Shown: one piece after another, positions 1 through 64,000 of the stretch
Layout of the letters: each line of letters starts with the position of its first letter
Position numbering within the stretch: position 1 is the stretch's first letter
Source of the DNA: Candidatus Bipolaricaulota bacterium
Lineage (GTDB): Bacteria; Bipolaricaulota; Bipolaricaulia; UBA7950; UBA9294
Direction of reading: 5' to 3'
Assembly (NCBI GenBank): GCA_030611415.1
Contig: JAUWPW010000001.1
Span: 18,107 to 82,106 of the forward strand
DNA: 64,000 nucleotides
Made by a program: the position numbers and the translations under genes
The notes under the pieces: model-generated
What the model saw: only the letters and a program-made list of their open reading frames with translations
Databases searched by the model: none
What the model was told of the DNA's origin: nothing

Positions 1-20
1 CCGCGAATATCAAGCGCATC

Positions 21-926
21 TCACTTAGCGTTTCTAGCACGGCTCACCTCTTCGATGAAAATCTGGTTGAGAGATGGCATGCCAATCTCGTATCGCTCAA
101 CCGGAATGCTTGCGTCCAAGTAGGCACGGAGGACCTCATCGGGCTTTATTCCTTTGCCCATCAGGTACTCGAAAGAGCCATTTCGAAACTTGGCGTCCAC
201 TACACCAAGCATGCTTTCGGGCTGGCGATCTGCCGTGACGCAAACGCTACGCATGCCTCTGGCTCGCTTCAACTCGGCAAGGCGCCCGTAGAGGAGAGTC
301 TGGCCGTCGTTGATCAGGAGCACGCGCTCGCAGAGCTCCTCTACGTCTGGCATCTGGTGGGTACTGAATACGATGGCTGCCCCGCGTTCCTTCTGCTCAC
401 GGAGAATCTCTTTCATAAGCTGTACGTTGAGAGGGTCCAGCCCGGCAAAGGGCTCGTCTAGAATGATCAGGTCCGGCTTGTGAAGCAGCGCCCCAGCAAA
501 CTGGACCAGTTGTGTCATCCCTCGCGACAGCGCCTGCACCTTCTTGTTTCGGTACTCGTACAGGCCGACGCGCTGGAGCATCTCCTGGGCGTGTGCTCTG
601 ACCGTAGCGGCGTCCATCCGCTTCAGTCGGCCAAGGTAGACAAGGATATCTATAACCTTCGACTTCTGGTAAAGTCCTCGCTCCTCTGGCAGATACCCCA
701 CTCTAGTGAGGGCTTCCCGTGTCGGCATTCCGCCAAGCAGGCTTACGCTACCCGACTCTGGTCGTATGATGTCCAGAGCCATCCGGATTGTCGTCGTCTT
801 GCCAGAACCGTTGGGTCCCAGAAGGCCAAAGGTCTCCCCGCGCTCTACTGCTAGTGAAACGTCGTCAACCACGGTACGGCTATCGTAGACCTTTGTGACA
901 TCCTTGATCTCAAGGGCCGCGTTCAT
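21..926 (-). CDS. ABC transporter ATP-binding protein (ABC-2/export type)
   Basis: Walker A GPNGSGKTTT, ABC signature LSRGM, Walker B ILDEP. Strong RBS AGGAGG 6 nt upstream of the ATG at 926. Confidence 0.85.
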   Translation of the reverse strand: MNAALEIKDVTKVYDSRTVVDDVSLAVERGETFGLLGPNGSGKTTTIRMALDIIRPESGSVSLLGGMPTREALTRVGYLPEERGLYQKSKVIDILVYLGRLKRMDAATVRAHAQEMLQRVGLYEYRNKKVQALSRGMTQLVQFAGALLHKPDLIILDEPFAGLDPLNVQLMKEILREQKERGAAIVFSTHQMPDVEELCERVLLINDGQTLLYGRLAELKRARGMRSVCVTADRQPESMLGVVDAKFRNGSFEYLMGKGIKPDEVLRAYLDASIPVERYEIGMPSLNQIFIEEVSRARNAK

Positions 927-1142
927 GATTCTCCTCCTGTTTGTGGGATTTCAGCTAACGGCTGAAGTTTATGAACTTGATCGGTGATTACAGTCGCGCC
1001 ATTCGGAAGACATCCGCCTCGCAATCGAGCTCTTCCGAACATACGGACCAAAAGCGATCACGGCTCGTGATGTCCTTCGCGCAAGGGGCGCGGCTCGCCT
1101 AGATCCCAACAATCTCGTCCAGCACCACAAGTTATAAATGAA

Positions 1143-1170
1143 GTAGCCACTATAGCTTATCGGTGGCTAC
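1143..1170 (-). terminator. Putative rho-independent terminator downstream of the HU gene
   Basis: Perfect 8-bp inverted repeat GTAGCCAC-N12-GTGGCTAC. On the minus strand it is followed by a T-rich run (TTCATTTATAAC). Confidence 0.3.
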
Positions 1171-1268
1171 GGTCAACAAGAAAGGTATGTGGATGCTCAA
1201 CACGCAGGATAATCTAGTCCGAGATCTCGCGAGGTAGTAATGAGCTTAAAATAAGGTCAAGGTTATGT

Positions 1269-1586
1269 CTATTTTACCTTAAGCTTAGATCCTACCTTTA
1301 TGACCTTGAGTTTCTTGGCGACGACATCTTTTAGGGTCTTTCCTGCTTTGAACGTAGGGACAACCTTTGCCGGTACGTTAAACCTTTGTCCTGTTTGGGG
1401 GTTGATCCTTCTACTTGCTTTGCGTGCCCTTACCTCGAACTTCCCAAACCCGGTGAGAAAGACCTGCTCGTTCTTAGCCAGGTTCTCTGTAACTACATCG
1501 ATCACAACATCAAGCACCTTACGTGCATCCTTCTTTGTAAGCCCAGCCCTAGAAGCAATTGCGTCAACAAACCCTTGTTTGTTCAT
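1269..1586 (-). CDS. hup: HU family DNA-binding protein with Lys-rich C-terminal tail
   Basis: MNKQGFVDAIA...LTGFGKFEVRARKASRRINPQTGQ is a canonical HU/IHF fold. RBS AAGGGGGA sits upstream. A C-terminal KKLKVIKVGSKLKVK extension follows the HU core. Confidence 0.85.
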   Translation of the reverse strand: MNKQGFVDAIASRAGLTKKDARKVLDVVIDVVTENLAKNEQVFLTGFGKFEVRARKASRRINPQTGQRFNVPAKVVPTFKAGKTLKDVVAKKLKVIKVGSKLKVK

Positions 1587-1797
1587 TTGTCCCCCTTGAA
1601 CAACAGATAAGCAACAGTATATGGGAAAGGGAGAGGGAATTACAAATAATCTTCTTCTCTCCGTCCTCTACCGCAATATTGTGGTGATCAGGTGTCTCAG
1701 TCATATTGACACAGAGGGTGTAAGAGAGCGTGTAAGGATCTACTTGATCGATTGGATGTTTTGCGTGACCATTGATAAACAAGAGATTGCAGACGTC

Positions 1798-2763
1798 ATG
1801 AAAGGAGATATGCGTTTGAGAATAATCGTCACCGGTGGGGCTGGATTTATTGGTTCACATATCGTTGATACCTACATTGGTGCGGGGCATGACGTGCTTG
1901 TCTTGGATGACCTCTCTACCGGGAAAATGGCAAATCTAAACACAAAGGCAAGCTTTGAGCAGGTTGATATCCGAGATCGAGACAAGATTTCTTCTCTCTT
2001 CAAACGCTTTAAACCTCAGATCGTCAACCATCACGCAGCTCAAATCGACATCCGCCGCTCAATCGCTGCTCCAATATTCGATACGGAAGTAAACGTCTTG
2101 GGAACAGTAAACCTGCTACATCAATCAGTCAACCGCAATGTAAAGGGATTTATATTTGCATCCTCTGGGGGAGCAATCTATGGAGAAACTTCCACGCCAG
2201 CGGCGGAAGGAAACCCCAAAGCGCCAATTAGTCCATATGGAGCAGCAAAAGCAGCAATAGAATACTATCTATTTGCCTACATGCATACATTCAAGTTGGA
2301 AACACTGGCTCTACGTTACGGAAACGTCTATGGCCTGCGGCAGGATCCAAGGGGAGAGGCTGGCGTGATTTCTATCTTTGCTGAGAAACTTCTGGCAAAC
2401 GAGACTCCCACTATCTTTGGGACTGGTAAACAGCTAAGAGACTACATATTCGTGAAAGAGGTTGCCCGGGCAAATCTCCTTGCCACTGATTACCTGTTGT
2501 CTGGGCTTCCTATGGGCCTCACTCCCGACGAACGTGCCCTTAACATCGCTACCGGCCATTCACTTTCAGTAAATGATCTTTTCACGCACCTGGCTAAGAT
2601 TACCGACTTTAGTAAAGGCCCATCTTATGCCAAGGCCCGACCTGGAGAACTTATGGAGAGTAGACTCGATGTAACTCGGGCAGACAAGAAGCTTGGCTTT
2701 ACCGCGGAGACCTCACTCGTGAGAGGACTAGCCGAAGTGGTAGCGTGGCTGCGCAAGAAATGA
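1798..2763 (+). CDS. NAD-dependent epimerase/dehydratase (UDP-sugar 4-epimerase-like)
   Basis: Rossmann motif VTGGAGFIGSH and a YxxxK-type SDR fold. The ORF-track extension 1621-1797 is probably leader. The start is ambiguous among 1798, 1810 and TTG 1816. The stop overlaps the wecB start (ATGA). Confidence 0.75.
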   Translation: MKGDMRLRIIVTGGAGFIGSHIVDTYIGAGHDVLVLDDLSTGKMANLNTKASFEQVDIRDRDKISSLFKRFKPQIVNHHAAQIDIRRSIAAPIFDTEVNVLGTVNLLHQSVNRNVKGFIFASSGGAIYGETSTPAAEGNPKAPISPYGAAKAAIEYYLFAYMHTFKLETLALRYGNVYGLRQDPRGEAGVISIFAEKLLANETPTIFGTGKQLRDYIFVKEVARANLLATDYLLSGLPMGLTPDERALNIATGHSLSVNDLFTHLAKITDFSKGPSYAKARPGELMESRLDVTRADKKLGFTAETSLVRGLAEVVAWLRKK

Positions 2764-3851
2764 AGATCCTCCTATTCTTTGGGACACGTCCGGAGACGAT
2801 CAAGCTTGCACCGGTTCTGCGTGAACTACAAGCCTGCCCGCGAATCAAGCCCATTGTGTGCGTCAGCACACAACATCGAGAATTACTTGAGCAAGCGCTA
2901 CAGGTATTCTCGATTGTACCTGATTACAACCTTGGAATAATGACACCTGGTCAAAGCTTGTTCCGTATCACGCGTCTAATGCTCGCCGGACTTGAACCAA
3001 TCCTAGAAGAAGAACATCCCGACCTAGTGCTCGTCCAAGGAGATACGACTACAGCTTTCGTAGGGGCAATTGCTTCGTATTATTGCAGAATCCCGGTGGC
3101 TCATGTAGAAGCTGGCTTACGCACTTTTGATCCCTATGCTCCTTTCCCAGAAGAGATGAACCGCTGCCTCATTGATCAACTCGCAGCGCTTCACTTCGCC
3201 CCCACGCCAACAGCAAGAGAAAATCTGCTTGCGGCTGGAATCTCAGAAGACACTGTTTTTGTTACCGGAAATACAGAAATTGATGCCCTTCAGTTCGTTC
3301 ACGCTCATATTCCTCCACGATCTCGTTTCGCATTCCCAGGCAAGATCATCTTAGTGACAGCACACCGTCGAGAGAGTTTTTCTGGCGGGATTGCTCGTAT
3401 TTGCCATGCCCTGGAACAGCTTGCGCAACGGAACAAAGATATCAGCATTGTTTATCCCGTTCACCCAAATCCAAATGTCCACGAAGTGGCAGAGACAGAG
3501 CTGGGCAAACAGCAAAAGATCAATCTTATTCCTCCGCTTGATTACGCCTCTTTTGTACACTTGATGGCAGACTCAACCCTTGTGCTAACTGATTCCGGCG
3601 GAATTCAAGAGGCAGCAGCCGCACTTCACATCCCCACTTTAGTACTAAGAGATAAAACCGAGCGAACAGAAGGATTGCACAGCGGAGGAGCACAACTTGT
3701 AGGTACTGATCCAAAACGCATCGTCGCTGCCGCGGAACACCTATTACACAATCCACAGGCATATGAAAAAATGGCAAAAGCCAGCAATCCCTATGGTAAT
3801 GGAGATGCTGCTGTACAGATTAGGCAAGTAATAGAAGCAAGGTTTCTATGA
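2760..3851 (+). CDS. wecB: UDP-N-acetylglucosamine 2-epimerase (non-hydrolysing)
   Basis: N-terminus MKILLFFGTRPETIKLAPV and a conserved HVEAGLRT motif. The ATG at 2760 overlaps the upstream stop (ATGA). Confidence 0.85.
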   Translation: MKILLFFGTRPETIKLAPVLRELQACPRIKPIVCVSTQHRELLEQALQVFSIVPDYNLGIMTPGQSLFRITRLMLAGLEPILEEEHPDLVLVQGDTTTAFVGAIASYYCRIPVAHVEAGLRTFDPYAPFPEEMNRCLIDQLAALHFAPTPTARENLLAAGISEDTVFVTGNTEIDALQFVHAHIPPRSRFAFPGKIILVTAHRRESFSGGIARICHALEQLAQRNKDISIVYPVHPNPNVHEVAETELGKQQKINLIPPLDYASFVHLMADSTLVLTDSGGIQEAAAALHIPTLVLRDKTERTEGLHSGGAQLVGTDPKRIVAAAEHLLHNPQAYEKMAKASNPYGNGDAAVQIRQVIEARFL

Positions 3852-4702
3852 ATAAGGGTTACGCCGATCTCCATTTGCATACCACCGCATCTGACGGCAC
3901 ACAAGAGATCTCTGAGCTCGTGAAGCGGGCAGCTACATATGGTCTATCTACCATAGCAATTACTGATCACGACACGATTTCTCCACTGTTGACAAGCCCC
4001 GTAACGATAATGAGGGAGCTTGAGGTGATAACCGGAGTGGAACTAAAGGTAGATTATGATGGCATACCCGGAGAATTGCTTGGCTATTTTATCAACCCCG
4101 GAATCCCACCGATAAAGCACCTGTTTCTATCAATGGAACAGGCACGCAAGAAGCGAATGAAGAAGATCATTGATCGCTGCCGTAACTATCTTGGAGTTGA
4201 CATCACATTTGAGGAAGTACGCAGATTGGCAAAGGGAAGCATTGGACGTCCTCACCTGGCACAACTCCTTGTCGACAAGCACGCTGCACCTTCGTTGCAT
4301 GACGCATTCAGCCAGTTCATTGCAGATGGAAAGCCATGCTATGTTCGTCTTGACAGGCCAGGGTTTCGCGAAGCAGCAAACGCGATACATACAGCAGGGG
4401 GGGTAAGCTCTATACCACATCCTTGTCTCATGTCGGTGCAGAACTGGGAGCAGTTCCTCATGAAGGTCCATGTACAAGGAGTAGATGGAATCGAGGTATT
4501 CTATCCTTACAAGAATACAACCGGCAAACTTCGAGCCTCACCCGACACACTCATGTCTCTAGCCAAGAAACAAGGCTTCCTCCTAACCGGTGGCTCAGAC
4601 GACCACGGTCCGGATTCAGTTAAAGAAACACTTGGCACGATAAAACTTCCTTATCACTATGTATCTGCAATCAAGAAAGCTTGTGCTTCCGTCCATGATT
4701 GA
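3848..4702 (+). CDS. PHP-domain metal-dependent phosphoesterase (TrpH/YciV-like)
   Basis: DLHLHTTASDGT...ITDHDT is the PHP His-motif set. It is translationally coupled to wecB by an ATGA overlap. Confidence 0.7.
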   Translation: MNKGYADLHLHTTASDGTQEISELVKRAATYGLSTIAITDHDTISPLLTSPVTIMRELEVITGVELKVDYDGIPGELLGYFINPGIPPIKHLFLSMEQARKKRMKKIIDRCRNYLGVDITFEEVRRLAKGSIGRPHLAQLLVDKHAAPSLHDAFSQFIADGKPCYVRLDRPGFREAANAIHTAGGVSSIPHPCLMSVQNWEQFLMKVHVQGVDGIEVFYPYKNTTGKLRASPDTLMSLAKKQGFLLTGGSDDHGPDSVKETLGTIKLPYHYVSAIKKACASVHD

Positions 4703-4818
4703 TGACCCTACGCACGCTGTTTTGCGCTCTAGGCAATAATCCCAGCAAGTCAGATAGAGTGAGCCGATCTGTGCTCTGAGGTTGACAAGAAAAGGAACAG
4801 TTGTTAGTCTGTGCTCAA

Positions 4819-4902
4819 GCGAGGGTGGCGGAATTGGCAGACGCGCTAGCCTTAGGAGCTAGTGCCCTTCCGGGCATGCGGGTTCGAGTCCCGCCCTTCG
4901 CA
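4819..4902 (+). tRNA. tRNA-Leu (anticodon TAG)
   Basis: Class II cloverleaf with acceptor GCGAGGG/CCTTCGC, anticodon loop cTTAGGa, a long variable arm and T-arm GCGGGTTCGAGTCCCGC. No encoded CCA. Confidence 0.8.
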
Positions 4903-4944
4903 TTTGCGTGATGCACGATCGCCCGTTATACTGTGGATTGTACT

Positions 4945-5016
4945 GCGGGAATAGCTCAGCGGTAGAGCACTGCCTTGCCAAGGCAGGGGTCGCGGGTTCA
5001 AATCCCGTTTCCCGCT
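4945..5016 (+). tRNA. tRNA-Gly (anticodon GCC)
   Basis: GCGGGAATAGCTCAGCGGTAGAGC...anticodon loop tTGCCAa...GGTTCAAATCC. The acceptor stem pairs fully. Confidence 0.85.
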
Positions 5017-5042
5017 TGTTGCGAGATCTAGATGAACGTCGG

Positions 5043-5126
5043 GCCGGGGTGGCGGAATTGGCAGACGCAAGGGACTTAAAATCCCTTGAGGTTAACCTCG
5101 TGCGGGTTCAAGTCCCGCTCCCGGCA
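5043..5126 (+). tRNA. tRNA-Leu (anticodon TAA)
   Basis: Class II tRNA with the same D-arm as the first Leu tRNA (TGGCGGAATTGGCAGACGC), anticodon loop cTTAAAa and a long variable arm. Confidence 0.8.
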
Positions 5127-5134
5127 CAAGATAT

Positions 5135-5208
5135 CGCGGGGTGGAGCAATCAGGGAGCTCGTCGGGCTCATAACCCGGAGGTTGTCGGTTCGAATCCGAC
5201 CCCCGCAA
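5135..5208 (+). tRNA. Initiator tRNA-fMet (anticodon CAT)
   Basis: C1:A72 mismatch at the acceptor end and three consecutive G:C pairs closing the anticodon stem (GGG/CCC) around loop CTCATAA. These are hallmarks of the bacterial initiator. Confidence 0.8.
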
Positions 5209-5214
5209 CGAGAC

Positions 5215-5289
5215 GGCGGCGTAGCTCAACCGGTTGAGAGCGCTCGGCTCATATCCGAGAGGTTCGGGGTTCGAGTCCCTGCGCCGCTA
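5215..5289 (+). tRNA. tRNA-Met elongator type (CAT); tRNA-Ile2 (lysidine) cannot be excluded
   Basis: GGCGGCGTAGCTCAACCGGTTGAGAGC...anticodon stem CTCGG/CCGAG with loop cTCATAt, T-arm GGGGTTCGAGTCCCT. Acceptor pairs 1-7. Confidence 0.7.
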
Positions 5290-5303
5290 TTGATCGTAGC
5301 TAG

Positions 5304-5377
5304 GGGGGCGTAGCTCTAACCGGGAGAGCGCTGCGTTCGCATCGCAGAGGTTGGCGGTTCGAATCCGCTCGCCTCCA
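5304..5377 (+). tRNA. tRNA-Ala (anticodon CGC)
   Basis: G3:U70 Ala identity pair in acceptor GGGGGCG/CGCCTCC, anticodon loop tTCGCAt, T-arm GGCGGTTCGAATCCGCT. Confidence 0.8.
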
Positions 5378-5541
5378 TAAGACAAGCTTACTTGCAATCC
5401 TATTATTGGGGAACCAGGAAGGCACGAGAAAATCAGGAATGGGTTTCACACTTCAAACTCTCCTGCTTTCCTGGCTTTCTCATAGTAAGATCTCAGGTTT
5501 AAGCCGCTCAAGTGAAACGATAAGCAGATATAACAGCAGGA

Positions 5542-6471
5542 CTAGTATTTGATGTGCCATAGCAGGAAGCCGACAAGTGAAGACAACAGGCTGACAACAG
5601 TAAGAACACAAACAGTTTTCCTTGTTCCCAAACGTGCTGCTAGGCGATGATGAATATGTTGTTTATCTCCCGCAAAGATTGACCTACCACAAGAGAGCCG
5701 CCGGACTATGGCAAACAGAATATCACTCAGCGGAACACAGGCAAGGAACAGGGCTGGAACAATGGCCCAACCGATCCCCTGTGTACTCTTCCGAAGAACA
5801 AGAAGAGATCCCACAGCAAATAGGTATCCAAGTAATTCGGCGCCGGTATCCCCCAGAAGCAAGCGGGCAGGATAGCGATTTAGCGGATAGAAACCAATAA
5901 GCGAACACAACACAGTAAGGCTAAGCCCTATTCCCACATAATTTGTCATTTGACAGGAGAGAACAAACATAACGACAAGTGGCGGCAGAAGGATGCTCGT
6001 CACCAATCCATCTAATCCATCAATCAAGTTAACCGCATTTGTCAATCCTAGAATATAGAACAACGGGATGATATACCAAGCCATTCCAAGGTTGATGGAA
6101 GAACCAAATAGGCTTAGATGGGCAAGCGGCAAACCAACCAGGGCAAGTATGGCCGCTACACCTTGCCCCAACAGCTTCTGCCAAGGGGAAAGATCAATCA
6201 GGTCATCGACCAATCCAACTAAGAAAACGACCCCGGCCCCAAGAAGGAAGAAGTAGTTAGGGCCTGGAGACATGAAGACCCCGCCGGCAAGAATGCCAAG
6301 GAGAACTGCCGGACCACCAATTGGGCGGCCATCCTCCCTATCACGCAATGCCCAGTAACGCTTGGCATAGCAGATTAGGAAACCACTAACTAGCGTTACA
6401 CTAAATGAAAAAACCGCTGACATGAATAGCGTGTGGCTCATAGTCTCAAAGTGTAGATACATAACAGACAA
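5542..6471 (-). CDS. Glycosyltransferase family 4 (MraY/WecA-type polyprenyl-phosphate sugar-1-phosphate transferase)
   Basis: Multi-TM protein with NLIDGLDGL and VDDLIDLSP motifs typical of the WecA/TagO/MraY superfamily. The start may be a downstream Met (6441 or 6423). Confidence 0.7.
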   Translation of the reverse strand: MSVMYLHFETMSHTLFMSAVFSFSVTLVSGFLICYAKRYWALRDREDGRPIGGPAVLLGILAGGVFMSPGPNYFFLLGAGVVFLVGLVDDLIDLSPWQKLLGQGVAAILALVGLPLAHLSLFGSSINLGMAWYIIPLFYILGLTNAVNLIDGLDGLVTSILLPPLVVMFVLSCQMTNYVGIGLSLTVLCSLIGFYPLNRYPARLLLGDTGAELLGYLFAVGSLLVLRKSTQGIGWAIVPALFLACVPLSDILFAIVRRLSCGRSIFAGDKQHIHHRLAARLGTRKTVCVLTVVSLLSSLVGFLLWHIKY

Positions 6472-6520
6472 GGTACAAGCTTTATTGCGTTAGCTGCCAT
6501 CCTGTAGTACCCTTCTTGCC

Positions 6521-7528
6521 ATGGCAACAAATGTAGCAGATAAAGAAAGGAACCGCTGCGCGATCTCTTCTCTACTCCTTGTTCACCCCGGAACAAACCG
6601 CACAGAAAAGGGTCGAGAAATGGCCGCGCCACTTATTAGCAATGACCCCAAGGAACAAGGGCTTATTACACGTGGGATCCATCCAGATCTGATTGAACTC
6701 ACGTCTCTTCCCGGGAAGGATAAAGTGGGGATCGCTCAGGTGCGAGATGCAATCAGACAAGGACATTTCTCTCCCCTCCAAGGGCAAAGAAAAGTATGCT
6801 TGATCTCATATGCGGAAACGCTGACCATCGAAGCAGCGAACGCGCTCCTCAAGATCTTGGAAGAACCTCCGAAAAGCCTTGTCTTCTTACTGCTAGCAGA
6901 GAACGCCACAGATATCTTGCCTACAATCCTCTCGCGTAGTTCTGTAGTGCGACTCGTTCCACCTTCAGAAAAACTCCGCTTGGCTTGCTTAACAACTGCG
7001 GGATACAGCAAAGAAGATGCCCACTACCTGCTTACAGTATTCAGGGGTAAGCAGGAAATACCTGGTTCGTTTCTTGCGAAACATCAAGATATTGGCGCGC
7101 TGCGCAAGAAGGAGGAGAATCGCGCCTCCTCTTCTACGGAGCAATCCCTCATTGAAATGCTCACCTCTAAAGACCTAATCTCTCGATATGAGGGAACTCT
7201 TGCCTTTCTCAAGCTTTTGAGCCAGAGCAAGGGAGCACTTGTCGTACTAGGAGCAAGGAAACTGGCGCAAACAGGACGTAAGGAAGTAGAGATCTTTCTA
7301 CAGGAAATGCTCTACATATCCCTGGATCTTCTATATGCGCAGCTTTCTGTCCCTTCCTCACGTTTCGATGAAAGAATTCGTTCACTAACCAATAATATGA
7401 CAATAAGAAAAGTCTTGCGGTTTTCGAAATCCGTAGCAAACGCATTGCACTCAATAGAGGTATACAGCCCGCTGGAGACAGTGCTGCTTTCAGTTTTTCT
7501 TGCTTCTGGAGAGTTAGTCGATGAGTGA
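6521..7528 (+). CDS. holB: DNA polymerase III delta-prime subunit, N-terminally short
   Basis: GIHPDLIELT...KVCLISYAETLTIEAANALLKILEEPP...ILPTILSRSSVVRL aligns with the E. coli delta-prime sensor/SRC region from about residue 75. An alternative start is 6620. It is followed by yaaT/PSP1, as in the conserved holB-yaaT arrangement. Confidence 0.7.
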   Translation: MATNVADKERNRCAISSLLLVHPGTNRTEKGREMAAPLISNDPKEQGLITRGIHPDLIELTSLPGKDKVGIAQVRDAIRQGHFSPLQGQRKVCLISYAETLTIEAANALLKILEEPPKSLVFLLLAENATDILPTILSRSSVVRLVPPSEKLRLACLTTAGYSKEDAHYLLTVFRGKQEIPGSFLAKHQDIGALRKKEENRASSSTEQSLIEMLTSKDLISRYEGTLAFLKLLSQSKGALVVLGARKLAQTGRKEVEIFLQEMLYISLDLLYAQLSVPSSRFDERIRSLTNNMTIRKVLRFSKSVANALHSIEVYSPLETVLLSVFLASGELVDE

Positions 7529-8336
7529 ACAGAAGGCTGTCCTTGTACAAGTATTCAATTTTATGCATGACACCGCGTATTTCTACACCTCCCACCTATT
7601 GCTCTCTCCTGGAACTCGATGTGTGGTTGAACATGAAGGCCCACATCTAGGAGTGGTACAAAACGTACTCACTCCTTCTGGAGAAATCAGCGAGCATTTT
7701 GACAGGGTAGTGCGGAAGGCTACAACGGCAGATCTAGACGCGTTCTCCCGTAATCTAGAAGACATAAGAGAGGTCCTTTCTACAACGAGGAAGAGAATAG
7801 CTCGTCAAAGGCTCCATATGCATCTCGCTGCGGCAGAGTACACCCTCGATCGCTCACGGCTACGCGTTTACTTCACGGCCCCGTACCGAATAGACTTTCG
7901 CGTCCTTGTCAGAGAACTGACAAGGACGTACAAGGCAACTATCGAGCTGCGCCAAATGGGAACCCGTGATGAAGCAAGGATTAAGGGAGGAATTGGACGA
8001 TGTGGGCGAATCATCTGCTGCCGTCAGTTTCTGCATGAACCTCAGCCGGTTCCCATGGAACTAGCCTACGATCAGGAATTATTTGTTCCGCCAGAACGAA
8101 TAACCGGCGTATGCGGACGGTTGATGTGCTGTCTTACCTTCGAGCACGATCTGTACAAACGGGAACTTGAAAAACAGCCAAGCCTAGGAACATGGGTATT
8201 CTACAAAGGGAAGAAAGGAAAGGTGATCTCACACAATATATTCCGACGCACAATAACTATCCTCGTGCAGGGCAAGGAACGACTAGAAATAGATGTAGAC
8301 ACGGTAGAATACCCTACTAAGACGCAAAAGCCATAG
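7521..8336 (+). CDS. PSP1 C-terminal domain protein (YaaT/stage 0 sporulation protein homolog)
   Basis: RIGRCGRIICCRQFL...GVCGRLMCCLTFEHDLY is the PSP1 Cys-rich motif. The start overlaps the holB stop. Confidence 0.75.
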   Translation: MSEQKAVLVQVFNFMHDTAYFYTSHLLLSPGTRCVVEHEGPHLGVVQNVLTPSGEISEHFDRVVRKATTADLDAFSRNLEDIREVLSTTRKRIARQRLHMHLAAAEYTLDRSRLRVYFTAPYRIDFRVLVRELTRTYKATIELRQMGTRDEARIKGGIGRCGRIICCRQFLHEPQPVPMELAYDQELFVPPERITGVCGRLMCCLTFEHDLYKRELEKQPSLGTWVFYKGKKGKVISHNIFRRTITILVQGKERLEIDVDTVEYPTKTQKP

Positions 8337-8465
8337 GTCATGCCCCAGATTTTCTAAGTCCACCAAAATCCGTTCTCAAACGCACAAACCTCAGCCATAG
8401 TTCCATCCTTACCACAAGCACGCGCCCATTTCAGCCAGCCCTCAATCAGCAAAGATCCATCCTGC

Positions 8466-9713
8466 TTATTTCCCTCTTTCAATCTGAGCTCCTATCAGAG
8501 CTAGCTTTTCCTCAATTGATGCATACCCGCGATCAATATGCTCAGGATGGTAAATCACTGTTTCCCCTTCCGCAGCAAGCCCAGCCAAAATGAGGGCTCC
8601 ACCGGCACGGATGTCTAGCGCGGGTACCTTTGCTCCTACCAGCATATTCACACCGGTAACAACGGCTTTTCTGCCGATTACTCTGATTCGTCCTCCCATG
8701 CAATTCAGTGAATGAACGTAAGCGAATCGGCTCTCAAAAACCCGTTCTTCGACTAAGCTCTCCCCCCTTCCCAAGCAGAGAAGAGCGACAAGAAGAGGTT
8801 GTAAGTCGGTGGGAAACCCTGGATAGGGCGCAGTTACTACGTGTCCAGGCTCAGCCCTTTGTTCACCCAGCAAGCGAATCGTCTCGCTTGATTCAGTGAT
8901 ACTCATTCCCACTCTCCTTAGGACTTCAATAACAGAGCGAAGATGCCCAGGCTCTACCCCCATGACCTGTACTTCTCCACCGGTGATTGCTCCAGCGAGC
9001 AAGTAGGTTCCTGCCTCCAGTCGATCAGGAATAATAGTATGTTCAGCGCCATGTAGATGCTCGCTTCCGTTTATCCTGATCGACATTTTCCCAACAACAA
9101 TATGTGCTCCCATCTTGCGCAGCAAATTGATCAAATCACCTATTTCTGGCTCTCTGGAAGGATTAGTGATCCGCGTCTCTCCTCTGATCAGTGCCGCCGT
9201 CATAAGCAGGTGCTCGGTTGCTCCCACTGAAGGATAGGGAAACGAAATCCGTGCTCCATGTAGCTGCTCTGCCTTGACAACAACATGATCAGGGAATTCC
9301 TCTATCCTTGCCCCCATTGCGCAAAGTCCTTCCAGGTGAAGATCAACCGGGCGTCGCCCAATTGTGCAACCACCGGGAAGGGGAACAACGGCATGACCCA
9401 AACGAGCAACGAGCGGCCCGAGAATAAGAAAAGAAGCCCTCATTTGCTCCACATATCGGGCTTCCGCTTCGCTTTTCAGTGCACCGCCACAACTGATCTC
9501 TACAGTGTTACCATCATGTCTGACCTCTTTTCCCAAAGAACTTATGGTAGAAAGAATTGTGTCTACGTCACGCAGGTGTGGGATACGATGAAGCCTGACT
9601 GGTTCATCGGTCAACAGAGGGGCCACACACATGGGAAGAGCAGCGTTTTTCGCTCCATCAATGGCAACTTGCCCTTCAAGCCGCCTTCCACCTCTAATTA
9701 ACAGGTGATCCAT
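8466..9713 (-). CDS. murA: UDP-N-acetylglucosamine 1-carboxyvinyltransferase
   Basis: MDHLLIRGGRRLEGQVAIDGAKNAALP N-terminus and a full-length EPT fold at 415 aa. Confidence 0.9.
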   Translation of the reverse strand: MDHLLIRGGRRLEGQVAIDGAKNAALPMCVAPLLTDEPVRLHRIPHLRDVDTILSTISSLGKEVRHDGNTVEISCGGALKSEAEARYVEQMRASFLILGPLVARLGHAVVPLPGGCTIGRRPVDLHLEGLCAMGARIEEFPDHVVVKAEQLHGARISFPYPSVGATEHLLMTAALIRGETRITNPSREPEIGDLINLLRKMGAHIVVGKMSIRINGSEHLHGAEHTIIPDRLEAGTYLLAGAITGGEVQVMGVEPGHLRSVIEVLRRVGMSITESSETIRLLGEQRAEPGHVVTAPYPGFPTDLQPLLVALLCLGRGESLVEERVFESRFAYVHSLNCMGGRIRVIGRKAVVTGVNMLVGAKVPALDIRAGGALILAGLAAEGETVIYHPEHIDRGYASIEEKLALIGAQIERGK

Positions 9714-9720
9714 ATATTCT

Positions 9721-10737
9721 TTACGAAAGGAAACGCAACGGATCTACCGGAAACTCATGGTTACGTATTTCAAAGTGCAGATGAGGCCCACTAGAGATAC
9801 CACTGTTCCCAGATTCAGCGATCGGCTGCCCTACCTCTACAAACTGCCCTTTATAGACCGGCACCTCCGACAGATGTCCATAGAACGTATAGTACCCGTC
9901 TGAGTGTTCAAGAATAACAAGTGTTCCGTAGCCATTCTCTTCTCCGACAAAGTACACTTTCCCCGGCGCTGCTGCATAGACAGTGGTCCCAACAGCCACA
10001 TCAATGTCAATTCCATTATGATGATGGTAGTTCCCGAGTATTGGATGAATCCGCCAGCCAAATGGAGAGACAACTGGTCCAAAAAGTGGCCAGATAAAGC
10101 GCACTTCCTTACCTTGAGAGAAATGGATAACATTTTCCCAAGGCAAACAGCGGGGATGTGAGATTATGATTTCTTCGCCGGCATATATCATACTTGGGTC
10201 AGTAATCCCGTTAGCCTCCACGATCTCATCTACCGTGGTACCATACGTAAGAGAAATATCTGTTAGGGTCTGACCGCTTTTGATAGAATGAAGGATTCCT
10301 TCTCGTGGAACGCACAGAAGTTGCCCTTCCTTTATTTCCTCAGAAGAGAAGATACGATTACTCGCCATTATTGCCCCAATCGTTACTCCAAGGCGTGAGG
10401 CGATCCTACCTAGCTGCTCCCCTGTAGCAACCACGTACTTGAGGACAAGATCCGTGGTCCGCGCTTCTTCAACGGATTCCTCAATACGCGGAGCTTCTCT
10501 CTCCTCTACTGCAGTTGTTTCCTCCTTGCCCTCACCGGCTATCGGCCCTTCCAATCCTGGCAGCACAGCATCCGATAACTGCTGTATTACGCCTTCTTCA
10601 GACTGTTGCTCGCCAACTGATTCCTTCTGTGGAACAGGGCCTCCCGAGCGCATCAACAGAGGTACCAAGATTACTCCTAGTAAAATAACAGCAACCAGCA
10701 AAACACGATCTCTACGAATCGGTTTCTTATCAGTCAC
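9721..10737 (-). CDS. LysM-domain M23 family metallopeptidase
   Basis: N-terminal TM segment, a LysM-like segment (GQTLTDISLTYGTTVDEIVEANGI), and an M23 catalytic region (HNGIDIDVAVGTTVYAAAPGKV...GHL, GPHLHFEI). Confidence 0.8.
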   Translation of the reverse strand: MTDKKPIRRDRVLLVAVILLGVILVPLLMRSGGPVPQKESVGEQQSEEGVIQQLSDAVLPGLEGPIAGEGKEETTAVEEREAPRIEESVEEARTTDLVLKYVVATGEQLGRIASRLGVTIGAIMASNRIFSSEEIKEGQLLCVPREGILHSIKSGQTLTDISLTYGTTVDEIVEANGITDPSMIYAGEEIIISHPRCLPWENVIHFSQGKEVRFIWPLFGPVVSPFGWRIHPILGNYHHHNGIDIDVAVGTTVYAAAPGKVYFVGEENGYGTLVILEHSDGYYTFYGHLSEVPVYKGQFVEVGQPIAESGNSGISSGPHLHFEIRNHEFPVDPLRFLS

Positions 10738-11980
10738 TATTCATCAACTCAAGGAACTGTTCATTGTCCTTGGTCGCCTCCATCTTACTCTTGACCACTT
10801 CTAAAGCCTTCTGCACATCATTCAAACCACCCATCATTTTACGCAGAATCCACACTCGATTCAATACCTTGCTCGATAAGAGAAGCTCTTCTTTGCGAGT
10901 CCCACTTTGCTCAACATCAATTGCCGGATAGATGCGTTTGTTAGACAGGGTTCTATCAAGGATCAGCTCCATGTTACCCGTTCCCTTGAACTCTTCAAAA
11001 ACAACTTGGTCAAGTTTACTGCCCGTATCAACAAGGGCCGTAGCGATTACCGTGAGGCTTCCTCCCTCCTCAATATTGCGAGCAGCGCCGAAGAATTCCT
11101 TGGGTTTATACAAAGCTGTTGGGTCCATCCCTCCAGAAAGCAGCTTTCCTGATGGAGCTACGGATAGATTGTAAGCACGCGCCAACCGCGTGACCGAGTC
11201 CATTAGGATCACCACATCAAACCCTACTTCAACCAACCTTTTCGCCCGATCGGTAACAAGTTCGGCAATTCTTGTGTGGTGACGCGGTTGCTGATCAAAA
11301 GTCGCGGCGACTACATCTCCCCCAACAATCGACCGCCGGAAATCGGTAACCTCCTCTGGTCGTTCATCAACCAACAGCACAAAAAGTTTGACGTCAGGGT
11401 GATTCGCAAGAACCCCATTGGCAATTTTCTTAAGCAAAGTGGTCTTCCCTGCTTTGGGCGGAGAAACAATCAGCCCACGTTGTCCCTTTCCAATCGGACA
11501 AAACAGGTCTATGATCCTTGTCGAAATATCCTCTGGGTCGTGCTCTAGTTGTAACTGCTCCTCTGGGTGTAGGGGGGTAAGTTCACGGAATTCCGGTCGG
11601 TCAAGAGCTCTTTCCGGGTCTCCGTAGTTCACCTGTTTCACCTTAAGCAAGGCAAAGTAACGCTCATCATTCTTTGGCACACGAATATCACCACCCACCA
11701 AATCTCCATTCCTCAATCCGAAGCGCTTAATCTGTGAAGGAGATACATAAATATCCGTCCGTTCCGGCAGACAATCCCCGCTGCGTAGAAAACCATAACC
11801 ATCCGGAAGGATCTCAAGCACCCCTTGCGCAAAATGTAGCTTACCCACCTTAGAAAAGTACTCCATTATTGCGCGCAACAGATCCTCTTTCTTCAAATGC
11901 TGTGCATTACGTATCTTCAATTCGCCACCAACCTCACGCAGCGATCTCATGTCTTTAGCTCGTAACTCTGTTAGTTCCAC
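10730..11980 (-). CDS. rho: Transcription termination factor Rho
   Basis: N-terminal [17 protein letters not shown], a Walker A motif ([10 protein letters not shown]) and an RNA-binding OB region, at 416 aa. Confidence 0.92.
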
Positions 11981-11986
11981 AACTTA

Positions 11987-12988
11987 TCACCTCAAAAAAT
12001 GAACTTCTCTACTACTGATCAGAAAAACGCTGGCCAGATACATGGCAAGTATTAGAATACCACTAGCTCCAATTCCAAGTATGCGGCGCCGGGACCGGCA
12101 ACTAATGGCCACAATTGTGATTGCTGCGAGGAGAATCCCTGCCATAGCAGCAACCAGCTGGTCTTTTCCTCCTGCTCCCAAATGGGACAAGATCGCGCCG
12201 CGACGGAAAGCAACATCGGCCAGAAAAATCGTCAGAATGTTAAACATGTTGGATCCAAACACATTACCCATAATCATGTCATAGGCACCAATTCTGAGCG
12301 CCCCAATTGATGTTGCCAATTCCGGCAGAGAAGTAACAACTGCTACTAGGATTACTCCCATGAATGGTCCCGAAAATCCGGACTCTAGCGAGATTGCCTT
12401 ACTCGCATGGATCAAGAACACACCTGCAATAATAATCACTACACCACAGAAAACAAATCCGCTCACCGCTCGAGCAAGGCTCATTCCCTTTTCTTTGTTC
12501 TTGTCCATTGCCCCTTGGCCCTTCTCAACTTGGTAAAGGACAACTATACCAAGTACGTAGACAAGAGGGATAATAAGACTGATCGGACTCATCTGGCAAA
12601 TGGGTGTTGGCTTGATTGCTATACCAAGTATGACAAGCGCTGAAAGAAGAATAACAATCCCCCCACTTACCACGTGGTAAGAACGAACTTTGGATAGAAA
12701 GGGACCTTTAGTAAGTAGAAGAATATCCACAACACCAATTATCGCCAGGTTGAATAGATTACTTCCAAGGGCATTCCCAACAGCAATATTGGGGACATTA
12801 ATTATTCCCCCAGTAACAGTAGTAGTGAGTTCAGGAATAGAGGTAATCGTAGCAAGAAACAATAGTCCAATCCACCCCTGTCCAAGACCACTGGCTCTAC
12901 TAAGTCCTTCACCAAAAGACGCAAGCTTGCTACCTGCAAGAATAATTGCAATGGAAGAAAGAGAGAAAGTAATCCAAGAAACGATCAT
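11987..12988 (-). CDS. Ca2+/Na+ antiporter (CaCA family, YrbG-like)
   Basis: Two alpha-repeat motifs (GNALGSNLFNL and GNVFGSNMFNIL) in a 10-TM protein. Confidence 0.8.
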   Translation of the reverse strand: MIVSWITFSLSSIAIILAGSKLASFGEGLSRASGLGQGWIGLLFLATITSIPELTTTVTGGIINVPNIAVGNALGSNLFNLAIIGVVDILLLTKGPFLSKVRSYHVVSGGIVILLSALVILGIAIKPTPICQMSPISLIIPLVYVLGIVVLYQVEKGQGAMDKNKEKGMSLARAVSGFVFCGVVIIIAGVFLIHASKAISLESGFSGPFMGVILVAVVTSLPELATSIGALRIGAYDMIMGNVFGSNMFNILTIFLADVAFRRGAILSHLGAGGKDQLVAAMAGILLAAITIVAISCRSRRRILGIGASGILILAMYLASVFLISSREVHFLR

Positions 12989-13005
12989 TAGATCAAATCC
13001 TTATG

Positions 13006-13440
13006 CTATTCAAGGTTTTGTTCTATTTTGCTCACGCGATTCTCGTGCCTTCCACCATCAAACGATGTTGAAAGCCACACTTGCACAATTCTTTCTGCCA
13101 CTCCGGCACCAACTACTCTCGCCCCCAAACATAGAATGTTCGCGTCGTTATGGCACCTGCTCATCTCAGCCGAATAGATATCATTGCATGTTGCTGCCCG
13201 AATCCCGGAGAATCTCCCTGCAGCCATAGCCATTCCGATACCGGTCGCACAGATGAGTATCCCTCGGTCAGCGTCTAGGGCAATGACTTTGCCGACAACT
13301 CGTTTGGCAACATCTGGATAGTCAACAGGCCTCATACAGTCTGTTCCAACATCAATGACACTATGTTCACTAAGAACGGAAGAGACTAGAAAACGCTTCA
13401 ATTCTACACCGGCATGGTCACAACCAACTGCAATCCTCAT
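13006..13440 (-). CDS. rpiB: Ribose-5-phosphate isomerase B
   Basis: MRIAVGCDHAGVELK, 144 aa, RpiB/LacAB fold. Confidence 0.85.
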   Translation of the reverse strand: MRIAVGCDHAGVELKRFLVSSVLSEHSVIDVGTDCMRPVDYPDVAKRVVGKVIALDADRGILICATGIGMAMAAGRFSGIRAATCNDIYSAEMSRCHNDANILCLGARVVGAGVAERIVQVWLSTSFDGGRHENRVSKIEQNLE

Positions 13441-13441
13441 A

Positions 13442-14077
13442 CTATATTCTCTTTATGAGCCACTTGATCATATCGCCGTACATCTTGAAGCGATCAATCA
13501 CTCCTTTGGAAAAACCACGCTTTTCTTCCTTCAGAATATGTGTTACTCCGTCAAGTTTTACTCTCTCCTTACGCCACCCTTCTTTTGCTGCAAGTCTGGA
13601 CAGGGCCATCTCAATTCCATAGCTCATTTCTCCAATATTCTCTCTTGCCCGTTCCCAAAGTGCTCTGGGAAGCACACGTTGACCAGACGCGAAAGGGTTA
13701 ATCTTCTGTGCAATATCAGTATTCATTCGCCCGCTACTGAACACACCCACTACCATGTCGATCTCATCATTTTGGTAGGTACTAATCAAGCTTTCGATAT
13801 GCCTCTCCTGCAAACCAACCAAGTCAGCATCCAAGAATAGGAACACGTCGTTATGCGCTTCTCTCACTCCCTCATCCAGTGCGGCTGCCTTACCTCTGTT
13901 TTCTGAAAGGGAGATCACCTTCACCTGAAAACAGCGGGCTGCTTCTGCCGTACCATCCGTTGAGCCATCATCAACAACGATAATTTCATCTACTAGAGGG
14001 CTGGCAACAAGAGGCCTAAGGACAGCAGCAATTCGACAGGCTTCATTATACGCGGGTACCACAACAGATACTTTCAT
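13442..14077 (-). CDS. Glycosyltransferase family 2 (short, polyprenol-phosphate or glycosyl-phosphoglycerate synthase-like)
   Basis: VVVPAYNEA...VVDDGSTDGT...DAD is a GT-A DxD fold. It is translationally coupled to rpiB by a 1-nt gap. Confidence 0.7.
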   Translation of the reverse strand: MKVSVVVPAYNEACRIAAVLRPLVASPLVDEIIVVDDGSTDGTAEAARCFQVKVISLSENRGKAAALDEGVREAHNDVFLFLDADLVGLQERHIESLISTYQNDEIDMVVGVFSSGRMNTDIAQKINPFASGQRVLPRALWERARENIGEMSYGIEMALSRLAAKEGWRKERVKLDGVTHILKEEKRGFSKGVIDRFKMYGDMIKWLIKRI

Positions 14078-14191
14078 CGCTTGAGAGGTTATGACAACTA
14101 GTTCCGTAGCTGTATCTTAACCCTTTACGGAACAAAAATCAATCTTCATTCAACTTGAACAGTGCTATACCCCTCTGAACAACACGGAATG

Positions 14192-16663
14192 TTAAGGACA
14201 ACTAAACCAGGAACGTAGATTAACTAGAAGCTCTTCTTGGGTTCTTATCCTTTTTCCTGAAATCGGAAGGCAAGCGGCAAAAAACTGGCCGTATCGCTTT
14301 CGAAAAACACGGCTATCAGTAATAATAACACTCCCTCGATCAGTCCTCTTGCGAATCAGTCTCCCTATTCCTTGCCGCAACCTGAGCACCGCTTGTGGAA
14401 TCGCAAGGTTCAGAAATGGATCCTCTCCTTTTTCTCTTAATTTCTCTGTCATGGCCGAGAAAACGGGATCCGTAGGAACAGGAAACGGGAGTCGGGTTAT
14501 GACCAAGATCTCTAGTTCTGCCCCTGGTAGGTCCACCCCTTCCCAAAAACTGTCCGTTCCGAGAAGGATTGCGCCGCCTTTAATCCCTCTAAATTGTTCA
14601 AGCAATTTGCTGCGCGGAGCATCGGGCTCTTGGGCAAGTACCACAATCGCTTCCGAAATCCGTTCCTCGACAGCGCGCAGTAGTCGATAAGAGGTAAATA
14701 GCACAAGAACTTTGCGATTCATTGTAACAACGACTGCACCCACCAAGGAAGAAATTGCGTCTGCGTAATTCTCGATCAGTCCATCAACCGGAGGAAGAAA
14801 CTCAGGGAAGTAGATACTCATTCGCCTATTATTTGAAGAAGGGCTTTCTAGCAATGCACAATTCACATCCTTCGGAGCAGCATCGAGACCTAGTGTCTTA
14901 CCCAAATAGGAGAACCTACCTCCTAGAGACAGGGTTGCTGAGGTGAGAATTAGTCCGGCAAGTTTTGGATAAAGGGCCTCTTGCAGAAAGGCCGCTATCT
15001 CAAGCGGTGAATTGAGAAGGGCAATTCCTCGTTCTCTCCGTTCGTACCAATGAACATGATTCTCTTCCGGAGAACCGAACAGACTTTGGAACAAGGATGA
15101 ATCTGCCTCTGCCTCCAGAATCAATCCTTCTGCCTCATGTTTCTTCTCAGGATCAACAAGAGCTTCACCGATCTGCTCAACCACTTCCTTCAACCGATCG
15201 ATCGTACTGACAAGTTGCTTGACCAATGGACGAAATCCATCCATCCCAGATAATCGACCACGCCTCTCATCAGCAAAATGGGTTTCAAGTGAGGAAAAAA
15301 TATGAGTATTTGCAGTACGCAATGTTGAAACAAGCTCGCGCAGCCTGACAACTCGTCTGTCGGCTCTGGAAAGAGAAAGGCTATGAACAAAGTCAGCGCT
15401 CCCCCTGCCCTTGACTCGTTCGATCCGCGCTGTCAGCTCATCCAATGTGTGCGATGTAAGTGTAGTAGTGAATGCCTGTCGTACAGCTTTTTCCAGCGCA
15501 TGTGCCTCATCAATAACTAGATACTGATATCCCCCCAGTATTCCTCCACCTGTTTGTAGATCGGCAAGGAGGAGAGAGTGATTGACAACAACAAGATCGG
15601 CTTCTCGTGCACGCCGTCGAGCAGCAAACGAAAAACAATCATCAAAGAACGGGCAATCAGGCCCAAGGCAGTGTCGAGGATCATCATGCAATCTAGCCCA
15701 AAGAGTACTCCATCCCGAATCACACAGAAAGGCACCGTTTTCCTCTATATCTCCTGTTCTTGTCTGGAAACGCCAATTAACTAGTAAGCCAAATAAGGGG
15801 CCCATCTGCTGTTCGAGCCCTTCAATTACCTCTACCAACATGGTCTCAAAGCGGCGCAAACACAGGTAATTCTCCCGCCCTTTAAGCAAAACAACCTTAA
15901 GTTGGGGATTGAGCTGAGAGATGAGAAATGGAAGATCTTTGAAAAAGAGCTGTTCTTGTAGCTGTTTGGTACGAGTAGAAATCACGAGCCGTTCCTCACT
16001 ATCGACCTGCAAATGCAGCAAAGCCGGAACGAGGTAAGCAAACGTTTTACCTGTTCCCGAACCAGCTTCAGCAGCCAATGTCCCTCCCTGCCTAAAGATC
16101 TGAGCCACCAAGCTAGCCATCTTTTGCTGCGCAGGACGAATCTCAAATCCAGCCAGTTGTTGTGCGATTACCCCATTACTTGACAATGCCTCTTTTGCCG
16201 AAGTTGTAGGCGGTTGAGTTTGCCCTAGAGGTTCTTCTTCTGTCTTGGTTTCCACCGTTTCAGCCAGCGGCAAGAGATGTCGAACAAATTCACCAGTGGA
16301 AGGCAGCAGAAGCTGGCCCAGAAGGGAGATGACTTCAGGGTTCAATCCCAATCCCTCTCTTATAAGAAAAGCAAACAGGGTGCCAATGGCTTCCTTTCTA
16401 TGAAGCTGTTCTAGTGGAATATGGTAATAGGCGCATAGTCTTGAGAGGCTATGATCTGGCAGAGTCGGCAGAAATGCCTTGGCCAGAACTCGCAAATTGA
16501 TTGCCCGAGGTGTTTCTTCCTTGACATAAGCGATTGAAACAAGTTCCTTGGCAGCGCCAAGCTCTGTCCCTGGCTGGGCTTTCCCGTCCACGAACAGAAG
16601 CTTCTCACTACTATCTTGCACAAGAAAACGGGATAGACCTAGCTCTTTCCAAGGAAGGTGCAT
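14192..16663 (-). CDS. dinG: DinG/Rad3-family ATP-dependent DNA helicase with a ~200-aa N-terminal extension
   Basis: Walker A AEAGSGTGKTFAYLVPA and DEAH box VIDEAHAL, with helicase C-terminal motifs. The start is assigned to ATG 16663 (MHLPWKELG) because a GGGAG RBS sits 9 nt upstream. The ORF-track extension to 16789 overlaps a repeat element. Confidence 0.8.
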   Translation of the reverse strand: MHLPWKELGLSRFLVQDSSEKLLFVDGKAQPGTELGAAKELVSIAYVKEETPRAINLRVLAKAFLPTLPDHSLSRLCAYYHIPLEQLHRKEAIGTLFAFLIREGLGLNPEVISLLGQLLLPSTGEFVRHLLPLAETVETKTEEEPLGQTQPPTTSAKEALSSNGVIAQQLAGFEIRPAQQKMASLVAQIFRQGGTLAAEAGSGTGKTFAYLVPALLHLQVDSEERLVISTRTKQLQEQLFFKDLPFLISQLNPQLKVVLLKGRENYLCLRRFETMLVEVIEGLEQQMGPLFGLLVNWRFQTRTGDIEENGAFLCDSGWSTLWARLHDDPRHCLGPDCPFFDDCFSFAARRRAREADLVVVNHSLLLADLQTGGGILGGYQYLVIDEAHALEKAVRQAFTTTLTSHTLDELTARIERVKGRGSADFVHSLSLSRADRRVVRLRELVSTLRTANTHIFSSLETHFADERRGRLSGMDGFRPLVKQLVSTIDRLKEVVEQIGEALVDPEKKHEAEGLILEAEADSSLFQSLFGSPEENHVHWYERRERGIALLNSPLEIAAFLQEALYPKLAGLILTSATLSLGGRFSYLGKTLGLDAAPKDVNCALLESPSSNNRRMSIYFPEFLPPVDGLIENYADAISSLVGAVVVTMNRKVLVLFTSYRLLRAVEERISEAIVVLAQEPDAPRSKLLEQFRGIKGGAILLGTDSFWEGVDLPGAELEILVITRLPFPVPTDPVFSAMTEKLREKGEDPFLNLAIPQAVLRLRQGIGRLIRKRTDRGSVIITDSRVFRKRYGQFFAACLPISGKRIRTQEELLVNLRSWFSCP

Positions 16664-16838
16664 CTGTTTGCTCCCTATCGTTCTAGCTGTATAACTCGAA
16701 GTTAAGCGTGTCTTCGATTTCACATAGTATAAACATACAAGGAGCCCAGGAAGGGAGAGGCTGGAGCCTGCCCCGCCTGCCCTGTGCAATCTTGTTCTGC
16801 TCTATATTTCACGGGGTGAAGTGAGTTTATTGGCTCCC

Positions 16839-16904
16839 GACTCTGGACACTGGACTCTGGGCTGGTTTTCTGTTACGCATCACTCATCACTGATTACACG
16901 TCAC
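16839..16904 (-). repeat. Dispersed intergenic repeat family 'A', copy 3 of 4, minus orientation
   Basis: The reverse complement reads GTGACGTGTAATCAGTGATGAGTGATGCGTAACAGAAAACCAGCCCAGAGTCCAGTGTCCAGAGTC. It matches the copies at 21763, 46180 and 41363 and lies 12 nt 3' of the stop of the CBS gene (16915..17349). Confidence 0.8.
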
Positions 16905-16914
16905 TGTTTTCGGC

Positions 16915-17349
16915 TCACAGAAGGTGATGAAGCAAATCGATTCTTTTAACCACCCCCACCAATCGCCTTTCTGCATCAATCACCGGAAGGCTTTTCAGGT
17001 TCTTACGAATGATTAGATCCGCCGCTTGCAGGTCATCATCATCAACTTCTACACAAATGACGTCAGAATGCATATGTCTTTCAACTGGATCATCTGCTAT
17101 CTGGCCAAGCTTCTTGGCAAACTGGTTCATGTCGGGAATAAACGAAGTACTATGAAGCATCTCGAAGTACCCTGGAAGAGCGGCTTTGATGATATCTTTC
17201 TCGGAGATGAACGCGATAAGTTTCCCCTCCTCATCGACTACTGGCATATTGGACATCTTTGCGCTGTCAAGAATAAAGATCAGTTCTTTGACCGGAATAT
17301 CCTTCTCAACCGATGTCACGTCTCTTGTCATGATCTCTCCGACCTTCAC
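16915..17349 (-). CDS. CBS-domain pair protein
   Basis: Two CBS motifs in a 144-aa protein (VKELIFILDSAKMSNMPVVDEEGKLIAFISEKDI and SDVICVEVDDDDLQAADLIIRKNLKSLPVIDAERRLVGVVKRIDLL). Confidence 0.75.
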   Translation of the reverse strand: MKVGEIMTRDVTSVEKDIPVKELIFILDSAKMSNMPVVDEEGKLIAFISEKDIIKAALPGYFEMLHSTSFIPDMNQFAKKLGQIADDPVERHMHSDVICVEVDDDDLQAADLIIRKNLKSLPVIDAERRLVGVVKRIDLLHHLL

Positions 17350-17358
17350 GTCTCCTCC

Positions 17359-18318
17359 TTATATCCGATTAAGGGTTACGTTTGCCATCTCACGCTCGAT
17401 TTTCCCCATATCCCTACAGACCTTTTCGCGACTCTCCGCACTTACTATTCCCGCCGCAAGTCCAAAACGAAGCGCTTGCTCGATTCCCGCACCATTGTAA
17501 ATCTGGTAGATAACCCCTCCAAGCAGAGCATCGTCTGCGCCAACCAGATTCCTAAACTGCGTTGTCTGCACTCGCGCGTTGATCTCCCAAATGCTATCTC
17601 GAGTTATAACAATATCACCGGTTACCTCATGCGAGACAATCATTATCTCAACTCCGTCCTGCACTATCCGTTTACCGGCACTGATAATCTCTTCCTTTGT
17701 TCCCAGCTTCATCCACTCAAAAGACAGATGCTCGCGTGTATCCGGTTTAACAATGTTAGGCGCGGCAGGCAGACAGTGTGTAAGGCAACTTGCTCCAGCA
17801 CTAATAGCCACTTTGACACCCGCCTGCTTGGCCAGTTTAGCCAACTCATAGTAAAAGGCTAGATTAACCTGAGGAGGAAGACTTCCCGCAAGAACAACCC
17901 AATCAGCAACTTTGAGCATCCGCCGGTAGCGACGCATGAAGCGGTTCATTTCACCCTCAGCTACAGCAATACCCGGTCCATCTATCAGAATGGGAATATG
18001 CTCACGTCCATGCTCCAAGACTGTCAGGTTGATTCGTGTTTCACCACTTCCCATCCAGACGAAGTTGGTTGTTACCCCTTCATCGCGTAGAGCGCGCACC
18101 ACTACATGCCCGGTGTATCCTCCAACAAATCCCATAGCAATATTCTCTAACCCCATCCGTGCTAGAAAGATAGAAATATTGATCCCCTTGCCTCCTGCCG
18201 AAATGTCGCTATCAGTAGCACGGGTTAGATACTCCTCTTGAGTTTCCTTCCCGATTTTCAAGCGATCAACCCAGTAAATCTCATCGACTGATGGATTCGG
18301 CGTAACCGTAACGATCAT
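17359..18318 (-). CDS. PfkB-family sugar-phosphate kinase (1-phosphofructokinase/tagatose-6-P kinase-like)
   Basis: MIVTVTPNPSVDEIYWV N-terminus typical of FruK/LacC, plus a GADDALLGG anion-hole motif. Confidence 0.75.
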   Translation of the reverse strand: MIVTVTPNPSVDEIYWVDRLKIGKETQEEYLTRATDSDISAGGKGINISIFLARMGLENIAMGFVGGYTGHVVVRALRDEGVTTNFVWMGSGETRINLTVLEHGREHIPILIDGPGIAVAEGEMNRFMRRYRRMLKVADWVVLAGSLPPQVNLAFYYELAKLAKQAGVKVAISAGASCLTHCLPAAPNIVKPDTREHLSFEWMKLGTKEEIISAGKRIVQDGVEIMIVSHEVTGDIVITRDSIWEINARVQTTQFRNLVGADDALLGGVIYQIYNGAGIEQALRFGLAAGIVSAESREKVCRDMGKIEREMANVTLNRI

Positions 18319-19634
18319 GAGGCTCCTCTTGTCACCGCAGATACAAGCACTCTGCCAGCTAGTGAAGCGGCGGAAGCTGCTTCAATACGCACAGGAACAA
18401 ATGTCCCCACCCTAACTTCTCCGTCCAGGATCACCATGCGGTGATCATCGCTCCTCCCGCAAGACATCCCCTTGCGGTTTCTTCCATCCACAAGCACCTC
18501 TATTTTATCACCAATTCGCTTATGATTCTCCTCAAGTGCGATTTCCCTCTGGCGAATGAGAATCTCCTGCAATCGCTCGTTTTTTGCCTCAATTGGCACG
18601 TCGTCAGCAAGCTTAGCGCTTCGCGTTCCTGGCCGGGGCGAATACTTAGCCACAAAGACTGTCCCAAAGCGACCTTCGTCCAGCAGTTCAAGTGTGGCAC
18701 GGAAGTCCCCCTCTGTCTCCCCTGGATGGCCGACAATCAGATCAGTGGTAATATTTATGCCCTTCACAAGTCTTCGTGCCTTGTTCACGATCGACAGGAA
18801 ATCACTGCGTGTGTAGCCACGATTCATCAACGAGAGAACGCGATCGCTCCCTGATTGACAGGCAAGATGAATGTGGTTGCAGATGCTCTCGTGCTCTGCG
18901 ATCGTTCGAATCACCCTTTCGGTCATGTCTCGCGGATGAGAACTAGTGAAGCGAACACGCGGAATTCCAACATCTGCTACTTGGGCAAGTAACTCGGCAA
19001 ATCCTCCGTACTCAGTCCGGTCCCTTCCGTAAGAATCGACATTCTGTCCCAGGAGAAGAACCTCCTTACAACCACTATCGGCCAAGGCCCTTACCTCGGC
19101 AAGGATTTTTCCTGGTTCGCGGCTACGTAGAGGACCACGGCTGTAAGGAACGATACAATAGGAGCAAGAATTTGAGCACCCTTTAGTGATATTTACCATG
19201 GCTTTAATCGAGCCTTCACGTTTAAAAGGAATCTCATCGATAGTGAGCGGAGAGGGAAGATAAGCAATTCGTTTTCCCTTTCTCTCGACTTCCAGCAAGA
19301 GCCGAGGAAGGTTGTCTAGCCCGGCAACTCCAAATAGAAAGTCGACCACGGGAAAACGCCTTAACAAGGATTCACCGCGTACTTGTGCTATACACCCTCC
19401 TATGCCAAACAGAACTCGCTTCTGAGACTTAAGTTGTTCAACATTACCCAGCTGTCCGTATACCTTCTCTTCAGCTTTCTGTCTGACCACACAAGTGTTA
19501 AACAGAACCACGTCAGCATCCGCAAACGAATTGGTAATCCTAAATCCTGCCCGTTCAAGGACACCAGCGATCCCCTCTGACTGGTGGAAGTTCATTTGGC
19601 AACCCCAGGTTTTGATATATACACTTTCGTTCAT
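18315..19634 (-). CDS. miaB: tRNA-i6A37 methylthiotransferase
   Basis: N-terminal MTTase motif WGCQMN, radical-SAM CSNSCSYC, C-terminal TRAM domain. The start is chosen at MNESVYIKTWGCQMN. The stop overlaps the pfkB-like start (ATGA). Confidence 0.85.
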   Translation of the reverse strand: MNESVYIKTWGCQMNFHQSEGIAGVLERAGFRITNSFADADVVLFNTCVVRQKAEEKVYGQLGNVEQLKSQKRVLFGIGGCIAQVRGESLLRRFPVVDFLFGVAGLDNLPRLLLEVERKGKRIAYLPSPLTIDEIPFKREGSIKAMVNITKGCSNSCSYCIVPYSRGPLRSREPGKILAEVRALADSGCKEVLLLGQNVDSYGRDRTEYGGFAELLAQVADVGIPRVRFTSSHPRDMTERVIRTIAEHESICNHIHLACQSGSDRVLSLMNRGYTRSDFLSIVNKARRLVKGINITTDLIVGHPGETEGDFRATLELLDEGRFGTVFVAKYSPRPGTRSAKLADDVPIEAKNERLQEILIRQREIALEENHKRIGDKIEVLVDGRNRKGMSCGRSDDHRMVILDGEVRVGTFVPVRIEAASAASLAGRVLVSAVTRGAS

Positions 19635-19808
19635 ATCGATGTTAACAAATATAGCGAAAAACGAAACATCGATCAAACCTGAATAAAGTGCATCGATCAT
19701 AAACAAATTTGCCCCGAAGCCTTATCCCATATCATGTCCAGAATATGGTCAGGAGCTGCTTCCTTTATCACGAAAAGATCGAACATCATTACAGCACTGT
19801 TAACAGGA

Positions 19809-19836
19809 TTGACCCTGAAGTTGATACCGGTATAAT
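19809..19836 (+). promoter_or_regulatory. Putative sigma-70 promoter for the aconitase gene
   Basis: TTGACC-N16-TATAAT read directly. An AGAGGTGA RBS and the start codon cluster follow within 20 nt. Confidence 0.4.
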
Positions 19837-19853
19837 TGCCAGTTTGAGAGGTG

Positions 19854-21758
19854 ATGACTGTGTCCAAAACAATAACAGAGAAAATCCTTTCGCGGCACAT
19901 ACAGAAAGGGAGCTTAAGCAAAGGAACAGAAATCGGAATACGGATCGATCACTGTCTAACACAAGACTCTACTGGGACAATGGCATGGCTCGAGTTTGAG
20001 TCACTTGGCTTAGAACGCGTCAAGGCAGAGCTTGTTGTCTCCTATTCGGATCATACCTCACTAGGATTCAAAGGCGAATCAACCGATGACCATGCCTTTC
20101 TTAAAACAATAGCCTCGCACTACGGAGCCAAGTTCTCCAAGAACGGGAATGGCGTATGTCATCAGCTTCACTACGAACGTTTCGGCGCACCGGGCAAAAC
20201 ATTGCTCGGTTCTGATTCTCACACACCAACGGCTGGCGGACTGGGAATGCTTGGGATTGGTGCTGGTGGAATGGATGTAGCCGTAGCAGCAGGAGGAGGG
20301 CTTTTTCATCTCGTTGTCCCCAAGGTGATGCGAATAGTCCTCAAGGGCAAGCTTTCATGGGGAGTGGCAGCAAAAGACATTGCGCTAGAGATTCTACGGC
20401 GAATCTCGGTAAAGGGGGGAGTGGGTTACTTTATCGAGTTTGCTGGCCGCGGTATAAAGAACCTTTCAGTACCACAACGAGCAACAATTACTAACATGTG
20501 CACGGAAACCGGAGCAACTTCTTCAATCTTCCCCTCAGACAAGGTAACACGGGAATTCTTACGTATGCAAGGTCGCGAGGAAGACTGGGCCAAGCTTATT
20601 CCAGACGCCAATGCCAAATACGATAAGAGCTTAGAAATCGATCTTTCTTCATTGAAACCGCTTATAGCAATGCCAGGAATGCCAGACAATGTCTATGATA
20701 TTGAAGAAGTTCTAGGAACAAAGATCGATCAGGTCTTCATAGGTTCTTGTACCAATGGAGGTTATCACGACATCAAGATTGTCGCAGAGATGCTCAAGGA
20801 CAAGCATGTCTCTACAGACTTCGATGTGATTGTCTCTCCCGCGTCCAAGCAGGCATGGGAAATGTTGTTAGAGGATGGAAGTTTCTTCGATCTTACCAAA
20901 GCTGGAGTACGCATGATCGAACCTGGCTGTAATGCATGCATCGGAATTGGCTTTGTCCCCGGATATGAGCATTTGTCCCTGCGTACGGTAAATCGGAACT
21001 GGAAGGGGCGTGGGGGAAACAAGTTCGGGAAGATCGCGCTCTGTAGCCCTGAGGTAGCAGCTGCATCTGCACTTGCCGGACGAATAGCTGATCCACGCGA
21101 GCTTCCACCGGTGAAAATCAAGATCGATCGCCTCATCATAGATGACTACCTCATTATAAAACCATCTGGAGCGGGGAGTCCCATCAGACGCGCACCAAAC
21201 ATCGTTCAACTGGAGCCACAAGAACCACTTACTCCGCTTCTTGAAGGAGAAGTACTGCTCAAGCTAGGCGACGGTATCTCGACTGATGACATCCTCCCGG
21301 CAGGACCGCTCACACAGCACCTACGCAGCAACCTTCCCGAGATAGCTAAGTTTACCTTCTACTATGAGGACAAGAGCTTCGCGGAGCGCGCCCTGGAAAA
21401 GGGTGGTGGATTCATCGTTGGAGGCGACAACTACGGGCAGGGTTCATCGCGCGAGCACGCAGCCCTTACTCCATGGCAACTAGGAATCAAGGCGGTTTTC
21501 GCGGAGAGCTATGCTCGCATCCACCGCGCCAACCTGATTAACGTAGGGATCATCCCATTTACTTGCGATACAAATACCCTGGATCAGGGAGATCGACTGG
21601 AGGTAGACGTATCTGACCTCAACCGGGAATTGAGCGTTGACAACAAGACAAAAGGAAGCACCATTAAGATACGTCACGATCTTTCTCCGCGTGAAATCGA
21701 GATGATAGGAACCGGTGGCCTACTCGCCTATACTGCACAAAAACACAGTGAAAAGTAA
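19854..21758 (+). CDS. Aconitase-family hydratase, ~635 aa (Aquifex-type putative aconitate hydratase)
   Basis: Aconitase catalytic domains plus a C-terminal swivel domain (GDNYGQGSSREHAALTPWQLGIKAV). Its length matches the small bacterial/archaeal AcnA-like family. The start is ambiguous among GTG 19851, ATG 19854 and GTG 19860. Confidence 0.75.
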   Translation: MTVSKTITEKILSRHIQKGSLSKGTEIGIRIDHCLTQDSTGTMAWLEFESLGLERVKAELVVSYSDHTSLGFKGESTDDHAFLKTIASHYGAKFSKNGNGVCHQLHYERFGAPGKTLLGSDSHTPTAGGLGMLGIGAGGMDVAVAAGGGLFHLVVPKVMRIVLKGKLSWGVAAKDIALEILRRISVKGGVGYFIEFAGRGIKNLSVPQRATITNMCTETGATSSIFPSDKVTREFLRMQGREEDWAKLIPDANAKYDKSLEIDLSSLKPLIAMPGMPDNVYDIEEVLGTKIDQVFIGSCTNGGYHDIKIVAEMLKDKHVSTDFDVIVSPASKQAWEMLLEDGSFFDLTKAGVRMIEPGCNACIGIGFVPGYEHLSLRTVNRNWKGRGGNKFGKIALCSPEVAAASALAGRIADPRELPPVKIKIDRLIIDDYLIIKPSGAGSPIRRAPNIVQLEPQEPLTPLLEGEVLLKLGDGISTDDILPAGPLTQHLRSNLPEIAKFTFYYEDKSFAERALEKGGGFIVGGDNYGQGSSREHAALTPWQLGIKAVFAESYARIHRANLINVGIIPFTCDTNTLDQGDRLEVDVSDLNRELSVDNKTKGSTIKIRHDLSPREIEMIGTGGLLAYTAQKHSEK

Positions 21759-21762
21759 AGCG

Positions 21763-21960
21763 TGATGGGTAATGAGTGATGCGTAACAGAAAGCCAGTCC
21801 ATAGTCCAAGGTCCAGAGTCGAGAAACGGTGATGGGTAAAGAGTAACAAGTGAAAGGCCAGGAACTGAAAAACAATGACTGATGGCTGAGAGCTGACCGC
21901 TGATAGCTGTTTGCTGATAACTGTAATGAGTGATGGGCAAGGAGACGTAAATAGTAACCA
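21763..21960 (+). repeat. Dispersed repeat family 'A', copy 1 (core 21763-21820) plus degenerate tandem reiterations of the GTGATGGGTAA box
   Basis: GTGATGGGTAATGAGTGATGCGTAACAGAAAGCCAGTCCATAGTCCAAGGTCCAGAGTC starts 5 nt after the aconitase stop. Further GTGATGGGTAAAGAGTAACA, GAGCTGACCGCTGATAGCTG and GTAATGAGTGATGGGCAAGGAG modules follow. Confidence 0.8.
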
Positions 21961-22062
21961 GTAATGTGCCTTCGCGATAGACGGCAAGGAGTCAATCGTC
22001 TAGCACCTCGTCCAAAGAGGAGGGTCGTTATTAGAGGGGTGTGCTCTTCCCTCGCCTAACTG

Positions 22063-22091
22063 TTGACAGACATTCACTAATAAGTTATTAT
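22063..22091 (+). promoter_or_regulatory. Putative sigma-70 promoter of the IclR gene
   Basis: TTGACA-N17-TATTAT read directly. Confidence 0.45.
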
Positions 22092-22107
22092 GCCCACATA
22101 CTGAGAA

Positions 22108-22132
22108 CGTGTTCCCAGGATATGAGAACACG
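22108..22132 (+). promoter_or_regulatory. Inverted repeat CGTGTTC-N11-GAACACG between promoter and IclR start, a candidate autoregulatory operator
   Basis: Perfect 7-bp inverted repeat flanked by GAGAAC direct repeats, 19 nt upstream of the start codon. Confidence 0.35.
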
Positions 22133-22150
22133 ACCTAGAGGCGAGCAGGC

Positions 22151-22900
22151 TTGAACACGCTGGAAAAATGCGTCAGAATTTTGACTCTATTTAGCGAGAC
22201 TAAGCCCACAGCAACTGTCTCGTACATTGCGAAGCAACTTGGGCTTCCCACCAGCACGATTTACCGCTATATCGCTATGCTAAAGCAAAGCGGGCTGATC
22301 GAACAAACGGGCAAGGCAGGAATGTACTGCCTAGGCACAAAGATCCTGGAGCTTGCCCACAATGTTCCCAAAAAGAGCCTACAAGAAACTTCTCTTCCTA
22401 TTATGGGTCAGCTATCAAGGGAGACAGGAGAGACCGTTACTCTCACTGGACTACGCGAGCATGATGGGATTTGTCTAGAGAAAGCGGATGGACACCATGC
22501 TTTCCGTGTCTCCTATGAACGCGGAACCACCTTTCCCTTGCATGCTGGAGCATCTGGCAAGGTTCTTCTCGCCTATCTCGATCCACAGAAACAAGACCAA
22601 ATCATCAGAAAATTGAAATACGACAAATTCTCCGAGACTACAATTACGGAACCCAAGCGATTGAAAGCTGAAATTGCAGCAATCAAGAAGCAGGGGTTTG
22701 CGCTAAGTAATGGAGAGATCATCCGCGGAACCTACGGCATCGCGGCCCCCATTTTCTCGCTGTCTAGGAATGTCATTGCCGCCCTGAGCATCTCTGCACC
22801 AAACCACCGTCTAGAAGAAAAACAACGAAAACAAATGGCCCATTTGATAGTAGCGGCAGCTGGAAAGATCACGGATGAACTTGCTTTATATGAGGTGTAA
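22151..22900 (+). CDS. IclR-family transcriptional regulator
   Basis: N-terminal HTH (KPTATVSYIAKQLGLPTSTIYRYIAML) and a C-terminal IclR effector domain, 249 aa. Confidence 0.8.
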   Translation: MNTLEKCVRILTLFSETKPTATVSYIAKQLGLPTSTIYRYIAMLKQSGLIEQTGKAGMYCLGTKILELAHNVPKKSLQETSLPIMGQLSRETGETVTLTGLREHDGICLEKADGHHAFRVSYERGTTFPLHAGASGKVLLAYLDPQKQDQIIRKLKYDKFSETTITEPKRLKAEIAAIKKQGFALSNGEIIRGTYGIAAPIFSLSRNVIAALSISAPNHRLEEKQRKQMAHLIVAAAGKITDELALYEV

Positions 22901-22950
22901 AAACCTTTAGAAACTAAACCTGGAAAGAAAAAGGAGGATCAATCTCAATC

Positions 22951-24267
22951 ATGACCAAGGAAAGCTCCAGCATACCCAAGAGTGGTGACTCGATCGAATT
23001 GACTGGCCAAGGGCTAAGTGTTCCCAACTATCCTATTATCCCCTATATCCGAGGGGATGGAATCGGGACAGACGTGACACCAGTGATGCTAAAGGTGGTC
23101 GATGCCGCCGTTGCGAAAGCATACGGCAGCAAGAAGAAGATTCAGTGGCTCAAGGTATGGGCTGGCGATGAAGCGATCGCGAAAAATCACTCGGAACTAT
23201 CTGAAAACGAAATCAAGGAAATCCCCGCAGAAGAAAGACAGAAGCTTTACTTGCCGGATGAAACAACTGCAGCCATCCGTAAGCACTTGGTTGCCATTAA
23301 AGGTCCACTGACAACACCAGTAGGAGGGGGAATCCGCAGCTTAAACGTAGCACTACGTATAGTGCTTGATCTGTATGCCTGTGTTCGTCCAGTCCATCAT
23401 ATCGGCACCCCAGCACCTGTAAAACGGCCGCAAGATCTGGATATCGTATTCTTCCGCGAGAATACAGAGGATGTCTACTCCGGAATTGAGTGGCGTGCCG
23501 GTACACCGGCCGCAAAGAAGGTCATAAGCTGGCTGGAACAGGAAATGGGTGTCACCAGCATACGTTTTACGGAGATGTGCGGAATCGGAGTCAAGCCGGT
23601 CAGCGAACAGGGAAGCAAGAGGCTCATTCGCGCAGCAATTGAATATGCGATCAAGAACAACAGAACATCAGTCACCATGGCACACAAGGGAAACATCATG
23701 AAATTCACCGAAGGCGCATTCCGTGATTGGGGATACGAAATTGGTGAACAATATGCACAGATTATTACCGAACAGGCTCTGTTTGAGACCTATGGCGGAA
23801 CAGTTCCTTCGGGAAAGATCGTGCTGAAAGACAGAATCGCAGACCAGTTTTTCCAGCAGATGCTGCTTAGGCCAACGGAATACGACGTAGTTGCCACACT
23901 AAACCTAAATGGTGACTACATGTCCGATGCGGCAGCAGCACAAGTAGGAGGACTAGGAGTCGCGCCAGGCGCAAATATCAACTACAAGACAGGTTGTGCC
24001 ATCTTTGAGGCAACACACGGAACAGCTCCCAAACATGCGGGGAAGAACGAAGTAAACCCGGGTAGTATTATCCTATCCGCAAGTGAAATGCTTCAATACA
24101 TGGGATGGAACGAGCCCGCTAGACTAATCCTTAGCGGAATCGTAGGCGCAATTTCCTCTAAACGGGTCACCTATGACTTGGAACGACAAATGGAGGGAGC
24201 AACACTACTTTCCTGCTCAGAATTTGGTGACGAAATCATCAGCAGAATGCAAGAAGAAGGTGAATAA
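22951..24267 (+). CDS. icd: NADP-dependent isocitrate dehydrogenase (prokaryotic homodimeric type)
   Basis: [25 protein letters not shown] and [19 protein letters not shown] motifs. An AAAGGAGGA RBS sits upstream. Confidence 0.88.
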
Positions 24268-24270
24268 CTA

Positions 24271-25554
24271 ATGGCACAAAAGGGAATACGTGAATATGAC
24301 GCAAAGCGTCTTTTGGCAAAGGCAGTCCCAGAGATTTCAGGAAACAAGCTGCGCTTTAACGATGAACTTGTTTTGGTATCGCCAGAAACTGACCTTGAAA
24401 CACTACCAAACAAGCACACGTGGCTAAAGGATCAACACCTTGTTGTAAAGCCCGACCAGTTGTTTGGAAAGAGAGGAAAGAACAACCTGCTGCTTATCAA
24501 CGTCGATTATGATCAAGCGAAAGCATGGATTACGGAGCAAATGAACAGACAGATCACAATCAAACAAACAAACGGCGAAACATCTGGAACCTTAACCCAC
24601 TTCTTGGTGGAACCATTTGTTCCACACGAGAAAGAGTACTACCTGGCATTCACGTCAAAACGAGAAGTAGATGTTATCCACTTCTCTACCAAGGGCGGGG
24701 TCGACATTGAAGAGGTCTGGGATTCAGTGGTTACAATCGAAGTCCCGGTATTGGCAGACCCGGCAGAGGTTGATATTGCCTCTCATCTCCCTGACATTGC
24801 TAATAAAGGAGCCTTATCGGAATTCATAAAGGTTCTATACCGGATCTATTGCGAGTTTCACTTTGCCTACCTTGAATTCAACCCAATTACCTTCCTTAAT
24901 GAAACAATTGTCCCACTCGACACCGTGGCCAAACTAGATGACACTGCTGCATTTCAGTGTGCTGAGAGATGGGGCAAGGTTGAGTTTCCCAAGCCATTTG
25001 GTAGCAGCAACACCAGAGAAGAAGCGTACATCGCTAGCCTAGATGAAAAAACAGGTGCTTCGCTCAAGCTAACCTTGCTCAACCCGAATGGACGTGTATG
25101 GACACTGGTCGCTGGAGGTGGGGCAAGTGTCATTTATGCAGACACGGTTGTTGACCTGGGTTTCGGAAACGAACTTGCCAACTATGGCGAGTATAGCGGC
25201 AACCCAACAACCGAACTAACCTACGAATACACCAAAACCGTTCTTGATCTCATGACACGAACACCCGACCCACACGGCCGCCCTAAGTACCTCTTAATCG
25301 GTGGTGGAATCGCTAACTTCACTGATGTCGCTAAGACATTCACAGGAGTAATAAGAGCACTTGAACAGTATAAGAGCAAGCTGCAAGAGAACAAGGTACA
25401 GATTTATGTACGCCGTGGTGGTCCAAACTACAAAGAAGGACTAGAGAGCATGCGCAAACTCGGTGAGCGCATCGAAGTACCGCTTGAGGTATACGGTCCT
25501 GAAACCCATATGACACGTATCGTTTCCCTCGCACTTGAGGAGGTTAGCCGATGA
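24271..25554 (+). CDS. aclB: ATP-citrate lyase beta (small) subunit, ATP-grasp
   Basis: The N-terminus KRLLAK...HLVVKPDQLFGKRGK matches the animal ACLY N-terminus (LVVKPDQLIKRRGK) and the succinyl-CoA-synthetase-beta-like ATP-grasp fold. The stop overlaps the aclA start. Confidence 0.8.
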   Translation: MAQKGIREYDAKRLLAKAVPEISGNKLRFNDELVLVSPETDLETLPNKHTWLKDQHLVVKPDQLFGKRGKNNLLLINVDYDQAKAWITEQMNRQITIKQTNGETSGTLTHFLVEPFVPHEKEYYLAFTSKREVDVIHFSTKGGVDIEEVWDSVVTIEVPVLADPAEVDIASHLPDIANKGALSEFIKVLYRIYCEFHFAYLEFNPITFLNETIVPLDTVAKLDDTAAFQCAERWGKVEFPKPFGSSNTREEAYIASLDEKTGASLKLTLLNPNGRVWTLVAGGGASVIYADTVVDLGFGNELANYGEYSGNPTTELTYEYTKTVLDLMTRTPDPHGRPKYLLIGGGIANFTDVAKTFTGVIRALEQYKSKLQENKVQIYVRRGGPNYKEGLESMRKLGERIEVPLEVYGPETHMTRIVSLALEEVSR

Positions 25555-27398
25555 AAGATTACGAACTTTTTACCAAAGATACCAAAGCCTTCATTTACGG
25601 AGGGCAGACTGCGGCAGTGCAAAGGATGCTTGATTTTGACTTTATGTGCCGCAAAGATGAACCAAGTGTTGTGGCAATGATTACCCCAGAGCGCAGTGGA
25701 TTCGAGCTTTTCTTCTGGGGAACCAGAGAAATCCGTATCCCACGTATCACAAGCATTACACAGGCAACCTCTCGTTACCCAACAGCAGATGTAATGATTA
25801 ACTTTGCCTCACAGCGTTCGGCGTACGATCTTACTATGGAAGCGCTTAATAGTGATTCTATCCGCACCGTTATCGTCATTGCCGAAGGTGTGCCCGAACG
25901 CCAGGAGCGAATCTTAGCCGCAACCGCCAAAGAAAAAGCGAAATGGATTATCGGTCCAGCAACAGTAGGTGGGGTAAAGGCAGGTGCTTTCAAGATCGGA
26001 AACGCCGCAGGAACGATGCAGAACATCCGCGAAGCCAAACTCTATCGCCCAGGGTCAGTTGGCTTTGTATCTGTTTCCGGAGGTCTTTCAAATGAAGCGT
26101 ACAATATTATCGCGCGCAATACGGACGGACTGAACGAAGGAGTAGCGATCGGTGGAGATGCTTTCCCCGGCTCAACACTCCTTGATCATCTGCTGCGCTA
26201 CGAGAAGAATCCGGATATCAAGATGCTGGTCTGCTTAGGAGAATTGGGAGGAACGGCAGAGTACGATATTGCCAACGCAGTCAAGGACGGGCGCCTAACC
26301 AAACCACTAGTTATGTGGGTTACTGGAACCTGCGCAAAGGTCCTTCCAGGACAGGTCCAGTTTGGCCATGCTGGCGCCAAAGCCAAGGCAGCAATAGAAA
26401 CAGCCGATGCTAAGAACGATGCCTTACGCAAGGCGGGAATTACTGTACCAGACTCGTTTGACGACTACCACGAGAAGATCAAGCAAACCTACACGAAACT
26501 GTGTGACGAGGAAATAATAACTCCGGCTGAAGACTTCACGCCTCCTAATATCCCTGTAAATTACAAACAAGCAACGGCCGAAGGCTTGGTACGAAAGCGA
26601 ACCAACTTCATCAGTACAATATGTGATGAATCAGGTGAAGTACACAACTACTGCGGTGTCCCGATCGATGAAGTGATCGAAAAGAACTACGGAATTGGGG
26701 GAGTAATCGGACTTCTTTGGTTCAAGAAGGACATTCCGGTTTATGCACGACAATTTATGGAAATGGTCTTACAGATCATTGCTGACCATGGACCTGCCGT
26801 TTCCGGCGCGCACAACACTATCGTCGCAGCTCGTGCCGGTAAAGATCTAATTAGCTCGTTAGTTAGCGGCCTTCTCACCATTGGCCCGCGTTTTGGCGGT
26901 GCAGTAAATGGCGCAGCAGAGCACTTCCTATATGGCTTCAGAAATAAGCTTGCGTCGCGCGACTTCGTAAGCCAAATGAAAGCGAAGAACGTGCGCATTC
27001 AAGGGATCGGTCATCGCCTTCACACTGTAGAGAATCCAGACAAGCGCGTTGAGCTTATGAAGGACTTCGCGCGCTCTCACTTTGAAAAGACTGACCTGCT
27101 GGATTATGCTCTATCCGTCGAACAGGTAACAAGTCAGAAGAAGAACAATCTCATCCTAAATGTTGACGGCTGTATTGGGGTATTGTTCGTGGATCTATTG
27201 CGAGAACTCAAATTCACAGACACTGAAATCGACGAAATGATTGATGCTGGCCTGTTCAATGCCTTGTTCGTCCTTGGACGCTCAATCGGCTTCATGGGGC
27301 ACTACTTCGACCAAAGACGACTACAGACTAGCCTCTACCGCCATCCTTTGGATGACATCCTCTACGATGTACCAAGTAGGCCAGAGAAAGTAGGCTAG
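25551..27398 (+). CDS. aclA: ATP-citrate lyase alpha (large) subunit
   Basis: Phospho-histidine loop QFGHAGAKA, a CoA-binding domain, and a C-terminal citrate-synthase-like domain whose IQGIGHRLHTVENPDKRVELMKDFA and NLILNVDGCIGVLFVDLL segments match ACLY. Confidence 0.85.
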   Translation: MKDYELFTKDTKAFIYGGQTAAVQRMLDFDFMCRKDEPSVVAMITPERSGFELFFWGTREIRIPRITSITQATSRYPTADVMINFASQRSAYDLTMEALNSDSIRTVIVIAEGVPERQERILAATAKEKAKWIIGPATVGGVKAGAFKIGNAAGTMQNIREAKLYRPGSVGFVSVSGGLSNEAYNIIARNTDGLNEGVAIGGDAFPGSTLLDHLLRYEKNPDIKMLVCLGELGGTAEYDIANAVKDGRLTKPLVMWVTGTCAKVLPGQVQFGHAGAKAKAAIETADAKNDALRKAGITVPDSFDDYHEKIKQTYTKLCDEEIITPAEDFTPPNIPVNYKQATAEGLVRKRTNFISTICDESGEVHNYCGVPIDEVIEKNYGIGGVIGLLWFKKDIPVYARQFMEMVLQIIADHGPAVSGAHNTIVAARAGKDLISSLVSGLLTIGPRFGGAVNGAAEHFLYGFRNKLASRDFVSQMKAKNVRIQGIGHRLHTVENPDKRVELMKDFARSHFEKTDLLDYALSVEQVTSQKKNNLILNVDGCIGVLFVDLLRELKFTDTEIDEMIDAGLFNALFVLGRSIGFMGHYFDQRRLQTSLYRHPLDDILYDVPSRPEKVG

Positions 27399-27509
27399 CA
27401 AGACACAGGCAGCCGGCAAGTCATGGCTTGCTATCTGACTATCGCTTGCCGGTTGTCTTTTGTTTCACTTCATCTTATCATAAGTGCCATCGGGATAGAA
27501 GGTGATGAG

Positions 27510-28019
27510 ATGAAAAGGGTGCCAGATTTCCTCACTGTTTCTCGAAGTATGATCGCAGTTGGGATCATTCTTCTTGGGATCAAAGGGCCGGATGCGCTAG
27601 AACTGGTGATCCTGTTTACCATAATTGGATGGACAACGGATATCTTGGACGGCCGCATTGCCCGCCATTACTACAAAGAAGCAACCTGGTTAGGAGAACG
27701 TGAATTTGCATTTGACGTGATACTGATCTTCTCCGGATTGTGTTACTTAGTAATGGCAGGGTTCGTCCCATTTCTTCCCGCTGCAGTTTACTTGGCAAGT
27801 GCGGCTGTTTTTATGATCTATTTCCGTTCAAAATCCGTCACCATGTCTCTTGCGTTTCCTTTGGCCGTTCTCCCTTTTGTTGTAGCCTATTTCAACGCTC
27901 CATGGGCAGCCTTGCTGTATGCCATTTGGACGGTTACTGTTCTACTGATCGATTGGCAACGCTTCAAAGGGGTTGTGCTGGAGTTCATAGAAAATGCAAA
28001 GGCTATTCAAAAACACTAG
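27510..28019 (+). CDS. Small polytopic membrane protein, divergent CDP-alcohol phosphatidyltransferase-like
   Basis: [11 protein letters not shown] resembles the D-G-x2-A-R motif, but the downstream G-x3-D-x3-D is imperfect. Four to five TM helices. Start chosen at MKRVPDF with a GGTGA RBS. Confidence 0.5.
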
Positions 28020-29056
28020 ATGAGACGGTCTTTATTCTTCGGAAGGTGACTATACGCAAGCTCTGTGGCTACCCGTCCTTGAGTAGTTCGCTTGATGAAT
28101 CCTTCCTGCAACAAATATGGTTCCACCACCTCAGAGATCGTGTCCTTTTCTTCAGATAAAGCGGCAGCAAGCGTATCCAACCCAACCGGACCCCCATTGA
28201 ACTTAAAAACGATCGCGCCGAGCACTCTCTGATCAAGCTGATCAAGCCCTCTTGCATCGATTTCTAAGAGATCAAGTGCTTGTTTCGCTGTTTCCAAGTC
28301 AATCTTCCCGTCTTTTCTCACTTGTGCATAATCGCGGGTTCGCCGCAGCAGACGATTAGCTATTCGGGGAGTTCCACGCGCACGCCTGGCTAGCTCTTGA
28401 GCTCCGCTCGGGGTAACCTCTATTCCGAGTAGCTTGCCAGCACGGATGATTATCTCACGCAGATCACTCGAGCAATAGAAATTGAGCCGAAAAGAGACTT
28501 CAAACCGATTACGCAATGGCGCAGAAATAAGTCCTGCGCGGGTAGTAGCCCCAACCAAAGTAAAGGGAGGAACATCAATTCTCAACGATTGAGCATTGGG
28601 CCCCTCGCCAAGGATGATGTCAACCTTGTAATCCTCCATTGCTGGGTATAGGACCTCTTCAACGGGTCGCCTCAAGCGATGGATCTCATCAATAAAGAAG
28701 ATATCACGTGGCTTAAGATTAGTAAGAATAGCAGCAAGGTCTCCCGCTCTTTCTAGTGCTGGGCCGGAACTAACCCGAGCGTTTACCCCCATCTCAGCAG
28801 CAATAATATGAGCAAGGGTCGTTTTTCCTAAGCCAGGTGGGCTATGTAAGAGCACATGATCAAGTGGCTCGTTACGCCCTTGCGCAGCAGCAATATAGAT
28901 CCCTAGCTTTTCCTTGATTGGTTCCTGACCAATAAACTCACCAAGCCGCGTCGGGCGCAGGTTGATGAAAGCTCGCTCTTCATCAAGAGAAAGATCCCTA
29001 ATCCGTTCGATTACCACCTTAAACAGATTGTACAAGACAATGAACAGGCCATTCAA
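28016..29056 (-). CDS. ruvB: Holliday junction branch-migration helicase RuvB
   Basis: [13 protein letters not shown]...[14 protein letters not shown] (Walker A) and the RuvB-specific C-terminal winged helix. The start could be slightly downstream of 29056. Confidence 0.9.
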
Positions 29057-29146
29057 CCCCTCCTTATGTGTCGCCTGAACAAGGGAAGGAATTTATGTTA
29101 CTATTCTCACTTGATTCAAATTAGCACAACCGTAAGGAAGGGTAAT

Positions 29147-30043
29147 ATGGCGGGCACAGTTATTACCATCGGAACATTTGACGGAGTCCATCTAGGGCAC
29201 CAGGCAATCCTAAGGCAGACAGCGGAACTCTCAAGCGAACAGAACCTTGTAAGCATCGCCTACACCTTCCCGTTTCCCCCAAAACAGATCAAACCCTGTC
29301 TTCTACTTCCCCAACCAATAAAGGTCAAGCTACTCAATGAATATGTCGATCAAGTAATGACAACAGAATTCACAGCAATACAAAACCTTTCTCCAAAGCA
29401 GTTCTTCGATAAGATCATCATGAAACAGCTGAACTGCCAGGCAATTGTTGTAGGAGAAAGCTTTCGCTTTGGCCATGATCGAACAGGAGATCTTTCTTTA
29501 CTAAAGAATCTCGGGAAGAAACAAGGCCTCTTTATCACAGGGGTCCCACCCATAGAGCTCGCCGGTAGCCCGGTAAACAGTACTCAAATTCGCTCTCTGG
29601 TTAGGGCGGGGAACATCCTTGCAGCACACTCACTAATGGAACGCTCCCCACTTCTGTTCGGTAAAGTAGTGCCCGGGGATCATCTTGGAAGACAACTTGG
29701 TTACCCAACTGCCAATTTGAAGATACCTCAATGTCTCCTTGTTCCGGCAACGGGCGTCTATCTTGTCCACACCTTTTGGGATAGATCAGAAGGCACTGGG
29801 CTTCTTTACATAGGAACAAGGCCAACCTTAGATCGTAGCGAGCTGCGTTTTGAACTACACCTTTCTCATCCCCCAAAGGGTGATCTGTACGGGACTGATA
29901 TAGAGCTTCACTTGTTGCGACGGATACGCGATGAGAAGGTCTTCCCAACCCTAGCCGCTCTCAGGCATCAGATAGACCTTGATCTGGCTAGTGCGCATTC
30001 CCTCGTTCGTACTATCGACCCACCAACATCTATTCTCGCTTGA
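29147..30043 (+). CDS. ribF: Bifunctional riboflavin kinase/FMN adenylyltransferase
   Basis: MAGTVITIGTFDGVHLGHQAIL is the FAD synthetase N-terminus, with a riboflavin kinase C-terminus. An AAGGAAGGG RBS sits before ATG 29147. Confidence 0.85.
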   Translation: MAGTVITIGTFDGVHLGHQAILRQTAELSSEQNLVSIAYTFPFPPKQIKPCLLLPQPIKVKLLNEYVDQVMTTEFTAIQNLSPKQFFDKIIMKQLNCQAIVVGESFRFGHDRTGDLSLLKNLGKKQGLFITGVPPIELAGSPVNSTQIRSLVRAGNILAAHSLMERSPLLFGKVVPGDHLGRQLGYPTANLKIPQCLLVPATGVYLVHTFWDRSEGTGLLYIGTRPTLDRSELRFELHLSHPPKGDLYGTDIELHLLRRIRDEKVFPTLAALRHQIDLDLASAHSLVRTIDPPTSILA

Positions 30044-30077
30044 AAACCGTGCAGAGCTGGCTTATCATCAATGTGTA

Positions 30078-30722
30078 ATGATCATATTGGGAGTAGATAC
30101 TTCCGAAGATTATGCCAGGGTTGCACTATGGAACAACGGAAGCCTTGCCGGAGAATTGATTGCAGAGCAGCGCTTTCATCACGCAGAAGAGTTAGTTCCC
30201 CTAATTGAGCGGCTTTTAGCCGAAACTGGGATAGAAAAGAAACAAATACAGCTTGTCAGCGCTAACCGCGGACCCGGTTCATTCACTGGTCTACGGATTG
30301 GTCTGGCAACAGCAAAGGGAATCTGTCAATCTTTGCAGATTCCGTTAGTAGGAATCGACGGCACTTTCGTTTGCCGCACGCAACTAGACGACTCTGCGTG
30401 TGTATGTGTTCTAATTCCAAATCGGCGCAACCTGCTCTATGCAAGATGGTTTACGGGAATGCAGCCGGATAGCGAGGTAAAGGTAATGGCAATCGAAGAA
30501 TTGCTTGCACATCTTAACAATGAACGGAAAGATCTGCTCGTTGCAGGAAGCGCTGCAGGTTCCATACGCGGACAACTGGAATCCATTCCTTGGATAAGGG
30601 TTGCGCCAGAGAAAGTGAACGGACCATCAGCACCGCAGGTAGCTATGTTGGGAGAAAAGTACTATACCCAGGATGAAATCTATACTCTAGAACCACAGTA
30701 TGTGGAGCTTTCTGTGGCGTAA
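30078..30722 (+). CDS. tsaB: tRNA threonylcarbamoyladenosine biosynthesis protein TsaB (YeaZ)
   Basis: MIILGVDTSEDYARVAL...NRGPGSFTGLRIGLATAKG, an inactive Kae1/TsaD paralog fold. The upstream ORF-track extension overlaps the ribF 3' end and is not coding. Confidence 0.8.
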   Translation: MIILGVDTSEDYARVALWNNGSLAGELIAEQRFHHAEELVPLIERLLAETGIEKKQIQLVSANRGPGSFTGLRIGLATAKGICQSLQIPLVGIDGTFVCRTQLDDSACVCVLIPNRRNLLYARWFTGMQPDSEVKVMAIEELLAHLNNERKDLLVAGSAAGSIRGQLESIPWIRVAPEKVNGPSAPQVAMLGEKYYTQDEIYTLEPQYVELSVA

Positions 30723-30751
30723 ATAACACTTGGATCAAGAGGTGAACGATA

Positions 30752-30943
30752 ATGTCAAAGGTATGTGAGATATGTGGGAAACACCCAACTACGGGAAACA
30801 AAGTCAGTCATTCGCATAGGCACACTCATAAGATGAGATTGCCCAATATTAAACGGGTTCACGCCTATGTCAACGGGAAAAAGGTATGGACCAAGGTCTG
30901 TACTCGCTGCATCAGATCCGGGCGAGTAAAGAAAGTCTCTTAG
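30752..30943 (+). CDS. rpmB: 50S ribosomal protein L28
   Basis: MSKVCEICGKHPTTGNKVSHSHRHTHKMRLPN is near-identical to the bacterial L28 consensus. Confidence 0.9.
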   Translation: MSKVCEICGKHPTTGNKVSHSHRHTHKMRLPNIKRVHAYVNGKKVWTKVCTRCIRSGRVKKVS

Positions 30944-31001
30944 AGAGGACCCCTGTGCATGAATCTTATTAGCCAGAGAACGTGTTCTATCACGCATACC
31001 T

Positions 31002-31445
31002 GTGTTTGTTCAGTTGGAGAATATGGTGTCTGTTGAGCTAGGCGCAACTGTATCTGGCAAGGTTGCCAGAGTCAATGAAACTGAAGTTGTCGTTGCTATA
31101 TCGGATGGGGATACTGGAATAATACGTATCCCGTTTTCTGGGCAAGGGAAGCCTACAAAGAACCAGTTTTGTGTTGGACAACAGGTCACGGCAAGAATTA
31201 CCGCCTGTGACCAAATTGGCAGATATATTCTGACCCCGTTACTGACTGGGATCGATCATCACGCAGATGAATTTGAGCAAAACTTCCACAAACTAAACTA
31301 TATCCTTAACCATGGTTCCAGGCCAGCCACTCACACACGGGAACGACCATTGGAAGAGCGCCTAAGGACATGGGACGAACAGGTTGAGACAGCGCTGGCT
31401 AACCTGCGCAAACATCGCAACAAACGCTTGAATGAAGAACCCTAG
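31002..31445 (+). CDS. S1-like RNA-binding domain protein (hypothetical)
   Basis: An OB/S1-like segment (VELGATVSGKVARVNETEVVVAISDGDTGIIRIPFSG) followed by a basic C-terminus. The start may be Met at 31023. Confidence 0.5.
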   Translation: MFVQLENMVSVELGATVSGKVARVNETEVVVAISDGDTGIIRIPFSGQGKPTKNQFCVGQQVTARITACDQIGRYILTPLLTGIDHHADEFEQNFHKLNYILNHGSRPATHTRERPLEERLRTWDEQVETALANLRKHRNKRLNEEP

Positions 31446-31457
31446 AGAATTGCAGGA

Positions 31458-31694
31458 ATGGAGGTTTTTATGGCGAGAGGAGCTGTAGTAATTGACAGAG
31501 AACGCTGTAAGGGGTGTGGGCTGTGCATTGCCGCTTGTCCTAAGAAAGTTCTAGCCTTCTCTAGTGAGCTGAACAACAGTGGCTATAACGTTGTACACAT
31601 GGAACATCCGGAAGATTGTATTGGTTGTAGCTTCTGTGCTTTGACCTGTCCGGATGTAGCAATCGAGGTCTACCGCGAGGAAATCTCAGTATAA
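31458..31694 (+). CDS. oorD: 2-oxoglutarate:ferredoxin oxidoreductase delta subunit (2x[4Fe-4S] ferredoxin)
   Basis: Two CxxCxxCxxxCP clusters (CKGCGLCIAACP and CIGCSFCALTCP). It is first in the D-A-B-C order, as in Helicobacter oorDABC. Confidence 0.75.
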   Translation: MEVFMARGAVVIDRERCKGCGLCIAACPKKVLAFSSELNNSGYNVVHMEHPEDCIGCSFCALTCPDVAIEVYREEISV

Positions 31695-31703
31695 GGAGTA
31701 GCC

Positions 31704-32759
31704 ATGGGAAAACGTTTACTGTTAAGGGGGAATGAGGTAATTGCCGAGGCAGCTATCCGCGCTGGTTGTCAGTGCTACTTTGCCTACCCGATCACACCGC
31801 AGGCAGAGCTATTGCAGCACATGGCGGTAAACATGCCAAGATTGGGCCGAACATTTATCCAGGCAGAAAGCGAACTTGCGGCAATTAACATGGTTTACGG
31901 AGCCGCCTCTGCCGGTGTACGTACGATGACTTCATCATCTTCACCCGGTATCAGTCTTAAACAGGAAGGAATTTCTTACCTTGCTGGTTCAAATCTACCT
32001 GCGGTTATAGTCAACATTGTACGTGGTGGGCCTGGACTAGGAGACATAGCCCCCTCTCAATGTGATTATTTTCAAGCAACCAAAGGCGGCGGACACGGAG
32101 ATTATCACATGATAGTCCTCGGCCCATCGACCGTACCAGAGGCAGGACAACTAACTATGCTTGCTTTTGAGCTTGCCGATCAATATCGCACTCCTGTCAT
32201 GCTTCTCGCCGATGGAATGCTGGGCCAGATGATGGAGCCAGTAGAACTCCCTGAACCAATTGAAATCAGCTCGTTACCACAGAAAGAGTGGGCAACTAAT
32301 GGCGCCAAAGGGCGTGATCCAAATATTATCCTGAGTTTTGATCTTGATCCTGAGGTACTGAAACAGATGAACCTTATCTTACAGGAGCGCTACCGCCAAA
32401 TTGAAGCAAAAGAAGTCCGTTATGAAGAAACGGCGACCGGTGATGCAGATATTGCTATTGTTGCCTATGGTACGGTGGCACGTATCGTGAAGACGGTAAT
32501 CAAAATGGCAAGAGCAGAGGGAATAAAACTTGGCCTATTCCGCCCAATCACTTTGTGGCCATTCCCAAGTCAAGCACTTAAGAAACTCTCCGAAAAAGTA
32601 GCCACGGTGCTCACCGTAGAAATGAGTGCGGGACAGATGTGGGAAGATGTAAGGTTGGCAATAGCTGAACGAGCAGAAACACCGTTCTATGGAGAGATGG
32701 GTGGTGTCATTCCAACCCCTCAACGGATCCTAAGCGAGGTGAAGAAGCATGCCGGTTGA
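31704..32759 (+). CDS. oorA: 2-oxoacid:ferredoxin oxidoreductase alpha subunit
   Basis: KorA/PorA-like domain I/II, 351 aa, overlapping the beta-subunit start. Confidence 0.8.
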   Translation: MGKRLLLRGNEVIAEAAIRAGCQCYFAYPITPQAELLQHMAVNMPRLGRTFIQAESELAAINMVYGAASAGVRTMTSSSSPGISLKQEGISYLAGSNLPAVIVNIVRGGPGLGDIAPSQCDYFQATKGGGHGDYHMIVLGPSTVPEAGQLTMLAFELADQYRTPVMLLADGMLGQMMEPVELPEPIEISSLPQKEWATNGAKGRDPNIILSFDLDPEVLKQMNLILQERYRQIEAKEVRYEETATGDADIAIVAYGTVARIVKTVIKMARAEGIKLGLFRPITLWPFPSQALKKLSEKVATVLTVEMSAGQMWEDVRLAIAERAETPFYGEMGGVIPTPQRILSEVKKHAG

Positions 32760-33507
32760 CGTACAAAACATGCAAAAAGTCTTTGCGAGACCAAACAGCT
32801 TAACTGACGCCAAGTCCACGTATTGTCCCGGTTGTCATCATGGCATCCTAACTCGTATCATCGCTCAGACAATCGACGAATTAGGAATCGTTGAACGTAC
32901 AATAGGAATCGTCCCAGTTGGCTGCGCTGTATTTGCTTACCGATGGTACCGTTGTGATGCGATACAAGCAGCACACGGCCGCGCAAGCGCGGTTGCGACA
33001 GGGGTAAAGCGAGCTAACCCCAGCCTAATTGTATTTTCTTATCAGGGAGATGGCGACTTCGCAAGCATTGGAACAGCCGAATCGATCCATGCGGCAAATC
33101 GAGGAGAAAACATAACTGTTATCTTCGTAAACAACCAGGTTTACGGGATGACCGGTGGGGAGATGGCACCCACCAGCCTTGTTGGCCAGAAAACCACAAC
33201 AACGCCACAAGGACGAGATCCCAAGCTGTTTGGTTACCCAATCCGTTTTTCAGAAATGATTGCCCAACTTGATGCACCGGTGTATGTTACTAGACAGGCA
33301 CTGTACGATACTAAGCGAATCAAAGAGGCAACAAAAGCGATCAAGAAAGCATTTACAAACCAGGTAAAAGAGAGGGGCTATTCACTGGTAGAGGTTCTCG
33401 CTACCTGCCCAACCAACTGGAGAATGAAACCAATTGACGCCAATAAACATGTCGCTAATGTAGTGGAAAAGACATACCGGCTCGGGGATTTAGTGAATAG
33501 GGGGTAA
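32749..33507 (+). CDS. oorB: 2-oxoacid:ferredoxin oxidoreductase beta subunit (TPP-binding)
   Basis: TPP motif GDGD...N (SYQGDGDFASIGTAESIHAANRGENITVIFVNNQVYGMTGG) and a Cys ligand set for the proximal cluster. Confidence 0.8.
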   Translation: MPVDVQNMQKVFARPNSLTDAKSTYCPGCHHGILTRIIAQTIDELGIVERTIGIVPVGCAVFAYRWYRCDAIQAAHGRASAVATGVKRANPSLIVFSYQGDGDFASIGTAESIHAANRGENITVIFVNNQVYGMTGGEMAPTSLVGQKTTTTPQGRDPKLFGYPIRFSEMIAQLDAPVYVTRQALYDTKRIKEATKAIKKAFTNQVKERGYSLVEVLATCPTNWRMKPIDANKHVANVVEKTYRLGDLVNRG

Positions 33508-33508
33508 C

Positions 33509-34051
33509 ATGGACAATTCAGTAGTCATAGCTGGTTTTGGTGGACAGGGTGTTATCCTTGCCGGGAAGATTCTTGCTCAAGCAGGAATGAACCATGGGCT
33601 AGAAGTAACATGGCTTCCTTCCTATGGCCCAGAGATGCGTGGAGGAACAGCAAATTGTACCGTTGTATTGTCCAACGACCCCGTTGGCTCACCAATTGTC
33701 GATAACCCAACAGCGCTCATTGCGATGAACCTTCCCTCGCTTGACAAGTTCGAATCAACGGTTGCAACAAACGGGGTAATCATAATGAATTCCTCACTCA
33801 TTCAACGCAGAAGAAAGCAAAAAGATGTACGATCATTCTCTCTTGCACTAAACGATCTAGCGCAAAAAGTAGGAAGCGTAAAGACAATTAACATGATCGC
33901 TCTTGGGGCCTATATCAAAGCATCTGGGATCATCCCGCTTTCTACAATTCAGACAACGATGGCACAAATGCTGAAGAAGGACGGCAAAGACAAATTTATC
34001 CCTCTAAACAGGAAAGCCCTCAAGGAAGGATATAACGCACTCCAAGAATGA
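33509..34051 (+). CDS. oorC: 2-oxoacid:ferredoxin oxidoreductase gamma subunit
   Basis: [25 protein letters not shown] is typical of the Kor/Por gamma N-terminus. There is a 1-nt gap after the beta subunit. Confidence 0.8.
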
Positions 34052-34055
34052 AAAC

Positions 34056-34580
34056 TTGATCAACCGGCGTGAGGTATTTGCAGGGCAAGTACTGCGCTTA
34101 GTTGTAGATCGCGTGAGTCTTCCCGACGGCTCTATCTCCACCCGGGAAGTTGTCTATCATCCTGGAGCAGTGGCAATCGTTCCTTTTCTCACAGATAGAA
34201 AGATAGTGCTTATCAAACAGTATCGTCACGCCGTAGGCAAATTGCTGTGGGAGATTCCGGCGGGGAAGCTTGAACAGACAGAAAAGCCATTGGACTGTGC
34301 CAAACGAGAACTGTTTGAAGAAACAGGATATCAAGCCCGTCGCTGGACAAAGATCCTTTCCTTCTATACCTCACCTGGATTTACTGACGAACAGATCACT
34401 CTGTTTGTGGCAAAGGAACTGATCCAGGCAGGTACATTCGATACGAGAGAAATAGGGCTCGTCTCGATAATCAGCCAATCACAGATAGAGCAAATGGTTA
34501 ACGCAGAAAGAATCAGAGATGGTAAAACACTCTTGGCTCTCTTCTGCGTAGGCATGCTGCCAGCTACCTTGCCCTCTTAG
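34056..34580 (+). CDS. NUDIX hydrolase (ADP-ribose pyrophosphatase-like)
   Basis: Nudix box GKLEQTEKPLDCAKRELFEETGY. It lies 4 nt after oorC. Confidence 0.75.
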   Translation: MINRREVFAGQVLRLVVDRVSLPDGSISTREVVYHPGAVAIVPFLTDRKIVLIKQYRHAVGKLLWEIPAGKLEQTEKPLDCAKRELFEETGYQARRWTKILSFYTSPGFTDEQITLFVAKELIQAGTFDTREIGLVSIISQSQIEQMVNAERIRDGKTLLALFCVGMLPATLPS

Positions 34581-34589
34581 ACTAAAAAG

Positions 34590-34617
34590 GGGGATCTACA
34601 AACCATGAGAGATCCCC
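34590..34617 (-). terminator. Rho-independent terminator for gdh, a hairpin shared with the convergent NUDIX gene
   Basis: GGGGATCT-N12-AGATCCCC is a perfect 8-bp stem. It is followed on the minus strand by TTTTT. Confidence 0.6.
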
Positions 34618-34652
34618 TACGCTCTTCCTAGGTTCACGATGCAAGAGATAGG

Positions 34653-35909
34653 CTAAACCCAACCTCGCAACCGCATTGCTTCGGCAACCCGCTGGACAGC
34701 AACCATGTAGGCAGCCGTTCGATTATCAACATTATTCTCTTGCGCCATCTGGTGAACGGCATGGAATGCCCGAGTCATTTTCTCTTGTAGCCGTTTGTGC
34801 ACGTCCTCTAGTGTCCAGTAGTATCCACCGATATTCTGGACCCATTCAAAATAGGAAACAGTCACTCCGCCAGCATTACACAGGAAATCAGGGATGATGT
34901 ACGTTCCCTTGCTGCACAGAATCTCATCTGCCTCAGGGGTAGTAGGTCCATTAGCTGTCTCCGCGATAATCTTAGCCTTTATGGCATCAGCGTTCTCTTC
35001 GGTAATTACATTCTCAATCGCTGCCGGAATCAGTATATCCACATCTAGTTCAAGGAGCTCCTGATTGGTAACCGACCTTGTGCCAGTAAGTCTGGTAACA
35101 GATCCGGTCGCCTTCTTATGCTCGAATGCAGCTTCGGGATCGATGCCATCTTCTGTGTAAGCTCCGCCACGCGAGTCAGTAACAGCAACAATCTTGCTGC
35201 CAGCAAGCTCTTGCATCAGCTTCGCTGCAAAGAATCCCGCGTTTCCATAGCCCTGAATGGCCACAGTTGACCCTTTGAGAGGAAGATCAATTACCTTGGC
35301 GGCTTCGAAGATACTATACACCGTTCCACGAGCAGTGGCATCCCCACGACCCAGTGATCCACCAACTGGAATTGGTTTACCTGTAATGACACCAGGAGCG
35401 TTATAGCCAACAAGTTTGGAGTACTCATCCACCATCCATGCCATAATCTGTGGTGTTGTATACACATCTGGCGCTGGTATGTCCCTCTCTGGACCAATAA
35501 AACGACCAACAGCACGGACATAACCACGCGCGACACGTTCCAGCTCCCAGGCGGAAAGCTCCTTGGGATTGCAGATAACCCCACCCTTCGACCCACCGTA
35601 TGGAATATCAACAACGGCACACTTCCATGTCATCCATGCGGCAAGCGCCTTAACTGTATCAACTGTCTCCTCGGGATGAAAGCGAAGTCCACCCTTTGTT
35701 GGACCACGGGCATCATTGTACTGCACGCGGAACCCAGTGAACAGCTTTGCCTTTCCGTCATCCATACGAACAGGAAAATGAACCTCGAGCGTTCGCATTG
35801 GCTCCCGTAGAAGAGCATGTATGTCTGGGTCAAGATCAAGCTTCTTTGCTGACTTGTCCAGTTGTCGTTGTGAAACCTCAAATGGGTTGAACATTGGGCC
35901 ATTGACCAT
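34653..35909 (-). CDS. gdhA: Glutamate dehydrogenase (Glu/Leu/Phe/Val dehydrogenase family)
   Basis: GGSKGG catalytic lysine region and NAD(P) Rossmann motif GYGNAGFFAA, 418 aa. Confidence 0.85.
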   Translation of the reverse strand: MVNGPMFNPFEVSQRQLDKSAKKLDLDPDIHALLREPMRTLEVHFPVRMDDGKAKLFTGFRVQYNDARGPTKGGLRFHPEETVDTVKALAAWMTWKCAVVDIPYGGSKGGVICNPKELSAWELERVARGYVRAVGRFIGPERDIPAPDVYTTPQIMAWMVDEYSKLVGYNAPGVITGKPIPVGGSLGRGDATARGTVYSIFEAAKVIDLPLKGSTVAIQGYGNAGFFAAKLMQELAGSKIVAVTDSRGGAYTEDGIDPEAAFEHKKATGSVTRLTGTRSVTNQELLELDVDILIPAAIENVITEENADAIKAKIIAETANGPTTPEADEILCSKGTYIIPDFLCNAGGVTVSYFEWVQNIGGYYWTLEDVHKRLQEKMTRAFHAVHQMAQENNVDNRTAAYMVAVQRVAEAMRLRGWV

Positions 35910-36045
35910 GCTTAAGACCTCCTAAAGTCTTTAAGAACTATTCGTCAGTATCAGAAAGTGAAAGAATCCCCTTTCTATTTGGCAACAAAATTATACAGGC
36001 CCCCTCAGACCGTGCAAGTCATATCCGGTTAGTATTTTCCTCTGT

Positions 36046-36873
36046 TTACAAACGCCTAACAACAGCAAGCAAAAGTTGACGCACCTGTTCTCCTACTCGA
36101 CAAGTTGTCTCCATCACTTCTTCGTGAGAAAGACAGGCCCCTGAATCTACTCCTGCAGCAAGATTGGTTGCACAGGAGAGACCCAGCACCTCTATGCCCG
36201 CGTGGCAAGCGACAATCACCTCAGGAACGGTGGACATCCCCACAAGGTCCGCTCCCAGTGCGCGAAAGGCCCGGATCTCTGCTGGAGTCTCATAGGAAGG
36301 CCCAAGTGTTGCCAGATACACCCCTTCTTTGAGTTCAATTCCTTCTGCTCTTGCCGCTTCTCTTGCCAATACACACAGGCGAGGACTATACGCAGCAGAC
36401 ATATCAGGAAAACGAGGACCAAGTTGCTCACAGTTCTTGCCACGTAATGGATTCCTCCCCAACATGTTAATATGGTCAGTAATCAGTACTAAGTCTCCTG
36501 CGGCAAACTCGGTGTTAACGGCACCCGAGGCATTGGTGACAACAAGTGTCTTTATTCCCATAAGCGCAAACAAACGAGTGGCAAAGACAACCTTATCCAG
36601 AGGATAACCTTCATAATGGTGCGCACGGCCCCGCTGAACGAGAACAACCTTCCCCTCAATTTCCCCTACCCATAAATCGCCAGCATGCCCAGTTACAGTC
36701 GAAAGAGGAAATCCAGGAATCTCACTACATGGGATATGTACTCCTCGCCCAGGTATGCCAAATGCCTTAGAAAGACCTGAGCCAAGTACAATGGCAATTG
36801 TTGGAAGCGCCGGAAGCTTGTTCCGCAGTACAGAAACAGCTCTGTTCAGCTCAGCTAGTTGAGTATCATTCAT
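36046..36873 (-). CDS. Purine nucleoside phosphorylase (PNP/MTAP family, trimeric type)
   Basis: PNP-I family motifs (IVLGSGLS, GHAGDLWVGE, VVTNASGAVN), 275 aa. Confidence 0.75.
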   Translation of the reverse strand: MNDTQLAELNRAVSVLRNKLPALPTIAIVLGSGLSKAFGIPGRGVHIPCSEIPGFPLSTVTGHAGDLWVGEIEGKVVLVQRGRAHHYEGYPLDKVVFATRLFALMGIKTLVVTNASGAVNTEFAAGDLVLITDHINMLGRNPLRGKNCEQLGPRFPDMSAAYSPRLCVLAREAARAEGIELKEGVYLATLGPSYETPAEIRAFRALGADLVGMSTVPEVIVACHAGIEVLGLSCATNLAAGVDSGACLSHEEVMETTCRVGEQVRQLLLAVVRRL

Positions 36874-36906
36874 CGCAACACCTCCTTCCCGAAACCTTGT
36901 TGCAAT

Positions 36907-37980
36907 CTAGCAACATTCAGAAGAACCTTTGAGAACTTGAGAGTGGTCACCAAGTAGAAACCGGCTAGAAGAATCGCCCATGACTCTCAATTCTGCATAC
37001 CTCCCAATCAGAGAACGGTCTATACTTTTCGCGTCTGTTATTACGGCTTTTTCCAAAATGATGCTGTTCTCTATCTTGCTATTCTTAATGATGACACCAT
37101 CACCAATTGAAACATAAGGACCTATAACAGAACCTTCGATCACCACATTTTCCCCCATTATCACTGGACCAATTAGCTTCGAATCCCTTACTCGGGCGTT
37201 CTCATTCTGTGCTATCTTTCCCTTGACCTGTAAGCTAATCCCGCTCTTCATACGGGTTTCCGGAATCATTGCATCCAACAGAAGCTGGTTTGCATCAATC
37301 ATATCCATAGGAGTTCCTACATCCTTCCACCACCCGGTAACCCTATGAGGAACAACACGGTAACCGTCATCAATTAACTGCTGGATGGCATCTGTAATCT
37401 CGAGCTCCCCGCGCTTTGATGGACTAATCTTCTCAATAGCAGCGAAAATATGATAATCAAACACATACGTACCGATGACTGCCAGGTTGGTCGAGGGATC
37501 ATCAGGTTTTTCCACAACCTTCTTAATCTCACCGTTCTTAAGCCACGCTACTCCAAAACTGCGTGGATTATCGACCTCGACAAGGGAAATAACCGCATGG
37601 CTGTCCCCTTGACGGAACTGCTTTACTAACCCTCTTACCCCATTTTCCAAGAGATTATCCCCCAAGTAGAGTAAGAACGACTCGGAACCAACGAATCCTT
37701 GAGCACATTGAACAGCATGAGCCAGCCCTTTTGGTTTCTGCTGCACGATGTAACTCAGGTCAAGGTCATAGCGCGATCCATCCCGCAGATAGCTTTTGAA
37801 ACTGGCCTTAGTGCCTGGGCTCACCACGATACCAATCTCGCGAATGCCGCCATCTTTGATCGCTTGAAGTATGAGGTCTATCACCGGCTTGTTAGCAATT
37901 GGAATCAGGTGCTTTGCCTTAGAGTAGGTTAACGGACGCATTCTGGTTCCCTCGCCAGCACAGAGGATTACTGCCCGCAT
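36907..37980 (-). CDS. Sugar-1-phosphate nucleotidyltransferase, long form with C-terminal left-handed beta-helix (G1P thymidylyl/uridylyl-transferase-like)
   Basis: MRAVILCAGEGTRMRPLTYSKAKHLIPIANKPVI is the NTP-transferase signature. C-terminal hexapeptide repeats. It overlaps the manC end by 13 nt. Confidence 0.75.
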   Translation of the reverse strand: MRAVILCAGEGTRMRPLTYSKAKHLIPIANKPVIDLILQAIKDGGIREIGIVVSPGTKASFKSYLRDGSRYDLDLSYIVQQKPKGLAHAVQCAQGFVGSESFLLYLGDNLLENGVRGLVKQFRQGDSHAVISLVEVDNPRSFGVAWLKNGEIKKVVEKPDDPSTNLAVIGTYVFDYHIFAAIEKISPSKRGELEITDAIQQLIDDGYRVVPHRVTGWWKDVGTPMDMIDANQLLLDAMIPETRMKSGISLQVKGKIAQNENARVRDSKLIGPVIMGENVVIEGSVIGPYVSIGDGVIIKNSKIENSIILEKAVITDAKSIDRSLIGRYAELRVMGDSSSRFLLGDHSQVLKGSSECC

Positions 37981-39038
37981 CGATCTTCCTTTTTCTGCAT
38001 CTGCACAATCCTTCTTACTTCCTGAGAGCGGCTCTTGTCCATTACCAGCAGTGCCTTACCCGTGTCCACAATAACGAGATTAGAAACTCCTAGCGTGGCA
38101 ATCAATTTCCCTTCTTCAGACACAATAATACTATCCTGTGTATCGATTCCAAGGTGAGAAGCCCGAATACTATTTCCGCATTCATCCCTGCTCAGGACTC
38201 TTTCCAAGGCTGCCCAATCCCCCACATCGCTCCAACCTATGTTTCCCGTAGGAATCATCTGCACCCGCTTGCTTTTTTCCATTACTCCGTAATCAATAGA
38301 CATGGCTCTCTGCTCACGGTAAACCTGGTTGAGCACAGCTTGTTCATCAACTGTTCCAAGATGTCCCCTTATCACCTGTAATCCTTTATACAGCTTGGGC
38401 ATATGGAGCTTGATCTCATGCAGGATCATATCAACCCTCCAAACAAACATCCCACTGTTCCAGAAGTAATCGCCCTGGTGAAGAAAACGAGTAGCTGTTT
38501 CTTGATCAGGCTTTTCAGTGAATTCCTCTACTTTCATTACACAATTCGAAGCAGATGGCTTTTTCACAGCCTTGATATACCCATAACCAGTTTCAGGATG
38601 ATCCGGCGCGATGCCCAAGGTAATCAGGCAATCCCTTGTACTAGCAACTCCGATCGCCTGTCTGAGACATTCCAGGAAACGTACATTGTTGGTTATCACG
38701 TGATCCGCCGGAAGAACGACCATCGTCCCTTTGGGATCAAGGCGGGAAAGCCACAGCGCAGCAACTCCAACGCAAGGAGCAGTCCCCCGTGCCATAGGCT
38801 CAACGATAATATTCTTCGCGGGCAAGGAAGGAAGCTGTTGCAAGACCAGTGGTGCATACTGCTCTGCAACAACAACAATGGTATTCTTAATTGGAATAAG
38901 AGGAGCGATGCGCTCAACCGTTTCCTGCAGCATAGTCCTCTCTCCAAGGAGGTTCAAGAACTGCTTCGGGCGCTTCCGTGTACTTAATGGCCACAGTCGC
39001 TCGCCTTGACCACCCGCCATGATTACTGCAAAGTTCAT
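37968..39038 (-). CDS. manC: Mannose-1-phosphate guanylyltransferase (no cupin isomerase domain)
   Basis: MNFAVIMAGGQGERLWPLSTRKRPKQFL N-terminus, 356 aa. Confidence 0.75.
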   Translation of the reverse strand: MNFAVIMAGGQGERLWPLSTRKRPKQFLNLLGERTMLQETVERIAPLIPIKNTIVVVAEQYAPLVLQQLPSLPAKNIIVEPMARGTAPCVGVAALWLSRLDPKGTMVVLPADHVITNNVRFLECLRQAIGVASTRDCLITLGIAPDHPETGYGYIKAVKKPSASNCVMKVEEFTEKPDQETATRFLHQGDYFWNSGMFVWRVDMILHEIKLHMPKLYKGLQVIRGHLGTVDEQAVLNQVYREQRAMSIDYGVMEKSKRVQMIPTGNIGWSDVGDWAALERVLSRDECGNSIRASHLGIDTQDSIIVSEEGKLIATLGVSNLVIVDTGKALLVMDKSRSQEVRRIVQMQKKEDRCGQ

Positions 39039-39070
39039 GCTTGTCCTCCTGTCAGCTCTTATAAGGATTT

Positions 39071-39115
39071 GGGGTTCATTGGGTTCGTAGGGTTTGTTGG
39101 GTTCGTAGGGTTCAT
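39071..39115 (-). repeat. Array of five 9-bp tandem repeats (minus-strand reading ATGAACCCT-ACGAACCCA-ACAAACCCT-ACGAACCCA-ATGAACCCC)
   Basis: Read directly. It lies between the four-helix-bundle gene stop and the manC start. It is the reverse complement of the arrays at 39504 and 41490. Confidence 0.85.
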
Positions 39116-39119
39116 GAAG

Positions 39120-39488
39120 CTAACCACTCCCTTTTAGGTAACTCATAAAACGAGATAGCTGCCTGGCTACTACCTCTAACCTTTCATAAGTACTATCAAA
39201 AGCTTCCTGTGATATGTAGTCTTGGTCAAGAGCAGTATAAAGCTGCGTCTGAACCTCGGCTACCGAGCCTTTGGAGATAAATAGGAATTGGATAAACTCT
39301 TTGTTCGAGTGTCTCGAAAAGCCTTCAGCTATATTGCTGGGTATTGAGACCACCGCTCGGCGGATCTGATCACATAGGGCATAGTCTCTGGAGAAGGTCC
39401 CAACCGAAGAAGCTTGATAAACGGCATTTACTACGTCTCGTGCTTTCTGCCACACCTCTAGATCTTCAAATCTCTCAACAGTTGCCAT
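39120..39488 (-). CDS. Four-helix-bundle protein (TIGR02436 / 23S rRNA intervening-sequence protein / Avd-like family)
   Basis: MATVERFEDLEVWQKARDVVNAVYQ...AVVSIPSNIAEGFSRHSNKEFIQFLFISKGSVAEVQTQL is the diagnostic family signature. A GAGGAAGGG RBS sits upstream. Confidence 0.8.
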   Translation of the reverse strand: MATVERFEDLEVWQKARDVVNAVYQASSVGTFSRDYALCDQIRRAVVSIPSNIAEGFSRHSNKEFIQFLFISKGSVAEVQTQLYTALDQDYISQEAFDSTYERLEVVARQLSRFMSYLKGSG

Positions 39489-39503
39489 TCCCTTCCTCTA
39501 ACT

Positions 39504-39584
39504 CAATGAACCCCATGAACTCTATGAACTCTATGAACTCAATGAACTCAATGAACTCCACGAACTCCACGAACCCAACAAACT
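39504..39584 (+). repeat. Array of nine 9-bp tandem repeats (AATGAACCC CATGAACTC TATGAACTC x2 AATGAACTC x2 CACGAACTC CACGAACCC AACAAACTT)
   Basis: Read directly. It occupies the whole interval between the pgm stop and the start of the four-helix-bundle gene, which is that gene's promoter region. Confidence 0.85.
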
Positions 39585-39594
39585 TTCTTCCTTT

Positions 39595-40965
39595 TCATTT
39601 GGAACGCTCAAACAGCTTGCTCACTTCGGCCAGCTTTTCCTCCATCAACTCTTCTGTCTTAGCCTCCAGATTCAATCGTAGCAAGGGCTCAGTGTTAGAA
39701 GCTCGTAGGTTGAACCACCAATCTTCATAATCAACGGAAATGCCATCGAGATAAGTTATCCTGCCGTTTGCAAACTGTTTTTTCACCTTATCCATGACCA
39801 GCCGCTGATCAACAACAGGAAAGTTTATCTCTCCTGATTGAGCATACTTGCGCAATGGCTGAACCAGGGCTTTCAAGGTTTTTCCTGCATCTGCCACAAT
39901 TTGCAGTAGTTCCAACATTGCGAAGATGCCACTCTCACAACAAAAGAAATCTGAGAAGTAAAAGTGGCAAGAGAGCTCTCCGGCAAACAAGCCTCCCTGA
40001 TCACGCATGATTTGCTTTATAAAGGAGTGTCCTACTCGTGTTCTTACTGGACATCCACCTTGAGCCCGTATAATTTCGGGAACAACACGACTTGAGCGCA
40101 GGTCATAAAGGATGGTGCCTGAACGTTTTTCCCGCAAAACACGCTCAGCAATCAGCCCAGTAAGTAGATCTCCGGGAATCAACTTGCCAGTTTCATCAAT
40201 AAAACCAACACGATCGCCATCGCCATCAAACGCAATCCCGATCGAACCAGGGAGATTTGCCATGACCTTTTTTACATCTTGTAGATTCTCCTCTTTGAGT
40301 GGATTTGCCTCATGGTGCGGAAAATTACCATCAAGATCGAAGAAGAGATTCTCATGGAGGATATTCTGCCCTTTGAGCACCTCTGGCAAGATCGCTCCAG
40401 CCATTCCATTCCCAGCATCAATAACTACAGGAGTGTCCATCCTTACTGAGAACCGCCGGCCAAAGAAATCACAATAACGCTGCTTCAAATTCTCACAACG
40501 AATTGAACCAATCTCTGCAGCCTTGTTCATCGAACCATCTTCCGCAAGGTGGCAGATCTTGCCCAGCCCCGTAGCAGTACTGATCGGGATGGCTTGGTCA
40601 CGTACCAACTTGAACCCGTTATACCCTGCTGGATTATGTGAAGCAGTAATCATAGCCCCGCCAGCGGCACGGAGAACGTTCACAGCAAAATAGAGCATTG
40701 GAGTGGTACAAAGGCCGATATCAATAACGCTAACCCCTGCAGTATTCAATCCTTTCGCCAGTGCAGCGAACAGCGGGGCTGAACTATTACGCATATCTCT
40801 ACCCACGACAACCGGTCTTCCAGATCGAAGGTACCCGCTTCTGGCAAAAGCCCAACCTATACGGAAGGCAGCATCTTCGTCAAGTTGGGAAGGATATAGG
40901 CCACGGATATCGTATGCCGTGAAGATTGTAGAATCTATCAAGCTCTTAGGGTTCGTGAAATTCAT
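39595..40965 (-). CDS. Phosphoglucomutase/phosphomannomutase
   Basis: Active-site serine loop TASHNPAGYNGFK, a Mg-binding DGDGDR motif, 456 aa. Confidence 0.85.
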   Translation of the reverse strand: MNFTNPKSLIDSTIFTAYDIRGLYPSQLDEDAAFRIGWAFARSGYLRSGRPVVVGRDMRNSSAPLFAALAKGLNTAGVSVIDIGLCTTPMLYFAVNVLRAAGGAMITASHNPAGYNGFKLVRDQAIPISTATGLGKICHLAEDGSMNKAAEIGSIRCENLKQRYCDFFGRRFSVRMDTPVVIDAGNGMAGAILPEVLKGQNILHENLFFDLDGNFPHHEANPLKEENLQDVKKVMANLPGSIGIAFDGDGDRVGFIDETGKLIPGDLLTGLIAERVLREKRSGTILYDLRSSRVVPEIIRAQGGCPVRTRVGHSFIKQIMRDQGGLFAGELSCHFYFSDFFCCESGIFAMLELLQIVADAGKTLKALVQPLRKYAQSGEINFPVVDQRLVMDKVKKQFANGRITYLDGISVDYEDWWFNLRASNTEPLLRLNLEAKTEELMEEKLAEVSKLFERSK

Positions 40966-41086
40966 TGGATTGGTAGGGTTACCTCCTGATTTGTGATCGA
41001 TAGCTCGCTAAGGAAAGATACTTGGCACCTTTGTTTTCACCCTGTTTCCTGTTTTCCTCCGCGACCTCTGTGTCCTCTGCGGTTAA

Positions 41087-41168
41087 GTGTCTTTGGCAGA
41101 TTGGACAGAAGACGGATAATCTCCAGGGCAAATTCCTTTGTCCGCTTTTCTAGATCTTGTCTATTCAT
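41087..41168 (-). pseudogene. Truncated remnant (N-terminal ~27 codons) of a second four-helix-bundle family gene
   Basis: MNRQDLEKRTKEFALEIIRLLSNLPKT matches the alternative N-terminal signature of TIGR02436 proteins. The reading frame then runs into unrelated Arg/Gly-rich sequence and a stop. No continuation appears in other frames. Confidence 0.5.
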
Positions 41169-41180
41169 TGTTGATGCACC

Positions 41181-41210
41181 AATTCGCAATACGCAATCCG
41201 CATTCCGCAA
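41181..41210 (-). repeat. Four tandem heptamers (minus strand ATTGCGG-AATGCGG-ATTGCGT-ATTGCGA) 13 nt upstream of the remnant start
   Basis: Read directly as TTCGCAAT ACGCAAT CCGCATT CCGCAAT on the plus strand. Confidence 0.6.
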
Positions 41211-41242
41211 TTGCCTCTGCTGTCCCTGTTTTCTCTCTGGAT

Positions 41243-41319
41243 GCCGGATCAAGTCCGGCATGACGAAATACATCGTCATTCCGGCGAACCCTGGATCGGG
41301 GTCCAGGGCAGGCGCCGGA
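41243..41319. other. Cluster of three adjacent perfect hairpins (possible structured RNA or attenuator/terminator element)
   Basis: Hairpins are GCCGGA-tcaag-TCCGGC, ATGACG-aaatacat-CGTCAT, and TCCGGCG-aa-[CCCTGGA-tcgggg-TCCAGGG]-cag-CGCCGGA (a nested stem-loop). Confidence 0.4.
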
Positions 41320-41362
41320 ATCCAGCGTAGTAGTAGCTCTACGTTAGTCATTACTGTCTTTC

Positions 41363-41431
41363 GACCTTGGACTTTGGACATTGGACTGGTTCTATCTTAC
41401 TCATCACTCATTGCAGCTATCAGCGGTCAGC
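41363..41431 (-). repeat. Dispersed repeat family 'A', copy 4, minus orientation
   Basis: The reverse complement reads GCTGACCGCTGATAGCTGCAATGAGTGATGAGTAAGATAGAACCAGTCCAATGTCCAAAGTCCAAGGTC. It shares the GCTGACCGCTGATAGCTG module with the extension of copy 1. Confidence 0.75.
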
Positions 41432-41439
41432 TTTCAGCT

Positions 41440-41630
41440 CGTGATTCCTTACTCAACCAATCGACCAATCTCGTACTCAACTGCTTCACCCAACGAACTC
41501 AATGAACCCTACGAACCCTTGTTCCCATTCAACCAGTCAACCAATCAACTATTCAACTCGCCTTTTCTCGGCTCCCGACTATGTTTTCAACTCAACGAAC
41601 TCAACGGACTCAACGGACTCAACAGACTCA
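41440..41630 (+). repeat. Degenerate 9-bp periodic region containing AACGAACTC-AATGAACCC-TACGAACCC (41490-41516) and CAACGAACT-CAACGGACT-CAACGGACT-CAACAGACT (41593-41628)
   Basis: The 17-mer ATGAACCCTACGAACCC at 41498-41514 matches the reverse complement of 39099-39115. It lies between the pfkA stop and the family-A repeat. Confidence 0.75.
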
Positions 41631-41663
41631 TTACCTATCACGCGTTACTCATCGCCCACTACT

Positions 41664-42665
41664 TTAATTAGCTAGCTTATACACAAGGCGGTAGATCTCA
41701 AGATTGACGTTTCGCCCGTCCTTACTTAGCTCTGTAAACGGAATTGTCTGCACTCCCTGATCAACAAGCGCAGTCATTACTCCAGCAGTTCCATCGGCAA
41801 GCAAATCAACAGCGGCTTCACTCAAACGACAGGCAAGGATGCGGTCAAACGCAGAGGGCGAGCCTCCTCGCTGTAAGTGACCAAGGATAGTCAAGCGTGT
41901 CTCTATTGTACCTGTGTCGTTTAGGTATCTACTGACCAAGACGCCAGCCGATCCTTCTTCTTTCTTCTTACCTTGAGGCTCTCTATGGGGGGTAAATCCT
42001 TCAGAGACAACTATAATAGAGTGATGTTTCCCTTTAGCTACTCCTTGCTCTACCAATGCTGTGACGTCTTCCAGTGATAGGGAAACCTCAGGGATAAGAA
42101 CAATCTCCGCACCACCGGCAAGCCCACCCATCAGGGCGATGTATCCGGAATTCCGCCCCATGACTTCAACGACAAAGGCACGCTCGTGAGAGACAGCGGT
42201 ATCACGAATACGGTTGAGTGATGCCACCACCGTGTTTAGTACTGTGTCCACCCCGATCGCCATCGCTGTCCCGTAGATATCATTATCAATCGATGCAGGA
42301 ATCCCTACTGTAGGAATACCCTGTTCCTGCAGCCAACGCGCTCCTTGAAGGGAGCCATTTCCACCAATAACAATTACTCCATCAATTCTCCAGTTACTAA
42401 TGGTATCAAGCGCATGTTCCTGCCCCTTCTTTGTGAGGAAGGCAGCCGAGCGAGCAGTATGCAAGAATGTTCCGCCGCGCTCAATCACTCCACCAACCGC
42501 TCGATTGTCAAGTGATAACAGATCTCCTTCGATCAGGCCAGCAAATCCTCGACTTACTCCGAACATCTCCAGTCCAAGCGAACAACCACAGCGGACAGCA
42601 GCACGAATTGCCGCATTCATCCCAGGACTATCGCCACCGCTTGTCAACACCGCAATACGCGACAC
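41664..42665 (-). CDS. pfkA: ATP-dependent 6-phosphofructokinase
   Basis: MSRIAVLTSGGDSPGMNAAIRAAVR and the GGDGS and MGR motifs, 333 aa. Confidence 0.88.
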   Translation of the reverse strand: MSRIAVLTSGGDSPGMNAAIRAAVRCGCSLGLEMFGVSRGFAGLIEGDLLSLDNRAVGGVIERGGTFLHTARSAAFLTKKGQEHALDTISNWRIDGVIVIGGNGSLQGARWLQEQGIPTVGIPASIDNDIYGTAMAIGVDTVLNTVVASLNRIRDTAVSHERAFVVEVMGRNSGYIALMGGLAGGAEIVLIPEVSLSLEDVTALVEQGVAKGKHHSIIVVSEGFTPHREPQGKKKEEGSAGVLVSRYLNDTGTIETRLTILGHLQRGGSPSAFDRILACRLSEAAVDLLADGTAGVMTALVDQGVQTIPFTELSKDGRNVNLEIYRLVYKLAN

Positions 42666-42783
42666 GGTAAATGAACCTCCTTATTCTCTTACAGTGTAAC
42701 TCATCGACGCTTGGTGGGGAAGGATTACACACTTTCCTTCCTAAGACAGGAAGAGTAGAATTAATACAAGAGAGGTGAGGTAG

Positions 42784-43950
42784 TTGATTAAACGATCAAT
42801 TATGAAAAAAGCATTGGTGGTATTGGGACCAATCATCATTCTGGTCATTACCCTTGGTGTCAATGGAAATCAGACAATAGATAGCGGGTTTTTCTCTCCC
42901 TTATTCGAGGTCTACCAGTACATTCAGGACTATTTCTACAACCCAGAGCAAATCAACGATCAAGAAGCCCTGTACGGCGCAATGAGGGGAATGGTCGAAC
43001 AGCTTGATGATCCGTACAGCGAATTCCTCAACCCTGAGGATTACCAGCATTGGGAACAAAGCCTAGAAGGAAAATTCAGCGGAGTAGGAATCGAGATCAC
43101 AATCAAGGATGAAACACTTACCGTTATAACACCACTTGTTGGAACACCTGCCGAGCAGGCTGGAGTGTGTGCAGGGGACCAGATCCTGGAGATTGACGGT
43201 GAGCCTACTGAAGGTATTACCCTCAGCACCGCAGCCAGGAAAATCCGTGGAGAGGCAGGTACAAGCGTTTCTCTTCTCATACAACACAAAGATGGTACAC
43301 AGGAAGAAATTGAGATCGTGCGAAAGATAATCGTAGTCAAGTCAGTGACAAGTGAACTTGTGGGAGAAGGAAGGATTGCTTACATCCGCATCTCGCGCTT
43401 TGACAGTGATGCCACTATTAATCTTGACACCGCCCTTAGCGAATTCAATCTGGAGAACTTAGATGGGATGATACTCGATCTGCGAAACAACCCTGGTGGA
43501 TTGCTAAAAGAAGCAATTTCTGTCTCCAAGCGATTTGTAGATCAAAACGTAATAATAGTCTCCACAAGAGGAAGGGTTGCTGGAAAGGAGCAATTCTGGT
43601 CAACGGGAAATCTGATCCCTAACCTTCCGCTCGCGGTACTGATCAACGGTGGAACTGCGAGTGCAGCTGAAATAACCGCGGCAGCTATTCGCGACCATGA
43701 GATGGGCATTCTGATCGGGGAGTGTTCCTTTGGCAAAGGGTTAATCCAGCGCGTATTCAAATTGCCAGACGGTTCAGCCCTTAAACTCACCACCGGAGAG
43801 TATTTCACCCCATTAGGGCAGGCAGTCAATAAAGTAGGACTGTCTCCAGACATCAGCATAGATCAAGGAGAAGATCCAATCGAGGCCGCGATCACCTGGA
43901 TCAATTCACATGTCGGGGCGCGAATGCCAATTGCCCTCGGCAAGAGCTAA
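42784..43950 (+). CDS. ctpA: Carboxyl-terminal processing protease (S41 family) with PDZ domain
   Basis: N-terminal signal/TM, a PDZ domain (GIEITIKDETLTVITPLVGTPAEQAGVCAGDQILEIDG) and catalytic Ser/Lys motifs (INGGTASAAEI and CSFGKG). Confidence 0.8.
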   Translation: MIKRSIMKKALVVLGPIIILVITLGVNGNQTIDSGFFSPLFEVYQYIQDYFYNPEQINDQEALYGAMRGMVEQLDDPYSEFLNPEDYQHWEQSLEGKFSGVGIEITIKDETLTVITPLVGTPAEQAGVCAGDQILEIDGEPTEGITLSTAARKIRGEAGTSVSLLIQHKDGTQEEIEIVRKIIVVKSVTSELVGEGRIAYIRISRFDSDATINLDTALSEFNLENLDGMILDLRNNPGGLLKEAISVSKRFVDQNVIIVSTRGRVAGKEQFWSTGNLIPNLPLAVLINGGTASAAEITAAAIRDHEMGILIGECSFGKGLIQRVFKLPDGSALKLTTGEYFTPLGQAVNKVGLSPDISIDQGEDPIEAAITWINSHVGARMPIALGKS

Positions 43951-43952
43951 GT

Positions 43953-44951
43953 ATGAAAACTTCTGTAATAGGCGCGGGAGGATGGGGAACAGCATTTGCC
44001 CGGCTTCTCGCTACAAGCAGGCATACGGTAACCTTATGGGTCCGCAATCCGATTCAAGCCAAAGAAATTGACAGGTTGCGAGAAAACAGAAAATACCTCC
44101 CTGGGGTCCTTCTTCCGAAGCAAGGCCTCAATATTACCACTTCTCTTTCCGAGGCATCCACAGCTAAGCTAATCATACTTGCTGTCCCTTCATTTGCCAT
44201 GGGCGATCTGTTGGACAAACTTGTCCCACTTGTAGAAGAGCAAAAAGTATTCATCAATCTAGCTAAGGGAATCGACCACGCAACGGAAAAACCCATGTCC
44301 GAGCTGATAAGAAGCAAGATCGACGCAGAGGCTGTATTTACCCTCTCTGGCCCAAGCCATGCCGAAGAGGTAGGCCGCGATATGCCCACAGCAGTTGTCC
44401 TCGCTGGAGCCAATCTTAGCCTAGGAGAAGAAATCCAACATTTCCTTTCTAGTTCCCGCTTCCGCGTTTACTTGACGGATGACATTCGCGGGGTGGAACT
44501 TTGTGCAACAGTAAAGAACATAATCGCTCTAGCTGGTGGTGTCTCCGATGGCCTCGGCTACGGAGACAATAGCCGCGGGGCACTCATCTCGCGTGGCCTA
44601 GCAGAAATGGTTCGGTTCGGCCGGGTGTTTGGAGCCAGACAAGAGACCTTCTTCGGCCTATCTGGCTTGGGAGATCTAGTTGCTACATGTACGAGCAAGC
44701 ATAGCCGTAACCGATTCGTTGGCCAACAACTGGGGATGGGAATCCCTCTCGACGAAATCCTTGCAAAGATGGACAAGGTTGTAGAAGGCGTGTACGCCAC
44801 CGAAATCGTCCATTCCATGGCTAGATCAAGAGGGATAGAGATGCCAATTACTGACGGGGTATGGCGGCTGCTCCGCAAGGAGGTATCCCCATCAGCCTTG
44901 GTAGACGAGATCATGACTAGACCCCCAAAACGAGAGGGAATCAGACAGTGA
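43953..44951 (+). CDS. gpsA: NAD(P)H-dependent glycerol-3-phosphate dehydrogenase
   Basis: MKTSVIGAGGWGTAFA Rossmann motif and a GpsA C-terminal domain, 332 aa. Confidence 0.85.
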   Translation: MKTSVIGAGGWGTAFARLLATSRHTVTLWVRNPIQAKEIDRLRENRKYLPGVLLPKQGLNITTSLSEASTAKLIILAVPSFAMGDLLDKLVPLVEEQKVFINLAKGIDHATEKPMSELIRSKIDAEAVFTLSGPSHAEEVGRDMPTAVVLAGANLSLGEEIQHFLSSSRFRVYLTDDIRGVELCATVKNIIALAGGVSDGLGYGDNSRGALISRGLAEMVRFGRVFGARQETFFGLSGLGDLVATCTSKHSRNRFVGQQLGMGIPLDEILAKMDKVVEGVYATEIVHSMARSRGIEMPITDGVWRLLRKEVSPSALVDEIMTRPPKREGIRQ

Positions 44952-46183
44952 ATAGTTATGATGTAGCGGTAATAGGTGGCGGACCCATTGGGGCAGTAGC
45001 TGCACGCTATGCGGCTGCGACAGGAGCGCGTACCCTACTCGTTGATCAAGGTGACGGCTCTTGTGAGCCGGCTTGTTGTGCCGGGTTAGTGAGCCCACGG
45101 ACGCCTTCTTTGCTCGGGATTTCATCAACAGGTCTCCTAAGAGAAATCCATGGGGCAATTATCCATTCTCCAACAGGGAAACAGACTGAGATCCTCTCCA
45201 AAAAAGTGAAGGCAATCGTTCTCGACCGCAGCGCGCTCAATCGTGAACTAGTCAAGCTTGCTGCACAAGCAGGTGTAGAGGTAAGGCATCACACCCGTGC
45301 TGCTATCACTGACCAAGCAAAGCTCCAACTCAGTGAGCAGAACAGACAGTATGAAGCCAAGGCTCGTGTAGTGATCGGGGCAGACGGCCCACGAAGCATG
45401 GTCGCTAGTCGCTTCTCCCTACCATCGCCACCAAGGTTCCTTGCAGCAGTACAGGCAACTATTGTACGAGAGGCGCGTGCCTCAGACATGGTAGAGATCT
45501 TCTTTGGAACGAAGATTGCTCCTGGATTCTTCGCCTGGGCGGTTCCAGCAAAGCAGGAACAGCTACGCGTAGGTCTTGCAGCTACTCAAGGCACCGACGT
45601 AAACACTCTGCTTAACAACCTCCTTAGTCAACACTTCCCCGGACAGGTGATTTCATATGTCGGCGGAATAATCCCCGTCGGAACTGCTGCCAAAACAACT
45701 ACCGACGGCGCTCTTATCGTAGGTGATGCCGCAGGTCAAGTAAAACCAACCTCAGGGGGTGGAATCTATACAGGAGGGTTATGTGCCAAAATAGCAGGAG
45801 AAATCGCAGGTTATGCCTCATTGGCAGAAAAGACTACAAACGAAACCCTCAAGGAATACGAGCACCGTTGGCAAGACAAGATTGGGAAGGAACTACGCTT
45901 TGGTCTTCTTGCCCATCGTGCCTTCTGTGGTCTCTCAGATGCTGAGATCGAAGCCGCACTGGCCATCATCAACCAACCTTCAATCCTACAGGCAATCACT
46001 GAATATGGAGATATTGATTATCCAAGTATGCTAGTAAGTTCGCTCCTCTCTCGCCAAGATCTGTGGCCAAGGCTCCTCTCCTTGATTCCTGCGCTCGGTG
46101 GATGGGAAAAGTTCGGAAACCTTGCCCAACTTGTTATCTCCTTAGAGCAACCAGGCCGGGGTCGTGAGCCAAAAAAACAGTGA
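44948..46183 (+). CDS. FAD-dependent geranylgeranyl reductase family oxidoreductase
   Basis: YDVAVIGGGPIGAVAARYAA is a GxGxxG FAD fold, and a GDAAG motif (LIVGDAAGQVKPTSGGGI) is typical of the ChlP/BchP/GGR family. A GTG start overlaps the gpsA stop (GTGA). Confidence 0.65.
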   Translation: MNSYDVAVIGGGPIGAVAARYAAATGARTLLVDQGDGSCEPACCAGLVSPRTPSLLGISSTGLLREIHGAIIHSPTGKQTEILSKKVKAIVLDRSALNRELVKLAAQAGVEVRHHTRAAITDQAKLQLSEQNRQYEAKARVVIGADGPRSMVASRFSLPSPPRFLAAVQATIVREARASDMVEIFFGTKIAPGFFAWAVPAKQEQLRVGLAATQGTDVNTLLNNLLSQHFPGQVISYVGGIIPVGTAAKTTTDGALIVGDAAGQVKPTSGGGIYTGGLCAKIAGEIAGYASLAEKTTNETLKEYEHRWQDKIGKELRFGLLAHRAFCGLSDAEIEAALAIINQPSILQAITEYGDIDYPSMLVSSLLSRQDLWPRLLSLIPALGGWEKFGNLAQLVISLEQPGRGREPKKQ

Positions 46184-46249
46184 TGAGTAATGGGTGATGC
46201 GTAAGATAGAAGCAGCCCAAAGTCCAACGTCCAAGGTCAGAGGTCAGAG
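46180..46249 (+). repeat. Dispersed repeat family 'A', copy 2
   Basis: GTGATGAGTAATGGGTGATGCGTAAGATAGAAGCAGCCCAAAGTCCAACGTCCAAGGTCAGAGGTCAGAG. The stop codon of the preceding gene (TGA 46181-46183) lies inside the first GTGATG box. Confidence 0.8.
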
Positions 46250-46310
46250 AAAAGAGGAGCCTGGATTAGTCACCCATAACGATTAGGGGCCTATGATATA
46301 ATGTGGAGAT

Positions 46311-48416
46311 ATGACAAAGAAAGCCCCGAGAAAACGATTAACTAAAGTAAACAGACTTAGCCAACCCTCTTGTGAGAGAATTCTGGTTTTCCTGATCGCC
46401 CTGTTCGTCTTCTCGATGCCGCTCTTCATCTGGCCCGGAGCCATCACCGAATACGGTTACGGCAAGTCAATCTTTGCCCTCATTGGAATTGGTCTACTGA
46501 TAGTTCTTTGGGCAGGTTGGTCGCTTCTCAGAAACAAATGGGAAATCCACTTCCCTTGGGTAAGCTTTCCTGTAATAGGACTTGTAATCGTTTCCCTGGC
46601 TTCTCTATTCCACGCCACCAACGGTCGCGTGGTGATCCAGAGCTTAATACTAGTTATCTTCTTCTTCCTTTTCTACCTGGTGATAGCAAATCTGGTAAGA
46701 GAAAAAAGGGATGTCACCCTGATCCTCTACTCCCTGCTCCTGTCTGCCTTCTTCGCCTCTCTCTACGGTCTATTGCAGTACCTGGGAGTGATGCGCGGCA
46801 CCTACGGTGGCCATGGCCTGGGAGAGGTCATCTCAACCATGGGTAACCGTAATTACCTTGGCGGGTTCTTAGCCTATCTTCTTTTCCCATCAGTGATTCT
46901 GATCGTGCGTCTTCACTCACGCGTCCTCCGTGCTCTAGCGATAGTCCTTTTATCCTTTAATTTCGGGATGGTAATGCTCATTCAGCAAACAGGAACAGTA
47001 GTAGGGCTAATTGTCGGCCTTGTTACATTCATCATTGGAATGATTATTCTCCGACCGATCGAACCGCTCAAACGAAATCGTGCCTGGATCATCGCCCTAT
47101 TGTTATTCTTGGCCCTTACCTTTCTGATTGAAGCTCCGTCCGGCCCACTCAACTCAGTTGTTGGGCTATCAAGCGACGGAAGTTCATGGATCGGCAAGCT
47201 CTGGTCGCAGAACTCGGGCAAGATTCGAGCCTGGGACTGGTGGATCGGCTGGGAAATGTTCAAGGATCATCCTCTTGTTGGTGTAGGTTTGGGAAACTAC
47301 AAGTTAAATTTCATTCCGTACAAAGCGCAGTTCCTCTCTACCCCGCGCGGAGAGGCCTATAACTTTTACATTGAACGAGCAGCACAGGCCCACAACGAGT
47401 ATGTGCAAGCCATAGCCGAGCTAGGCACATTTGGGATAATCACACTGTTAGCGCTGCTAGTTGTTATCCCGCTCTTCCTATGGATCAGACTACAAGGGAA
47501 TCCAGACGAGTCAGATCGTCTAGATATGCTACTTCTTGCCTGTGGGATCGTCGTTTTTCTGGTACATGCCCTGGTTAGTTTCCCCGCCCATCTTCCCGCC
47601 TCCTCCCTTGTCTTTGTAGTTGCTTTGGGCCTTGTTTCTTCGTCTGCCTATGGCGCAAGAGCACGGGTAGCTGTCTGTGTTAAACGGTGGCCGCTAAGGG
47701 CGCTTGTTGGGGTTATTACCGCATTTTGTCTGGTGACAAGCGTAATTGCCATCCGCGATGTTTCTGCCAACATACTCTTTGGAAGAGGAAAAGGACAGCT
47801 CGAGCAAGGCTACGTCTATACGAGCAAGGAAACCCTCCTTAGGAGTGCCGCGCTGGACTTTTGTCCACGCCAGGTATATTACTATCTAGCCATCGTGAAC
47901 CTTAAGCAAGGCCATGACGAGGAAGCAATGGTCAATCTGAAAAAATGCCTCACCCGCTTCGTCATGGAAAATACCTACCTAAACCTGGCAAACCTGGCCA
48001 TCAACCTCAATGATGTGGAAACAGCGCGAGAATACGTAGAGCTGTTAGTGGCCAGTCATCCCAAACCCAGCGCCACACTTCAAGCACGCTATCTTCAAGG
48101 ACTCATTGCTATCCGCGACGGGCAATACGACCTTGCGACTAGCATACTGGAGGATCTTACCCTAGCACACCCCAATTTTGAGCCTCCCTACATTGCACTT
48201 GGTGGCCTGTATCGGGGTCAAGGAATGTCAGTACGCGCGTACGACAGCTACGAAAAAGCCCTCAAACTGGTCGAAGCGAAACTTACCTCTGCCGAGGGTA
48301 GGCTTGCTCGAGCCACCAGCTATTCAGAAGAGTATGAGCTACGCAGTGAAATCGATCTTCTTGCTCAAGAGAAAGAGGCGATTCAAGCAGGGCTTGTCGA
48401 ACTATCCCCTCTCTAA
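46311..48416 (+). CDS. O-antigen ligase (Wzy_C)-like polytopic membrane protein fused to C-terminal TPR repeats
   Basis: About 12 TM helices (residues 1-430) with a periplasmic loop typical of the RfaL/PglL family, then ~250 aa of TPR-like repeats (NLANLAINLNDVETAREYVELL...YEKALKL). Confidence 0.6.
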   Translation: MTKKAPRKRLTKVNRLSQPSCERILVFLIALFVFSMPLFIWPGAITEYGYGKSIFALIGIGLLIVLWAGWSLLRNKWEIHFPWVSFPVIGLVIVSLASLFHATNGRVVIQSLILVIFFFLFYLVIANLVREKRDVTLILYSLLLSAFFASLYGLLQYLGVMRGTYGGHGLGEVISTMGNRNYLGGFLAYLLFPSVILIVRLHSRVLRALAIVLLSFNFGMVMLIQQTGTVVGLIVGLVTFIIGMIILRPIEPLKRNRAWIIALLLFLALTFLIEAPSGPLNSVVGLSSDGSSWIGKLWSQNSGKIRAWDWWIGWEMFKDHPLVGVGLGNYKLNFIPYKAQFLSTPRGEAYNFYIERAAQAHNEYVQAIAELGTFGIITLLALLVVIPLFLWIRLQGNPDESDRLDMLLLACGIVVFLVHALVSFPAHLPASSLVFVVALGLVSSSAYGARARVAVCVKRWPLRALVGVITAFCLVTSVIAIRDVSANILFGRGKGQLEQGYVYTSKETLLRSAALDFCPRQVYYYLAIVNLKQGHDEEAMVNLKKCLTRFVMENTYLNLANLAINLNDVETAREYVELLVASHPKPSATLQARYLQGLIAIRDGQYDLATSILEDLTLAHPNFEPPYIALGGLYRGQGMSVRAYDSYEKALKLVEAKLTSAEGRLARATSYSEEYELRSEIDLLAQEKEAIQAGLVELSPL

Positions 48417-48468
48417 TTCAGGTTGAAAGCATGTTTCTCTCTTCCTATACTAAACCCGTGATACTCTA

Positions 48469-51048
48469 ATGGCAATAGACACGATCAAGCGAAGCATAGA
48501 CTATCTGTTTGGACACACAAATGCCCAACGGTTGAAGCGCATGAGCCATGACCTTGATGCGATAAATAGACTATCAGCCGAAGTAAAAGGGCTTACTGAT
48601 ACAGAATTGGCAGGAAAAAGCGCCGAGTTCCGTCAGCGTCTTGCACAAGGAGAATCACAAGAGCAGATTAGAATCGAGCTATTCGCTGTTGTGCGTGAGG
48701 TTGCCGAGCGCAGAGTAGGAATGAGACCATTTGACGTGCAAATCTTGGGGTCACTTGCGTTAGACAACCATGAGATTATAGAGATGCAAACAGGTGAGGG
48801 GAAAACCCTTGTTGCTACGCTTCCAGCTTGCCTGAATGCTCTCCTGGGAAATGTACACGTAATCACAGTAAACGACTATCTCGCCCGCCGTGACCGAGAG
48901 TGGATGGGACCAATCTATGAGTTTCTCGGATTCTCGGTTGGGCTTCTTCAGCAAGAGATGAAGACTGAGGAGCGGAAGGCCGCCTATGCGGCCAGTATAA
49001 TCTATGGAACGAACAACCAGTTTGGATTCGACTATTTACGTGACAACATGGTATTATCTGTTGAACAGAAAGTGCAAGGACCCCTCAATTACGCAATCAT
49101 AGACGAAATAGACAACACTCTAATCGACGAAGCACGTACACCGCTTATCATTTCCGGCTCCACAGCCCAATCCACAAACCGTTACAACAAGTTCGCTGGG
49201 CTTGCGCACAGGTTCAAGCAAGATAAAGATTTTGAAATTGATGAGGAAACAAAACGACTCACTATAACTGACGAGGGAATACGCAAAGTGGAACTCTCTC
49301 TATCGATTGACAACCTATATGCACCAAGTAATACGGACATCCTTCATCATCTTGAGACTGCTCTACGAGCATTGCACATGTTCAAGAAGGAACAAGACTA
49401 TATTGTTAAGGATGGCCGAGTAATCATCGTCGATGAATTCACTGGTCGATTGATGCCCGATCGCCGCTATTCCGATGGCTTACACCAAGCACTAGAGGCA
49501 AAAGAAGGGATGATGGTCCAGCGTGAGTCACAGACCCTCGCCCAAATTACTGTCCAGCACTACTTTCAGCTATATAAGGGAATCTGCGGAATGACCGGAA
49601 CTGCAAAGACAGAGGAGGAGGAATTTAGGCAGATCTATGGCCTTCCCGTAATTGTTATCCCCACCAATAAACCACTCATTCGTGAGGCCAAGCCAGACGT
49701 GATCTTTCGCAATGAGCAAGGCAAATTCAGCTCAATCGTTGATAATGTAGACCGATTACACCAGGTGGGCCGACCTGTATTGATCGGAACCAACTCAATC
49801 GAAAAATCTGAACGCCTATCTTCTCTTCTCAAGGCACGCAACCTTCCACACCATGTACTTAACGCCAAACACCATGAAGAAGAAGCGCAGATCATCAAAG
49901 AAGCCGGACAACATGGGGCGATCACTGTAGCCACAAATATGGCTGGTCGTGGTACCGACATCAAGCTTGGCGACGGATTGGCAAAGCTTGGCGGATTACA
50001 TGTAATCGGCTGTCAGCGCCATGAGGCCCGCCGAATTGACAACCAACTCCTTGGCCGGGCTGGAAGACAGGGCGATCCCGGCTCCTCTCAGTTCTTCCTC
50101 TCATTGGATGATGATCTTATCCGTGTCTTTGGTGGAGATAGGATAGGTAGCTTAATGGACCGACTAGGGATGGAAGAAGGACAAGCCATCGAACACGAAA
50201 TCTTATCGAAGGCAATCCGTCGAGCACAGAAACGGGTCGAGGGAAGAAACTTCGAAATCAGAAAGCGTTTATTGGAATACGACCTCGTCCTAGCAAAACA
50301 ACGAGAGGCAATCTACTCATTGCGTGACCGCTTCCTTCTTCCTCCTCATGATGAAGTAGATTCCCTTTCACAGGATGATCTAAATGAGTACCTGAAACAA
50401 TTGATCGAGGAGTACACGGAAAACCTTGTCTCTAAGTATGCCCAAGCGTCAACCCCCAAGGACGAGTGGAGTCTATCCGGTCTTGCGCATGAACTCTCCG
50501 CATACCTTCGCTTTTCGCCCGAAACCCTCAAAGAAAAAGGAATCGGTGGGCTTGAGCAGACAGTCCAAGAGCATCTCATGTGCGCCGCCTCTCAGCAACA
50601 GAAACGATTAGGCGAGCGTTTCTGTCTGGTTGCGCGCTACTTGATCCTCAGTATCATTGATGAGGCATGGCTATCTCACCTATACACGCTTGATGATCTT
50701 AAAGAAGGTATTGGGTGGACTGCTTATGGAGGAAGCGATCCGCTTGTCGCATTCAAGCGTGAATCGTTCAGCTTATTCCAAGAGATGCTCGTCTGCACAG
50801 CGGACAAGGTTGTTCGTTCTTTGCTCTCTCCGCGGCTTTCTATAGCAAAGGAAATGTCAACCCCTACCATGTCGCAGGATCTGCATTATGTCCATGCAGG
50901 TCAAGGTTCAACAAGTAACAGCCCCGCAACCACAACCAAGAAACCGAAACAAATACCAATCATGAAGAAGAAAAGACCGGGTCGCAACGACCCTTGCCCT
51001 TGTGGTTCCGGAAAGAAGTACAAGAACTGCTGCGGGAGGAATGCTTAA
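48469..51048 (+). CDS. secA: Preprotein translocase ATPase SecA
   Basis: DEAD-motor motifs (MQTGEGKTLVATLP, DEID), a preprotein cross-linking domain, and a C-terminal zinc finger CPCGSGKKYKNCCG, 859 aa. Confidence 0.95.
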   Translation: MAIDTIKRSIDYLFGHTNAQRLKRMSHDLDAINRLSAEVKGLTDTELAGKSAEFRQRLAQGESQEQIRIELFAVVREVAERRVGMRPFDVQILGSLALDNHEIIEMQTGEGKTLVATLPACLNALLGNVHVITVNDYLARRDREWMGPIYEFLGFSVGLLQQEMKTEERKAAYAASIIYGTNNQFGFDYLRDNMVLSVEQKVQGPLNYAIIDEIDNTLIDEARTPLIISGSTAQSTNRYNKFAGLAHRFKQDKDFEIDEETKRLTITDEGIRKVELSLSIDNLYAPSNTDILHHLETALRALHMFKKEQDYIVKDGRVIIVDEFTGRLMPDRRYSDGLHQALEAKEGMMVQRESQTLAQITVQHYFQLYKGICGMTGTAKTEEEEFRQIYGLPVIVIPTNKPLIREAKPDVIFRNEQGKFSSIVDNVDRLHQVGRPVLIGTNSIEKSERLSSLLKARNLPHHVLNAKHHEEEAQIIKEAGQHGAITVATNMAGRGTDIKLGDGLAKLGGLHVIGCQRHEARRIDNQLLGRAGRQGDPGSSQFFLSLDDDLIRVFGGDRIGSLMDRLGMEEGQAIEHEILSKAIRRAQKRVEGRNFEIRKRLLEYDLVLAKQREAIYSLRDRFLLPPHDEVDSLSQDDLNEYLKQLIEEYTENLVSKYAQASTPKDEWSLSGLAHELSAYLRFSPETLKEKGIGGLEQTVQEHLMCAASQQQKRLGERFCLVARYLILSIIDEAWLSHLYTLDDLKEGIGWTAYGGSDPLVAFKRESFSLFQEMLVCTADKVVRSLLSPRLSIAKEMSTPTMSQDLHYVHAGQGSTSNSPATTTKKPKQIPIMKKKRPGRNDPCPCGSGKKYKNCCGRNA

Positions 51049-51130
51049 CAGATGACACAATACCTCGTTGTTCACAAGTAACAATACTACCATTTGGTCG
51101 GTTGACAAGAGGCGCGCCAACAGCTATTAT

Positions 51131-51157
51131 TTAGCAAACTCCTATGGAGAGTGCTAA
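51131..51157 (+). promoter_or_regulatory. CIRCE operator (HrcA binding site)
   Basis: TTAGCAAAC-N9-GAGTGCTAA against the consensus TTAGCACTC-N9-GAGTGCTAA. The right arm is perfect and the left arm is 7/9. It lies 8 nt upstream of the hrcA ATG. Confidence 0.75.
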
Positions 51158-51165
51158 TTATACAA

Positions 51166-52227
51166 ATGGATCTCCCGGATAGACAGAAACTAGTTCTAAA
51201 AGAGGTTGTGGATCGTTACATTCGCCAACACGAGCCAGTTTCCTCAAGAATGATCTTGGAGGATTACAGGCCACTGGTCAGCTCCGCCACAATACGGAAT
51301 GACATGAATGACTTAGAGGCTTCCGATTATATCAAGAAACCATACTCATCTGCCGGAAGAATCCCAACAAAAAAAGGGTACCGTTTCTTTGTCGACTGGC
51401 TGCTCGACCTTTCTGAACTGACAAAGAAAGAACGCCTGGAAATAGTGGAGGCCTATGAGGTACGCTGCTTAGAAGTGCTCGAGGCAATGCACAAGACGGC
51501 TTTTCTGTTAGGAAACATTACCGGATGCGTTGGGTTTGTTATACCGCCACAATGGGCAGAAACTCGCCTTGACCGCATAATTCTGGCACGAATAGCTCCT
51601 CGCTTAATCCTATTTGTAATCATATCCAATATTGGAGTAATCAAGCATGGAATGATCCCTGTCGAGAAAGATCTTTCCCGTGAACAGATAGAACGAATAA
51701 TGACAATCATCAACAGTAATCTACGTGGGATGACCTTGGAAGAGATAGGAAAACTAACACTAGACAAAGAAGGAGATGGATGGTACGAGCAACTAACGCG
51801 TGACGCCCTCTTCGTGTTGCGGCGCCTCATTAAGCAACAGGTACGCCGAGAGCTCTGCCTGGAAGGGATCTTGAACATTACTGACGATCTACAAGAAGTA
51901 GCCCCCGATCAGGCAATGGAACAGTTTGTTCAGCTGATTCATGCGTTACATGATGAAGAAGCATTCGCCAAGACGATCACCCAGAGACGCGCCAACAAAA
52001 GCGGAGTTGTTATCTCTGTTGGAGATTGTTCGCTGCCTGGGATCTCTGAATACAGCACGGTAACTGCTAATTATGGTCCACACTCTGGAGTACTTGGCGT
52101 GATTGGTCCTCTATGGATGGACTATGGAAAAGCTCTCTCCGTGACAAGTTACATTGCAAACCGATTGGAGGCGCTACTAGTAGCTTCTTGCGCGCAGGTC
52201 CAAGGAGGAAATAAGGATGACGAATAG
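51166..52227 (+). CDS. hrcA: Heat-inducible transcription repressor HrcA
   Basis: MDLPDRQKLVLKEVVDRYIRQHEPVSSRMI...SSATIRNDMNDLE is the HrcA winged-helix N-terminus. The ORF-track GTG at 51151 lies inside CIRCE and was not used. Confidence 0.85.
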   Translation: MDLPDRQKLVLKEVVDRYIRQHEPVSSRMILEDYRPLVSSATIRNDMNDLEASDYIKKPYSSAGRIPTKKGYRFFVDWLLDLSELTKKERLEIVEAYEVRCLEVLEAMHKTAFLLGNITGCVGFVIPPQWAETRLDRIILARIAPRLILFVIISNIGVIKHGMIPVEKDLSREQIERIMTIINSNLRGMTLEEIGKLTLDKEGDGWYEQLTRDALFVLRRLIKQQVRRELCLEGILNITDDLQEVAPDQAMEQFVQLIHALHDEEAFAKTITQRRANKSGVVISVGDCSLPGISEYSTVTANYGPHSGVLGVIGPLWMDYGKALSVTSYIANRLEALLVASCAQVQGGNKDDE

Positions 52228-52780
52228 AAAGAAACACCCAGAAGGCGTTGATAAGAAAGGGAAGGCTAACAGTTCAGAGAAAACAGAGACTTCCACACCA
52301 CAAGAGCAACTATTAGCCAACAAAGACGAAGAAATCCTTTCCTATATTGAACGCCTAAAACGACTGCAGGCAGAGTTTGAGAACTACAAGAAGCGCATAC
52401 AACGTGATATCGCAACTATCAGCGAACAAGTCTCAGATCAGTTAATAGCTGACTTCCTTCCGATTTTTGACAATTTGCGGCGAGCCTTCGATAGCCTTGA
52501 CGAGAACAACGCTACGCAATCATTTATCGACGGAATAAGAGGAATATTTAGCCAATTTGACCAGCTTTTGAAGCAAAAAGGCGTTGCTCCAATCATGGCA
52601 GTCGGAAAGGCCTTTGACCCAGCAAGGCATGAAGCCTTGCTAAGCACAGAAAGCAAGGAAGAAAAAAACACTATCATTGAGGAATTTGAGCGTGGATACT
52701 TCCGTAGCGACAGGGTTCTACGCCCAAGCAAGGTAAAGGTAAGTAAAGGAATGATCTCACCAGAGGAGGAAAAATCATGA
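52217..52780 (+). CDS. grpE: Nucleotide exchange factor GrpE
   Basis: Coiled-coil N-terminus and a GrpE C-terminal beta domain. It overlaps the hrcA end and the dnaK start (ATGA). Confidence 0.85.
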
Positions 52781-54627
52781 GGGAGAAGATTATTGGAATC
52801 GATTTAGGAACAACCAACTCGTGTGTTGCTGTACTGGAAGGCGGCGCACCAGAGGTAATTACCAACACCGAGGGTGAAAGAACAACTCCATCAGTTATTG
52901 CCTTCACCGATAGCAATGAACGCCTGGTAGGTCGATTGGCTAAGCGGCAAGCAATTACCAACCCAAAACGCACGATTGCGTCAATAAAACGGCAGATGGG
53001 CACTGACCACTCAGTAAAGATTGAACGGGATGGTAAAGTTGAACAATATACACCGGAACAGTTGTCAGCAATGATCCTGCAAAAACTAAAGAAGGACGCT
53101 GAGAATCACCTGGGTGGAAAGATCAAAAAGGCAGTAATCACAGTTCCTGCCTACTTCAATGACTCTCAACGACAGGCAACCAAAGATGCGGGCAAGATCG
53201 CAGGATTGGAAGTAATGCGGATTATCAACGAGCCAACGGCGGCTTCCCTTGCCTACGGCCTGGACAAAAGCAAGGAACAAACGATCCTTGTTTACGACCT
53301 GGGTGGAGGAACATTCGATGTTTCTATTCTGGAGATTGGAGATGGAGTATTTGAAGTCATCGCTACTGATGGAGACACACACCTTGGCGGAGACGATTTT
53401 GATCAACGAATCATCGATTGGCTAGTGGATGAATTTCGTAAGGATAGCGGAATCGACCTTCGTAAGGATGCAAGCGCAATGCAACGACTAAAGGATGCCG
53501 CGGAAGCAGCAAAAATGGAGCTATCCAGCCGCAAGGAAACAACCATCCACCTTCCATATATTACTGCTGATGCTAGTGGCCCTAAGCACTTGGAAAAGAA
53601 ACTCACACGAGCTAGATTTGAACACATGATTGATGACATGTTGCAAAGAACTAGCAGCACGGTTGAAGCCACAATGCGTGAAGCAAAGAAATCCGCCAAG
53701 GACATAGACCAAGTGGTTCTCGTTGGAGGCTCAACTCGAATCCCTAAAGTACAGGAAATGATTGCCTCCCATATTCCCGGAAAGATTAACCAAGAAATCA
53801 ACCCCGATGAGGTCGTCGCCCAAGGAGCAGCTATTCAAGGAGGTATCCTTGCAGGCGAAGTCGATGAAATCGTTCTCTTGGATGTTACTCCATTGACGCT
53901 GTCCATCGAAACACTTGGCGGCGTAGGAACACCGTTGATTGAACGTAACACTACTATTCCAACAGAGAAGTCGAAAACCTTCACCACGGCTGGGGATAAC
54001 CAGCCAAGTGTAGAGATCCACGTTCTACAGGGAGAACGCAAGATGGCGGCGGACAATAAATCCCTTGGCAAGTTCCAATTGGTTGGTCTCCCCCCTGCTC
54101 CACGTGGGATTCCACAAATTGACGTAACTTTTAACATCGATACGGACGGAATATTGCACGTAACTGCCAAAGACAAAGCAACGGGAAAAAGTTCTTCGAT
54201 TACCATCAAGGAATCATCACATCTCGATGAAAGTGAAATCGAGCGGATGCGTCGCGAGGCGGAAACACATGCAGAGGAAGATAGCAAGAAAGCCAAGGAC
54301 GTAGAAGCTCGCAATCAGGCCGACCAGCTCGTTTATTCGGTGGAAAAATCCCTTTCCGAACTAGGAGAAAAGGTTTCCCAGGAGGAGCGCGGCAAGATTG
54401 AGGATCAACTTCGTTCCGTGAAGGACAAGCTTTCTCAAGACGCAAGCGCAGATGAACTCCGTCAGGCAATGGAGGAACTCTCCAAGCACGCTCAACGCCT
54501 GGCCGAACAAGCCTACAAACAGACGGCCACTGAAGGCTCTGAACCTTCTTCTGATCAGGAACAGAAGACAGACAAAGAAGAAAACGATGGAGACTACGTA
54601 GACGCAGAGTATGAAGAAGACAACTAA
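52777..54627 (+). CDS. dnaK: Molecular chaperone DnaK (Hsp70)
   Basis: [26 protein letters not shown] and a C-terminal EEDN-like acidic tail, 616 aa. Confidence 0.97.
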
Positions 54628-54653
54628 TCTCGAAAAAGCAAGGGAGGCACGGT

Positions 54654-55757
54654 GTGGCCAATCGCGATTACTACAAGATATTAGGGGTAGACCGTGATGC
54701 TAGCCAGGCAGAGATCAAGCGAGCGTATCGCACACAAGCAAAGGAACTCCACCCAGACAAGAATCCCACTACACGGAAGAAGGCCGAGGAACAGTTCAGA
54801 CGTGTAGCAGAAGCTTATGAGGTTCTCTCTGACCCGGAGAAACGCTCTCAATATGATCGCTATGGCCACGCTGGGCCAGATCAAGGGTTCAACTTCGATG
54901 TAAATGACTTTCGCCATGCGCGTGAGGCTTACGCTGATTTCGGATTTGGTGGATTCGACAACATCTTTGATCTCTTCTTCCGCCAAGGAGCCACCCACAC
55001 CGCGACCCGCAGGCAACAGACCCGCCAAGGCGAGGATATTCAGTACAAACTTCGCATCAGCTTAGAAGATGCTGCGTCTGGAACACGGATGAAAATCACT
55101 GTCCCTCGGCTGGTCTCTTGTAGCTACTGCAATGGAAGTGGAATAGAGCCGGGCACCTCTAGGCAGGTTTGTCCTACCTGTAGGGGGAAAGGACAAGTGG
55201 AATACAGACAACAAAGCCTGCTGGGAAGCTTTGTGACCCTCCGTAGTTGCCCTGAGTGCGGTGGAAGAGGAGAGATCATAAAACATCCGTGTCAGCACTG
55301 CAACGGAAAAGGACGGGTCAAGGAAAAGAGCAAGATCTCGATAAGTGTTCCAGTTGGAGTTGGCAACGGCTCCCGTCTCAGATTAAGAGGCCAAGGGAAT
55401 GTGGGCCCAGGTGGTGGTCAGGTGGGAGATTTGTACATCGTACTTGAGGTAATTCCACACTCTACGTTCGAGAGACGAGGATCGGACATTTACTCTAAGG
55501 CGAAAATCCATTATGCGCAAGCAGCGCTAGGGGCAAAGATAAAGATAAATACCTTGTGGGGAGAGGCAACGCTCACAATCCCGCAAGGAACTCAGCCTGG
55601 AACAACTCTGTGTTTACAAGGCAAAGGGATGCCCAGCCCACACAGAAAAGGGAAAGGAAATCACTACGTAATACTGCAAGTTGTCATTCCCACCCACCTA
55701 AACACACCACAACGTCGTGCACTCAGGGAATTCGAGAAAACCCTCACTCATGGTTGA
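54654..55757 (+). CDS. dnaJ: Molecular chaperone DnaJ
   Basis: J-domain DYYKILGV...HPDKN, a Gly/Phe-rich linker and four CxxCxGxG zinc-finger repeats. Confidence 0.95.
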
Positions 55758-55760
55758 GGA

Positions 55761-56354
55761 TCAATCCTTCTGAGCAAGGTCCTGTAGGATCTTTTTCATC
55801 CCTTTAATGGCAATATAGCGATGACTGATTTGGTTTTTCTTCTCAAGGGAAAGCCCTGCAAGGGTACAGTTGAAATCAGTCGGGATGAACAGCGGGTCAT
55901 ACCCAAACCCTCTTCTTCCGGATGGACGGGTGGCAATCCTCCCCCATAATCTGCCTTCGCTGGTAAACTCTTTGCCCTCTGGAAGCCGAAGAGCAGCAAT
56001 GGCAACAAAGCATGCTCGGCGATCTTTAACTCCCTCCAATCTCTCAAGCAGCAAGATATTGTTCTTCTCATAATCCACAGGAATCCCAGAGAACCGCGCA
56101 GAGAAAATGCCAGGCGCTCCACCCAAAGCAGTTACCTCAAGACCCGCATCTTCAGCCAAGACAGGAAGCCCCGTTTCGGCACAGACTGCCCGTGCTTTGA
56201 TTAGTGCATTCTCCAGAAAGGTTCTTCCAGATTCCTCTACGCTACGAAATGGATGATCCAAACAGGTTACTAGCTCCACAGAGCGAAGATCGGCTAAAAG
56301 CTCCTGCAACTCCTTCATCTTACCTCGGTTCTTGGTTCCGAGGAGGATGATCAC
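55761..56354 (-). CDS. rdgB: Non-canonical purine NTP pyrophosphatase (RdgB/HAM1)
   Basis: [16 protein letters not shown]...FGYDPLFIP is the Ham1 family signature. Confidence 0.85.
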
Positions 56355-57391
56355 TGAAGCCTAACCGGCCTTAAGCTCAATTGATCAGCAAGGTGACAAA
56401 CACTGAAATGCCCACCGCCCAAGTCCCGCTGCACAGGAGCCTCCTTCTCGCAGATCTCCTTGGCATATTGGCACCGTGGGTGGAAATAACACCCCGAAGG
56501 GGGATTGACAGGGCTAGGAACATCTCCTTCAAGAAGGATACGCTCAACTTCATAATCCGGATCAGGAATAGGCACTGCAGACATCAGAGCCTCAGTATAC
56601 GGATGCTTCGGATGATTGAACAGCTCCTCAGTTACACACAATTCCACAATTCTTCCCAGGTACATCACTGCTACACGATCGCTAATGTGCTTAACTACTG
56701 ACAAATCATGAGCAATGAATAAGTACGTTAAGCCGAATTCCTGCTGCAGGTCCTCAAGCATATTCAATACCTGGGCTTGAATCGAGACATCAAGCGCAGA
56801 GACTGGCTCATCAGCTACGATTAGTTGTGGATCAAGTGCAAGTGCGCGAGCAACTCCAATTCGCTGACGCTGTCCGCCTGAGAATTCGTGAGGATACCGT
56901 TTCATATGATCAGGTTTTAGACCGACAGAGGCAAGAAGCTCGCGAACGCGACTCTCCCTTTCTTTCCCTCTTGCTATCCTATGCACAATCAATGGTTCAC
57001 CCACAATTGCGCCCACGGTCATACGTGGGTTCAGAGACGAATACGGATCCTGGAAAATGATCTGCATATCTCTCCGAAGCGCCTTAAGCTTCTTGCGGGG
57101 GGCAGAAGCAATGTCTATTTGTACATAATCCTTGCCCGGGCCGGCAAGGGCCTTGCTCCGAAACATTATCTGTCCACTGGTTGGCTCAATTAGGCGTAGA
57201 ATTGTTCGCCCGGTAGTAGTTTTTCCGGAGCCGCTTTCTCCAACCAGCCCTAGAGTCTCTCCTTCCTTGATGGCTAGATCAACGTTATCAACAGCTTTAA
57301 CCTGAGCTACCACACGTCTCAGGACTCCTTTACGCACAGGGAAATACTTTCTTAGCTCCTTTACCTCAAGCAGGAAGTTGTCAGAAGACAA
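56351..57391 (-). CDS. oppF: Oligopeptide/dipeptide ABC transporter ATP-binding protein (OppF-type)
   Basis: Walker [11 protein letters not shown] and signature LSGGQRQR. The Opp C-terminal extension carries a CxxC pair. Confidence 0.8.
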
Positions 57392-57408
57392 GCTTTATCA
57401 CCTCTCTA

Positions 57409-58389
57409 TTATTCATATAGCCAGCAAGCAGTGAAGTGTCCAGGGCTTAGTTCTTTTAGCGGCGGAATCTTCGTCTTGCAGATCTCTAGTGCTTGCGGAC
57501 AACGGGGCTCAAAACCACACCCTGGTGGAACTTCAAACGGGTCAGGGACAACGCCTTCAATGGGAACAAGGCGCACTTTTGCTGTAGCGAGTGAAGGTAT
57601 TGAGTTCATGAGCCCTTGCGTGTAGGGATGCTTAGGGTCATGATAGATGGCATGCACTTCTGAAGCCTCGACAATTCTACCCAAATACATGATAACAACA
57701 TCGTCAGCCATGCCAGCGATAACCCCTAGATCATGAGTGATGAACTGAATTGAAGCATTAAAATCCTTACGCAGGGTGTTCATCAACTCAAGAACTTGGG
57801 CCTGAATTGTTACATCCAAGGCTGTAGTTGGCTCGTCAGCTATCAGAAGCGAAGGATTACATGAAAGCGCCATAGCGATCATCGCTCGCTGGCGCATCCC
57901 GCCAGACAGTTGATGAGGATATTCATCGATCCGCTGTTCCGGAACTGGGATCCCAACAGCGTACAACATCTCAATTGCCTTCTTGCGCGCTGCCTTCTTT
58001 CTTAGGTGCTGGTGGAGAACGATTGCCTCCATAATCTGGTTCCCGATCGTATATACGGGGTTAAGAGAGGTCATCGGCTCCTGAAATATCATCGCAATCT
58101 CGTTTCCCCGAATCGACCGGTATTGCTTGCCCTTGGGATTAAGCTTTGTTAGGTCTGTAACTTTTCCATCGCGATGATATAGGATTTCTCCCTCTTCAAT
58201 CTTGCCGGGGGGTATTTGGATCAAGCCCATGACTGAGAGGGCAGTCACAGATTTTCCACAGCCGCTCTCCCCTACTACTCCAAGCGTTTTGTTCTGTTCG
58301 ATCGCAAAATCAACACCATCTACAGCCCGTACCACACCATCTTCGGTATAGAAATACGTCTTGAGATTCTTAACCTCGATCAATGGCAT
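57409..58389 (-). CDS. oppD: Oligopeptide/dipeptide ABC transporter ATP-binding protein (OppD-type)
   Basis: [13 protein letters not shown]...[19 protein letters not shown], and a C-terminal Opp extension. Confidence 0.8.
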
Positions 58390-58415
58390 AGTTATCTCGC
58401 CCCCTCAAACGCCAT

Positions 58416-58640
58416 TTAGAAAATCGATAGAACTAATCCTAGAACCATGAACACTGCTGCCATTCCTGATGTAAGGGTTCGCTTCGGATCTCTGGCTTCG
58501 TCACGGCCAAATACTGTACCCGACATCCCTGATCCAAAGGCACCACCAAGCCCAGAATGCTCGCTCATTTGAAGTAGAATAACTCCCATAAGACCAAAAC
58601 AATCAATGAAAAAAACAATTTCTAGTACAAGATTTAACAT
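58416..58640 (-). CDS. secG: Preprotein translocase subunit SecG
   Basis: A 74-aa two-TM protein (MLNLVLEIVFFIDCFGLMGVILLQ...GLGGAFGSG) with the Gly-rich loop typical of SecG. Confidence 0.75.
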   Translation of the reverse strand: MLNLVLEIVFFIDCFGLMGVILLQMSEHSGLGGAFGSGMSGTVFGRDEARDPKRTLTSGMAAVFMVLGLVLSIF

Positions 58641-58668
58641 ATACCACCAATTCCTTTCCTGCTGACAT

Positions 58669-58697
58669 CTGACAAGACTAACGGATTATAGCATAAT
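58669..58697 (+). promoter_or_regulatory. Putative promoter of pyrG (cTGACAA-N16-CATAAT) with a ~100-nt leader
   Basis: Hexamers read directly. The leader contains hairpin ACACAA-N15-TTGTGT. Confidence 0.3.
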
Positions 58698-58800
58698 GTT
58701 CTCTCTTACACAAAACGATAGATATCCCTTGTGTTTGTGCTTGCACGAATTGAAGTGTTTCCGTATGCTGTATGGAGTCTGAAACAACAGCGGAGGGTAA

Positions 58801-60423
58801 ATGCGCAAGTTCATTTTTGTTACCGGAGGAGTTCTCTCCGGGCTCGGAAAAGGAGTAGTTGCCGCTTCTATTGGCCTTTTGTTCAAACTCAAGGGATATC
58901 GGGTCACTATGCAAAAGATCGACCCATATGTAAACGTTGATGCAGGCACAATCAATCCCTACGAGCACGGAGAAGTGTTTGTCACACACGACGGCAAGGA
59001 AACAGACCTCGACATCGGCCGCTACGAGCGATTCCTGGACGAAGAGCTGTCAGCGGTAAATTACATTACTACCGGACAGGTTTATTGGCGTGTCATCCAT
59101 AGGGAACGCGCGGGAGCTTTCCTCGGAAAAACCGTACAAGTAATCCCGCATATTACTGATGAGATCAAGCGTTTAATTCAACTACCCCTTGAACAAGAAC
59201 ACGCCCAGATTGGCGTGATTGAAGTAGGAGGAACGGTTGGTGATATTGAAAGCCTACCTTTTCTGGAAGCGCTGCGTCAAATGAAGGATGAACTCCCACG
59301 CGAGGAGACTTTCTTTATACACCTGACTCTTCTTCCGCACATTGCGGCCTCAGACGAGATTAAGACCAAACCAACTCAGCACAGCGTGAAGGAGCTACGC
59401 GCAATAGGAATCCAACCAAATGCAATTATAGCTCGTTGTGACAGACCAATTCCTGATCCAGTCAAGCGCAAGATTGCTCTGTTTTGTGATGTTCCTCAAG
59501 AAAACGTTATTGAAGACCAAGACGTATCATCGATATACGAGATCCCAATTGCTATGAAAGCGCAAGGTCTTGATCGTCAAGTCGCCAAAGGCCTTGCTCT
59601 TCCCCCGAGAAAAGCGGACATGAATCAGTGGGAGAAGAGGCTTAGGCGTATCCAAAACCCCTCTCAGCATGTACTGATCGGAATCGTAGGGAAGTACGTC
59701 CAACTAACTGATTCCTACATCAGCATCACCGAAGCACTTATCCATGCTGGAGCAGCTTTGGATATAGGTGTCAAGCTACGCTGGATATCAGCGGAAGAGC
59801 TCAATCGAGATGGAGCCAAAGTTCATCTGCAAGGGCTTGATGGTGTCTTGATTCCAGGGGGCTTTGGCGATCGAGGAATTGAGGGAAAAGTATTAGCAGT
59901 CAACTACGCACGCAAGAAACAGCTCCCTTTTTTCGGGATCTGTTTGGGACTACAGTGTGCCGTAATTGAGTACGCTAGAGCTTGTCTGGGCCTTGTTGAG
60001 GCAAATAGTACTGAATTCAACTCCAATACTCCATATCCGGTAATTGACCTTCTTGATGACCAAAGACAAGTCACAGACAAAGGCGGAACAATGCGCTTAG
60101 GGTCCTATAAGGCAATCCTTAAACAAGGAACTAGGAGCTACTCTTGTTACAAGAAAACAAGTATTTACGAGCGGCATCGTCACCGCTACGAATTCAATCC
60201 GATCTATCGCAACCTATTTGAGGAAGGAGGAATGCATATCGCCGCCACCTCACCTGACGATCGATTAGTAGAGATTATCGAGCTTGCGGACCACCCTTGG
60301 TTTGTTGGAGTGCAGTTTCATCCCGAGTTTCGATCTCACTTCCTCTCACCCCACCCACTATTCTCCGGCTTTGTAAAAGCATGTCTCGATCAAAGACCTT
60401 CCTCAGCACCTGCATCGTGCTGA
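58801..60423 (+). CDS. pyrG: CTP synthase
   Basis: MRKFIFVTGGVLSGLGKG N-terminus and a C-terminal GATase with GICLGLQ catalytic Cys, 540 aa. Confidence 0.95.
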   Translation: MRKFIFVTGGVLSGLGKGVVAASIGLLFKLKGYRVTMQKIDPYVNVDAGTINPYEHGEVFVTHDGKETDLDIGRYERFLDEELSAVNYITTGQVYWRVIHRERAGAFLGKTVQVIPHITDEIKRLIQLPLEQEHAQIGVIEVGGTVGDIESLPFLEALRQMKDELPREETFFIHLTLLPHIAASDEIKTKPTQHSVKELRAIGIQPNAIIARCDRPIPDPVKRKIALFCDVPQENVIEDQDVSSIYEIPIAMKAQGLDRQVAKGLALPPRKADMNQWEKRLRRIQNPSQHVLIGIVGKYVQLTDSYISITEALIHAGAALDIGVKLRWISAEELNRDGAKVHLQGLDGVLIPGGFGDRGIEGKVLAVNYARKKQLPFFGICLGLQCAVIEYARACLGLVEANSTEFNSNTPYPVIDLLDDQRQVTDKGGTMRLGSYKAILKQGTRSYSCYKKTSIYERHRHRYEFNPIYRNLFEEGGMHIAATSPDDRLVEIIELADHPWFVGVQFHPEFRSHFLSPHPLFSGFVKACLDQRPSSAPASC

Positions 60424-61178
60424 TACAAACGGCGAACAAAAACAAGCAGAGAAAATCCAATCACAAGAACAACGCTTATCACATGCGCGACGCGGATTGG
60501 GCCAAGCCACAAACTATCTCCACGCGTGAAACTAACGAGGAAACGAGCAAGTGAATAAAGAATAAAATACATCGCCGTAGAGAAACCATCACGGTAGCCC
60601 TTATTGCGTACTCGCCACAAAAGAATGAAGATAACCAAATCAAGGAGCATCTCGTAGACCATTGACGGATGAGTGGCCAGGCCCGGATAAGCCCTTCCCG
60701 CTGGAGAATGAGATGGAAAGCGAATTCCCCAAGGTAGATTCGTGGGAAGTCCATAAGCATCACCATTCATCAGATTGCCGATCCGGCCAATCGCTTGGCC
60801 AAGGATAAGGCTAGGGGAAAGCGCATCAGTAAGTGACCAAAACGGAACCGTTTTCACCCGGCTGAATAGATAGACAACAGCAATGCCAGCGATTACCCCG
60901 CCGTGAATGGCAAGCCCGCCCTGCCAAAGTTTGATCATGTCCACCGGGTGACAACTATAGTATCCCCAGCGGAACGCTACATAGTAAAACCGTGCGCCGA
61001 TGATCGCTAGTGGAATGAGCCACAAGAACAAACCCAACCTATCGTCCGTAGAAAGGCTAAGGCCCTTGCGCCGTGCTTCTCGTGTAAATAGGCAAAAACC
61101 AACCGTAATGGCAATTACATACATAAGACCATAATAGTGAACGGCTACGGAGCCCACGCGGATAAGGATTGGATGCAT
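60390..61178 (-). CDS. lgt: Prolipoprotein diacylglyceryl transferase
   Basis: N-terminus MHPILIRVGSVAVHYYGLMY and the Lgt signature region (SFPSGH-like) as IRFPSHSPAGRAYPGLATHP, 262 aa. Its 3' end overlaps the pyrG 3' end by 34 nt. Confidence 0.8.
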   Translation of the reverse strand: MHPILIRVGSVAVHYYGLMYVIAITVGFCLFTREARRKGLSLSTDDRLGLFLWLIPLAIIGARFYYVAFRWGYYSCHPVDMIKLWQGGLAIHGGVIAGIAVVYLFSRVKTVPFWSLTDALSPSLILGQAIGRIGNLMNGDAYGLPTNLPWGIRFPSHSPAGRAYPGLATHPSMVYEMLLDLVIFILLWRVRNKGYRDGFSTAMYFILYSLARFLVSFTRGDSLWLGPIRVAHVISVVLVIGFSLLVFVRRLYQHDAGAEEGL

Positions 61179-61232
61179 GATTTCCTCCCACCTGTCTATA
61201 TGACAAATAGTATATTGTTATATCAAGGGGTG

Positions 61233-62516
61233 TCACGTTTTCTGGCCCGAGATCACGCGTATCAGGGCATCTGCAACCGCTGGATCAAGTTCAACCCCTC
61301 GCATCTGCTTAACAATCTCAATTGCCTGTTGACGAGAGAAAGCCTTACGATAAGGCCTATCAGTGGAAAGGGCATTGTAGATATCAGCAGCAGCAATTAT
61401 CCGTGCCACAAAAGGAATAGCTTCTCCTCTTAATCCGTCGGGATACCCCTTTCCATTCCACCGTTCATGTTCATGTCGAACGGCATTTGCTACCGGTGCG
61501 TAGATTTCCAAGCCTTCAATCAATTCCGCGCTAACGGCTGGATGAAGCTTCATTATCTTCCATTCCTCTTCCGTTAACGGACCCGGTTTAAGTAAAATCG
61601 AGTCAGGAACAGCAATCTTTCCGATATCATGTACCCTGGCAGCAATATCGGTTCTTTCGATATCTCGCTGTGAAAGACCCATCTCTTGAGCAATTCTAGT
61701 CGCAAGCTCAGCCACCTCAGTTGAATGTATCGCAGTATAATGATCCCGCTCATCAAGCAGCCGAGAAATCTGCTCAAATGTCTTCCGTGTCTCGGTTTGA
61801 AGCCTTAGATAGCTACCAAAAGAAACATGAACCAGAACAACGGGAATTAGCCCCAACAGAACATGCCAGATCGAAATTGAATAAAGAACCGTAAGTAGCA
61901 AAGCCAGGCTACACAGCGTGAAGTATTGAACAAAGAACTCATGAAGGTTCGTCCACATAGGGTAGAGAAATTTCTTCTTCTCAATTATGCAAACAATGCC
62001 TATGACAGAAGAAGTGTTTAGGAGCAGATAGAAAAGAGACCCTGCGATCGCCCAAAGGTACTCAGACGGTTCCCCAAGCAAAAGGACCTGGTGGTTCGAA
62101 AAGCGGAGCGTTAAGCCGGCCACTGTCATTGCAACCGTTAATTGACTGGTATTGAACAATGTAGCAGCAATAAACTTGCCGTACCCTTGCCTGAGCTGAT
62201 CCCATCTTAAGAACACCTCTGAGAGAAGCGAGGAAACAAATACCAACAAGACGCCAAGTGAAGGGCCAAGCATGAATAGGGCGGCAAGACATATTGCCAT
62301 AGAGCCAGAGATCTCCCACTTATAGGGCGGGATCCACGTGGCGTAGATTTCTGACAATATGGCAAGGATGACAAAAACGCTAGCTATCGCCAGTTGATCG
62401 GCGGTAGGAGGAGAAACCGTATAAACGGCATAGACCAACGAGGCGAAGCAGAAAACGACCAGCAAACCAATAAACACCTTGGCTCGAAATGGTAGCTTCA
62501 TCTCTTCTCCTGGCAA
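61233..62516 (-). CDS. Membrane-anchored HD-GYP domain protein (putative c-di-GMP phosphodiesterase)
   Basis: N-terminal ~7 TM segments. C-terminal HD domain with HDIGK...HHERWNGKGYP (HD and GYP motifs). Confidence 0.8.
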   Translation of the reverse strand: MPGEEMKLPFRAKVFIGLLVVFCFASLVYAVYTVSPPTADQLAIASVFVILAILSEIYATWIPPYKWEISGSMAICLAALFMLGPSLGVLLVFVSSLLSEVFLRWDQLRQGYGKFIAATLFNTSQLTVAMTVAGLTLRFSNHQVLLLGEPSEYLWAIAGSLFYLLLNTSSVIGIVCIIEKKKFLYPMWTNLHEFFVQYFTLCSLALLLTVLYSISIWHVLLGLIPVVLVHVSFGSYLRLQTETRKTFEQISRLLDERDHYTAIHSTEVAELATRIAQEMGLSQRDIERTDIAARVHDIGKIAVPDSILLKPGPLTEEEWKIMKLHPAVSAELIEGLEIYAPVANAVRHEHERWNGKGYPDGLRGEAIPFVARIIAAADIYNALSTDRPYRKAFSRQQAIEIVKQMRGVELDPAVADALIRVISGQKT

Positions 62517-62589
62517 AAGAAAAAGCCCACCCGTGCCTCCCTATCTGCAGAAAGAAAGGTCCGGATGGACTAACTTCCTTGGGGAATCT

Positions 62590-62736
62590 CTACGGATGCC
62601 ATTTCATGTTTGCGCCAAGCAGGAGCCCAAACGCAACAATCGTAAGCAAATAGTAAACACCCTTGTTCCTAATCAGTTTTCCAAAGAACCTATTCAACCG
62701 TCGAGCAGCATATCCATTATATCCTTGCCATTTCAT
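62590..62736 (-). CDS. Small (48 aa) single-TM protein of unknown function
   Basis: MKWQGYNGYAARRLNRFFGKLIRNKGVYYLLTIVAFGLLLGANMKWHP. A perfect AAAGGAGG RBS sits 7 nt upstream of the ATG. The ORF-track extension to 62799 is unsupported. Confidence 0.45.
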   Translation of the reverse strand: MKWQGYNGYAARRLNRFFGKLIRNKGVYYLLTIVAFGLLLGANMKWHP

Positions 62737-62875
62737 AACTAGTCCTCCTTTAAGAAAGTTCATGCAACGATACATACGTTCCAACTCGTAACTATCCATT
62801 CCTGCACGGCAATCCAGAGTCTGTTCTCTCTATCACCTCCCTAAATCACCAGAAGCGGTTTCTCTCATTTGCGCA

Positions 62876-62934
62876 ACAAACAAAAACGACAACTACCATA
62901 TCTAGTCCACATTCATACATAAACTAGATCCTAG
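62876..62934 (-). terminator. Putative terminator hairpin downstream of the second HU gene
   Basis: AAACGACAaCTA-N35-TAGcTGTCGTTT (11/12 pairs) with inner palindrome CTAG-N18-CTAG. It is followed on the minus strand by TTTGTTTGTT. Confidence 0.35.
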
Positions 62935-62994
62935 CTGTCGTTTCTGCACAACCACACCATTTATTAGGCTATAAACCCACGAAGTTAGAGCGAG

Positions 62995-63318
62995 CTACAC
63001 CCTTCTTACTTTAAGCTCAGAGCCACTTCGCACGGCCCTCAATTTCCTAGCAACAATATCCTTCAGGTTTTTCCCAGGCTTGAAGGCTGGCACAACTTTT
63101 TCTGGAACAGTAATCCGCTGCTGAGTCTGGGGATTGATCCGCTTGGAGCGCTTTCGAGCCCTAACTTCAAACTTGCCGAACCCAGTCAGAAGAACCTCCT
63201 CGTTAGAACTCAAGGCACCCGAGATCAGATCAATCATCGCATCAAGGGCCTTGCGGGCGTCTTTCTTGGTCAAGCTAGTCTTGGTCGCCAGCCTGTCTAC
63301 AAACTCCCCTTTATTCAT
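62995..63318 (-). CDS. hup: HU family DNA-binding protein, second paralog with Arg/Lys-rich C-terminal tail
   Basis: MNKGEFVDRLATKTSLTKKDARKALDAMIDLI...LTGFGKFEVRARKRSKRINPQT. Start at 63318 with an AAAGGAGG RBS; the upstream ORF-track extension is discarded. The C-terminal tail is RKLRAVRSGSELKVRRV. Confidence 0.85.
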   Translation of the reverse strand: MNKGEFVDRLATKTSLTKKDARKALDAMIDLISGALSSNEEVLLTGFGKFEVRARKRSKRINPQTQQRITVPEKVVPAFKPGKNLKDIVARKLRAVRSGSELKVRRV

Positions 63319-63530
63319 CCTGCAACCTCCTTTCCCTAGAAATTTTCCACCATTATAGGTATCGAATAGCCCTTTGTCAAGAACGGAAGGGCATTCTCGC
63401 ATTACGACTATTGCAATCCTCCCATTGTATGACTGCAATTGTCCATACCACAATAGACTTTGAAGCAATTTGACTTCCAATACAATTCAGGATAAAGTTA
63501 GACCCTGAAAAGCAATAGTGAGGTGTAGGA

Positions 63531-63818
63531 GTGAACGAATACGAGATTGTTTATGTTATAAAGCCAGATCTCCCTAATGAAAAACAAGTAGTCAAGGTAG
63601 AACGGATTCATAGCCTGATCACAGAGAACGGGGGCGAAGTAAAGAACAACGAAGACTGGGGAAAGCGAATACTTGCATACGAGATTAAGCACTACTCAGA
63701 AGGGTTTTACGGGTTAACCACATTCCAACTACCGCCCCAATCGGTCAAGTCCCTCAAAGAACGCCTAAACATCGATGAGGAGATCCTTCGCTATCAGATC
63801 GTAGGGCAAGATAAATAA
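63531..63818 (+). CDS. rpsF: 30S ribosomal protein S6
   Basis: MNEYEIVYVIKPDL...YGLTTFQ is the S6 consensus. GTG start with a GAGGTG RBS. Confidence 0.9.
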   Translation: MNEYEIVYVIKPDLPNEKQVVKVERIHSLITENGGEVKNNEDWGKRILAYEIKHYSEGFYGLTTFQLPPQSVKSLKERLNIDEEILRYQIVGQDK

Positions 63819-63830
63819 AGGAACTTACAA

Positions 63831-64000
63831 ATGTCAGCCAGCCTCAACAAAGTAATCTTAATTGGTAACTTGACAGCAGATCCGGAACTCAAGTACACGG
63901 CCAGCGGAACGGCGCGTGCAAGATTTCGCATTGCGGTCAATCGTCAATACAAAGATAGTTCTGGGCAACTACAAGAAGACACAACGTTTGTTCCCATCAT
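63831..64000 (+). CDS. ssb: Single-stranded DNA-binding protein (5' partial, runs off the window)
   Basis: MSASLNKVILIGNLTADPELKYTASGTARARFRIAVNRQYKDSSGQLQEDTTF is the SSB OB-fold N-terminus, in the conserved rpsF-ssb order. Confidence 0.85.
   Translation, partial: MSASLNKVILIGNLTADPELKYTASGTARARFRIAVNRQYKDSSGQLQEDTTFVPI

Follow-up and report, generated by a model that had tools for sequence, protein, structure and literature searches.

The four repeats found in the window (the whole 64,000-nt stretch of DNA analysed) are most likely neither terminators nor purpose-built 3′-UTR signals. They are pieces of fast-changing mosaics of 7-base tandem repeats, and probably remnants of the left arms of small, selfish gene cassettes located directly behind host genes. 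Each repeat, here called an A-B unit, is made of tandem GTRATGN heptamers (the A array), followed after a spacer by tandem GTCCARN heptamers (the B array). On balance we favour the reading that A-B repeats are ORF-less, solo-arm derivatives of PF05635 cassettes, belonging to the STRR/TAACTGA kind of heptamer repeat, in one lineage of uncultured Bipolaricaulota (Acetothermia). The copies and the mosaics around them were as follows.

21748–21820, + strand: copy 1, A array of GTRATGN, spacer CAGAAAGCCA and B array
21762–21786, + strand: strict A box of copy 1, in a heptamer register that begins at 21748, within the last codons and the TAA of the aconitase gene
21797–21820, + strand: B array of copy 1, GTCCATA GTCCAAG GTCCAGA GTC
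21821–21966, + strand: remainder of the copy 1 mosaic, with linker GAGAAACG, A′ array GTGATGG GTAAAGA GTAACAA, then GCTGAnn (D) and A-type arrays
21885–21923, + strand: GCTGAnn (D) array of the copy 1 mosaic
21924–21966, + strand: further A-type array of the copy 1 mosaic
22063–22091: promoter-like site of the IclR gene, after the copy 1 mosaic
46170–46249, + strand: copy 2, linker AAAAAACA, A array GTGATGA GTAATGG GTGATGC GTAA, spacer GATAGAAGCA and B array GCCCAAA GTCCAAC GTCCAAG GTCAGAG GTCAGAG
16839–16914, − strand: copy 3, linker GCCGAAAACA right behind the TGA of the CBS-domain gene, A array GTGACGT GTAATCA GTGATGA GTGATGC GTAA, spacer and B array
41356–41412, − strand: copy 4, short A array AATGAGT GATGAGT AA, spacer GATAGAACCA and B array GTCCAAT GTCCAAA GTCCAAG GTCGAAA GAC
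41413–41663, − strand: mosaic from the pfkA stop to copy 4
41663–41629, − strand: degenerate A-type array abutting the pfkA TAA, AGTAGTG GGCGATG AGTAACG CGTGATA GGTAATG
41630–41590, − strand: 9-mers GAGTCCGTT of the pfkA mosaic
41557–41525, − strand: 8-mers GTTGAATA of the pfkA mosaic
41518–41488, − strand: 9-mers GGGTTCGTA of the pfkA mosaic
41439–41414, − strand: GCTGAnn array of the pfkA mosaic

The preliminary description had located the four copies correctly, and they lie far above chance. Allowing up to 3 mismatches, the opening 25-nt box matched three times where shuffles predicted 0.00; the tail AGTCCAAGGTCCAGAGTC matched five times where 0.03 was expected. The copies were pairwise 77–83% identical across 59–74 nt. 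An nhmmer profile built from them recovered all four over their full length (E 1e-16 to 1e-20, as its construction implies) and, as weak partial hits, A arrays at 21921, 41654 and 21828. Several details were revised. The tail, described as hexamers, is made of GTCCARN heptamers (TRF period 7). The start of copy 1 was moved from 21763 to 21762; since its heptamer register runs from 21748, inside the last aconitase codons, the array provides the TAA of that gene. The A-B unit of copy 4 is limited to 41356–41412, and the stretch to 41439 is the separate GCTGAnn array. Copy 4 had been considered an exception to stop adjacency, but a degenerate A-type array sits right behind the pfkA TAA. Confirmed as described were the TGA of the ORF at 44948–46183 inside the first GTGATGA of copy 2, the start of copy 3 at 10 nt past the TGA of the CBS-domain gene, and the presence of GCTGACCGCTGATAGCTG in both the copy 1 and copy 4 regions (pair I8, 96%).

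A search with the A-B pattern showed the family to be abundant in related genomes, at 13 loci across three Bipolaricaulota MAGs and in 86 metagenome stretches; homologues of the aconitase carry the names Bipolaricaulota or Acetothermia. In MAGs and metagenomes alike, the family members were always embedded in larger mosaics of 7-, 8- and 9-nt arrays. The 65–70 nt unit is not a self-contained element but the 5′ part of longer hypervariable mosaics. The modules recurred in the order A, spacer, B, linker GAAARACRG, A′, 8/9-mers and GCTGAnn, and in 31 of the 33 cases a 28-nt non-repetitive head came before the A array. The strands were asymmetric, with C making up 13–21% of the sense strand.

Strains with 97–98% identical flanks differed in 7-nt steps and in blocks of hundreds of nucleotides. 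Compared with copy 2, its ortholog in related locus L079 (96.8% identical) had two fewer A units and three more B units, the changes affecting whole 7-nt units only. At the copy 3 site, L070 and L111 (97–98% identical) held about 230 nt extra, and in L113 the array was absent and the linker alone kept. The linker GAAAACAG at this “empty” site is possibly a remnant rather than a target. At the copy 1 site, L053 (98%) was identical over the first 78 nt and then had about 390 nt more, other modules replacing the mosaic remainder at 21821–21966. L001 had a 700-nt mosaic, including TAACTGA-like units, at a position that carries no mosaic in the window. In L070, the copy 3 site held a 76-nt composite that matched copy 1 of the window with one mismatch, and the two loci are unrelated. 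Taken together, the evidence points to a passive selfish repeat that is dispersed, copy-pasted and decaying, which is the interpretation the preliminary description had rejected.

The source of such a repeat is suggested by three independent related loci in which a PF05635 four-helix-bundle ORF is flanked by an inverted pair of arrays, with the B array as left arm (the ORF is intact at two loci, and one locus is internally deleted). In L130/L131 and L133, intact 119-aa PF05635 ORFs had B arrays upstream and inverted B arrays right behind the stop, and the B-arm duplexes reached −76 and −40 kcal/mol, where shuffles gave −48 and −27. In L094 and L101 the ORF (PF05635, E 2e-13) lay between an A-B leader and an inverted B array, and the fold closed over the ORF (z −3.2). 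The PF05635 ORF started within 16–60 nt after the A-B unit in L020, L080, L094 and L101. Among 70 A-B clusters, an inverted B array lay downstream in five and upstream in none, and the remaining 65 had neither an inverted partner nor an ORF. The B arms of the intact cassettes in L131 and L133 lacked an A array in front, as did the 9-mer cassettes, so the stop box does not belong to every cassette. The window itself contains an intact related cassette.

39072–39594, − strand: intact cassette between the phosphoglucomutase and nucleotidyltransferase genes, co-oriented with them
39594–39489, − strand: left arm, 9-mers GAGTTCATN
39488–39120, − strand: PF05635 four-helix-bundle ORF
39119–39072, − strand: right arm, inverted 9-mers GAACCCTAC

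The arms of this cassette pair over the ORF (z −3.36), and its 9-mers are of the same type as those in the copy 4 mosaic (I6, 87%). Cassettes with 9-mer arms (39072–39594 in the window, L115, L121, L124 and L125) gave duplexes of −60 to −101 kcal/mol, compared with −41 to −60 for shuffles. All seven cassettes examined were co-oriented with both neighbours, and cassette left arms began 1–15 nt past the upstream stop.

We suggest that A-B units most likely serve, or once served, small cassettes without a promoter as their leader and left arm. A complete cassette comprises a B or 9-mer array right behind a host stop codon and co-oriented with the gene, a PF05635 four-helix-bundle ORF, and the array again in inverted form. 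In a read-through transcript the two arrays would pair into a long stem enclosing the ORF, the anatomy of the 23S rRNA intervening sequence that is excised by RNase III, and the cassettes may likewise be processed by RNase III. The four window copies, in which both ORF and right arm are missing, would be solo-arm relics or ORF-less derivatives, co-transcribed as unstructured 3′-UTR or intercistronic RNA. We infer this descent from the arrays that solo copies and cassettes have in common rather than from a traced lineage. Spread would proceed by the copy-pasting of composite segments, perhaps through transposition or conversion, with 7-nt units gained or lost later. No mobilising enzyme (transposase, reverse transcriptase or other) was identified, and neither a target-site duplication nor a clean element end could be defined.

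The opening box had been described as a stop-codon box covering all three frames. Stops do occur in every frame and are concentrated on the sense strand: the copy 1 mosaic has 9, 8 and 6 per frame (23 in total) and none on the antisense strand, and the pfkA mosaic has 34 sense against 2 antisense. A selected design is not needed to account for them, since a 7-nt unit containing TGA or TAA shifts the frame by one per unit, a point made earlier for TAACTGA repeats (PMC4679880). As a consequence, a sense-oriented copy can abut or replace the end of an ORF without lengthening the protein; any benefit of the box is putative. Stop-adjacent, sense-biased placement would follow from this stop property, from the open antisense strand and from the need of the cassette to be transcribed from the host gene.

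Heptamers are reported to be the commonest class of long SSRs in bacteria, and slippage has been put forward to explain them (Mrazek 2007, cited in PMC4679880 and PMC4692102). Intergenic heptamer repeats in this literature include the cyanobacterial STRR of Calothrix and Nostoc, GGGAATC in Xanthomonas (Rehm et al. 2015, PMC4692102) and the long SSRs of Mrazek et al. 2007; the STRR unit GGGGA(C/T)T is the reverse complement of AGTCCCC. Like these repeats, the arrays described here have 7-nt units in short tandem arrays, are strongly intergenic, often lie 0–50 bp from the upstream stop or overlap it on the coding strand, vary in length among close relatives and sometimes form inverted pairs. Unlike them, the units are GTRATGN, GTCCARN and GCTGAnn and do not form G-quadruplexes, the arrays follow a recurring order with spacers and linkers, composites are copied between loci, and the host is Bipolaricaulota. 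The literature found by our search reported no link between heptamer repeats and four-helix-bundle cassettes. TAACTGA direct repeats occur in Beggiatoaceae, Cyanobacteria and Bacteroidetes (MacGregor 2015, PMC4679880); their forward strand has stops in every frame and the reverse is open, which was named a main factor in repeat placement (PMC4679880). The present repeats share this property; they likewise combine with other heptamers in larger assemblages, show 7-nt indels, have a patchy distribution across phyla and lack a predicted RNA structure, and the related mosaic in L001 bears TAACTGA-like units. However, the Beggiatoaceae repeats are found mostly just upstream of start codons, whereas the A arrays lie just downstream of stops; the units also differ, and here there are dispersed composites as well as inverted arms on either side of an ORF.

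The cassettes resemble the 23S rRNA intervening sequences with an S23p/PF05635 ORF known from Leptospira and Coxiella (Warrier et al. 2016, PMC4990558), which are regarded as selfish and horizontally acquired and whose ORF is often decaying (PMC4990558). A small PF05635 four-helix-bundle ORF between complementary ends forming a long stem was present at 39072–39594 in the window and in L094, L115, L121, L124, L125, L131 and L133. Unlike the intervening sequences, which lie in helix 45 or 25 of 23S rRNA, the cassettes are located between protein genes of operons. The cassette arms are tandem arrays of 7- or 9-nt units instead of unique inverted repeats, and cleavage of the cassettes by RNase III is putative; the four window copies have neither ORF nor partner arm. 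With REP/BIME/REPIN elements and MITEs the repeats share being short, dispersed, non-coding and intergenic, a frequent position just behind genes, and presence/absence polymorphism among strains. In agreement with the preliminary description, the repeat is not a REP/BIME/ERIC-type palindrome: the A-B unit has no palindrome or terminal inverted repeat, folds no better than shuffles, shows no target-site duplication and has a tandem-repetitive interior.

A selected 3′-UTR module, as originally proposed, is an unlikely alternative, and that functional interpretation was only partly supported. The A array would be an any-frame termination trap for read-through or frameshifted ribosomes, and B a protein or RNase site or an aid to transcript ends or stability. 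Consistent with it, the four window copies and the pfkA A-type array are all sense-oriented and 0–12 nt from stops. Strict sense orientation did not extend to the family: by codon-usage gene calls, which were compared with one externally annotated locus only, the upstream gene shared the strand of the repeat in 27 clusters and lay on the other strand in 11 (p 0.014), a bias that was not significant in clear tandem-gene contexts (12 sense, 8 antisense; p 0.50). Well-supported antisense copies were present amid long co-directional genes in L010 (two), L017 and L039 (one each). Of the first arrays behind 282 dereplicated gene ends, 15 were sense and 4 antisense (p 0.019), and 12 of the 15 sense arrays were A-type, a type that the selection of loci favours. 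Arrays were kept at the same gene ends despite about 10% divergence (for example the CBS and aconitase sites in L002 and L098), but most gene ends in the window had none, and L001 had copies in divergent promoter regions. The differences in unit number and module make-up among 97–98% identical strains, and the empty L113 site, are also unlike the conservation expected of a tuned signal. Neither a terminator nor a structured RNA module was supported. The four copies did not fold beyond shuffles on either strand (sense-strand z +2.35, −0.49, −0.42 and +0.47), no terminator-like site was found within or behind them, and Rfam gave no match even at E up to 1. The unusually unstructured copy 1 (z +2.35) would fit a single-strand binding site.

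Plain long simple-sequence repeats, growing in place by slippage and persisting harmlessly between genes with no mobility or cassette relation, appear about as improbable. The whole-unit differences of copy 2 from L079 and of copy 3 from L070 fit this view, as does the reported commonness of heptamers among long SSRs, and the Xanthomonas and Nostoc repeats are similarly stop-proximal and length-variable among close strains. Yet slippage cannot yield multi-array composites at unrelated loci, up to 76 nt with one mismatch, and it leaves unexplained the identity among the four copies, the recurring module order, the 28-nt head before the A array, and the matched inverted arrays exactly flanking an ORF. 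Less probable still are candidate arrayed binding sites for a regulator of the translation or stability of the flanking cistrons, such as a single-strand RNA binder of the S1, Csp or CsrA type or the four-helix-bundle protein itself. The units are periodic, unstructured, purine-rich and placed in transcribed spacers; an RNA binder was hypothesised for TAACTGA (PMC4679880), whose type of unit shares the L001 mosaic; and PF05635 relatives include the nucleic-acid-binding DGR protein Avd, although the match was faint (bAvd, E 0.09). Against this, the gap to the downstream start codon is inconsistent (56–411 nt in the window), arrays occur in both orientations, and the flanking genes (aconitase, CBS-domain protein, FAD oxidoreductase and pfkA) are functionally unrelated.

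Beyond copy 4, its mosaic contained further modules.

41238–41326, − strand: separate dispersed palindromic module GCTGGATTCCGGCG...CGCCGGAATGACG...GTCATGCCGGACTTGATCCGGCATCCAG, within the copy 4 mosaic
41180–41211, − strand: CGGATTG heptamers, after the palindromic module
41168–41040, − strand: 43-codon ORF, after the CGGATTG heptamers

By eye, we first took the 43-codon ORF for a four-helix-bundle N-terminus and an “IAEG” stretch in L053 for a four-helix-bundle remnant. Pfam and NCBIfam supported neither reading, and the L053 stretch is another repeat module. The palindromic module was also found in L001, L003, L005, L053, L098 and L101.

All four copies of the repeat described in the window were found to exist, and the preliminary description of them was borne out with small corrections. 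With up to 3 mismatches allowed, the opening box had three matches, while 100 shuffles gave none. The tail had five matches against 0.03 expected. Identity among the copies was 77-83% over 59-74 nt.

Copies of the repeat in the window
21762-21820 (+), copy 1, behind the aconitase gene, whose stop lies 3 nt before it
46180-46249 (+), copy 2, behind the FAD oxidoreductase gene, whose stop codon lies inside the copy
16839-16904 (-), copy 3, behind a CBS-domain gene, whose stop lies 10 nt before it
41356-41412 (-), copy 4, behind the phosphofructokinase gene (pfkA), whose stop lies 251 nt away

Each copy consisted of an A array of GTRATGN heptamers, usually with GTAA at its end, a spacer (CAGAAAGCCA or GATAGAAsCA) and a B array of GTCCARN heptamers. 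The tail had been taken for hexamer reiterations. It is indeed repetitive, but Tandem Repeats Finder returned a period of 7 nt for both halves, with tandem heptamers (period 7 or 14) at 16839-16860, 21755-21786, 21879-21917, 41358-41387, 41414-41439 and 46217-46249. The reported adjacency to stop codons held for copies 1-3, copy 1 in heptamer register starting already within the last codons of the aconitase gene. Copy 4 was remote from its stop, but a degenerate A-type array directly followed the pfkA stop, ahead of the copy. All copies were located between ORFs, as is typical of heptamer repeats, and the genes downstream of all four were co-directional.

Since 7 leaves a remainder of 1 on division by 3, a heptamer with TGA or TAA closes the three frames within three units. 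Stops in all three frames, as claimed for the opening box, were confirmed on the sense strand by counts in the mosaics, the larger blocks of 7-, 8- and 9-nt arrays around the copies. One mosaic had 9, 8 and 6 stops per frame in sense and 0, 0 and 0 in antisense (23 vs 0), and the other had 12, 11 and 11 in sense and 1, 0 and 1 in antisense (34 vs 2). The sense strand was purine-rich and C-poor (13-21% C). Because the antisense strand of the mosaics is nearly devoid of stops, spurious ORFs of 107 aa (21664-21987, -) and 170 aa (40993-41505, +) run through them, and these are likely to be mis-annotated as hypothetical proteins.

The copies folded no better than dinucleotide shuffles on either strand (sense z +2.35, -0.49, -0.42 and +0.47), with copy 1 folding worse than 200 out of 200 shuffles. 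By the folding z-scores of both strands, the copies had no palindrome with a stable hairpin, in agreement with the earlier view that the A-B unit is not of the REP/BIME (or REPIN) type. A terminator scan detected no intrinsic terminator (a G+C-rich hairpin and a U tract) in or directly behind any copy and, with folding energies at or above the shuffle means, the proposed role as a transcription-termination module was not upheld. A promoter scan found nothing in or behind the copies. At gathering score, Rfam 15 recovered six tRNAs only from the whole window, and at E up to 1 Rfam had no match in 16500-22300 and 38900-46500. The unit lacked the inverted termini of a MITE, and no target-site duplication was visible when the window (filled) was compared with the related contig L113 (empty). 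The suggested pairing of GTCCAR units with nearby GACTCTGG segments failed in foldings of the four copies and holds only in complete cassettes elsewhere. A reading of the A and GCTGAnn (D) arrays as box C (RUGAUGA) and box D (CUGA) of a kink-turn was dropped, as their order and spacing were inconsistent; in copy 4 the D array comes before A, whereas copy 1 has the opposite order.

Orientation was assessed in loci dereplicated by their flanks, using gene calls from a codon-usage model that reproduced one externally annotated locus. After dereplication, 282 gene ends were scored for the first array lying no more than 75 nt away, which was in sense in 15 and in antisense in 4 (p 0.019). Where both neighbours were known and co-directional, the counts were 12 sense and 8 antisense (p 0.50). 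Sense copies started between -18 and +17 nt from the stop in ten clusters, and copies facing a gene start were at least 59 nt away from it. Well-supported antisense copies were found in L010 (two, upstream of a TTGACA-17-TATAGT promoter), L017 (one) and L039 (one). The sense bias of the arrays is real, but the strict orientation first described does not survive these antisense copies and is, in the window, a small-sample or lineage effect. It is possible that the C-poor sense strand leads to avoidance of Rho and thereby to the orientation bias. The earlier idea of a selected 3′-UTR function was supported only in part, with no strict orientation, terminator or fold behind it.

Behind the A-B unit, a linker (GAAARACRG), further A-type units (A′), 8/9-mer arrays (GTTGAGTnn, GGGTTCGTA), GCTGAnn arrays and other modules followed in an order that recurred in the window and in related loci. 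Several contigs belong to the same species as the window or to close strains; three of the loci were 97-98% identical to it (L070, L053 and L079) and three about 90% (L098, L002 and L001). At the copy 3 site, L070 and L111 had about 230 nt extra, including a second A-B-A′ that differed from copy 1 of the window at a single position in 76 nt. Unit counts at this site differed from the window in L002, and L113, whose aconitase is 93% identical at the protein level, had the linker alone and no arrays. At the copy 1 site, the first 78 nt of L053 were identical and were followed by about 390 nt of other modules, and the mosaics of L098 and L113 were quite different. At the copy 2 site, L079 was two A units shorter than the window and had gained three B units relative to it. 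The differences of L079 and L070 from the window were in whole 7-nt units, which fits slippage; identical composites at unrelated loci, together with blocks that are present or absent, require copying between loci. A 700-nt mosaic in a divergent promoter region of L001 (4898-5604; 91% identity to the window) had no counterpart at 1700-1740 of the window. Opposite this insertion, at 1713-1736, the window has a 12-nt direct repeat (AGAGCGTGTAAG twice), which may be a footprint or a pre-existing duplication.

Other modules accompanied the arrays. The spacer between copy 3 and the helicase gene (16790-16838, -) contains a further variable block, CAGGGCAGGCCCTGTTAAATACAAAGCAGAACAAGATTTCA, about 47 nt long. 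It occurs once in the window and once in L070 (870-960), but as a tandem duplicate in L002 (1290-1400). A dispersed palindromic module, GCTGGATTCCGGCG...CGCCGGAATGACG...GTCATGCCGGACTTGATCCGGCATCCAG, separate from A-B, was found within mosaics in the window (41238-41326, -) and in L001, L003, L005, L053, L098 and L101. A non-repetitive head of 28 nt, GGGAATTCCGGGGACGCATACCCCTAAATC, was absent from the window and directly preceded the A array in 31 of its 33 occurrences in related loci (L010 6175-6205, L037 5183-5209 and L048 14333-14359 among them). Upstream of it conservation ended, except in subfamilies with a longer head, GGGGTCAAGTCTTGCAAATGAACACCGCGGTG. Judged by its sequence context, the head resembles the end of an element or a favoured target site. 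A conserved protein C-terminus was ruled out, as upstream sequences, ORF lengths and stop distances were inconsistent. In the antisense copies of L010 the head may be a candidate upstream promoter element.

The family had been thought worth looking for in related genomes, and the A-B pattern matched three Bipolaricaulota MAGs and 86 metagenome stretches. The exact protein sequence of the window aconitase had no database record; its close homologues were labelled Candidatus Bipolaricaulota or Acetothermia. No such arrays occurred in 22 kb of L114, a more distant Bipolaricaulota contig. Similar A-B arrays were found in Acidobacteriota, a deltaproteobacterial MAG and Verrucomicrobiia and Chloroflexia contigs. 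A-then-B arrays from Pyrinomonadaceae/Blastocatellia were present in L007 (556-780), L009, L012, L016, L018 and L021, and further real arrays from other phyla in L014, L015, L024, L095 and L109. The Acidobacteriota arrays all occupied the same conserved spacer between divergent genes, where an inverted B array followed at a distance of about 100 nt, and the Verrucomicrobiia contig had a B-array hairpin. The A-then-B arrangement in other phyla suggests horizontal spread or a shared generating process. Pattern matches in eight more loci from other phyla (L011, L022, L023, L026, L054, L062, L068 and L106) were chance matches.

Heptamer repeats behind bacterial genes (STRR, GGGAATC, TAACTGA) have been catalogued since 1990, and we know of no accepted origin or function for them. 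The published units of the cyanobacterial STRR are CCCCAGT, TTGGTCA and CAACAGT. GTRATGN and GTCCARN correspond to none of these, nor to GGGAATC or TAACTGA, and TAACTGA-like units were found only in the related locus L001. Heptamer tandem repeats near gene ends occur in Xanthomonas and Nostoc (PMC4692102) and also in Beggiatoaceae, Cyanobacteria and Bacteroidetes (PMC4679880). MacGregor described the same closure of all frames for TAACTGA repeats and considered it a main constraint on their placement (PMC4679880), and the mosaics share with these a closed forward and an open reverse strand. Like the STRR, Xanthomonas, Nostoc and TAACTGA repeats, the present family has an intergenic bias, a stop-proximal position on the coding strand, length variation by 7 nt and occasional inverted pairs. 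It differs from them in its units, its host phylum, its composite dispersed organisation and its occurrence as arms around PF05635 ORFs.

The window ORF 39120-39488 belongs to PF05635 (E 9e-37) and TIGR02436 (6e-34), a four-helix-bundle family. Its exact borders are formed by a GAGTTCATN array on one side and the inverse array on the other. The 9-mers of this array are of the kind seen in the mosaic of copy 4, and RNA folding predicted closure across the ORF (z -3.36).

Cassettes with inverted arms (9-mers or GTCCAAN) exactly flanking a PF05635 ORF and predicted to pair across it
39072-39594 (-), window cassette
L115, L119, L121, L124, L125, L131 and L133, cassettes in related loci

Homologous cassettes in four other genomic contexts had the same arms, with duplexes of -60 to -101 kcal/mol against -41 to -60 in shuffles. 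All seven cassettes examined were co-oriented with both neighbours, and cassettes were often located in sugar-nucleotide or polysaccharide operons beside toxin-antitoxin genes. Their left arms started 0-15 nt after the upstream stop, the same placement as that of the four copies. Many close homologues of the cassette ORFs came from very short contigs, which would fit arms that interrupt assembly.

In a second ORF subfamily (MAIKRFEDIEAWK...) the arm was a B array. Intact 119-aa ORFs in L130/L131 and L133 had GTCCAAN arrays upstream and an inverted array directly after the stop. In L094 and L101, the last codons and stop of a RuvX-like gene lay within an A array and were followed by A-B units and an ORF (PF05635, E 2e-13). 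Behind the ORF came an inverted B array, and the predicted fold closed across the ORF (z -3.2). An ORF of this subfamily started 16-60 nt behind A-B in L020 and L080. Overall, an inverted B array was found downstream of A-B in 5 out of 70 clusters and upstream in none of the 70. None of the four copies contained a PF05635 ORF, and no inverted partner arm was found near the solo copies. Two candidate four-helix-bundle remnants picked out by eye, a 43-codon ORF behind copy 4 and a stretch of L053, had no Pfam or NCBIfam match, the latter being another repeat module. A general association of A-B units with four-helix-bundle genes was rejected, being physically present in a minority of loci only.

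Intervening sequences of 23S rRNA that carry S23p have complementary ends forming a stem that RNase III cleaves; they are considered selfish elements acquired by horizontal transfer (PMC4990558). The cassettes resemble them in anatomy, with stem-forming complementary ends predicted for the window cassette, L094, L115, L121, L124, L125, L131 and L133. Unlike them, the cassettes have tandem arrays as arms and lie behind protein genes; no rRNA gene was present in the window. The literature searched contained no description of a link between PF05635 genes and tandem repeats, an absence that is no proof of novelty.

Two results bear on origin, namely the copy-pasted composites in an uncultured phylum and the arrays as inverted arms around four-helix-bundle ORFs. 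Together they provide a testable origin for at least part of the heptamer class, in which the repeats would be arms and relics of selfish cassettes riding host transcripts. Our preferred reading is that the four copies are probably derived from the B-armed subfamily, each being a solo arm behind an A array that lacks the ORF and is passively transcribed as untranslated RNA without structure. A cassette without its own promoter would depend on read-through from the host gene, and only the sense orientation would end translation at once where the element abuts or overlaps an ORF end; we infer that the sense bias and stop adjacency have this explanation. Processing by RNase III and a means of spread of the cassettes are likewise inferred. 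Several points weaken a cassette origin: most A-B units had neither partner arm nor ORF, the A array can be missing from intact cassettes, the two supposed ORF remnants failed in profile searches, and neither the ends of an element nor a duplicated target nor an enzyme for mobilisation came to light. A more far-reaching reading, which we consider rather unlikely, is that the arrays are functional components of promoter-less selfish cassettes of a hitherto undescribed class, an mRNA counterpart of the 23S rRNA intervening sequence. The PF05635 ORF would insert directly behind a host stop codon and be transcribed by read-through, and the stem of the two inverted arms would release the ORF or cap the host mRNA end. 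The A array would serve as a frame-independent stop module, allowing landing on or in any ORF end and keeping ribosomes off the stem. On this reading, the same process would also have left behind the widespread STRR/TAACTGA-type repeats seen in other phyla.

The mosaics also have practical consequences, as they break assemblies, give rise to spurious antisense ORFs of 100-170 aa and change the last codons and stop of real genes. We advise annotators of such genomes to mask them.

Two further features of the window were recorded. A cluster of six tRNA genes is located at 4819-5377 (+), two of them sharing an identical 22-nt 5′ end. At 19851-27398 (+), genes for aconitase, an IclR regulator, isocitrate dehydrogenase and two ATP-citrate-lyase-like proteins (ATP-grasp/citrate-binding and CoA-ligase/citrate-synthase domains, by Pfam calls from the syntenic L113) stand in a row, which may be a reductive TCA module.

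Follow-up and report, generated by a model that had tools for sequence, protein, structure and literature searches.

A conserved aconitase–IclR–isocitrate dehydrogenase–ATP-citrate lyase locus in a Candidatus Bipolaricaulota bacterium, a putative branch of a split TCA cycle

The closest described counterpart of the locus reported here comes from the same phylum. In Candidatus Bipolaricaulis anaerobius Ran1 (Hao et al. 2018, ISME J, PMC6092417), the genes BARAN1_v2_0732-0736 have a like order, and the supplementary data set lists aco (0732), icd (0734), aclB (0735), and aclA (0736); 0733 is an unlisted gene at the place taken here by iclR. Ran1 is a different species, and the likeness is one of annotation tables. 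That paper holds no discussion of a regulator, an operator, or the ATP-citrate lyase (ACL) clade of Ran1. It predicts a chemoheterotrophic fermenter with an anabolic partial or incomplete TCA cycle in which ACL is the listed citrate step; its tables list no citrate synthase and annotate no sdh/frd complex and no canonical fumarate reductase. A related cluster is found in Cloacimonadota (Williams et al. 2021, PMC8542988). Its ACL belongs to the same clade (65–69% identity) and acn lies directly upstream of aclBA, but a monomeric isocitrate dehydrogenase (IDH) is encoded downstream of aclA and iclR is missing; citrate synthase is absent from 10 of 10 Ace Lake Cloacimonadota MAGs. Chadwick et al. 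(2022, PMC9012536) interpreted ACL, aconitase, and IDH of ANME-1 and ANME-2c archaea, which operate there without citrate synthase, as an incomplete oxidative arm in which ACL works in the ATP-producing direction; that reading comes from genomes, and these archaea have no IclR-containing operon.

Relatives of the ACL with solved structures are also available. The enzyme of Methanothrix (Methanosaeta) concilii, ACLY-A/B (PDB 6hxi/6znw), is likewise two-subunit, although its host is archaeal; AclA of the present locus is 59% identical to it over the full length and retains its catalytic His and Asp. In the 6znw chain, as compared with 6hxi, Ala replaces the aligned catalytic Asp. Animal ACLY (e.g., human, PDB 6o0h and 6poe) differs in being a single fused chain, with a regulatory linker, that works in the cytosol toward acetyl-CoA for lipid synthesis, but residues 490–1097 of the human protein are 56% identical to AclA, and residues 1–419 align with AclB, with the citrate-site residues conserved. 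The classical enzyme of the reductive TCA (rTCA) cycle, AclBA of Chlorobium and other Chlorobiaceae (PDB 6hxj; cluster P0290), resembles the present one in domain architecture and chemistry, yet it comes from a host with a complete rTCA cycle, and its AclA is only 38–39% identical (383–394 bits, against 820 for M. concilii). By these identities, the ACL is assigned to the Methanothrix/eukaryote-like clade, and the Chlorobiaceae proteins formed a long separate branch in a neighbor-joining tree. More distant AclA-like proteins (35–42% identity) are present in CPR bacteria.

The locus lies in a 64-kb window, i.e., the whole stretch of DNA that was analysed, from a Candidatus Bipolaricaulota (Acetothermia/OP1) bacterium; the closest AclA homologues (78–95% identity) belong to Bipolaricaulota/Acetothermia MAGs. 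The predicted cluster of aconitase, IclR, NADP-IDH, and aclBA is real: the five ORFs, their domains, and the catalytic residues are present (Table 1), and every peptide string quoted in the prediction was found in the translations. The intergenic gaps are 50 nt (iclR–icd), 3 nt (icd–aclB), and −4 nt (aclB–aclA, a 4-nt overlap).

Table 1. Coordinates of the genes and candidate control elements of the locus (positions in the window)
Feature	Position	Strand	Basis
acn–aclA cluster, five ORFs	19.8-27.4 kb	+	all five confirmed
candidate sigma-70-type promoter of acn, TTGACC-16-TATAAT	19809..19836	+	11/12 consensus positions
acn, alternative upstream starts	GTG 19851, ATG 19854	+	ORF calls
acn, aconitate hydratase, TIGR01342/PRK07229 ('Aquifex/Clostridium-type'), 632 aa	19860..21758	+	Pfam, NCBIfam, orthologue start
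promoter of iclR-icd-aclB-aclA unit, TTGACA-17-TATTAT	22063..22091	+	11/12 consensus positions
operator box 1 TGCCCACATACTGAGAA, proposed IclR binding site	22091..22107		TTCYCA-N5-TGAGAA with one mismatch
operator box 2 TTCCCAGGATATGAGAA, proposed IclR binding site	22112..22128		exact TTCYCA-N5-TGAGAA match
iclR, IclR-family transcription regulator, 249 aa, TTG start	22151..22900	+	PF09339 + PF01614
icd, homodimeric E. coli-type NADP-isocitrate dehydrogenase, 438 aa	22951..24267	+	TIGR00183
aclB, ATP-citrate lyase beta subunit (ATP-grasp + citrate-binding domain), 427 aa	24271..25554	+	PF24948 + PF16114
aclA, ATP-citrate lyase alpha subunit, 615 aa	25551..27398	+	PF00549 + PF00285

By domain content and alignment, AclB and AclA are a genuine, catalytically intact two-subunit ACL, and the identification first proposed for the 427-aa and 615-aa proteins is borne out. 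AclB contains Citrate_synth_N (PF24948, 258 bits) and Citrate_bind (PF16114, 290 bits). In AclA, a CoA-binding/CoA-ligase part (Ligase_CoA, PF00549) with phospho-His273 precedes the C-terminal citryl-CoA lyase domain, and the citrate-synthase-like domain anticipated there was detected (Citrate_synt, PF00285, 84 bits). Against known structures, AclA scored 820 bits with M. concilii ACLY-B, 764 with human ACLY, and 383 with C. limicola AclA; the corresponding values for AclB were 520 (ACLY-A), 401, and 161 (C. limicola AclB). Among non-ACL enzymes in the PDB, AclA reached at most 103 bits with succinyl-CoA synthetase (SCS) alpha, 75 with CCS, and 46 with CCL. Alignment to human ACLY in native numbering maps the conserved catalytic residues H760, H900, H975/R976, and D1026 to H273 (within QFGHAGAKA), H413, H488/R489, and D539 of AclA. 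The citrate-site residues G309, N346, T348, and R379 are likewise kept in AclB as G310, N349, T351, and R382.

The other two enzymes are assigned by curated models. The aconitase has the domains PF00330 and PF00694 and exceeds the cut-offs of both NF005558 (775 bits, cut-off 612) and TIGR01342 (742 bits, cut-off 719). Its start is most likely the GTG at 19860, also the gene call in L001, because orthologues share the ribosome-binding site GAGGTGAT and the N-terminus; in them this site is followed, after 4–5 nt, by GTG/TTG-(S/P)-(K/Q)-T. The ATG at 19854 falls within the site. The icd product scored 615 bits with TIGR00183, the prokaryotic NADP-IDH model (cut-off 567), and 534 bits with E. coli NADP-IDH structures.

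The order acn-iclR-icd-aclB-aclA is kept in every Bipolaricaulota-type locus with enough flank (acn upstream of aclBA in 6/6). Distant IclR or AclA orthologues led to four further contigs. Three of these repeat the order, and in the remaining one, L082, acn is 4.5 kb upstream. Outside the phylum, in loci with enough flank, acn directly precedes aclBA in 11/11 cases in Cloacimonadota and 21/22 in Thermoplasmatota, and an IDH gene adjoins the module in 13/13 and 27/29, respectively. The type of IDH varies between loci, being monomeric (PF03971) in 34 and dimeric (Iso_dh) in 17. Judged from gene neighborhoods, the core acn-aclBA-idh module is conserved in a range of anaerobes that includes Cloacimonadota and Thermoplasmatota, and any of three IDH types can fill the idh place.

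The regulator consists of HTH_IclR (PF09339) and IclR_C (PF01614) domains and scored below the cut-offs of all named NCBIfam equivalogs (BhcR, PcaR, KdgR, and IclR). Its named orthologues (47–100% identity) are all from Bipolaricaulota/Acetothermia, and three sampled at 49–50% identity all lie within the same cluster. In the alignment of orthologous promoters, the TTG start matches an ATG in L062. E. coli IclR/aceBAK, KdgR, PcaR/PcaU, and BhcR share the two-domain fold family, and E. coli IclR and its kin likewise control a central-carbon branch point through a palindromic operator over the promoter. The present IclR differs in its proposed half-site, TTCYCA/TGRGAA, and in having its gene inside the operon it probably regulates.

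Six orthologous promoters, when aligned, bear out the predicted iclR promoter: all share the −35 TTGACA, and the −10 is conserved as TAnnAT. Downstream of this promoter, the palindrome CGTGTTC-N11-GAACACG, originally proposed as the operator, is present exactly at 22108–22132 and has a chance expectation of ~0.09 matches per window, even with two mismatches; its arms, however, are not conserved even at 94% AclA identity. What the motif search across orthologous promoters recovered is a candidate operator in a slightly different register: by comparative alignment, two boxes of the form TTCYCA-N5-TGRGAA stand in tandem immediately downstream of the −10. Box 2 sits within the palindrome, and box 1 has CNCAT..TGAGA columns conserved among orthologous promoters. 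The window contains five matches to TTCYCA-N5-TGAGAA against 0.9 expected, and none of 100 shuffles gave five. A box is found at the iclR promoter in L005, L007, L060, and L062 and upstream of acn in L008, L009, L011, L020, L083, L084, and L085. In related genomes it tracks the first promoter of the cluster, standing before iclR where the acn–iclR gap is long and before acn where it is 25–140 nt. In this window, no IclR-type box was found by motif search at the acn promoter; orthologous acn upstream regions have a similar TATAAT followed by the ribosome-binding site. With both promoter and operator conserved, IclR is a good candidate regulator, as had been suggested.

The explanation toward which we lean is that the conserved locus encodes a reversible citrate/2-oxoglutarate branch of a split TCA cycle, auto-repressed by IclR. 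ACL, aconitase, and NADP-IDH would interconvert acetyl-CoA + oxaloacetate (+ ADP + Pi), citrate, isocitrate, and 2-oxoglutarate + CO2 in three steps near equilibrium. In silico, iclR, icd, aclB, and aclA most likely form one transcript from the promoter at 22063–22091, which IclR most likely auto-represses through the two tandem boxes; these begin at the last −10 base and cover the transcription start region, and a small-molecule effector would lift the repression. The module probably forms one arm of a cycle that is split and incomplete, in an anaerobe that is fermentative or acetogenic and has no citrate synthase. There, ACL would run mainly in the citrate-forming, ATP-conserving direction toward 2-oxoglutarate and glutamate supply, and an abundance of citrate or C5 acids could turn the route around. 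In Desulfobacter postgatei, ACL reportedly serves citrate synthesis with a gain of ATP, in place of citrate synthase (Moller et al. 1987); that organism differs in having a complete oxidative cycle for acetate oxidation and no IclR-containing operon. Citrate synthesis by ACL needs a favorable oxaloacetate concentration, which counts against a citrate-forming direction. ACL probably replaces citrate synthase here, the absence of citrate synthase and fumarate reductase being extrapolated from related published genomes; an oil-reservoir OP1 genome has ACL and 2-oxoglutarate synthase and no fumarate reductase. Ran1 has an ambiguous soluble 'SdhA/FrdA or NadB' flavoprotein and an Fe-S protein beside fumarase and korDAB (PMC6092417). 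This pair could be a non-canonical fumarate reductase that would close the cycle, which counts against the split-cycle reading.

The module might instead be reductive but catabolic, which we regard as unlikely: ACL would cleave citrate that is either imported or made from 2-oxoglutarate, itself derived from glutamate or other amino acids, and the resulting acetyl-CoA and oxaloacetate would be fermented to acetate with a gain of ATP, IclR sensing the substrate. The reversibility of the ACL and IDH reactions speaks for this, as does the dedicated substrate-type regulator, whose kin (KdgR, PcaR, IclR) are commoner in catabolic or bypass operons than in housekeeping anabolism. The window also holds glutamate dehydrogenase (34653–35909) and oligopeptide ABC-transporter ATPases, although the adjacency of the former is confined to the closest relatives. 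In most loci, the cluster has no linked citrate or glutamate transporter; the exception is L083, where two permeases and an ABC binding protein of the amino-acid/glutamate type are encoded ~2 kb upstream. The route spends one ATP at ACL and therefore yields a small net gain. Relatives are predicted amino-acid/peptide fermenters that deaminate glutamate to 2-oxoglutarate, but the published reconstruction sends it oxidatively via Kor to succinyl-CoA, and for cleaving citrate Ran1 additionally carries citEF-like citrate lyase genes (PMC6092417).

The original prediction went further and took rTCA-based CO2 fixation by the organism to be probable; the cluster would then be the citrate-cleaving arm of a complete cycle serving autotrophic or facultative CO2 fixation, with IclR regulating carbon fixation. 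This we consider quite improbable, and rTCA autotrophy in this organism is not supported, given the Methanothrix/eukaryote-like ACL, the predicted fermenter Ran1 with the same cluster, and a 64-kb window in which no other rTCA-specific genes were found. ACL, aconitase, and IDH are all required for the rTCA cycle and all intact, but many lineages that are not known to be autotrophic carry the module, and AclA-like proteins extend to CPR bacteria. A ferredoxin-dependent 2-oxoacid oxidoreductase is encoded 4 kb downstream; by curated cut-offs, however, it is VorB-type (545 bits, cut-off 399) rather than 2-oxoglutarate synthase (249 bits, cut-off 579), and its adjacency is kept in the closest relatives only. 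For Cloacimonadota, which share the ACL clade and the cluster, an rTCA cycle with thiol:fumarate reductase and OGOR has been proposed (PMC8542988). Ran1 has korDAB, fumarase, malate dehydrogenase, succinyl-CoA synthetase, porABC, pckA, and the ambiguous FrdA/NadB-like flavoprotein (PMC6092417), yet the published ACL-bearing Bipolaricaulota/OP1 genomes are without annotated fumarate reductase. Some Bipolaricaulota assimilate 13C-bicarbonate, but this is ascribed to the Wood-Ljungdahl pathway, which is credited for autotrophy in the phylum. Finally, a misreading of an SCS or citryl-CoA synthetase/lyase pair as aclBA has virtually no likelihood and is refuted by the Pfam, NCBIfam, and structure scores: the weak SCS alpha and beta model matches are far under cut-off (136 vs. 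336 and 80 vs. 375 bits), whereas the ACL-specific AclB domains, the citrate-synthase-like domain fused to the alpha subunit, and the ACLY structure scores are those of ACL.

Collectively, the cluster is a standard, already-annotated Bipolaricaulota locus, listed in 2018 in the supplementary tables for the closed genome of Ca. Bipolaricaulis anaerobius, and its ACL is by itself no marker of rTCA autotrophy.

Five open reading frames lie on one strand between 19.85 and 27.40 kb of the window, and the last two encode, as judged from sequence, a two-subunit ATP-citrate lyase (ACL; AclBA, EC 2.3.3.8) with predicted citrate cleavage activity. AclB, the β subunit, consists of an ACL-type ATP-grasp domain (PF24948, Citrate_synth_N; 258 bits against a cut-off of 83) and a citrate-binding domain (PF16114, Citrate_bind; 290 bits). 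In the alignment, G310, N349, T351, and R382 of AclB correspond to G309, N346, T348, and R379 of human ACLY and are all conserved; the latter are reportedly the citrate-site residues (Sun et al., 2010). AclA, the α subunit, has a CoA-ligase domain (PF00549, Ligase_CoA) with the phospho-histidine loop QFGHAGAKA, in which His273 aligns with the phospho-histidine of human ACLY, H760. Its C-terminus is a fused citryl-CoA lyase domain of citrate-synthase homology (PF00285, Citrate_synt; residues 400–597, 84 bits), where H413, H488, and D539 match the citrate-synthase-type catalytic set of human ACLY (H900, H975, and D1026), again with full conservation. The position aligned to the catalytic Asp is Ala in the 6znw chain, unlike in 6hxi. 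The catalytic residues were located from their positions in the HMMER alignment with human ACLY, whose native numbering was kept. Against solved chains, AclA scored 764–820 bits with ACLY, versus at most 103 with the succinyl-CoA synthetase (SCS) α subunit, 75 with citryl-CoA synthetase (CCS), and 46 with citryl-CoA lyase (CCL), and the NCBIfam models for SCS fell far under their cut-offs on the ACL subunits. The original prediction of an ACL therefore holds: the citrate-synthase-like domain is present, and the enzyme is nearer to ACL than to SCS or CCS/CCL.

The closest named AclA homologues come from metagenome-assembled genomes of Candidatus Bipolaricaulota/Acetothermia (OP1), with 78–95% identity. 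AclA also shares 59% identity with ACLY-B of Methanothrix (Methanosaeta) concilii and 56% with residues 490–1097 of human ACLY, while a Chlorobiaceae cluster representative is 38–39% identical and the Chlorobium limicola enzyme scored 383 bits, under half of the 820 bits for M. concilii. In a rough neighbor-joining tree rooted on Chlorobiaceae and built without named Aquificae, Nitrospirae, or Campylobacterota sequences, the window AclA falls inside a tight crown group with other Bipolaricaulota, Cloacimonadota, Thermoplasmatota, Methanomicrobia, M. concilii, and the animal-type fused ACLY. Named members of the distant AclA clusters that were looked up are Chlorobiaceae, one DPANN archaeon, and CPR only. 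Two of the protein clusters (P0266 and P0312; AclA-like, 586–588 aa, 35–42% identity) are named Candidatus Saccharibacteria and Dojkabacteria, CPR lineages whose minimal metabolism makes a reductive TCA (rTCA) cycle implausible. Others (P0014, P0088, about ten similar clusters, and P0241 of 1003 aa) comprise proteins of ~1003–1040 aa that look like AclA duplicated within one chain: the first copy retains the phospho-His loop (QFGHAGA) with degenerate lyase motifs (ADRDP.., GIGHCTY), and the partial second copy has intact lyase motifs (ADHGPAVSGAHNT, GIGHRVKS, NVDGC) with the His loop degenerate or deleted. One such gene (6001–9123 of L086, a prokaryotic contig with toxin-antitoxin genes) has a normal aclB on one side and an Iso_dh gene on the other. 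These matches were rejected as prokaryotic AclB-AclA fusions, being duplicated AclA beside a separate aclB.

The aconitase belongs to the TIGR01342/PRK07229 family (775 bits, cut-off 612, and 742 bits, cut-off 719), with fused large and small (swivel) domains (PF00330 and PF00694). Its orthologues share a GAGGTGAT ribosome-binding site followed, after 4–5 nt, by GTG/TTG-(S/P)-(K/Q)-T; the start codon is thus most likely the GTG at 19860, which is also called on an identical public contig of 27.5 kb (ENA; L001). The ATG at 19854, at which the gene had been predicted to begin, falls within this ribosome-binding site. The icd product is a prokaryotic homodimeric NADP-isocitrate dehydrogenase (IDH; TIGR00183, 615 bits against an equivalog cut-off of 567) and matches E. 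coli NADP-IDH structures with 534 bits.

Positions of the cluster genes, regulatory sites, and neighboring features in the window
Feature	Position	Strand	Remarks
Six-tRNA cluster	4819-5377	+	Rfam; only Rfam matches in the window
acn candidate promoter	19809-19836		acn's own
acn	19860-21758	+	aconitase
Spacer repeats	21757-21945		between acn and the iclR promoter
iclR promoter	22063-22091		TTGACA-17-TATTAT
Putative operator box 1	22091-22107		TTCYCA-N5-TGRGAA; starts at last base of the -10 hexamer
Palindrome	22108-22132		CGTGTTC-N11-GAACACG
Putative operator box 2	22112-22128		TTCYCA-N5-TGRGAA; in tandem with box 1, 21 bp center to center
iclR	22151-22900	+	IclR regulator
icd	22951-24267	+	NADP-IDH
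aclB	24271-25554	+	ACL β subunit, 427 aa
aclA	25551-27398	+	ACL α subunit, 615 aa
CDP-alcohol phosphatidyltransferase	27423-28019	+	begins 25 nt past the aclA stop
Four-subunit 2-oxoacid:ferredoxin oxidoreductase (OFOR)	31470-34051	+	δ ferredoxin, α (VorB-type, NCBIfam), β, γ
Glutamate dehydrogenase (GDH)	34653-35909	-	after OFOR, NUDIX gene alongside

Locus conservation was assessed by tblastn of the window proteins against 80 species-representative loci, with neighboring ORFs clustered for counts. In ~50 of these loci, from both domains of life, acn lies directly upstream of aclB-aclA, a linkage that supports citrate/isocitrate as the aconitase substrate. The arrangement holds in 11/11 Cloacimonadota and 21/22 Thermoplasmatota, and an IDH gene is adjacent in 13/13 (monomeric type) and 27/29, respectively. 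The monomeric IDH (PF03971, 1274 bits) is encoded in 34 loci and an Iso_dh enzyme of ~400 aa in 17; Bipolaricaulota have the E. coli type, placed upstream of aclB. Because the type varies by lineage, the conserved unit is a three-step citrate/2-oxoglutarate module in which IDH has been replaced non-orthologously. A contig labelled Candidatus Woesearchaeota (L023) is probably mis-binned; its AclA is near-identical to that of Cloacimonadota in the tree and is followed by the monomeric IDH typical of that phylum.

Only Bipolaricaulota-type loci carry iclR, and the order acn-iclR-icd-aclB-aclA occurs in every such locus with enough flank. Distant orthologues led to four further contigs: three, reached through IclR orthologues at 49–50% identity, show the same order, and in the fourth (L082, reached through a 78%-identical AclA) acn lies 4.5 kb upstream. 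Thermoplasmatota do not have the iclR arrangement; instead, genes for a TrmB-like regulator, an AMP-forming acetyl-CoA synthetase, and a class I fumarase lie divergently upstream. The synthetase gene is divergent from acn-aclBA-idh in 11 loci (L012, L015, L024, L026, L035, L041, L046, L051, L072, L076, and L077), a TrmB/MarR-like regulator occurs in nine (one outside those 11), and class I fumarase α/β in seven. This divergent set seems to be the lineage's own equivalent of the IclR arrangement.

The regulator has an N-terminal winged HTH domain (PF09339, HTH_IclR; 45 bits) and a C-terminal effector-binding domain (PF01614, IclR_C; 150 bits), with full-length matches to the IclR-family structures 3r4k and 1mkm. 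It falls into none of the named orthologous groups (IclR, KdgR, PcaR/PcaU, BhcR, AllR), all equivalog and subfamily models scoring below cut-off (BhcR 163/350, PcaR 152/285, KdgR 124/275, and IclR 123/380 bits). Named homologues at 47–100% identity are all Bipolaricaulota, and by these comparisons the protein is assigned to a lineage-specific subgroup. Many public orthologue calls (P0124–P0131) are 192 aa long and have no HTH domain, apparently owing to a missed TTG start, so automated annotation would miss these DNA-binding regulators.

As originally predicted, iclR has its own promoter: in an alignment of six orthologous promoters the -35 hexamer is invariant and the -10 hexamer reads TAnnAT. 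The palindrome that had been put forward as the operator is exact and rare by chance (~0.09 expected per window), but its outer arms, CGTG/CACG, are unconserved across the six promoters, even in a relative with 94% AclA identity; the conserved motif is TTCYCA-N5-TGRGAA. This motif is enriched in the window, with five matches versus 0.9 expected, a count not attained in any of 100 shuffles. The box precedes iclR where the acn-iclR spacer is long (the window, L005, L007, L060, L062, and L082) and precedes acn where the spacer is 25–140 nt (L020, L083, and L085). It also precedes acn in L008 and L011 despite longer spacers, and occurs at both promoters in L009 and L084; the acn promoter of the window has no box. 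The predicted box thus tracks the first promoter of the cluster, which is good phylogenetic-footprint evidence for an autoregulated operon, and we infer that IclR would bind it, act as a repressor, and respond to an effector. In L008, the spacer holds a long inverted repeat, ACGAGAACGG-N15-CCGTTCTCGT, in two copies (6428–6470 and 6530–6572). The GAGAAC/GTTCTC within its arms resembles the operator half-site, and a duplicated operator and a small repeat element are both possible readings. The GAACACG at 22154, a third such half-site, was rejected as part of the operator, being conserved coding sequence for Asn-Thr of MNTLEK. For the 392-nt acn-iclR spacer, a riboswitch and a small RNA were likewise rejected: it has no Rfam match, and its folding z relative to shuffles is +1.06. 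Between acn and the iclR promoter lie three degenerate 21-nt purine-rich copies (AAAGCGTGATGGGTAATGAGT) and a short 14-nt tandem repeat; these repeats match nothing in Rfam and show no folding beyond that of shuffled sequence.

Elsewhere the window holds ordinary chromosomal housekeeping genes (rho, secA, hrcA-grpE-dnaK-dnaJ, pfk, pyrG, lgt, cell-envelope genes, and tRNAs). The G+C content is uniform, and since that of the cluster (0.47–0.50) matches its surroundings, there is no sign of recent acquisition. No terminator-like site separates aclA from the CDP-alcohol phosphatidyltransferase gene, which may belong to the same transcript as the ACL operon; only the closest relatives share this adjacency. 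The downstream OFOR is probably not the 2-oxoglutarate synthase of an rTCA cycle: its α subunit scores 545 bits with the VorB subfamily model (cut-off 399) and 249 with the 2-oxoglutarate synthase α model (cut-off 579). Only the closest relatives (L002, L003, and L060; ~94–95% identity) share the OFOR-NUDIX-GDH arrangement, which is therefore probably incidental.

The predicted chemistry of the module is not in doubt; the direction of flux is. The original prediction took ACL as the signature of the rTCA cycle and proposed CO2 fixation, a step against which related genomes and the autotrophic pathway attributed to the phylum both count. In the 64-kb window, ACL would represent the citrate-cleaving step of that cycle, and no fumarate reductase, pyruvate synthase, or PEP- or pyruvate-carboxylating enzyme was found. 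For Ca. Bipolaricaulis anaerobius Ran1, the only closed genome of the phylum, supplementary tables list aco (0732), icd (0734), aclB (0735), and aclA (0736) (PMC6092417), i.e., the order of the window, with one unlisted gene at the place of iclR. These tables give ACL as the citrate step, and the term "citrate synthase" occurs nowhere in them; the sdh/frd complex is "not annotated", porABC, pckA, and ppdK are present, and the authors infer a fermentative chemoheterotroph with an anabolic partial TCA cycle (PMC6092417). An OP1 genome from an oil reservoir encodes ACL and 2-oxoglutarate synthase but lacks fumarate reductase; in both genomes, 2-oxoglutarate synthase/korDAB is encoded elsewhere. 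Where Bipolaricaulota are regarded as autotrophs, the pathway is Wood–Ljungdahl. A biochemical precedent for the citrate-forming direction of ACL is reported for Desulfobacter postgatei (Moller et al., 1987). Since this gene content, pathway attribution, and precedent weigh against autotrophy, we favor a split-TCA role in which ACL takes the place of the absent citrate synthase.

Reductive but catabolic use of the module, in fermentation of glutamate, 2-oxoglutarate, or citrate, would agree with a fermentative lifestyle and a substrate-type regulator; it seems unlikely; the GDH/OFOR adjacency that might support it is limited to the closest relatives, and the OFOR is VorB-type by its model scores. 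That the cluster is the citrate-cleaving arm of a complete rTCA cycle for autotrophic or facultative CO2 fixation is quite improbable, given that fumarate reductase is absent or not annotated in related published genomes, although in Ran1 the fumarase and korDAB genes neighbor those for an Fe-S protein and a flavoprotein of ambiguous, FrdA/NadB-like type, and an rTCA cycle via thiol:fumarate reductase has been put forward for Cloacimonadota that share this ACL clade (PMC8542988). Returning to the split-TCA role, we tentatively propose that in citrate-synthase-less anaerobes such as Bipolaricaulota the IclR-controlled module would be the sole way into the oxidative TCA branch and ACL would serve as a citrate synthase that conserves ATP; if the same holds clade-wide, rTCA would be over-called for the eukaryote-like ACL clade.

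To date, ACL has been reported in OP1 (2016), the gene order tabulated for Ran1 (2018; PMC6092417), an ACL-aconitase-IDH cluster noted in Cloacimonadota (2021; PMC8542988), and an oxidative reading proposed for ANME (2022; PMC9012536). The window adds a species to a known kind of locus, otherwise an ordinary, already annotated feature of the phylum. Three incremental additions appear to be undescribed in the literature consulted: the embedded, phylum-wide iclR gene, the conserved predicted operator that shifts to the leading promoter, and the acn-aclBA-idh module that spans both domains and in which three IDH types can replace one another. The conserved operator offers an experimental handle: the IclR effector would reveal the switching signal and, therefore, the direction of the module. 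Metagenome studies widely take ACL genes as a diagnostic rTCA marker. The ACL clade of this locus travels with aconitase and IDH across many anaerobic bacteria and archaea, several of which either have no citrate synthase or do not yield a complete cycle. Reading autotrophy from this eukaryote-like clade is unsafe, and its ACL should not count as support for an rTCA-based autotrophic lifestyle. If the split-TCA role is true across the acn-aclBA-idh clade (Cloacimonadota, Thermoplasmatota, ANME, and Methanothrix), surveys that score AclA/AclB as an rTCA marker would systematically over-call carbon fixation.

Follow-up and report, generated by a model that had tools for sequence, protein, structure and literature searches.

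Avd is a nucleic-acid-binding pentamer of diversity-generating retroelements (DGRs), and to our knowledge flanking tandem arrays are not a feature of DGRs. The short tandemly repeated repetitive (STRR) heptamers of heterocystous cyanobacteria are described as dispersed intergenic tandem repeats whose role is not known, and we know of no description of STRRs as inverted pairs around a particular gene family. In the intervening sequences (IVSs) of 23S rRNA, it has been established experimentally for Coxiella that RNase III cuts within the terminal-repeat stem whose loop carries the S23p ORF; there are also reports of such cleavage in Salmonella, Leptospira, and Alphaproteobacteria (PMC4990558).

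In the 64-kb window, by which we mean the whole stretch of DNA that was analyzed, every gene from pfkA to the G1P nucleotidyltransferase lies on the minus strand (Table 1); the manC product matches TIGR01479 with an E value of 6e-96, under the curated cutoff. On balance, we favor the explanation that two IVS-type four-helix-bundle (4HB) cassettes occupy consecutive intercistronic spacers of the co-directional pfkA–pgm–manC string of what is probably a Candidatus Bipolaricaulota genome, with arms that would form an RNase III-type stem. As read from the sequence, cassettes 1 and 2 are separate units of different 4HB subtypes, the second of which is decayed. No prior description of inverted-array 4HB cassettes was found in the searchable literature.

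Table 1. Features of the two 4HB cassettes and of their host genes in the window
Feature	Position	Strand	Evidence or remark
G1P nucleotidyltransferase	36907-37980	minus	
manC (host gene)	37968-39038	minus	NTP_transferase and ManC_GMP_beta-helix; directly downstream of cassette 1, co-oriented
Cassette 1 3' arm, five 9-mers, NAYGAACCC on gene strand	39071-39115	minus	Pattern search, inverted pairs
Intact 4HB / 23S-rRNA-IVS-protein gene, 122 aa	39120-39488	minus	PF05635, TIGR02436, PDB 2GSC
Shine-Dalgarno-like AGAGGAAGGG	39490-39499	minus	Immediately 5' of 4HB ATG; sequence reading
Cassette 1 5' arm, ~nine 9-mers, GRGTTCRTN on gene strand	39500-39584	minus	Tandem Repeats Finder, direct and inverted repeats; pgm-4HB spacer
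pgm/pmm (host gene)	39595-40965	minus	Four PGM_PMM Pfam domains; between cassettes 1 and 2
Cassette 2 3' arm, four degenerate 9-mers AACCCTACC AATCCAATG AATTTCACG AACCCTAAG	40944-40980	minus	Direct and inverted repeats
27-aa N-terminal 4HB remnant (MNRQDLEKRTKEFALEIIRLLSNLPKT), different subtype	41088-41168	minus	tblastn
Filler within cassette 2	41180-41440	minus	Tandem Repeats Finder and sequence reading
CGCAATN heptamer array (cassette 2 filler)	41180-41211	minus	
REP-like double hairpin (cassette 2 filler)	41237-41330	minus	
Dispersed heptamer-built element, one copy (cassette 2 filler)	41340-41440	minus	
Cassette 2 5'-side arrays, G/T-rich on gene strand	41453-41630	minus	Tandem Repeats Finder, direct and inverted repeats
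8-mer arrays, cassette 2 5' side	41453-41470 and 41525-41557	minus	
9-mer array, cassette 2 5' side, 3.4 copies	41488-41518	minus	Tandem Repeats Finder
9-mer array, cassette 2 5' side, 4.6 copies	41590-41630	minus	Tandem Repeats Finder
pfkA (host gene)	41664-42665	minus	PF00365, E 7e-101; upstream of cassette 2, co-oriented

Cassette 1 (39071–39584) is intact. Its 122-aa protein, recognized in the initial annotation as a 4HB protein, belongs to the family by profile matches above cutoff to PF05635 (E = 8.8e-37; 126 bits, cutoff 33.8) and TIGR02436 (E = 6.3e-34; 116.5 bits, cutoff 24) and has a relative in PDB entry 2GSC (E = 7e-18). Against window orthologues with 87–94% amino acid identity, the gene has a dN/dS of 0.16–0.36. 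The 3' arm, which Tandem Repeats Finder delimits at 39072–39113 with 4.7 copies, begins 4 nt past the 4HB stop and stops 32 nt short of the manC start.

Of cassette 2 (40944–41630), the arrays and 27 codons remain, and other repeats fill the rest. The 27-codon remnant, also proposed earlier as the N-terminal piece of a second subtype, has no match in the Pfam or NCBIfam HMM libraries. In a tblastn search of 7.3 Gb of plasmids, the peptide gave four matches in total (E = 0.08–2), all of which fall on genes whose annotation reads "four helix bundle protein"; in the two that were inspected, the alignment begins at residues 1–3 of those proteins. Judged from these alignments, we accept the remnant as a probable 4HB N-terminal piece.

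Several features are absent from the initial annotation: in the pfkA–pgm spacer, arrays of 7-mers and of 8-mers accompany the 9-mers, together with a REP-like hairpin, and there is the C-rich 9-mer array of the cassette 2 3' arm, within which the annotated pgm start codon falls (read: ATG AAT TTC ACG AAC CCT AAG). The dispersed heptamer-built element has further copies at 21750–21850 and 46180–46250, and contig L001 of the comparison begins inside the 4.6-copy 9-mer array.

The 9-bp tandem arrays described at the outset were recovered by Tandem Repeats Finder and by an excess over shuffles of the core AYGAACYC, with 24 occurrences in the window versus 7.9 expected (0 of 100 shuffles reach 24); 16 of the 24 lie within 39072–41602, and 15 of these 16 are inside arrays. 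The units run head-to-tail without unique spacers and do not constitute a CRISPR array. An inverted 17-mer, previously placed at 41498–41514, is an exact repeat, but its position is 4 nt off: it is 41502–41518 that pairs with 39099–39115. The tightest inverted pairs match 39074–39122 with 39499–39547 in cassette 1 (49 nt, 76% complementary) and 40948–40979 with 41488–41519 in cassette 2, such that each 4HB unit in the window has its own inverted array pair, G-rich on the 5' side and C-rich on the 3' side. The reading of 4HB gene, pgm, and 4HB remnant as one repeat-flanked segment has to be abandoned, since the arrays bracket each 4HB unit and not pgm.

In the window, whichever strand is folded, the minimum free energy structure has an array–array stem that closes the ORF (z = −2.7 sense and −4.4 antisense; none of 100 shuffles matched it). 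A–C mismatches recur in the sense RNA stem of the window, and the longest uninterrupted helix is 10 bp, versus 17–23 bp in L001, L166, L169, and L007 and 29–32 bp in true IVSs.

For comparison, five independent 4HB ORFs inside LSU rRNA were identified with Rfam (L175, from Azospirillum lipoferum 4B, L184, L187, L188, and L189); a sixth IVS locus, L186, is near-identical to L184 and was not counted as independent. In all five, the ORF runs in the direction of the rRNA, the stem arms are tandem heptamers (e.g., CAGAAGT CAGTAGT CAGAAGT CGGAAGT paired with TTCTGAC x3), and the G-rich arm is 5'. The window cassette shares with 23S rRNA IVSs (Coxiella burnetii, Leptospira, A. lipoferum 4B, and four metagenomic) the family of the protein encoded in the loop, the orientation of the ORF with respect to the host transcript, complementary arms that enclose the ORF, and an approximate size (~515 nt vs. 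428 nt in Coxiella; PMC4990558); with the five independent IVSs above it also shares arms built from tandem short repeats. It differs in that its stem is much less perfect, its units are 9-mers rather than heptamers, and it sits between pgm and manC, in the RNA of a protein-coding operon rather than in rRNA.

The inverted-array layout is family-wide among 4HB genes. In a comparison set (75 unrelated 4HB genes; 80 metagenome loci picked by protein similarity alone, 45–83% identity; n = 576 control genes), the flank-to-flank inverted-repeat score exceeds the control 99th percentile in 60% of the 75 4HB genes (Mann–Whitney p = 1e-17), and tandem-repeat scores are raised on both flanks (upstream p = 5e-31; downstream p = 3e-23). 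Approximately 30–40% of the 4HB genes are without significant inverted flanks, and the exceptions include same-orientation arrays on both sides and a hairpin made of a G-array and a C-array 5' of the gene. The unit period is 7 nt in 26 arrays, 8 nt in 18, and 9 nt in 22, the units differ between cassettes, and arrays range from 2 to ~40 units. Polarity is G-rich 5' and C-rich 3' in 44 cassettes and the reverse in 3, and the upstream neighbor has the orientation of the 4HB gene in 54 of 57 cases. The cassette design is a G-rich array of 7–9-nt units, a ribosome-binding site, a ~120-aa 4HB ORF, and a reverse-complement C-rich array, and this free-standing design is that of the 4HB-encoding 23S rRNA IVS stems.

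The layout recurs on complete plasmids, whose hosts are in culture or come from enrichments. Inverted arrays flank 4HB genes in Gloeocapsa PCC 7428, Chlorohelix, Nostoc ATCC 53789, Riemerella, Geminocystis, and Anabaena sp. 90; in Pseudanabaena galeata the immediate flanks are direct (AGCTAAA x15 / AGCCAAA x10) with an inverted partner farther upstream, and in Calothrix PCC 7716 and Nostoc PCC 7120 the flanks are weak or direct. Like STRRs, the cyanobacterial cassettes (Nostoc, Anabaena, Calothrix, and Pseudanabaena) sit among intergenic tandem heptamer arrays, whereas the window units are 9-mers and non-cyanobacterial. The cas6–cas4 interval of Anabaena sp. 90 contains ~40 heptamers, a 4HB gene, and 4 more heptamers; Dolichospermum UHCC 0315A has flanks 98.7% identical to these without the 4HB gene and arrays, a sporadic presence of the cassette class that parallels that of IVSs. 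At this one filled/empty junction, no target-site duplication is visible and an unrelated 245-nt spacer is replaced.

The GRGTTYRTN unit accompanies 4HB genes of 67–100% identity at four kinds of site, between pgm and manC, between gmd and fcl, between transferase and DegT, and between PIN and UPF0175. Because of this pairing and the filled/empty pair, the gain or loss of the 4HB gene and its arrays as a single unit is supported. Some spacers contain arrays but no 4HB gene. Other 4HB paralogues on one contig with a GRGTTYRTN-type cassette have different units, and in L167 five 4HB genes lie within 16.7 kb.

Among the relatives found, the pgm–manC site is only ever filled, by 4HB genes whose proteins are 87–100% identical, indicative of vertical inheritance. 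The 5' array of cassette 1 has nine units in the window, six in L001, L004, and L005, ~five in L166, and ~four in L169–L171; these counts leave out L002, in which the contig breaks in the array, and L003, which has an N-gap there. The six units, against nine in the window, occur in three independent assemblies with identical 4HB protein; collapse of short-read assemblies is a less probable source of the difference. The manC-proximal 3' arm is identical across L001–L005, which carry identical 4HB protein. Arrays persist on either side of the gene in orthologous cassettes, with changes in unit number and sequence next to nearly identical coding DNA, and the unit sequence drifts (GAGTTCATT, GGGTTTGTT, and GGGTTCGTA) among cassettes with 4HB proteins 87–94% identical.

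In the favored explanation, the cassette would be promoterless, and its transcript would be a segment of the polycistronic RNA of the host genes. On the minus strand of the two spacers, neither promoter-like sites, in a scan that covered the sigma-70 consensus only, nor terminator-like sites were found. The two arrays would then pair into a long imperfect stem with the ORF looped out; by analogy with rRNA IVSs, this is probably a stem of the RNase III type, imperfect in the window, that RNase III would cleave. A stem-capped 4HB mRNA would thereby be set free, and the upstream host cistrons would be parted from the downstream ones. No RNase III signature is present within the 64-kb window, which says nothing on the whole genome. 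Tandem-repeat arms could slip and yet still pair in several registers, and this proposed slippage would account for the copy-number differences between strains.

As for the protein itself, it may bind nucleic acid, as its DGR relative Avd does, and it may aid the spread of the cassette. The two share a four-helix-bundle fold family and distant homology (phrog_3206, E = 2e-4), but the 4HB protein fails the Avd model NF033474 (12.4 bits vs. a cutoff of 80), and the window has neither a nearby reverse transcriptase nor an evident template/variable repeat pair near the 4HB gene. The previous statement that rRNA and reverse transcriptase are absent holds within the window, in which six tRNAs are the sole Rfam matches and a crude motif scan revealed no reverse transcriptase-like ORF.

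An unlikely but compatible explanation is a DNA-level mobile cassette, in which an enzyme acting in trans would use the inverted arrays, either as terminal inverted repeats or as substrates of the recombination or hairpin type, the RNA stem being incidental. The filled/empty polymorphism, the occurrence of one 4HB gene type and unit in four contexts, the cluster of five genes in L167, and the intact copy beside a decayed one in the window all fit this notion, as does the far greater perfection of rRNA-borne stems relative to free-standing ones. RNA pairing also shows no strand preference: duplex energies are no different for sense than for antisense RNA over 79 cassettes (Wilcoxon p = 0.44), and therefore the complementarity could act at the DNA level. 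However, no transposase, integrase, or reverse transcriptase adjoins the window cassettes, whose neighbors are sugar-metabolism or glycolysis enzymes, and the Anabaena/Dolichospermum junctions show spacer replacement instead of target-site duplication. The co-orientation with host genes and, in the five independent IVSs, with rRNA points to reliance on host transcription, and the 44 versus 3 polarity is not predicted by a purely DNA-level terminal repeat. Integron cassettes and MITEs are likewise small co-oriented promoterless ORFs between host genes with inverted ends, presence/absence polymorphism, and multiple copies per locus; here, the ORFs that surround the cassettes revealed no integrase and no attC-like site, neither a transposase nor a target-site duplication was found, and the cassette ends are tandem arrays with a sequence private to each cassette. 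The once-mobile, repeat-flanked cassette inserted twice that the initial annotation had considered comes close to the evidence, and joint movement of the gene with its arrays is supported; its limits were misdrawn, and there are two separate cassettes, one in each intercistronic spacer.

It is more doubtful that the units are cognate sites, private to each cassette, at which a multimeric 4HB protein would bind RNA or DNA and regulate or package its own transcript. Paralogues on one contig differ in unit while close homologues elsewhere share it, arrays of ~4–9 units are common, PDB entries 2GSC and 2RLD have five chains each as deposited, and the Avd relative is a pentamer that binds nucleic acid. 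Unit drift despite 87–94% protein identity and the 2 to ~40 unit range of array length argue against such sites, and simple iteron binding needs no inverted symmetry.

The suggestion that promoter-embedded arrays switch or tune expression of 4HB, manC, and pgm by slippage is very improbable. Copy number does vary, as in simple-sequence contingency loci, with nine versus six units in near-identical strains and differences between related species. The spacers of this co-directional gene string lack gene-strand promoter-like sites in the sigma-70 scan, which showed no promoter overlap; the manC-proximal array is invariant in L001–L005, and the 9-nt unit is frame-neutral where an array overlaps the pgm start. 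Inverted pairing tied to one gene family across phyla, and the stem design shared with rRNA IVSs, would be left unexplained. That the arrays are idiosyncratic low-complexity spacers beside a vertically inherited 4HB gene, as the inheritance of the pgm–manC cassette might suggest, can practically be dismissed given the enrichment over 576 controls, replication in plasmids and rRNA IVSs, and the filled/empty pair.

The favored explanation, IVS-type 4HB cassettes in the spacers of a sugar-metabolism operon, suggests that these poorly understood IVS-like elements also settle in ordinary operons, and not in rRNA alone.

Judged by its sequence, the 122-aa ORF in the pgm–manC spacer is clearly a member of the four-helix-bundle (4HB), or 23S-rRNA intervening-sequence (IVS) protein, family. 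The initial annotation had described an intact 4HB gene here and proposed an HMM search, which matches PF05635 (E = 8.8e-37) and TIGR02436 (E = 6.3e-34); PDB entry 2GSC is also matched (E = 7e-18). The model of Avd, the protein of diversity-generating retroelements (DGRs), scores 12.4 bits, far too low against its cutoff of 80. Searches of the window by tblastn with the 4HB protein and with an HMM made from the 4HB genes of 80 family loci (L006–L085) found the intact gene alone and no further copy; a weak N-terminal-like match was taken as chance, as it is without arrays and lies within coding sequence. Rfam at E up to 1 places no known RNA family in 36000–44000, and its failure to detect rRNA anywhere in the window agrees with the earlier reading. 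A scan for promoter and terminator sites gave no excess above shuffles, and PADLOC defence-system models gave zero matches. Six tRNA genes are clustered elsewhere in the window.

The 9-mer arrays reported in the initial annotation are real: they are recovered by Tandem Repeats Finder, and their core, AYGAACYC, occurs 24 times versus 7.9 expected, a count never reached in shuffles. Their arrangement had to be redrawn. The arrays had been read as inverted repeats bracketing pgm, with an inverted 17-mer that is indeed exact, albeit 4 nt from the position first assigned to it. The strongest inverted pairs instead enclose each 4HB unit separately, and the architecture is therefore that of two cassettes, each composed of a G-rich array, a 4HB sequence, and an inverted C-rich array, in successive intercistronic spacers, the second of them decayed. 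On the gene strand, cassette 1 runs from nine GRGTTCRTN units through a Shine-Dalgarno-like AGAGGAAGGG and the ORF to five NAYGAACCC units that begin 4 nt past the 4HB stop codon. Cassette 2 comprises several G/T-rich arrays, unrelated repeats, a 27-codon remnant, and a C-rich 9-mer array, absent from the initial annotation, that holds the annotated pgm start codon. The predicted fold of 39040–39600 has, on both strands, an array–array stem closing the ORF (z = −2.7 sense and −4.4 antisense; 0 of 100 shuffles as good).

Features of the locus and related elements, in window coordinates (arrays of the two cassettes in gene-strand order; TRF, Tandem Repeats Finder)
Feature	Position	Strand
pfkA	41664-42665	minus
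Cassette 2, pfkA–pgm spacer	40944-41630	
G/T-rich arrays, cassette 2	41630-41453	
9-mer arrays (TRF), cassette 2	41590-41630; 41488-41518	
Inverted 17-mer, cassette 2 copy	41502-41518	
Dispersed heptamer element	41340-41440	minus
REP-like double hairpin	41237-41330	
4HB remnant	41088-41168	
C-rich 9-mer array, cassette 2	40980-40944	
pgm/pmm	39595-40965	minus
Cassette 1, pgm–manC spacer	39071-39584	
GRGTTCRTN units	39584-39500	
9-mer arrays (TRF), cassette 1	39500-39584; 39072-39113	
122-aa 4HB ORF	39120-39488	minus
NAYGAACCC units	39115-39071	
manC	37968-39038	minus
Glucose-1-phosphate nucleotidyltransferase	36907-37980	minus
tRNA cluster	4819-5377	plus
Dispersed heptamer element	21750-21850	plus
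Dispersed heptamer element	46180-46250	plus
Weak 4HB-like match, rejected	61778-61831	

The remnant peptide, MNRQDLEKRTKEFALEIIRLLSNLPKT, escapes Pfam and NCBIfam searches with E-values as high as 10, the check proposed in the initial annotation, and also tblastn with our own 4HB set. A tblastn search with the remnant against 7.3 Gb of plasmid records returned just four matches, each within a gene whose annotation reads “four helix bundle protein”; both of those inspected begin at residues 1–3 of their 4HB proteins. On these matches, with the HMM libraries silent, we accept the remnant as a probable 4HB fragment, of a different subtype from the intact gene. Cassettes of the remnant subtype sit in defence-type operons on plasmids of Candidatus Chlorohelix (L172; helicase–4HB–N6-methylase) and Gloeocapsa PCC 7428 (L173; DUF1156–4HB–Swt1-HEPN).

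Other repeats accompany the arrays. Within decayed cassette 2 lies a REP-like double hairpin (gccggatcaagtccggc ... ccggcgaaccctggatcggggtccagggcaggcgccgg), and similar elements (gtcattcccg...cgggaatcc) adjoin the arrays of the family locus L074. A dispersed 70–100-nt intergenic element of heptamers (GTGATGA GTAATGG ... CAGTCCA AAGTCCA AGGTCCA) occurs in the window directly 3′ of stop codons, in the same orientation as the preceding gene, and in the opposite orientation in the Bipolaricaulota contig L167 (1646–1676, 4286–4316, and 8658–8688); it may represent a module of the terminator or MITE type.

The initial annotation had proposed that relatives be searched for further 4HB–array pairs. 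Eighty metagenome loci, picked by protein similarity alone (45–83% identity) from many environments and GC contents, were compared with 576 genes from 80 manC loci, 0/80 of which has a 4HB gene; this control set replaced an earlier gap-based one, in which decayed cassettes and wrongly delimited ORFs acted as confounders. Visually as well as computationally, short tandem arrays hem in most of the 4HB genes, with units that vary by locus (GTTTCGT, GGTTGGAA, GTTTGAG, AGTCCGA, GGTTAAAAG, GATTCAA, and others); downstream of the gene the array is repeated in reverse complement. This anatomy is statistically associated with 4HB genes: the flank-to-flank inverted-repeat score exceeds the control 99th percentile in 60% of 75 4HB genes (p = 1e-17), and tandem-repeat scores are raised over the 576 controls in both the upstream (p = 5e-31) and the downstream flank (p = 3e-23). 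Unit periods are 7 (n = 26 arrays), 8 (n = 18), and 9 (n = 22). In 44 cassettes a G-rich 5′ flank is combined with a C-rich 3′ flank, versus 3 with the reverse, a polarity that is strand-symmetric, reading identically on both strands. Cassettes are co-oriented with host transcription (upstream neighbour co-oriented in 54/57) and lie mainly in operon interiors, including gmd–fcl (in three lineages), rmlA, wecB, DegT, fliE–fliF, fliP, and sufC. About one-third of the 4HB genes have no significant inverted flanks, and some of these exceptions carry C-rich arrays on both flanks with the G-rich partner farther upstream. In “empty hairpins” seen in the family loci L043 and L033 (in both upstream of the 4HB start) and L035 (3880–3994), a G-rich array runs straight into its C-rich inverse; these precede a 4HB gene with a second C-rich array downstream, so that two alternative pairings are possible. 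A G-quadruplex role for (GGGTTCRTN)n was dropped because the units of most other cassettes lack G-runs.

The 4HB–array design is no assembly artefact, since complete plasmids of cultured and enrichment-derived organisms carry it too; in Calothrix PCC 7716 and on Nostoc PCC 7120 plasmid gamma the arrays are merely weak or in the same orientation.

Arrays and context of 4HB genes on plasmids of cultured and enrichment-derived organisms
Host	Upstream array	Downstream array	Context
Gloeocapsa PCC 7428	TTTTAGA x3	TCTAAAA x3	DUF1156 + HEPN gene
Candidatus Chlorohelix	GAAGGAT-type	inverted ATTCAT-type heptamers	helicase + N6-methylase
Nostoc ATCC 53789	GGGAAAA	CCCTTTT	hypothetical genes
Riemerella anatipestifer	GGTTTAAG	AACCTTAA	3′ of iron-sulfur cluster accessory gene
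Geminocystis NIES-3709	GGGAAAAG-type	CCCTTTT-type	AAA ATPase + ParB-family genes
Anabaena sp. 90	CAGGTGA-type	CTGTCAC	cas6 + cas4 (type I-D)
Pseudanabaena galeata	AGCTAAA x15; TTTAGCT-type partner farther upstream	AGCCAAA x10, direct	cas6 + cas4 (type I-D)

Gene and arrays are present or absent as a single unit. Between cas6 and cas4-cas1 flanks that are 98.7% identical, Anabaena sp. 90 carries the 4HB gene with about 40 heptamers before it and four inverted ones after it, whereas Dolichospermum UHCC 0315A has an unrelated 245-nt spacer, gene and arrays all being absent; no target-site duplication is evident at these junctions. On Bipolaricaulota-like contigs, 4HB genes 67–100% identical to that of the window, with GRGTTYRTN/NAYGAACYC arms, occupy four different contexts, and contig L167 (GCA_030612485.1, JAUWNS010000001.1) carries five 4HB genes in 16.7 kb with units that are all different. 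In this contig (1–16675), 4HB genes and HepT/MNT-, PIN-, DUF433-, and UPF0175-type toxin–antitoxin-like genes are interleaved with a polysaccharide cluster (gmd, epimerase, ABC-transporter, and DegT genes), and flanking arrays are found at the 4HB genes only. The “empty” 36-nt cas6–cas4 spacer of Pseudanabaena sp. ABRG5-3 (L183, 877–912) retains AATTACG x4; either arrays outlast cassette loss, or pre-existing arrays attract cassettes. A large-scale screen listed “23S rRNA IVP” as CRISPR-associated (PMC10910872), and insertions between type I-D cas6 and cas4, as on Anabaena sp. 90 pANA02 (L179) and P. galeata pPg_01 (L181), probably explain that listing.

Array copy number changes rapidly, as a strain comparison proposed in the initial annotation bears out. 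The identical 4HB protein occurs on five more metagenome contigs in unchanged context, with an identical downstream array in all five; three independent assemblies, which may be collapsed there, have six upstream units versus nine in the window, one contig ends inside the upstream array, and one has an N-gap there. At 94% and 87% protein identity, the orthologous pgm–4HB–manC cassettes retain an array on each side, the upstream one having about five and about four units, respectively; unit variants differ, and adjoining coding DNA is nearly unchanged. The 4HB gene has a dN/dS of 0.16–0.36 between these orthologues and the window. Related proteins carry source names that indicate Candidatus Bipolaricaulota. 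The pgm–manC site is filled in all closer relatives, and no empty one was found, a GTDB scan with ManC, which also supplied the 80 manC control loci, giving a best match of 58% identity without synteny (L086).

Of known systems, the 4HB/S23p-encoding 23S rRNA IVS comes closest. Complementary sequences at the borders of such IVSs form a stem, the S23p ORF occupying the loop, and RNase III cuts in that stem; the IVS of Coxiella measures 428 nt with a 28-bp stem, and where IVSs come from, how they move, and what they do has been under question since around 1990 (PMC4990558). A match on the Azospirillum lipoferum 4B plasmid, where no gene is annotated, lies inside a 23S rRNA gene (Rfam, 2130 bits), which makes it a genuine IVS. 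Tandem heptamers form its arms (CAGAGGA CGGATGA CAGAGGA CGGAGGA paired with TCCGTCC TCTGTCT TCTGTCA TCCGTCT) and close the element in the predicted fold (z = −9.8). A search with this ORF yielded the contigs of four homologues with five loci, in effect four further independent examples, as L184 and L186 are near-identical and encode the same protein; all lie within LSU rRNA, with an ORF co-oriented with the rRNA and heptamer-array arms, the G-rich arm 5′. The cassette design is identical to the rRNA IVS design. The window cassette thus has IVS anatomy, sharing with IVSs the protein family and a complementary-arm stem around a co-oriented ORF, but sits in an mRNA operon; Rfam finds no rRNA in the window. 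Sporadic presence is shared at the level of the cassette class overall, all closer relatives being filled at the window's own site.

At the RNA level, the cassette would be promoterless and transcribed along with its host operon, and the G-rich and C-rich arms would pair in the RNA. RNase III may then cut the predicted stem, freeing the 4HB mRNA and parting the pgm and manC messages. Tandem-repeat arms would tolerate slippage because pairing is possible in several registers, and the polarity might, speculatively, avoid exposing a long unstructured C-rich tract ahead of its partner's synthesis. However, the window stem is weak, with a longest unbroken helix of 10 bp versus 17–23 bp in close or family relatives (L001, L166, L169, and L007) and 29–32 bp in true IVSs, and duplex energies, compared to find the stem's strand through G-U wobble, show no difference between sense and antisense pairing across the family. 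These two observations keep alive the rival explanation that the arms act at the DNA level in mobility; this rival and the RNA model could both hold. The multimeric 4HB protein may also bind its own repeats. As for the initial annotation's contingency-locus reading, with unit gain or loss altering expression, it accounts for copy-number variation and nothing beyond it. On the features tested, the cassette differs from DGRs, CRISPR arrays, and integron cassettes.

The arrays also affect their surroundings. They provide start codons for downstream genes: the annotated pgm start (40965) and first residues, MNFTNPK, are array-derived, as are those of Anabaena sp. 90 cas4 (L179, around 1608), and Dolichospermum cas4, with no cassette upstream, differs from the latter at its N-terminus. 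They also break short-read assemblies, as in two contigs encoding the identical protein (L001 and L002) and at the N-gap of a third (L003).

The PF05635/TIGR02436 family is very large, each of two single-protein searches returning thousands of homologues, and we know of no role assigned to it outside DGRs and rRNA IVSs. In the searchable full-text literature, outside which most subscription journals lie so that an earlier account is possible, no paper was found that reports tandem-repeat arms, whether flanking stand-alone 4HB genes or within the stems of IVSs. The window's instance is an ordinary member of what looks like a large class of IVS-type cassettes outside rRNA that has yet to be described. 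We give rather low credence to a broader joint reading, in which 4HB-encoding IVSs and stand-alone 4HB genes would together make up one widespread class of selfish cassettes, promoterless and embedded in transcripts, at home in any well-transcribed RNA (rRNA helices and polysaccharide, CRISPR-Cas, restriction/BREX-like, flagellar, and Suf operons), whose repeat arms would both insulate the host RNA via an RNase III-type stem and serve as a private recognition code, bound by the multimeric 4HB protein of the same cassette in its spread or processing. Cassettes in ordinary operons of cultured hosts (Anabaena sp. 90, Nostoc, Riemerella, and Gloeocapsa PCC 7428) make RNase III dependence, effects on operon expression, and protein–repeat binding measurable. 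If stand-alone 4HB genes share the rRNA-IVS stem design, the puzzles of the 4HB role and of the IVSs merge into one that is testable; the joint reading, if true, would supply a first general function for the large PF05635 family, together with a natural collection of protein/short-repeat recognition pairs.
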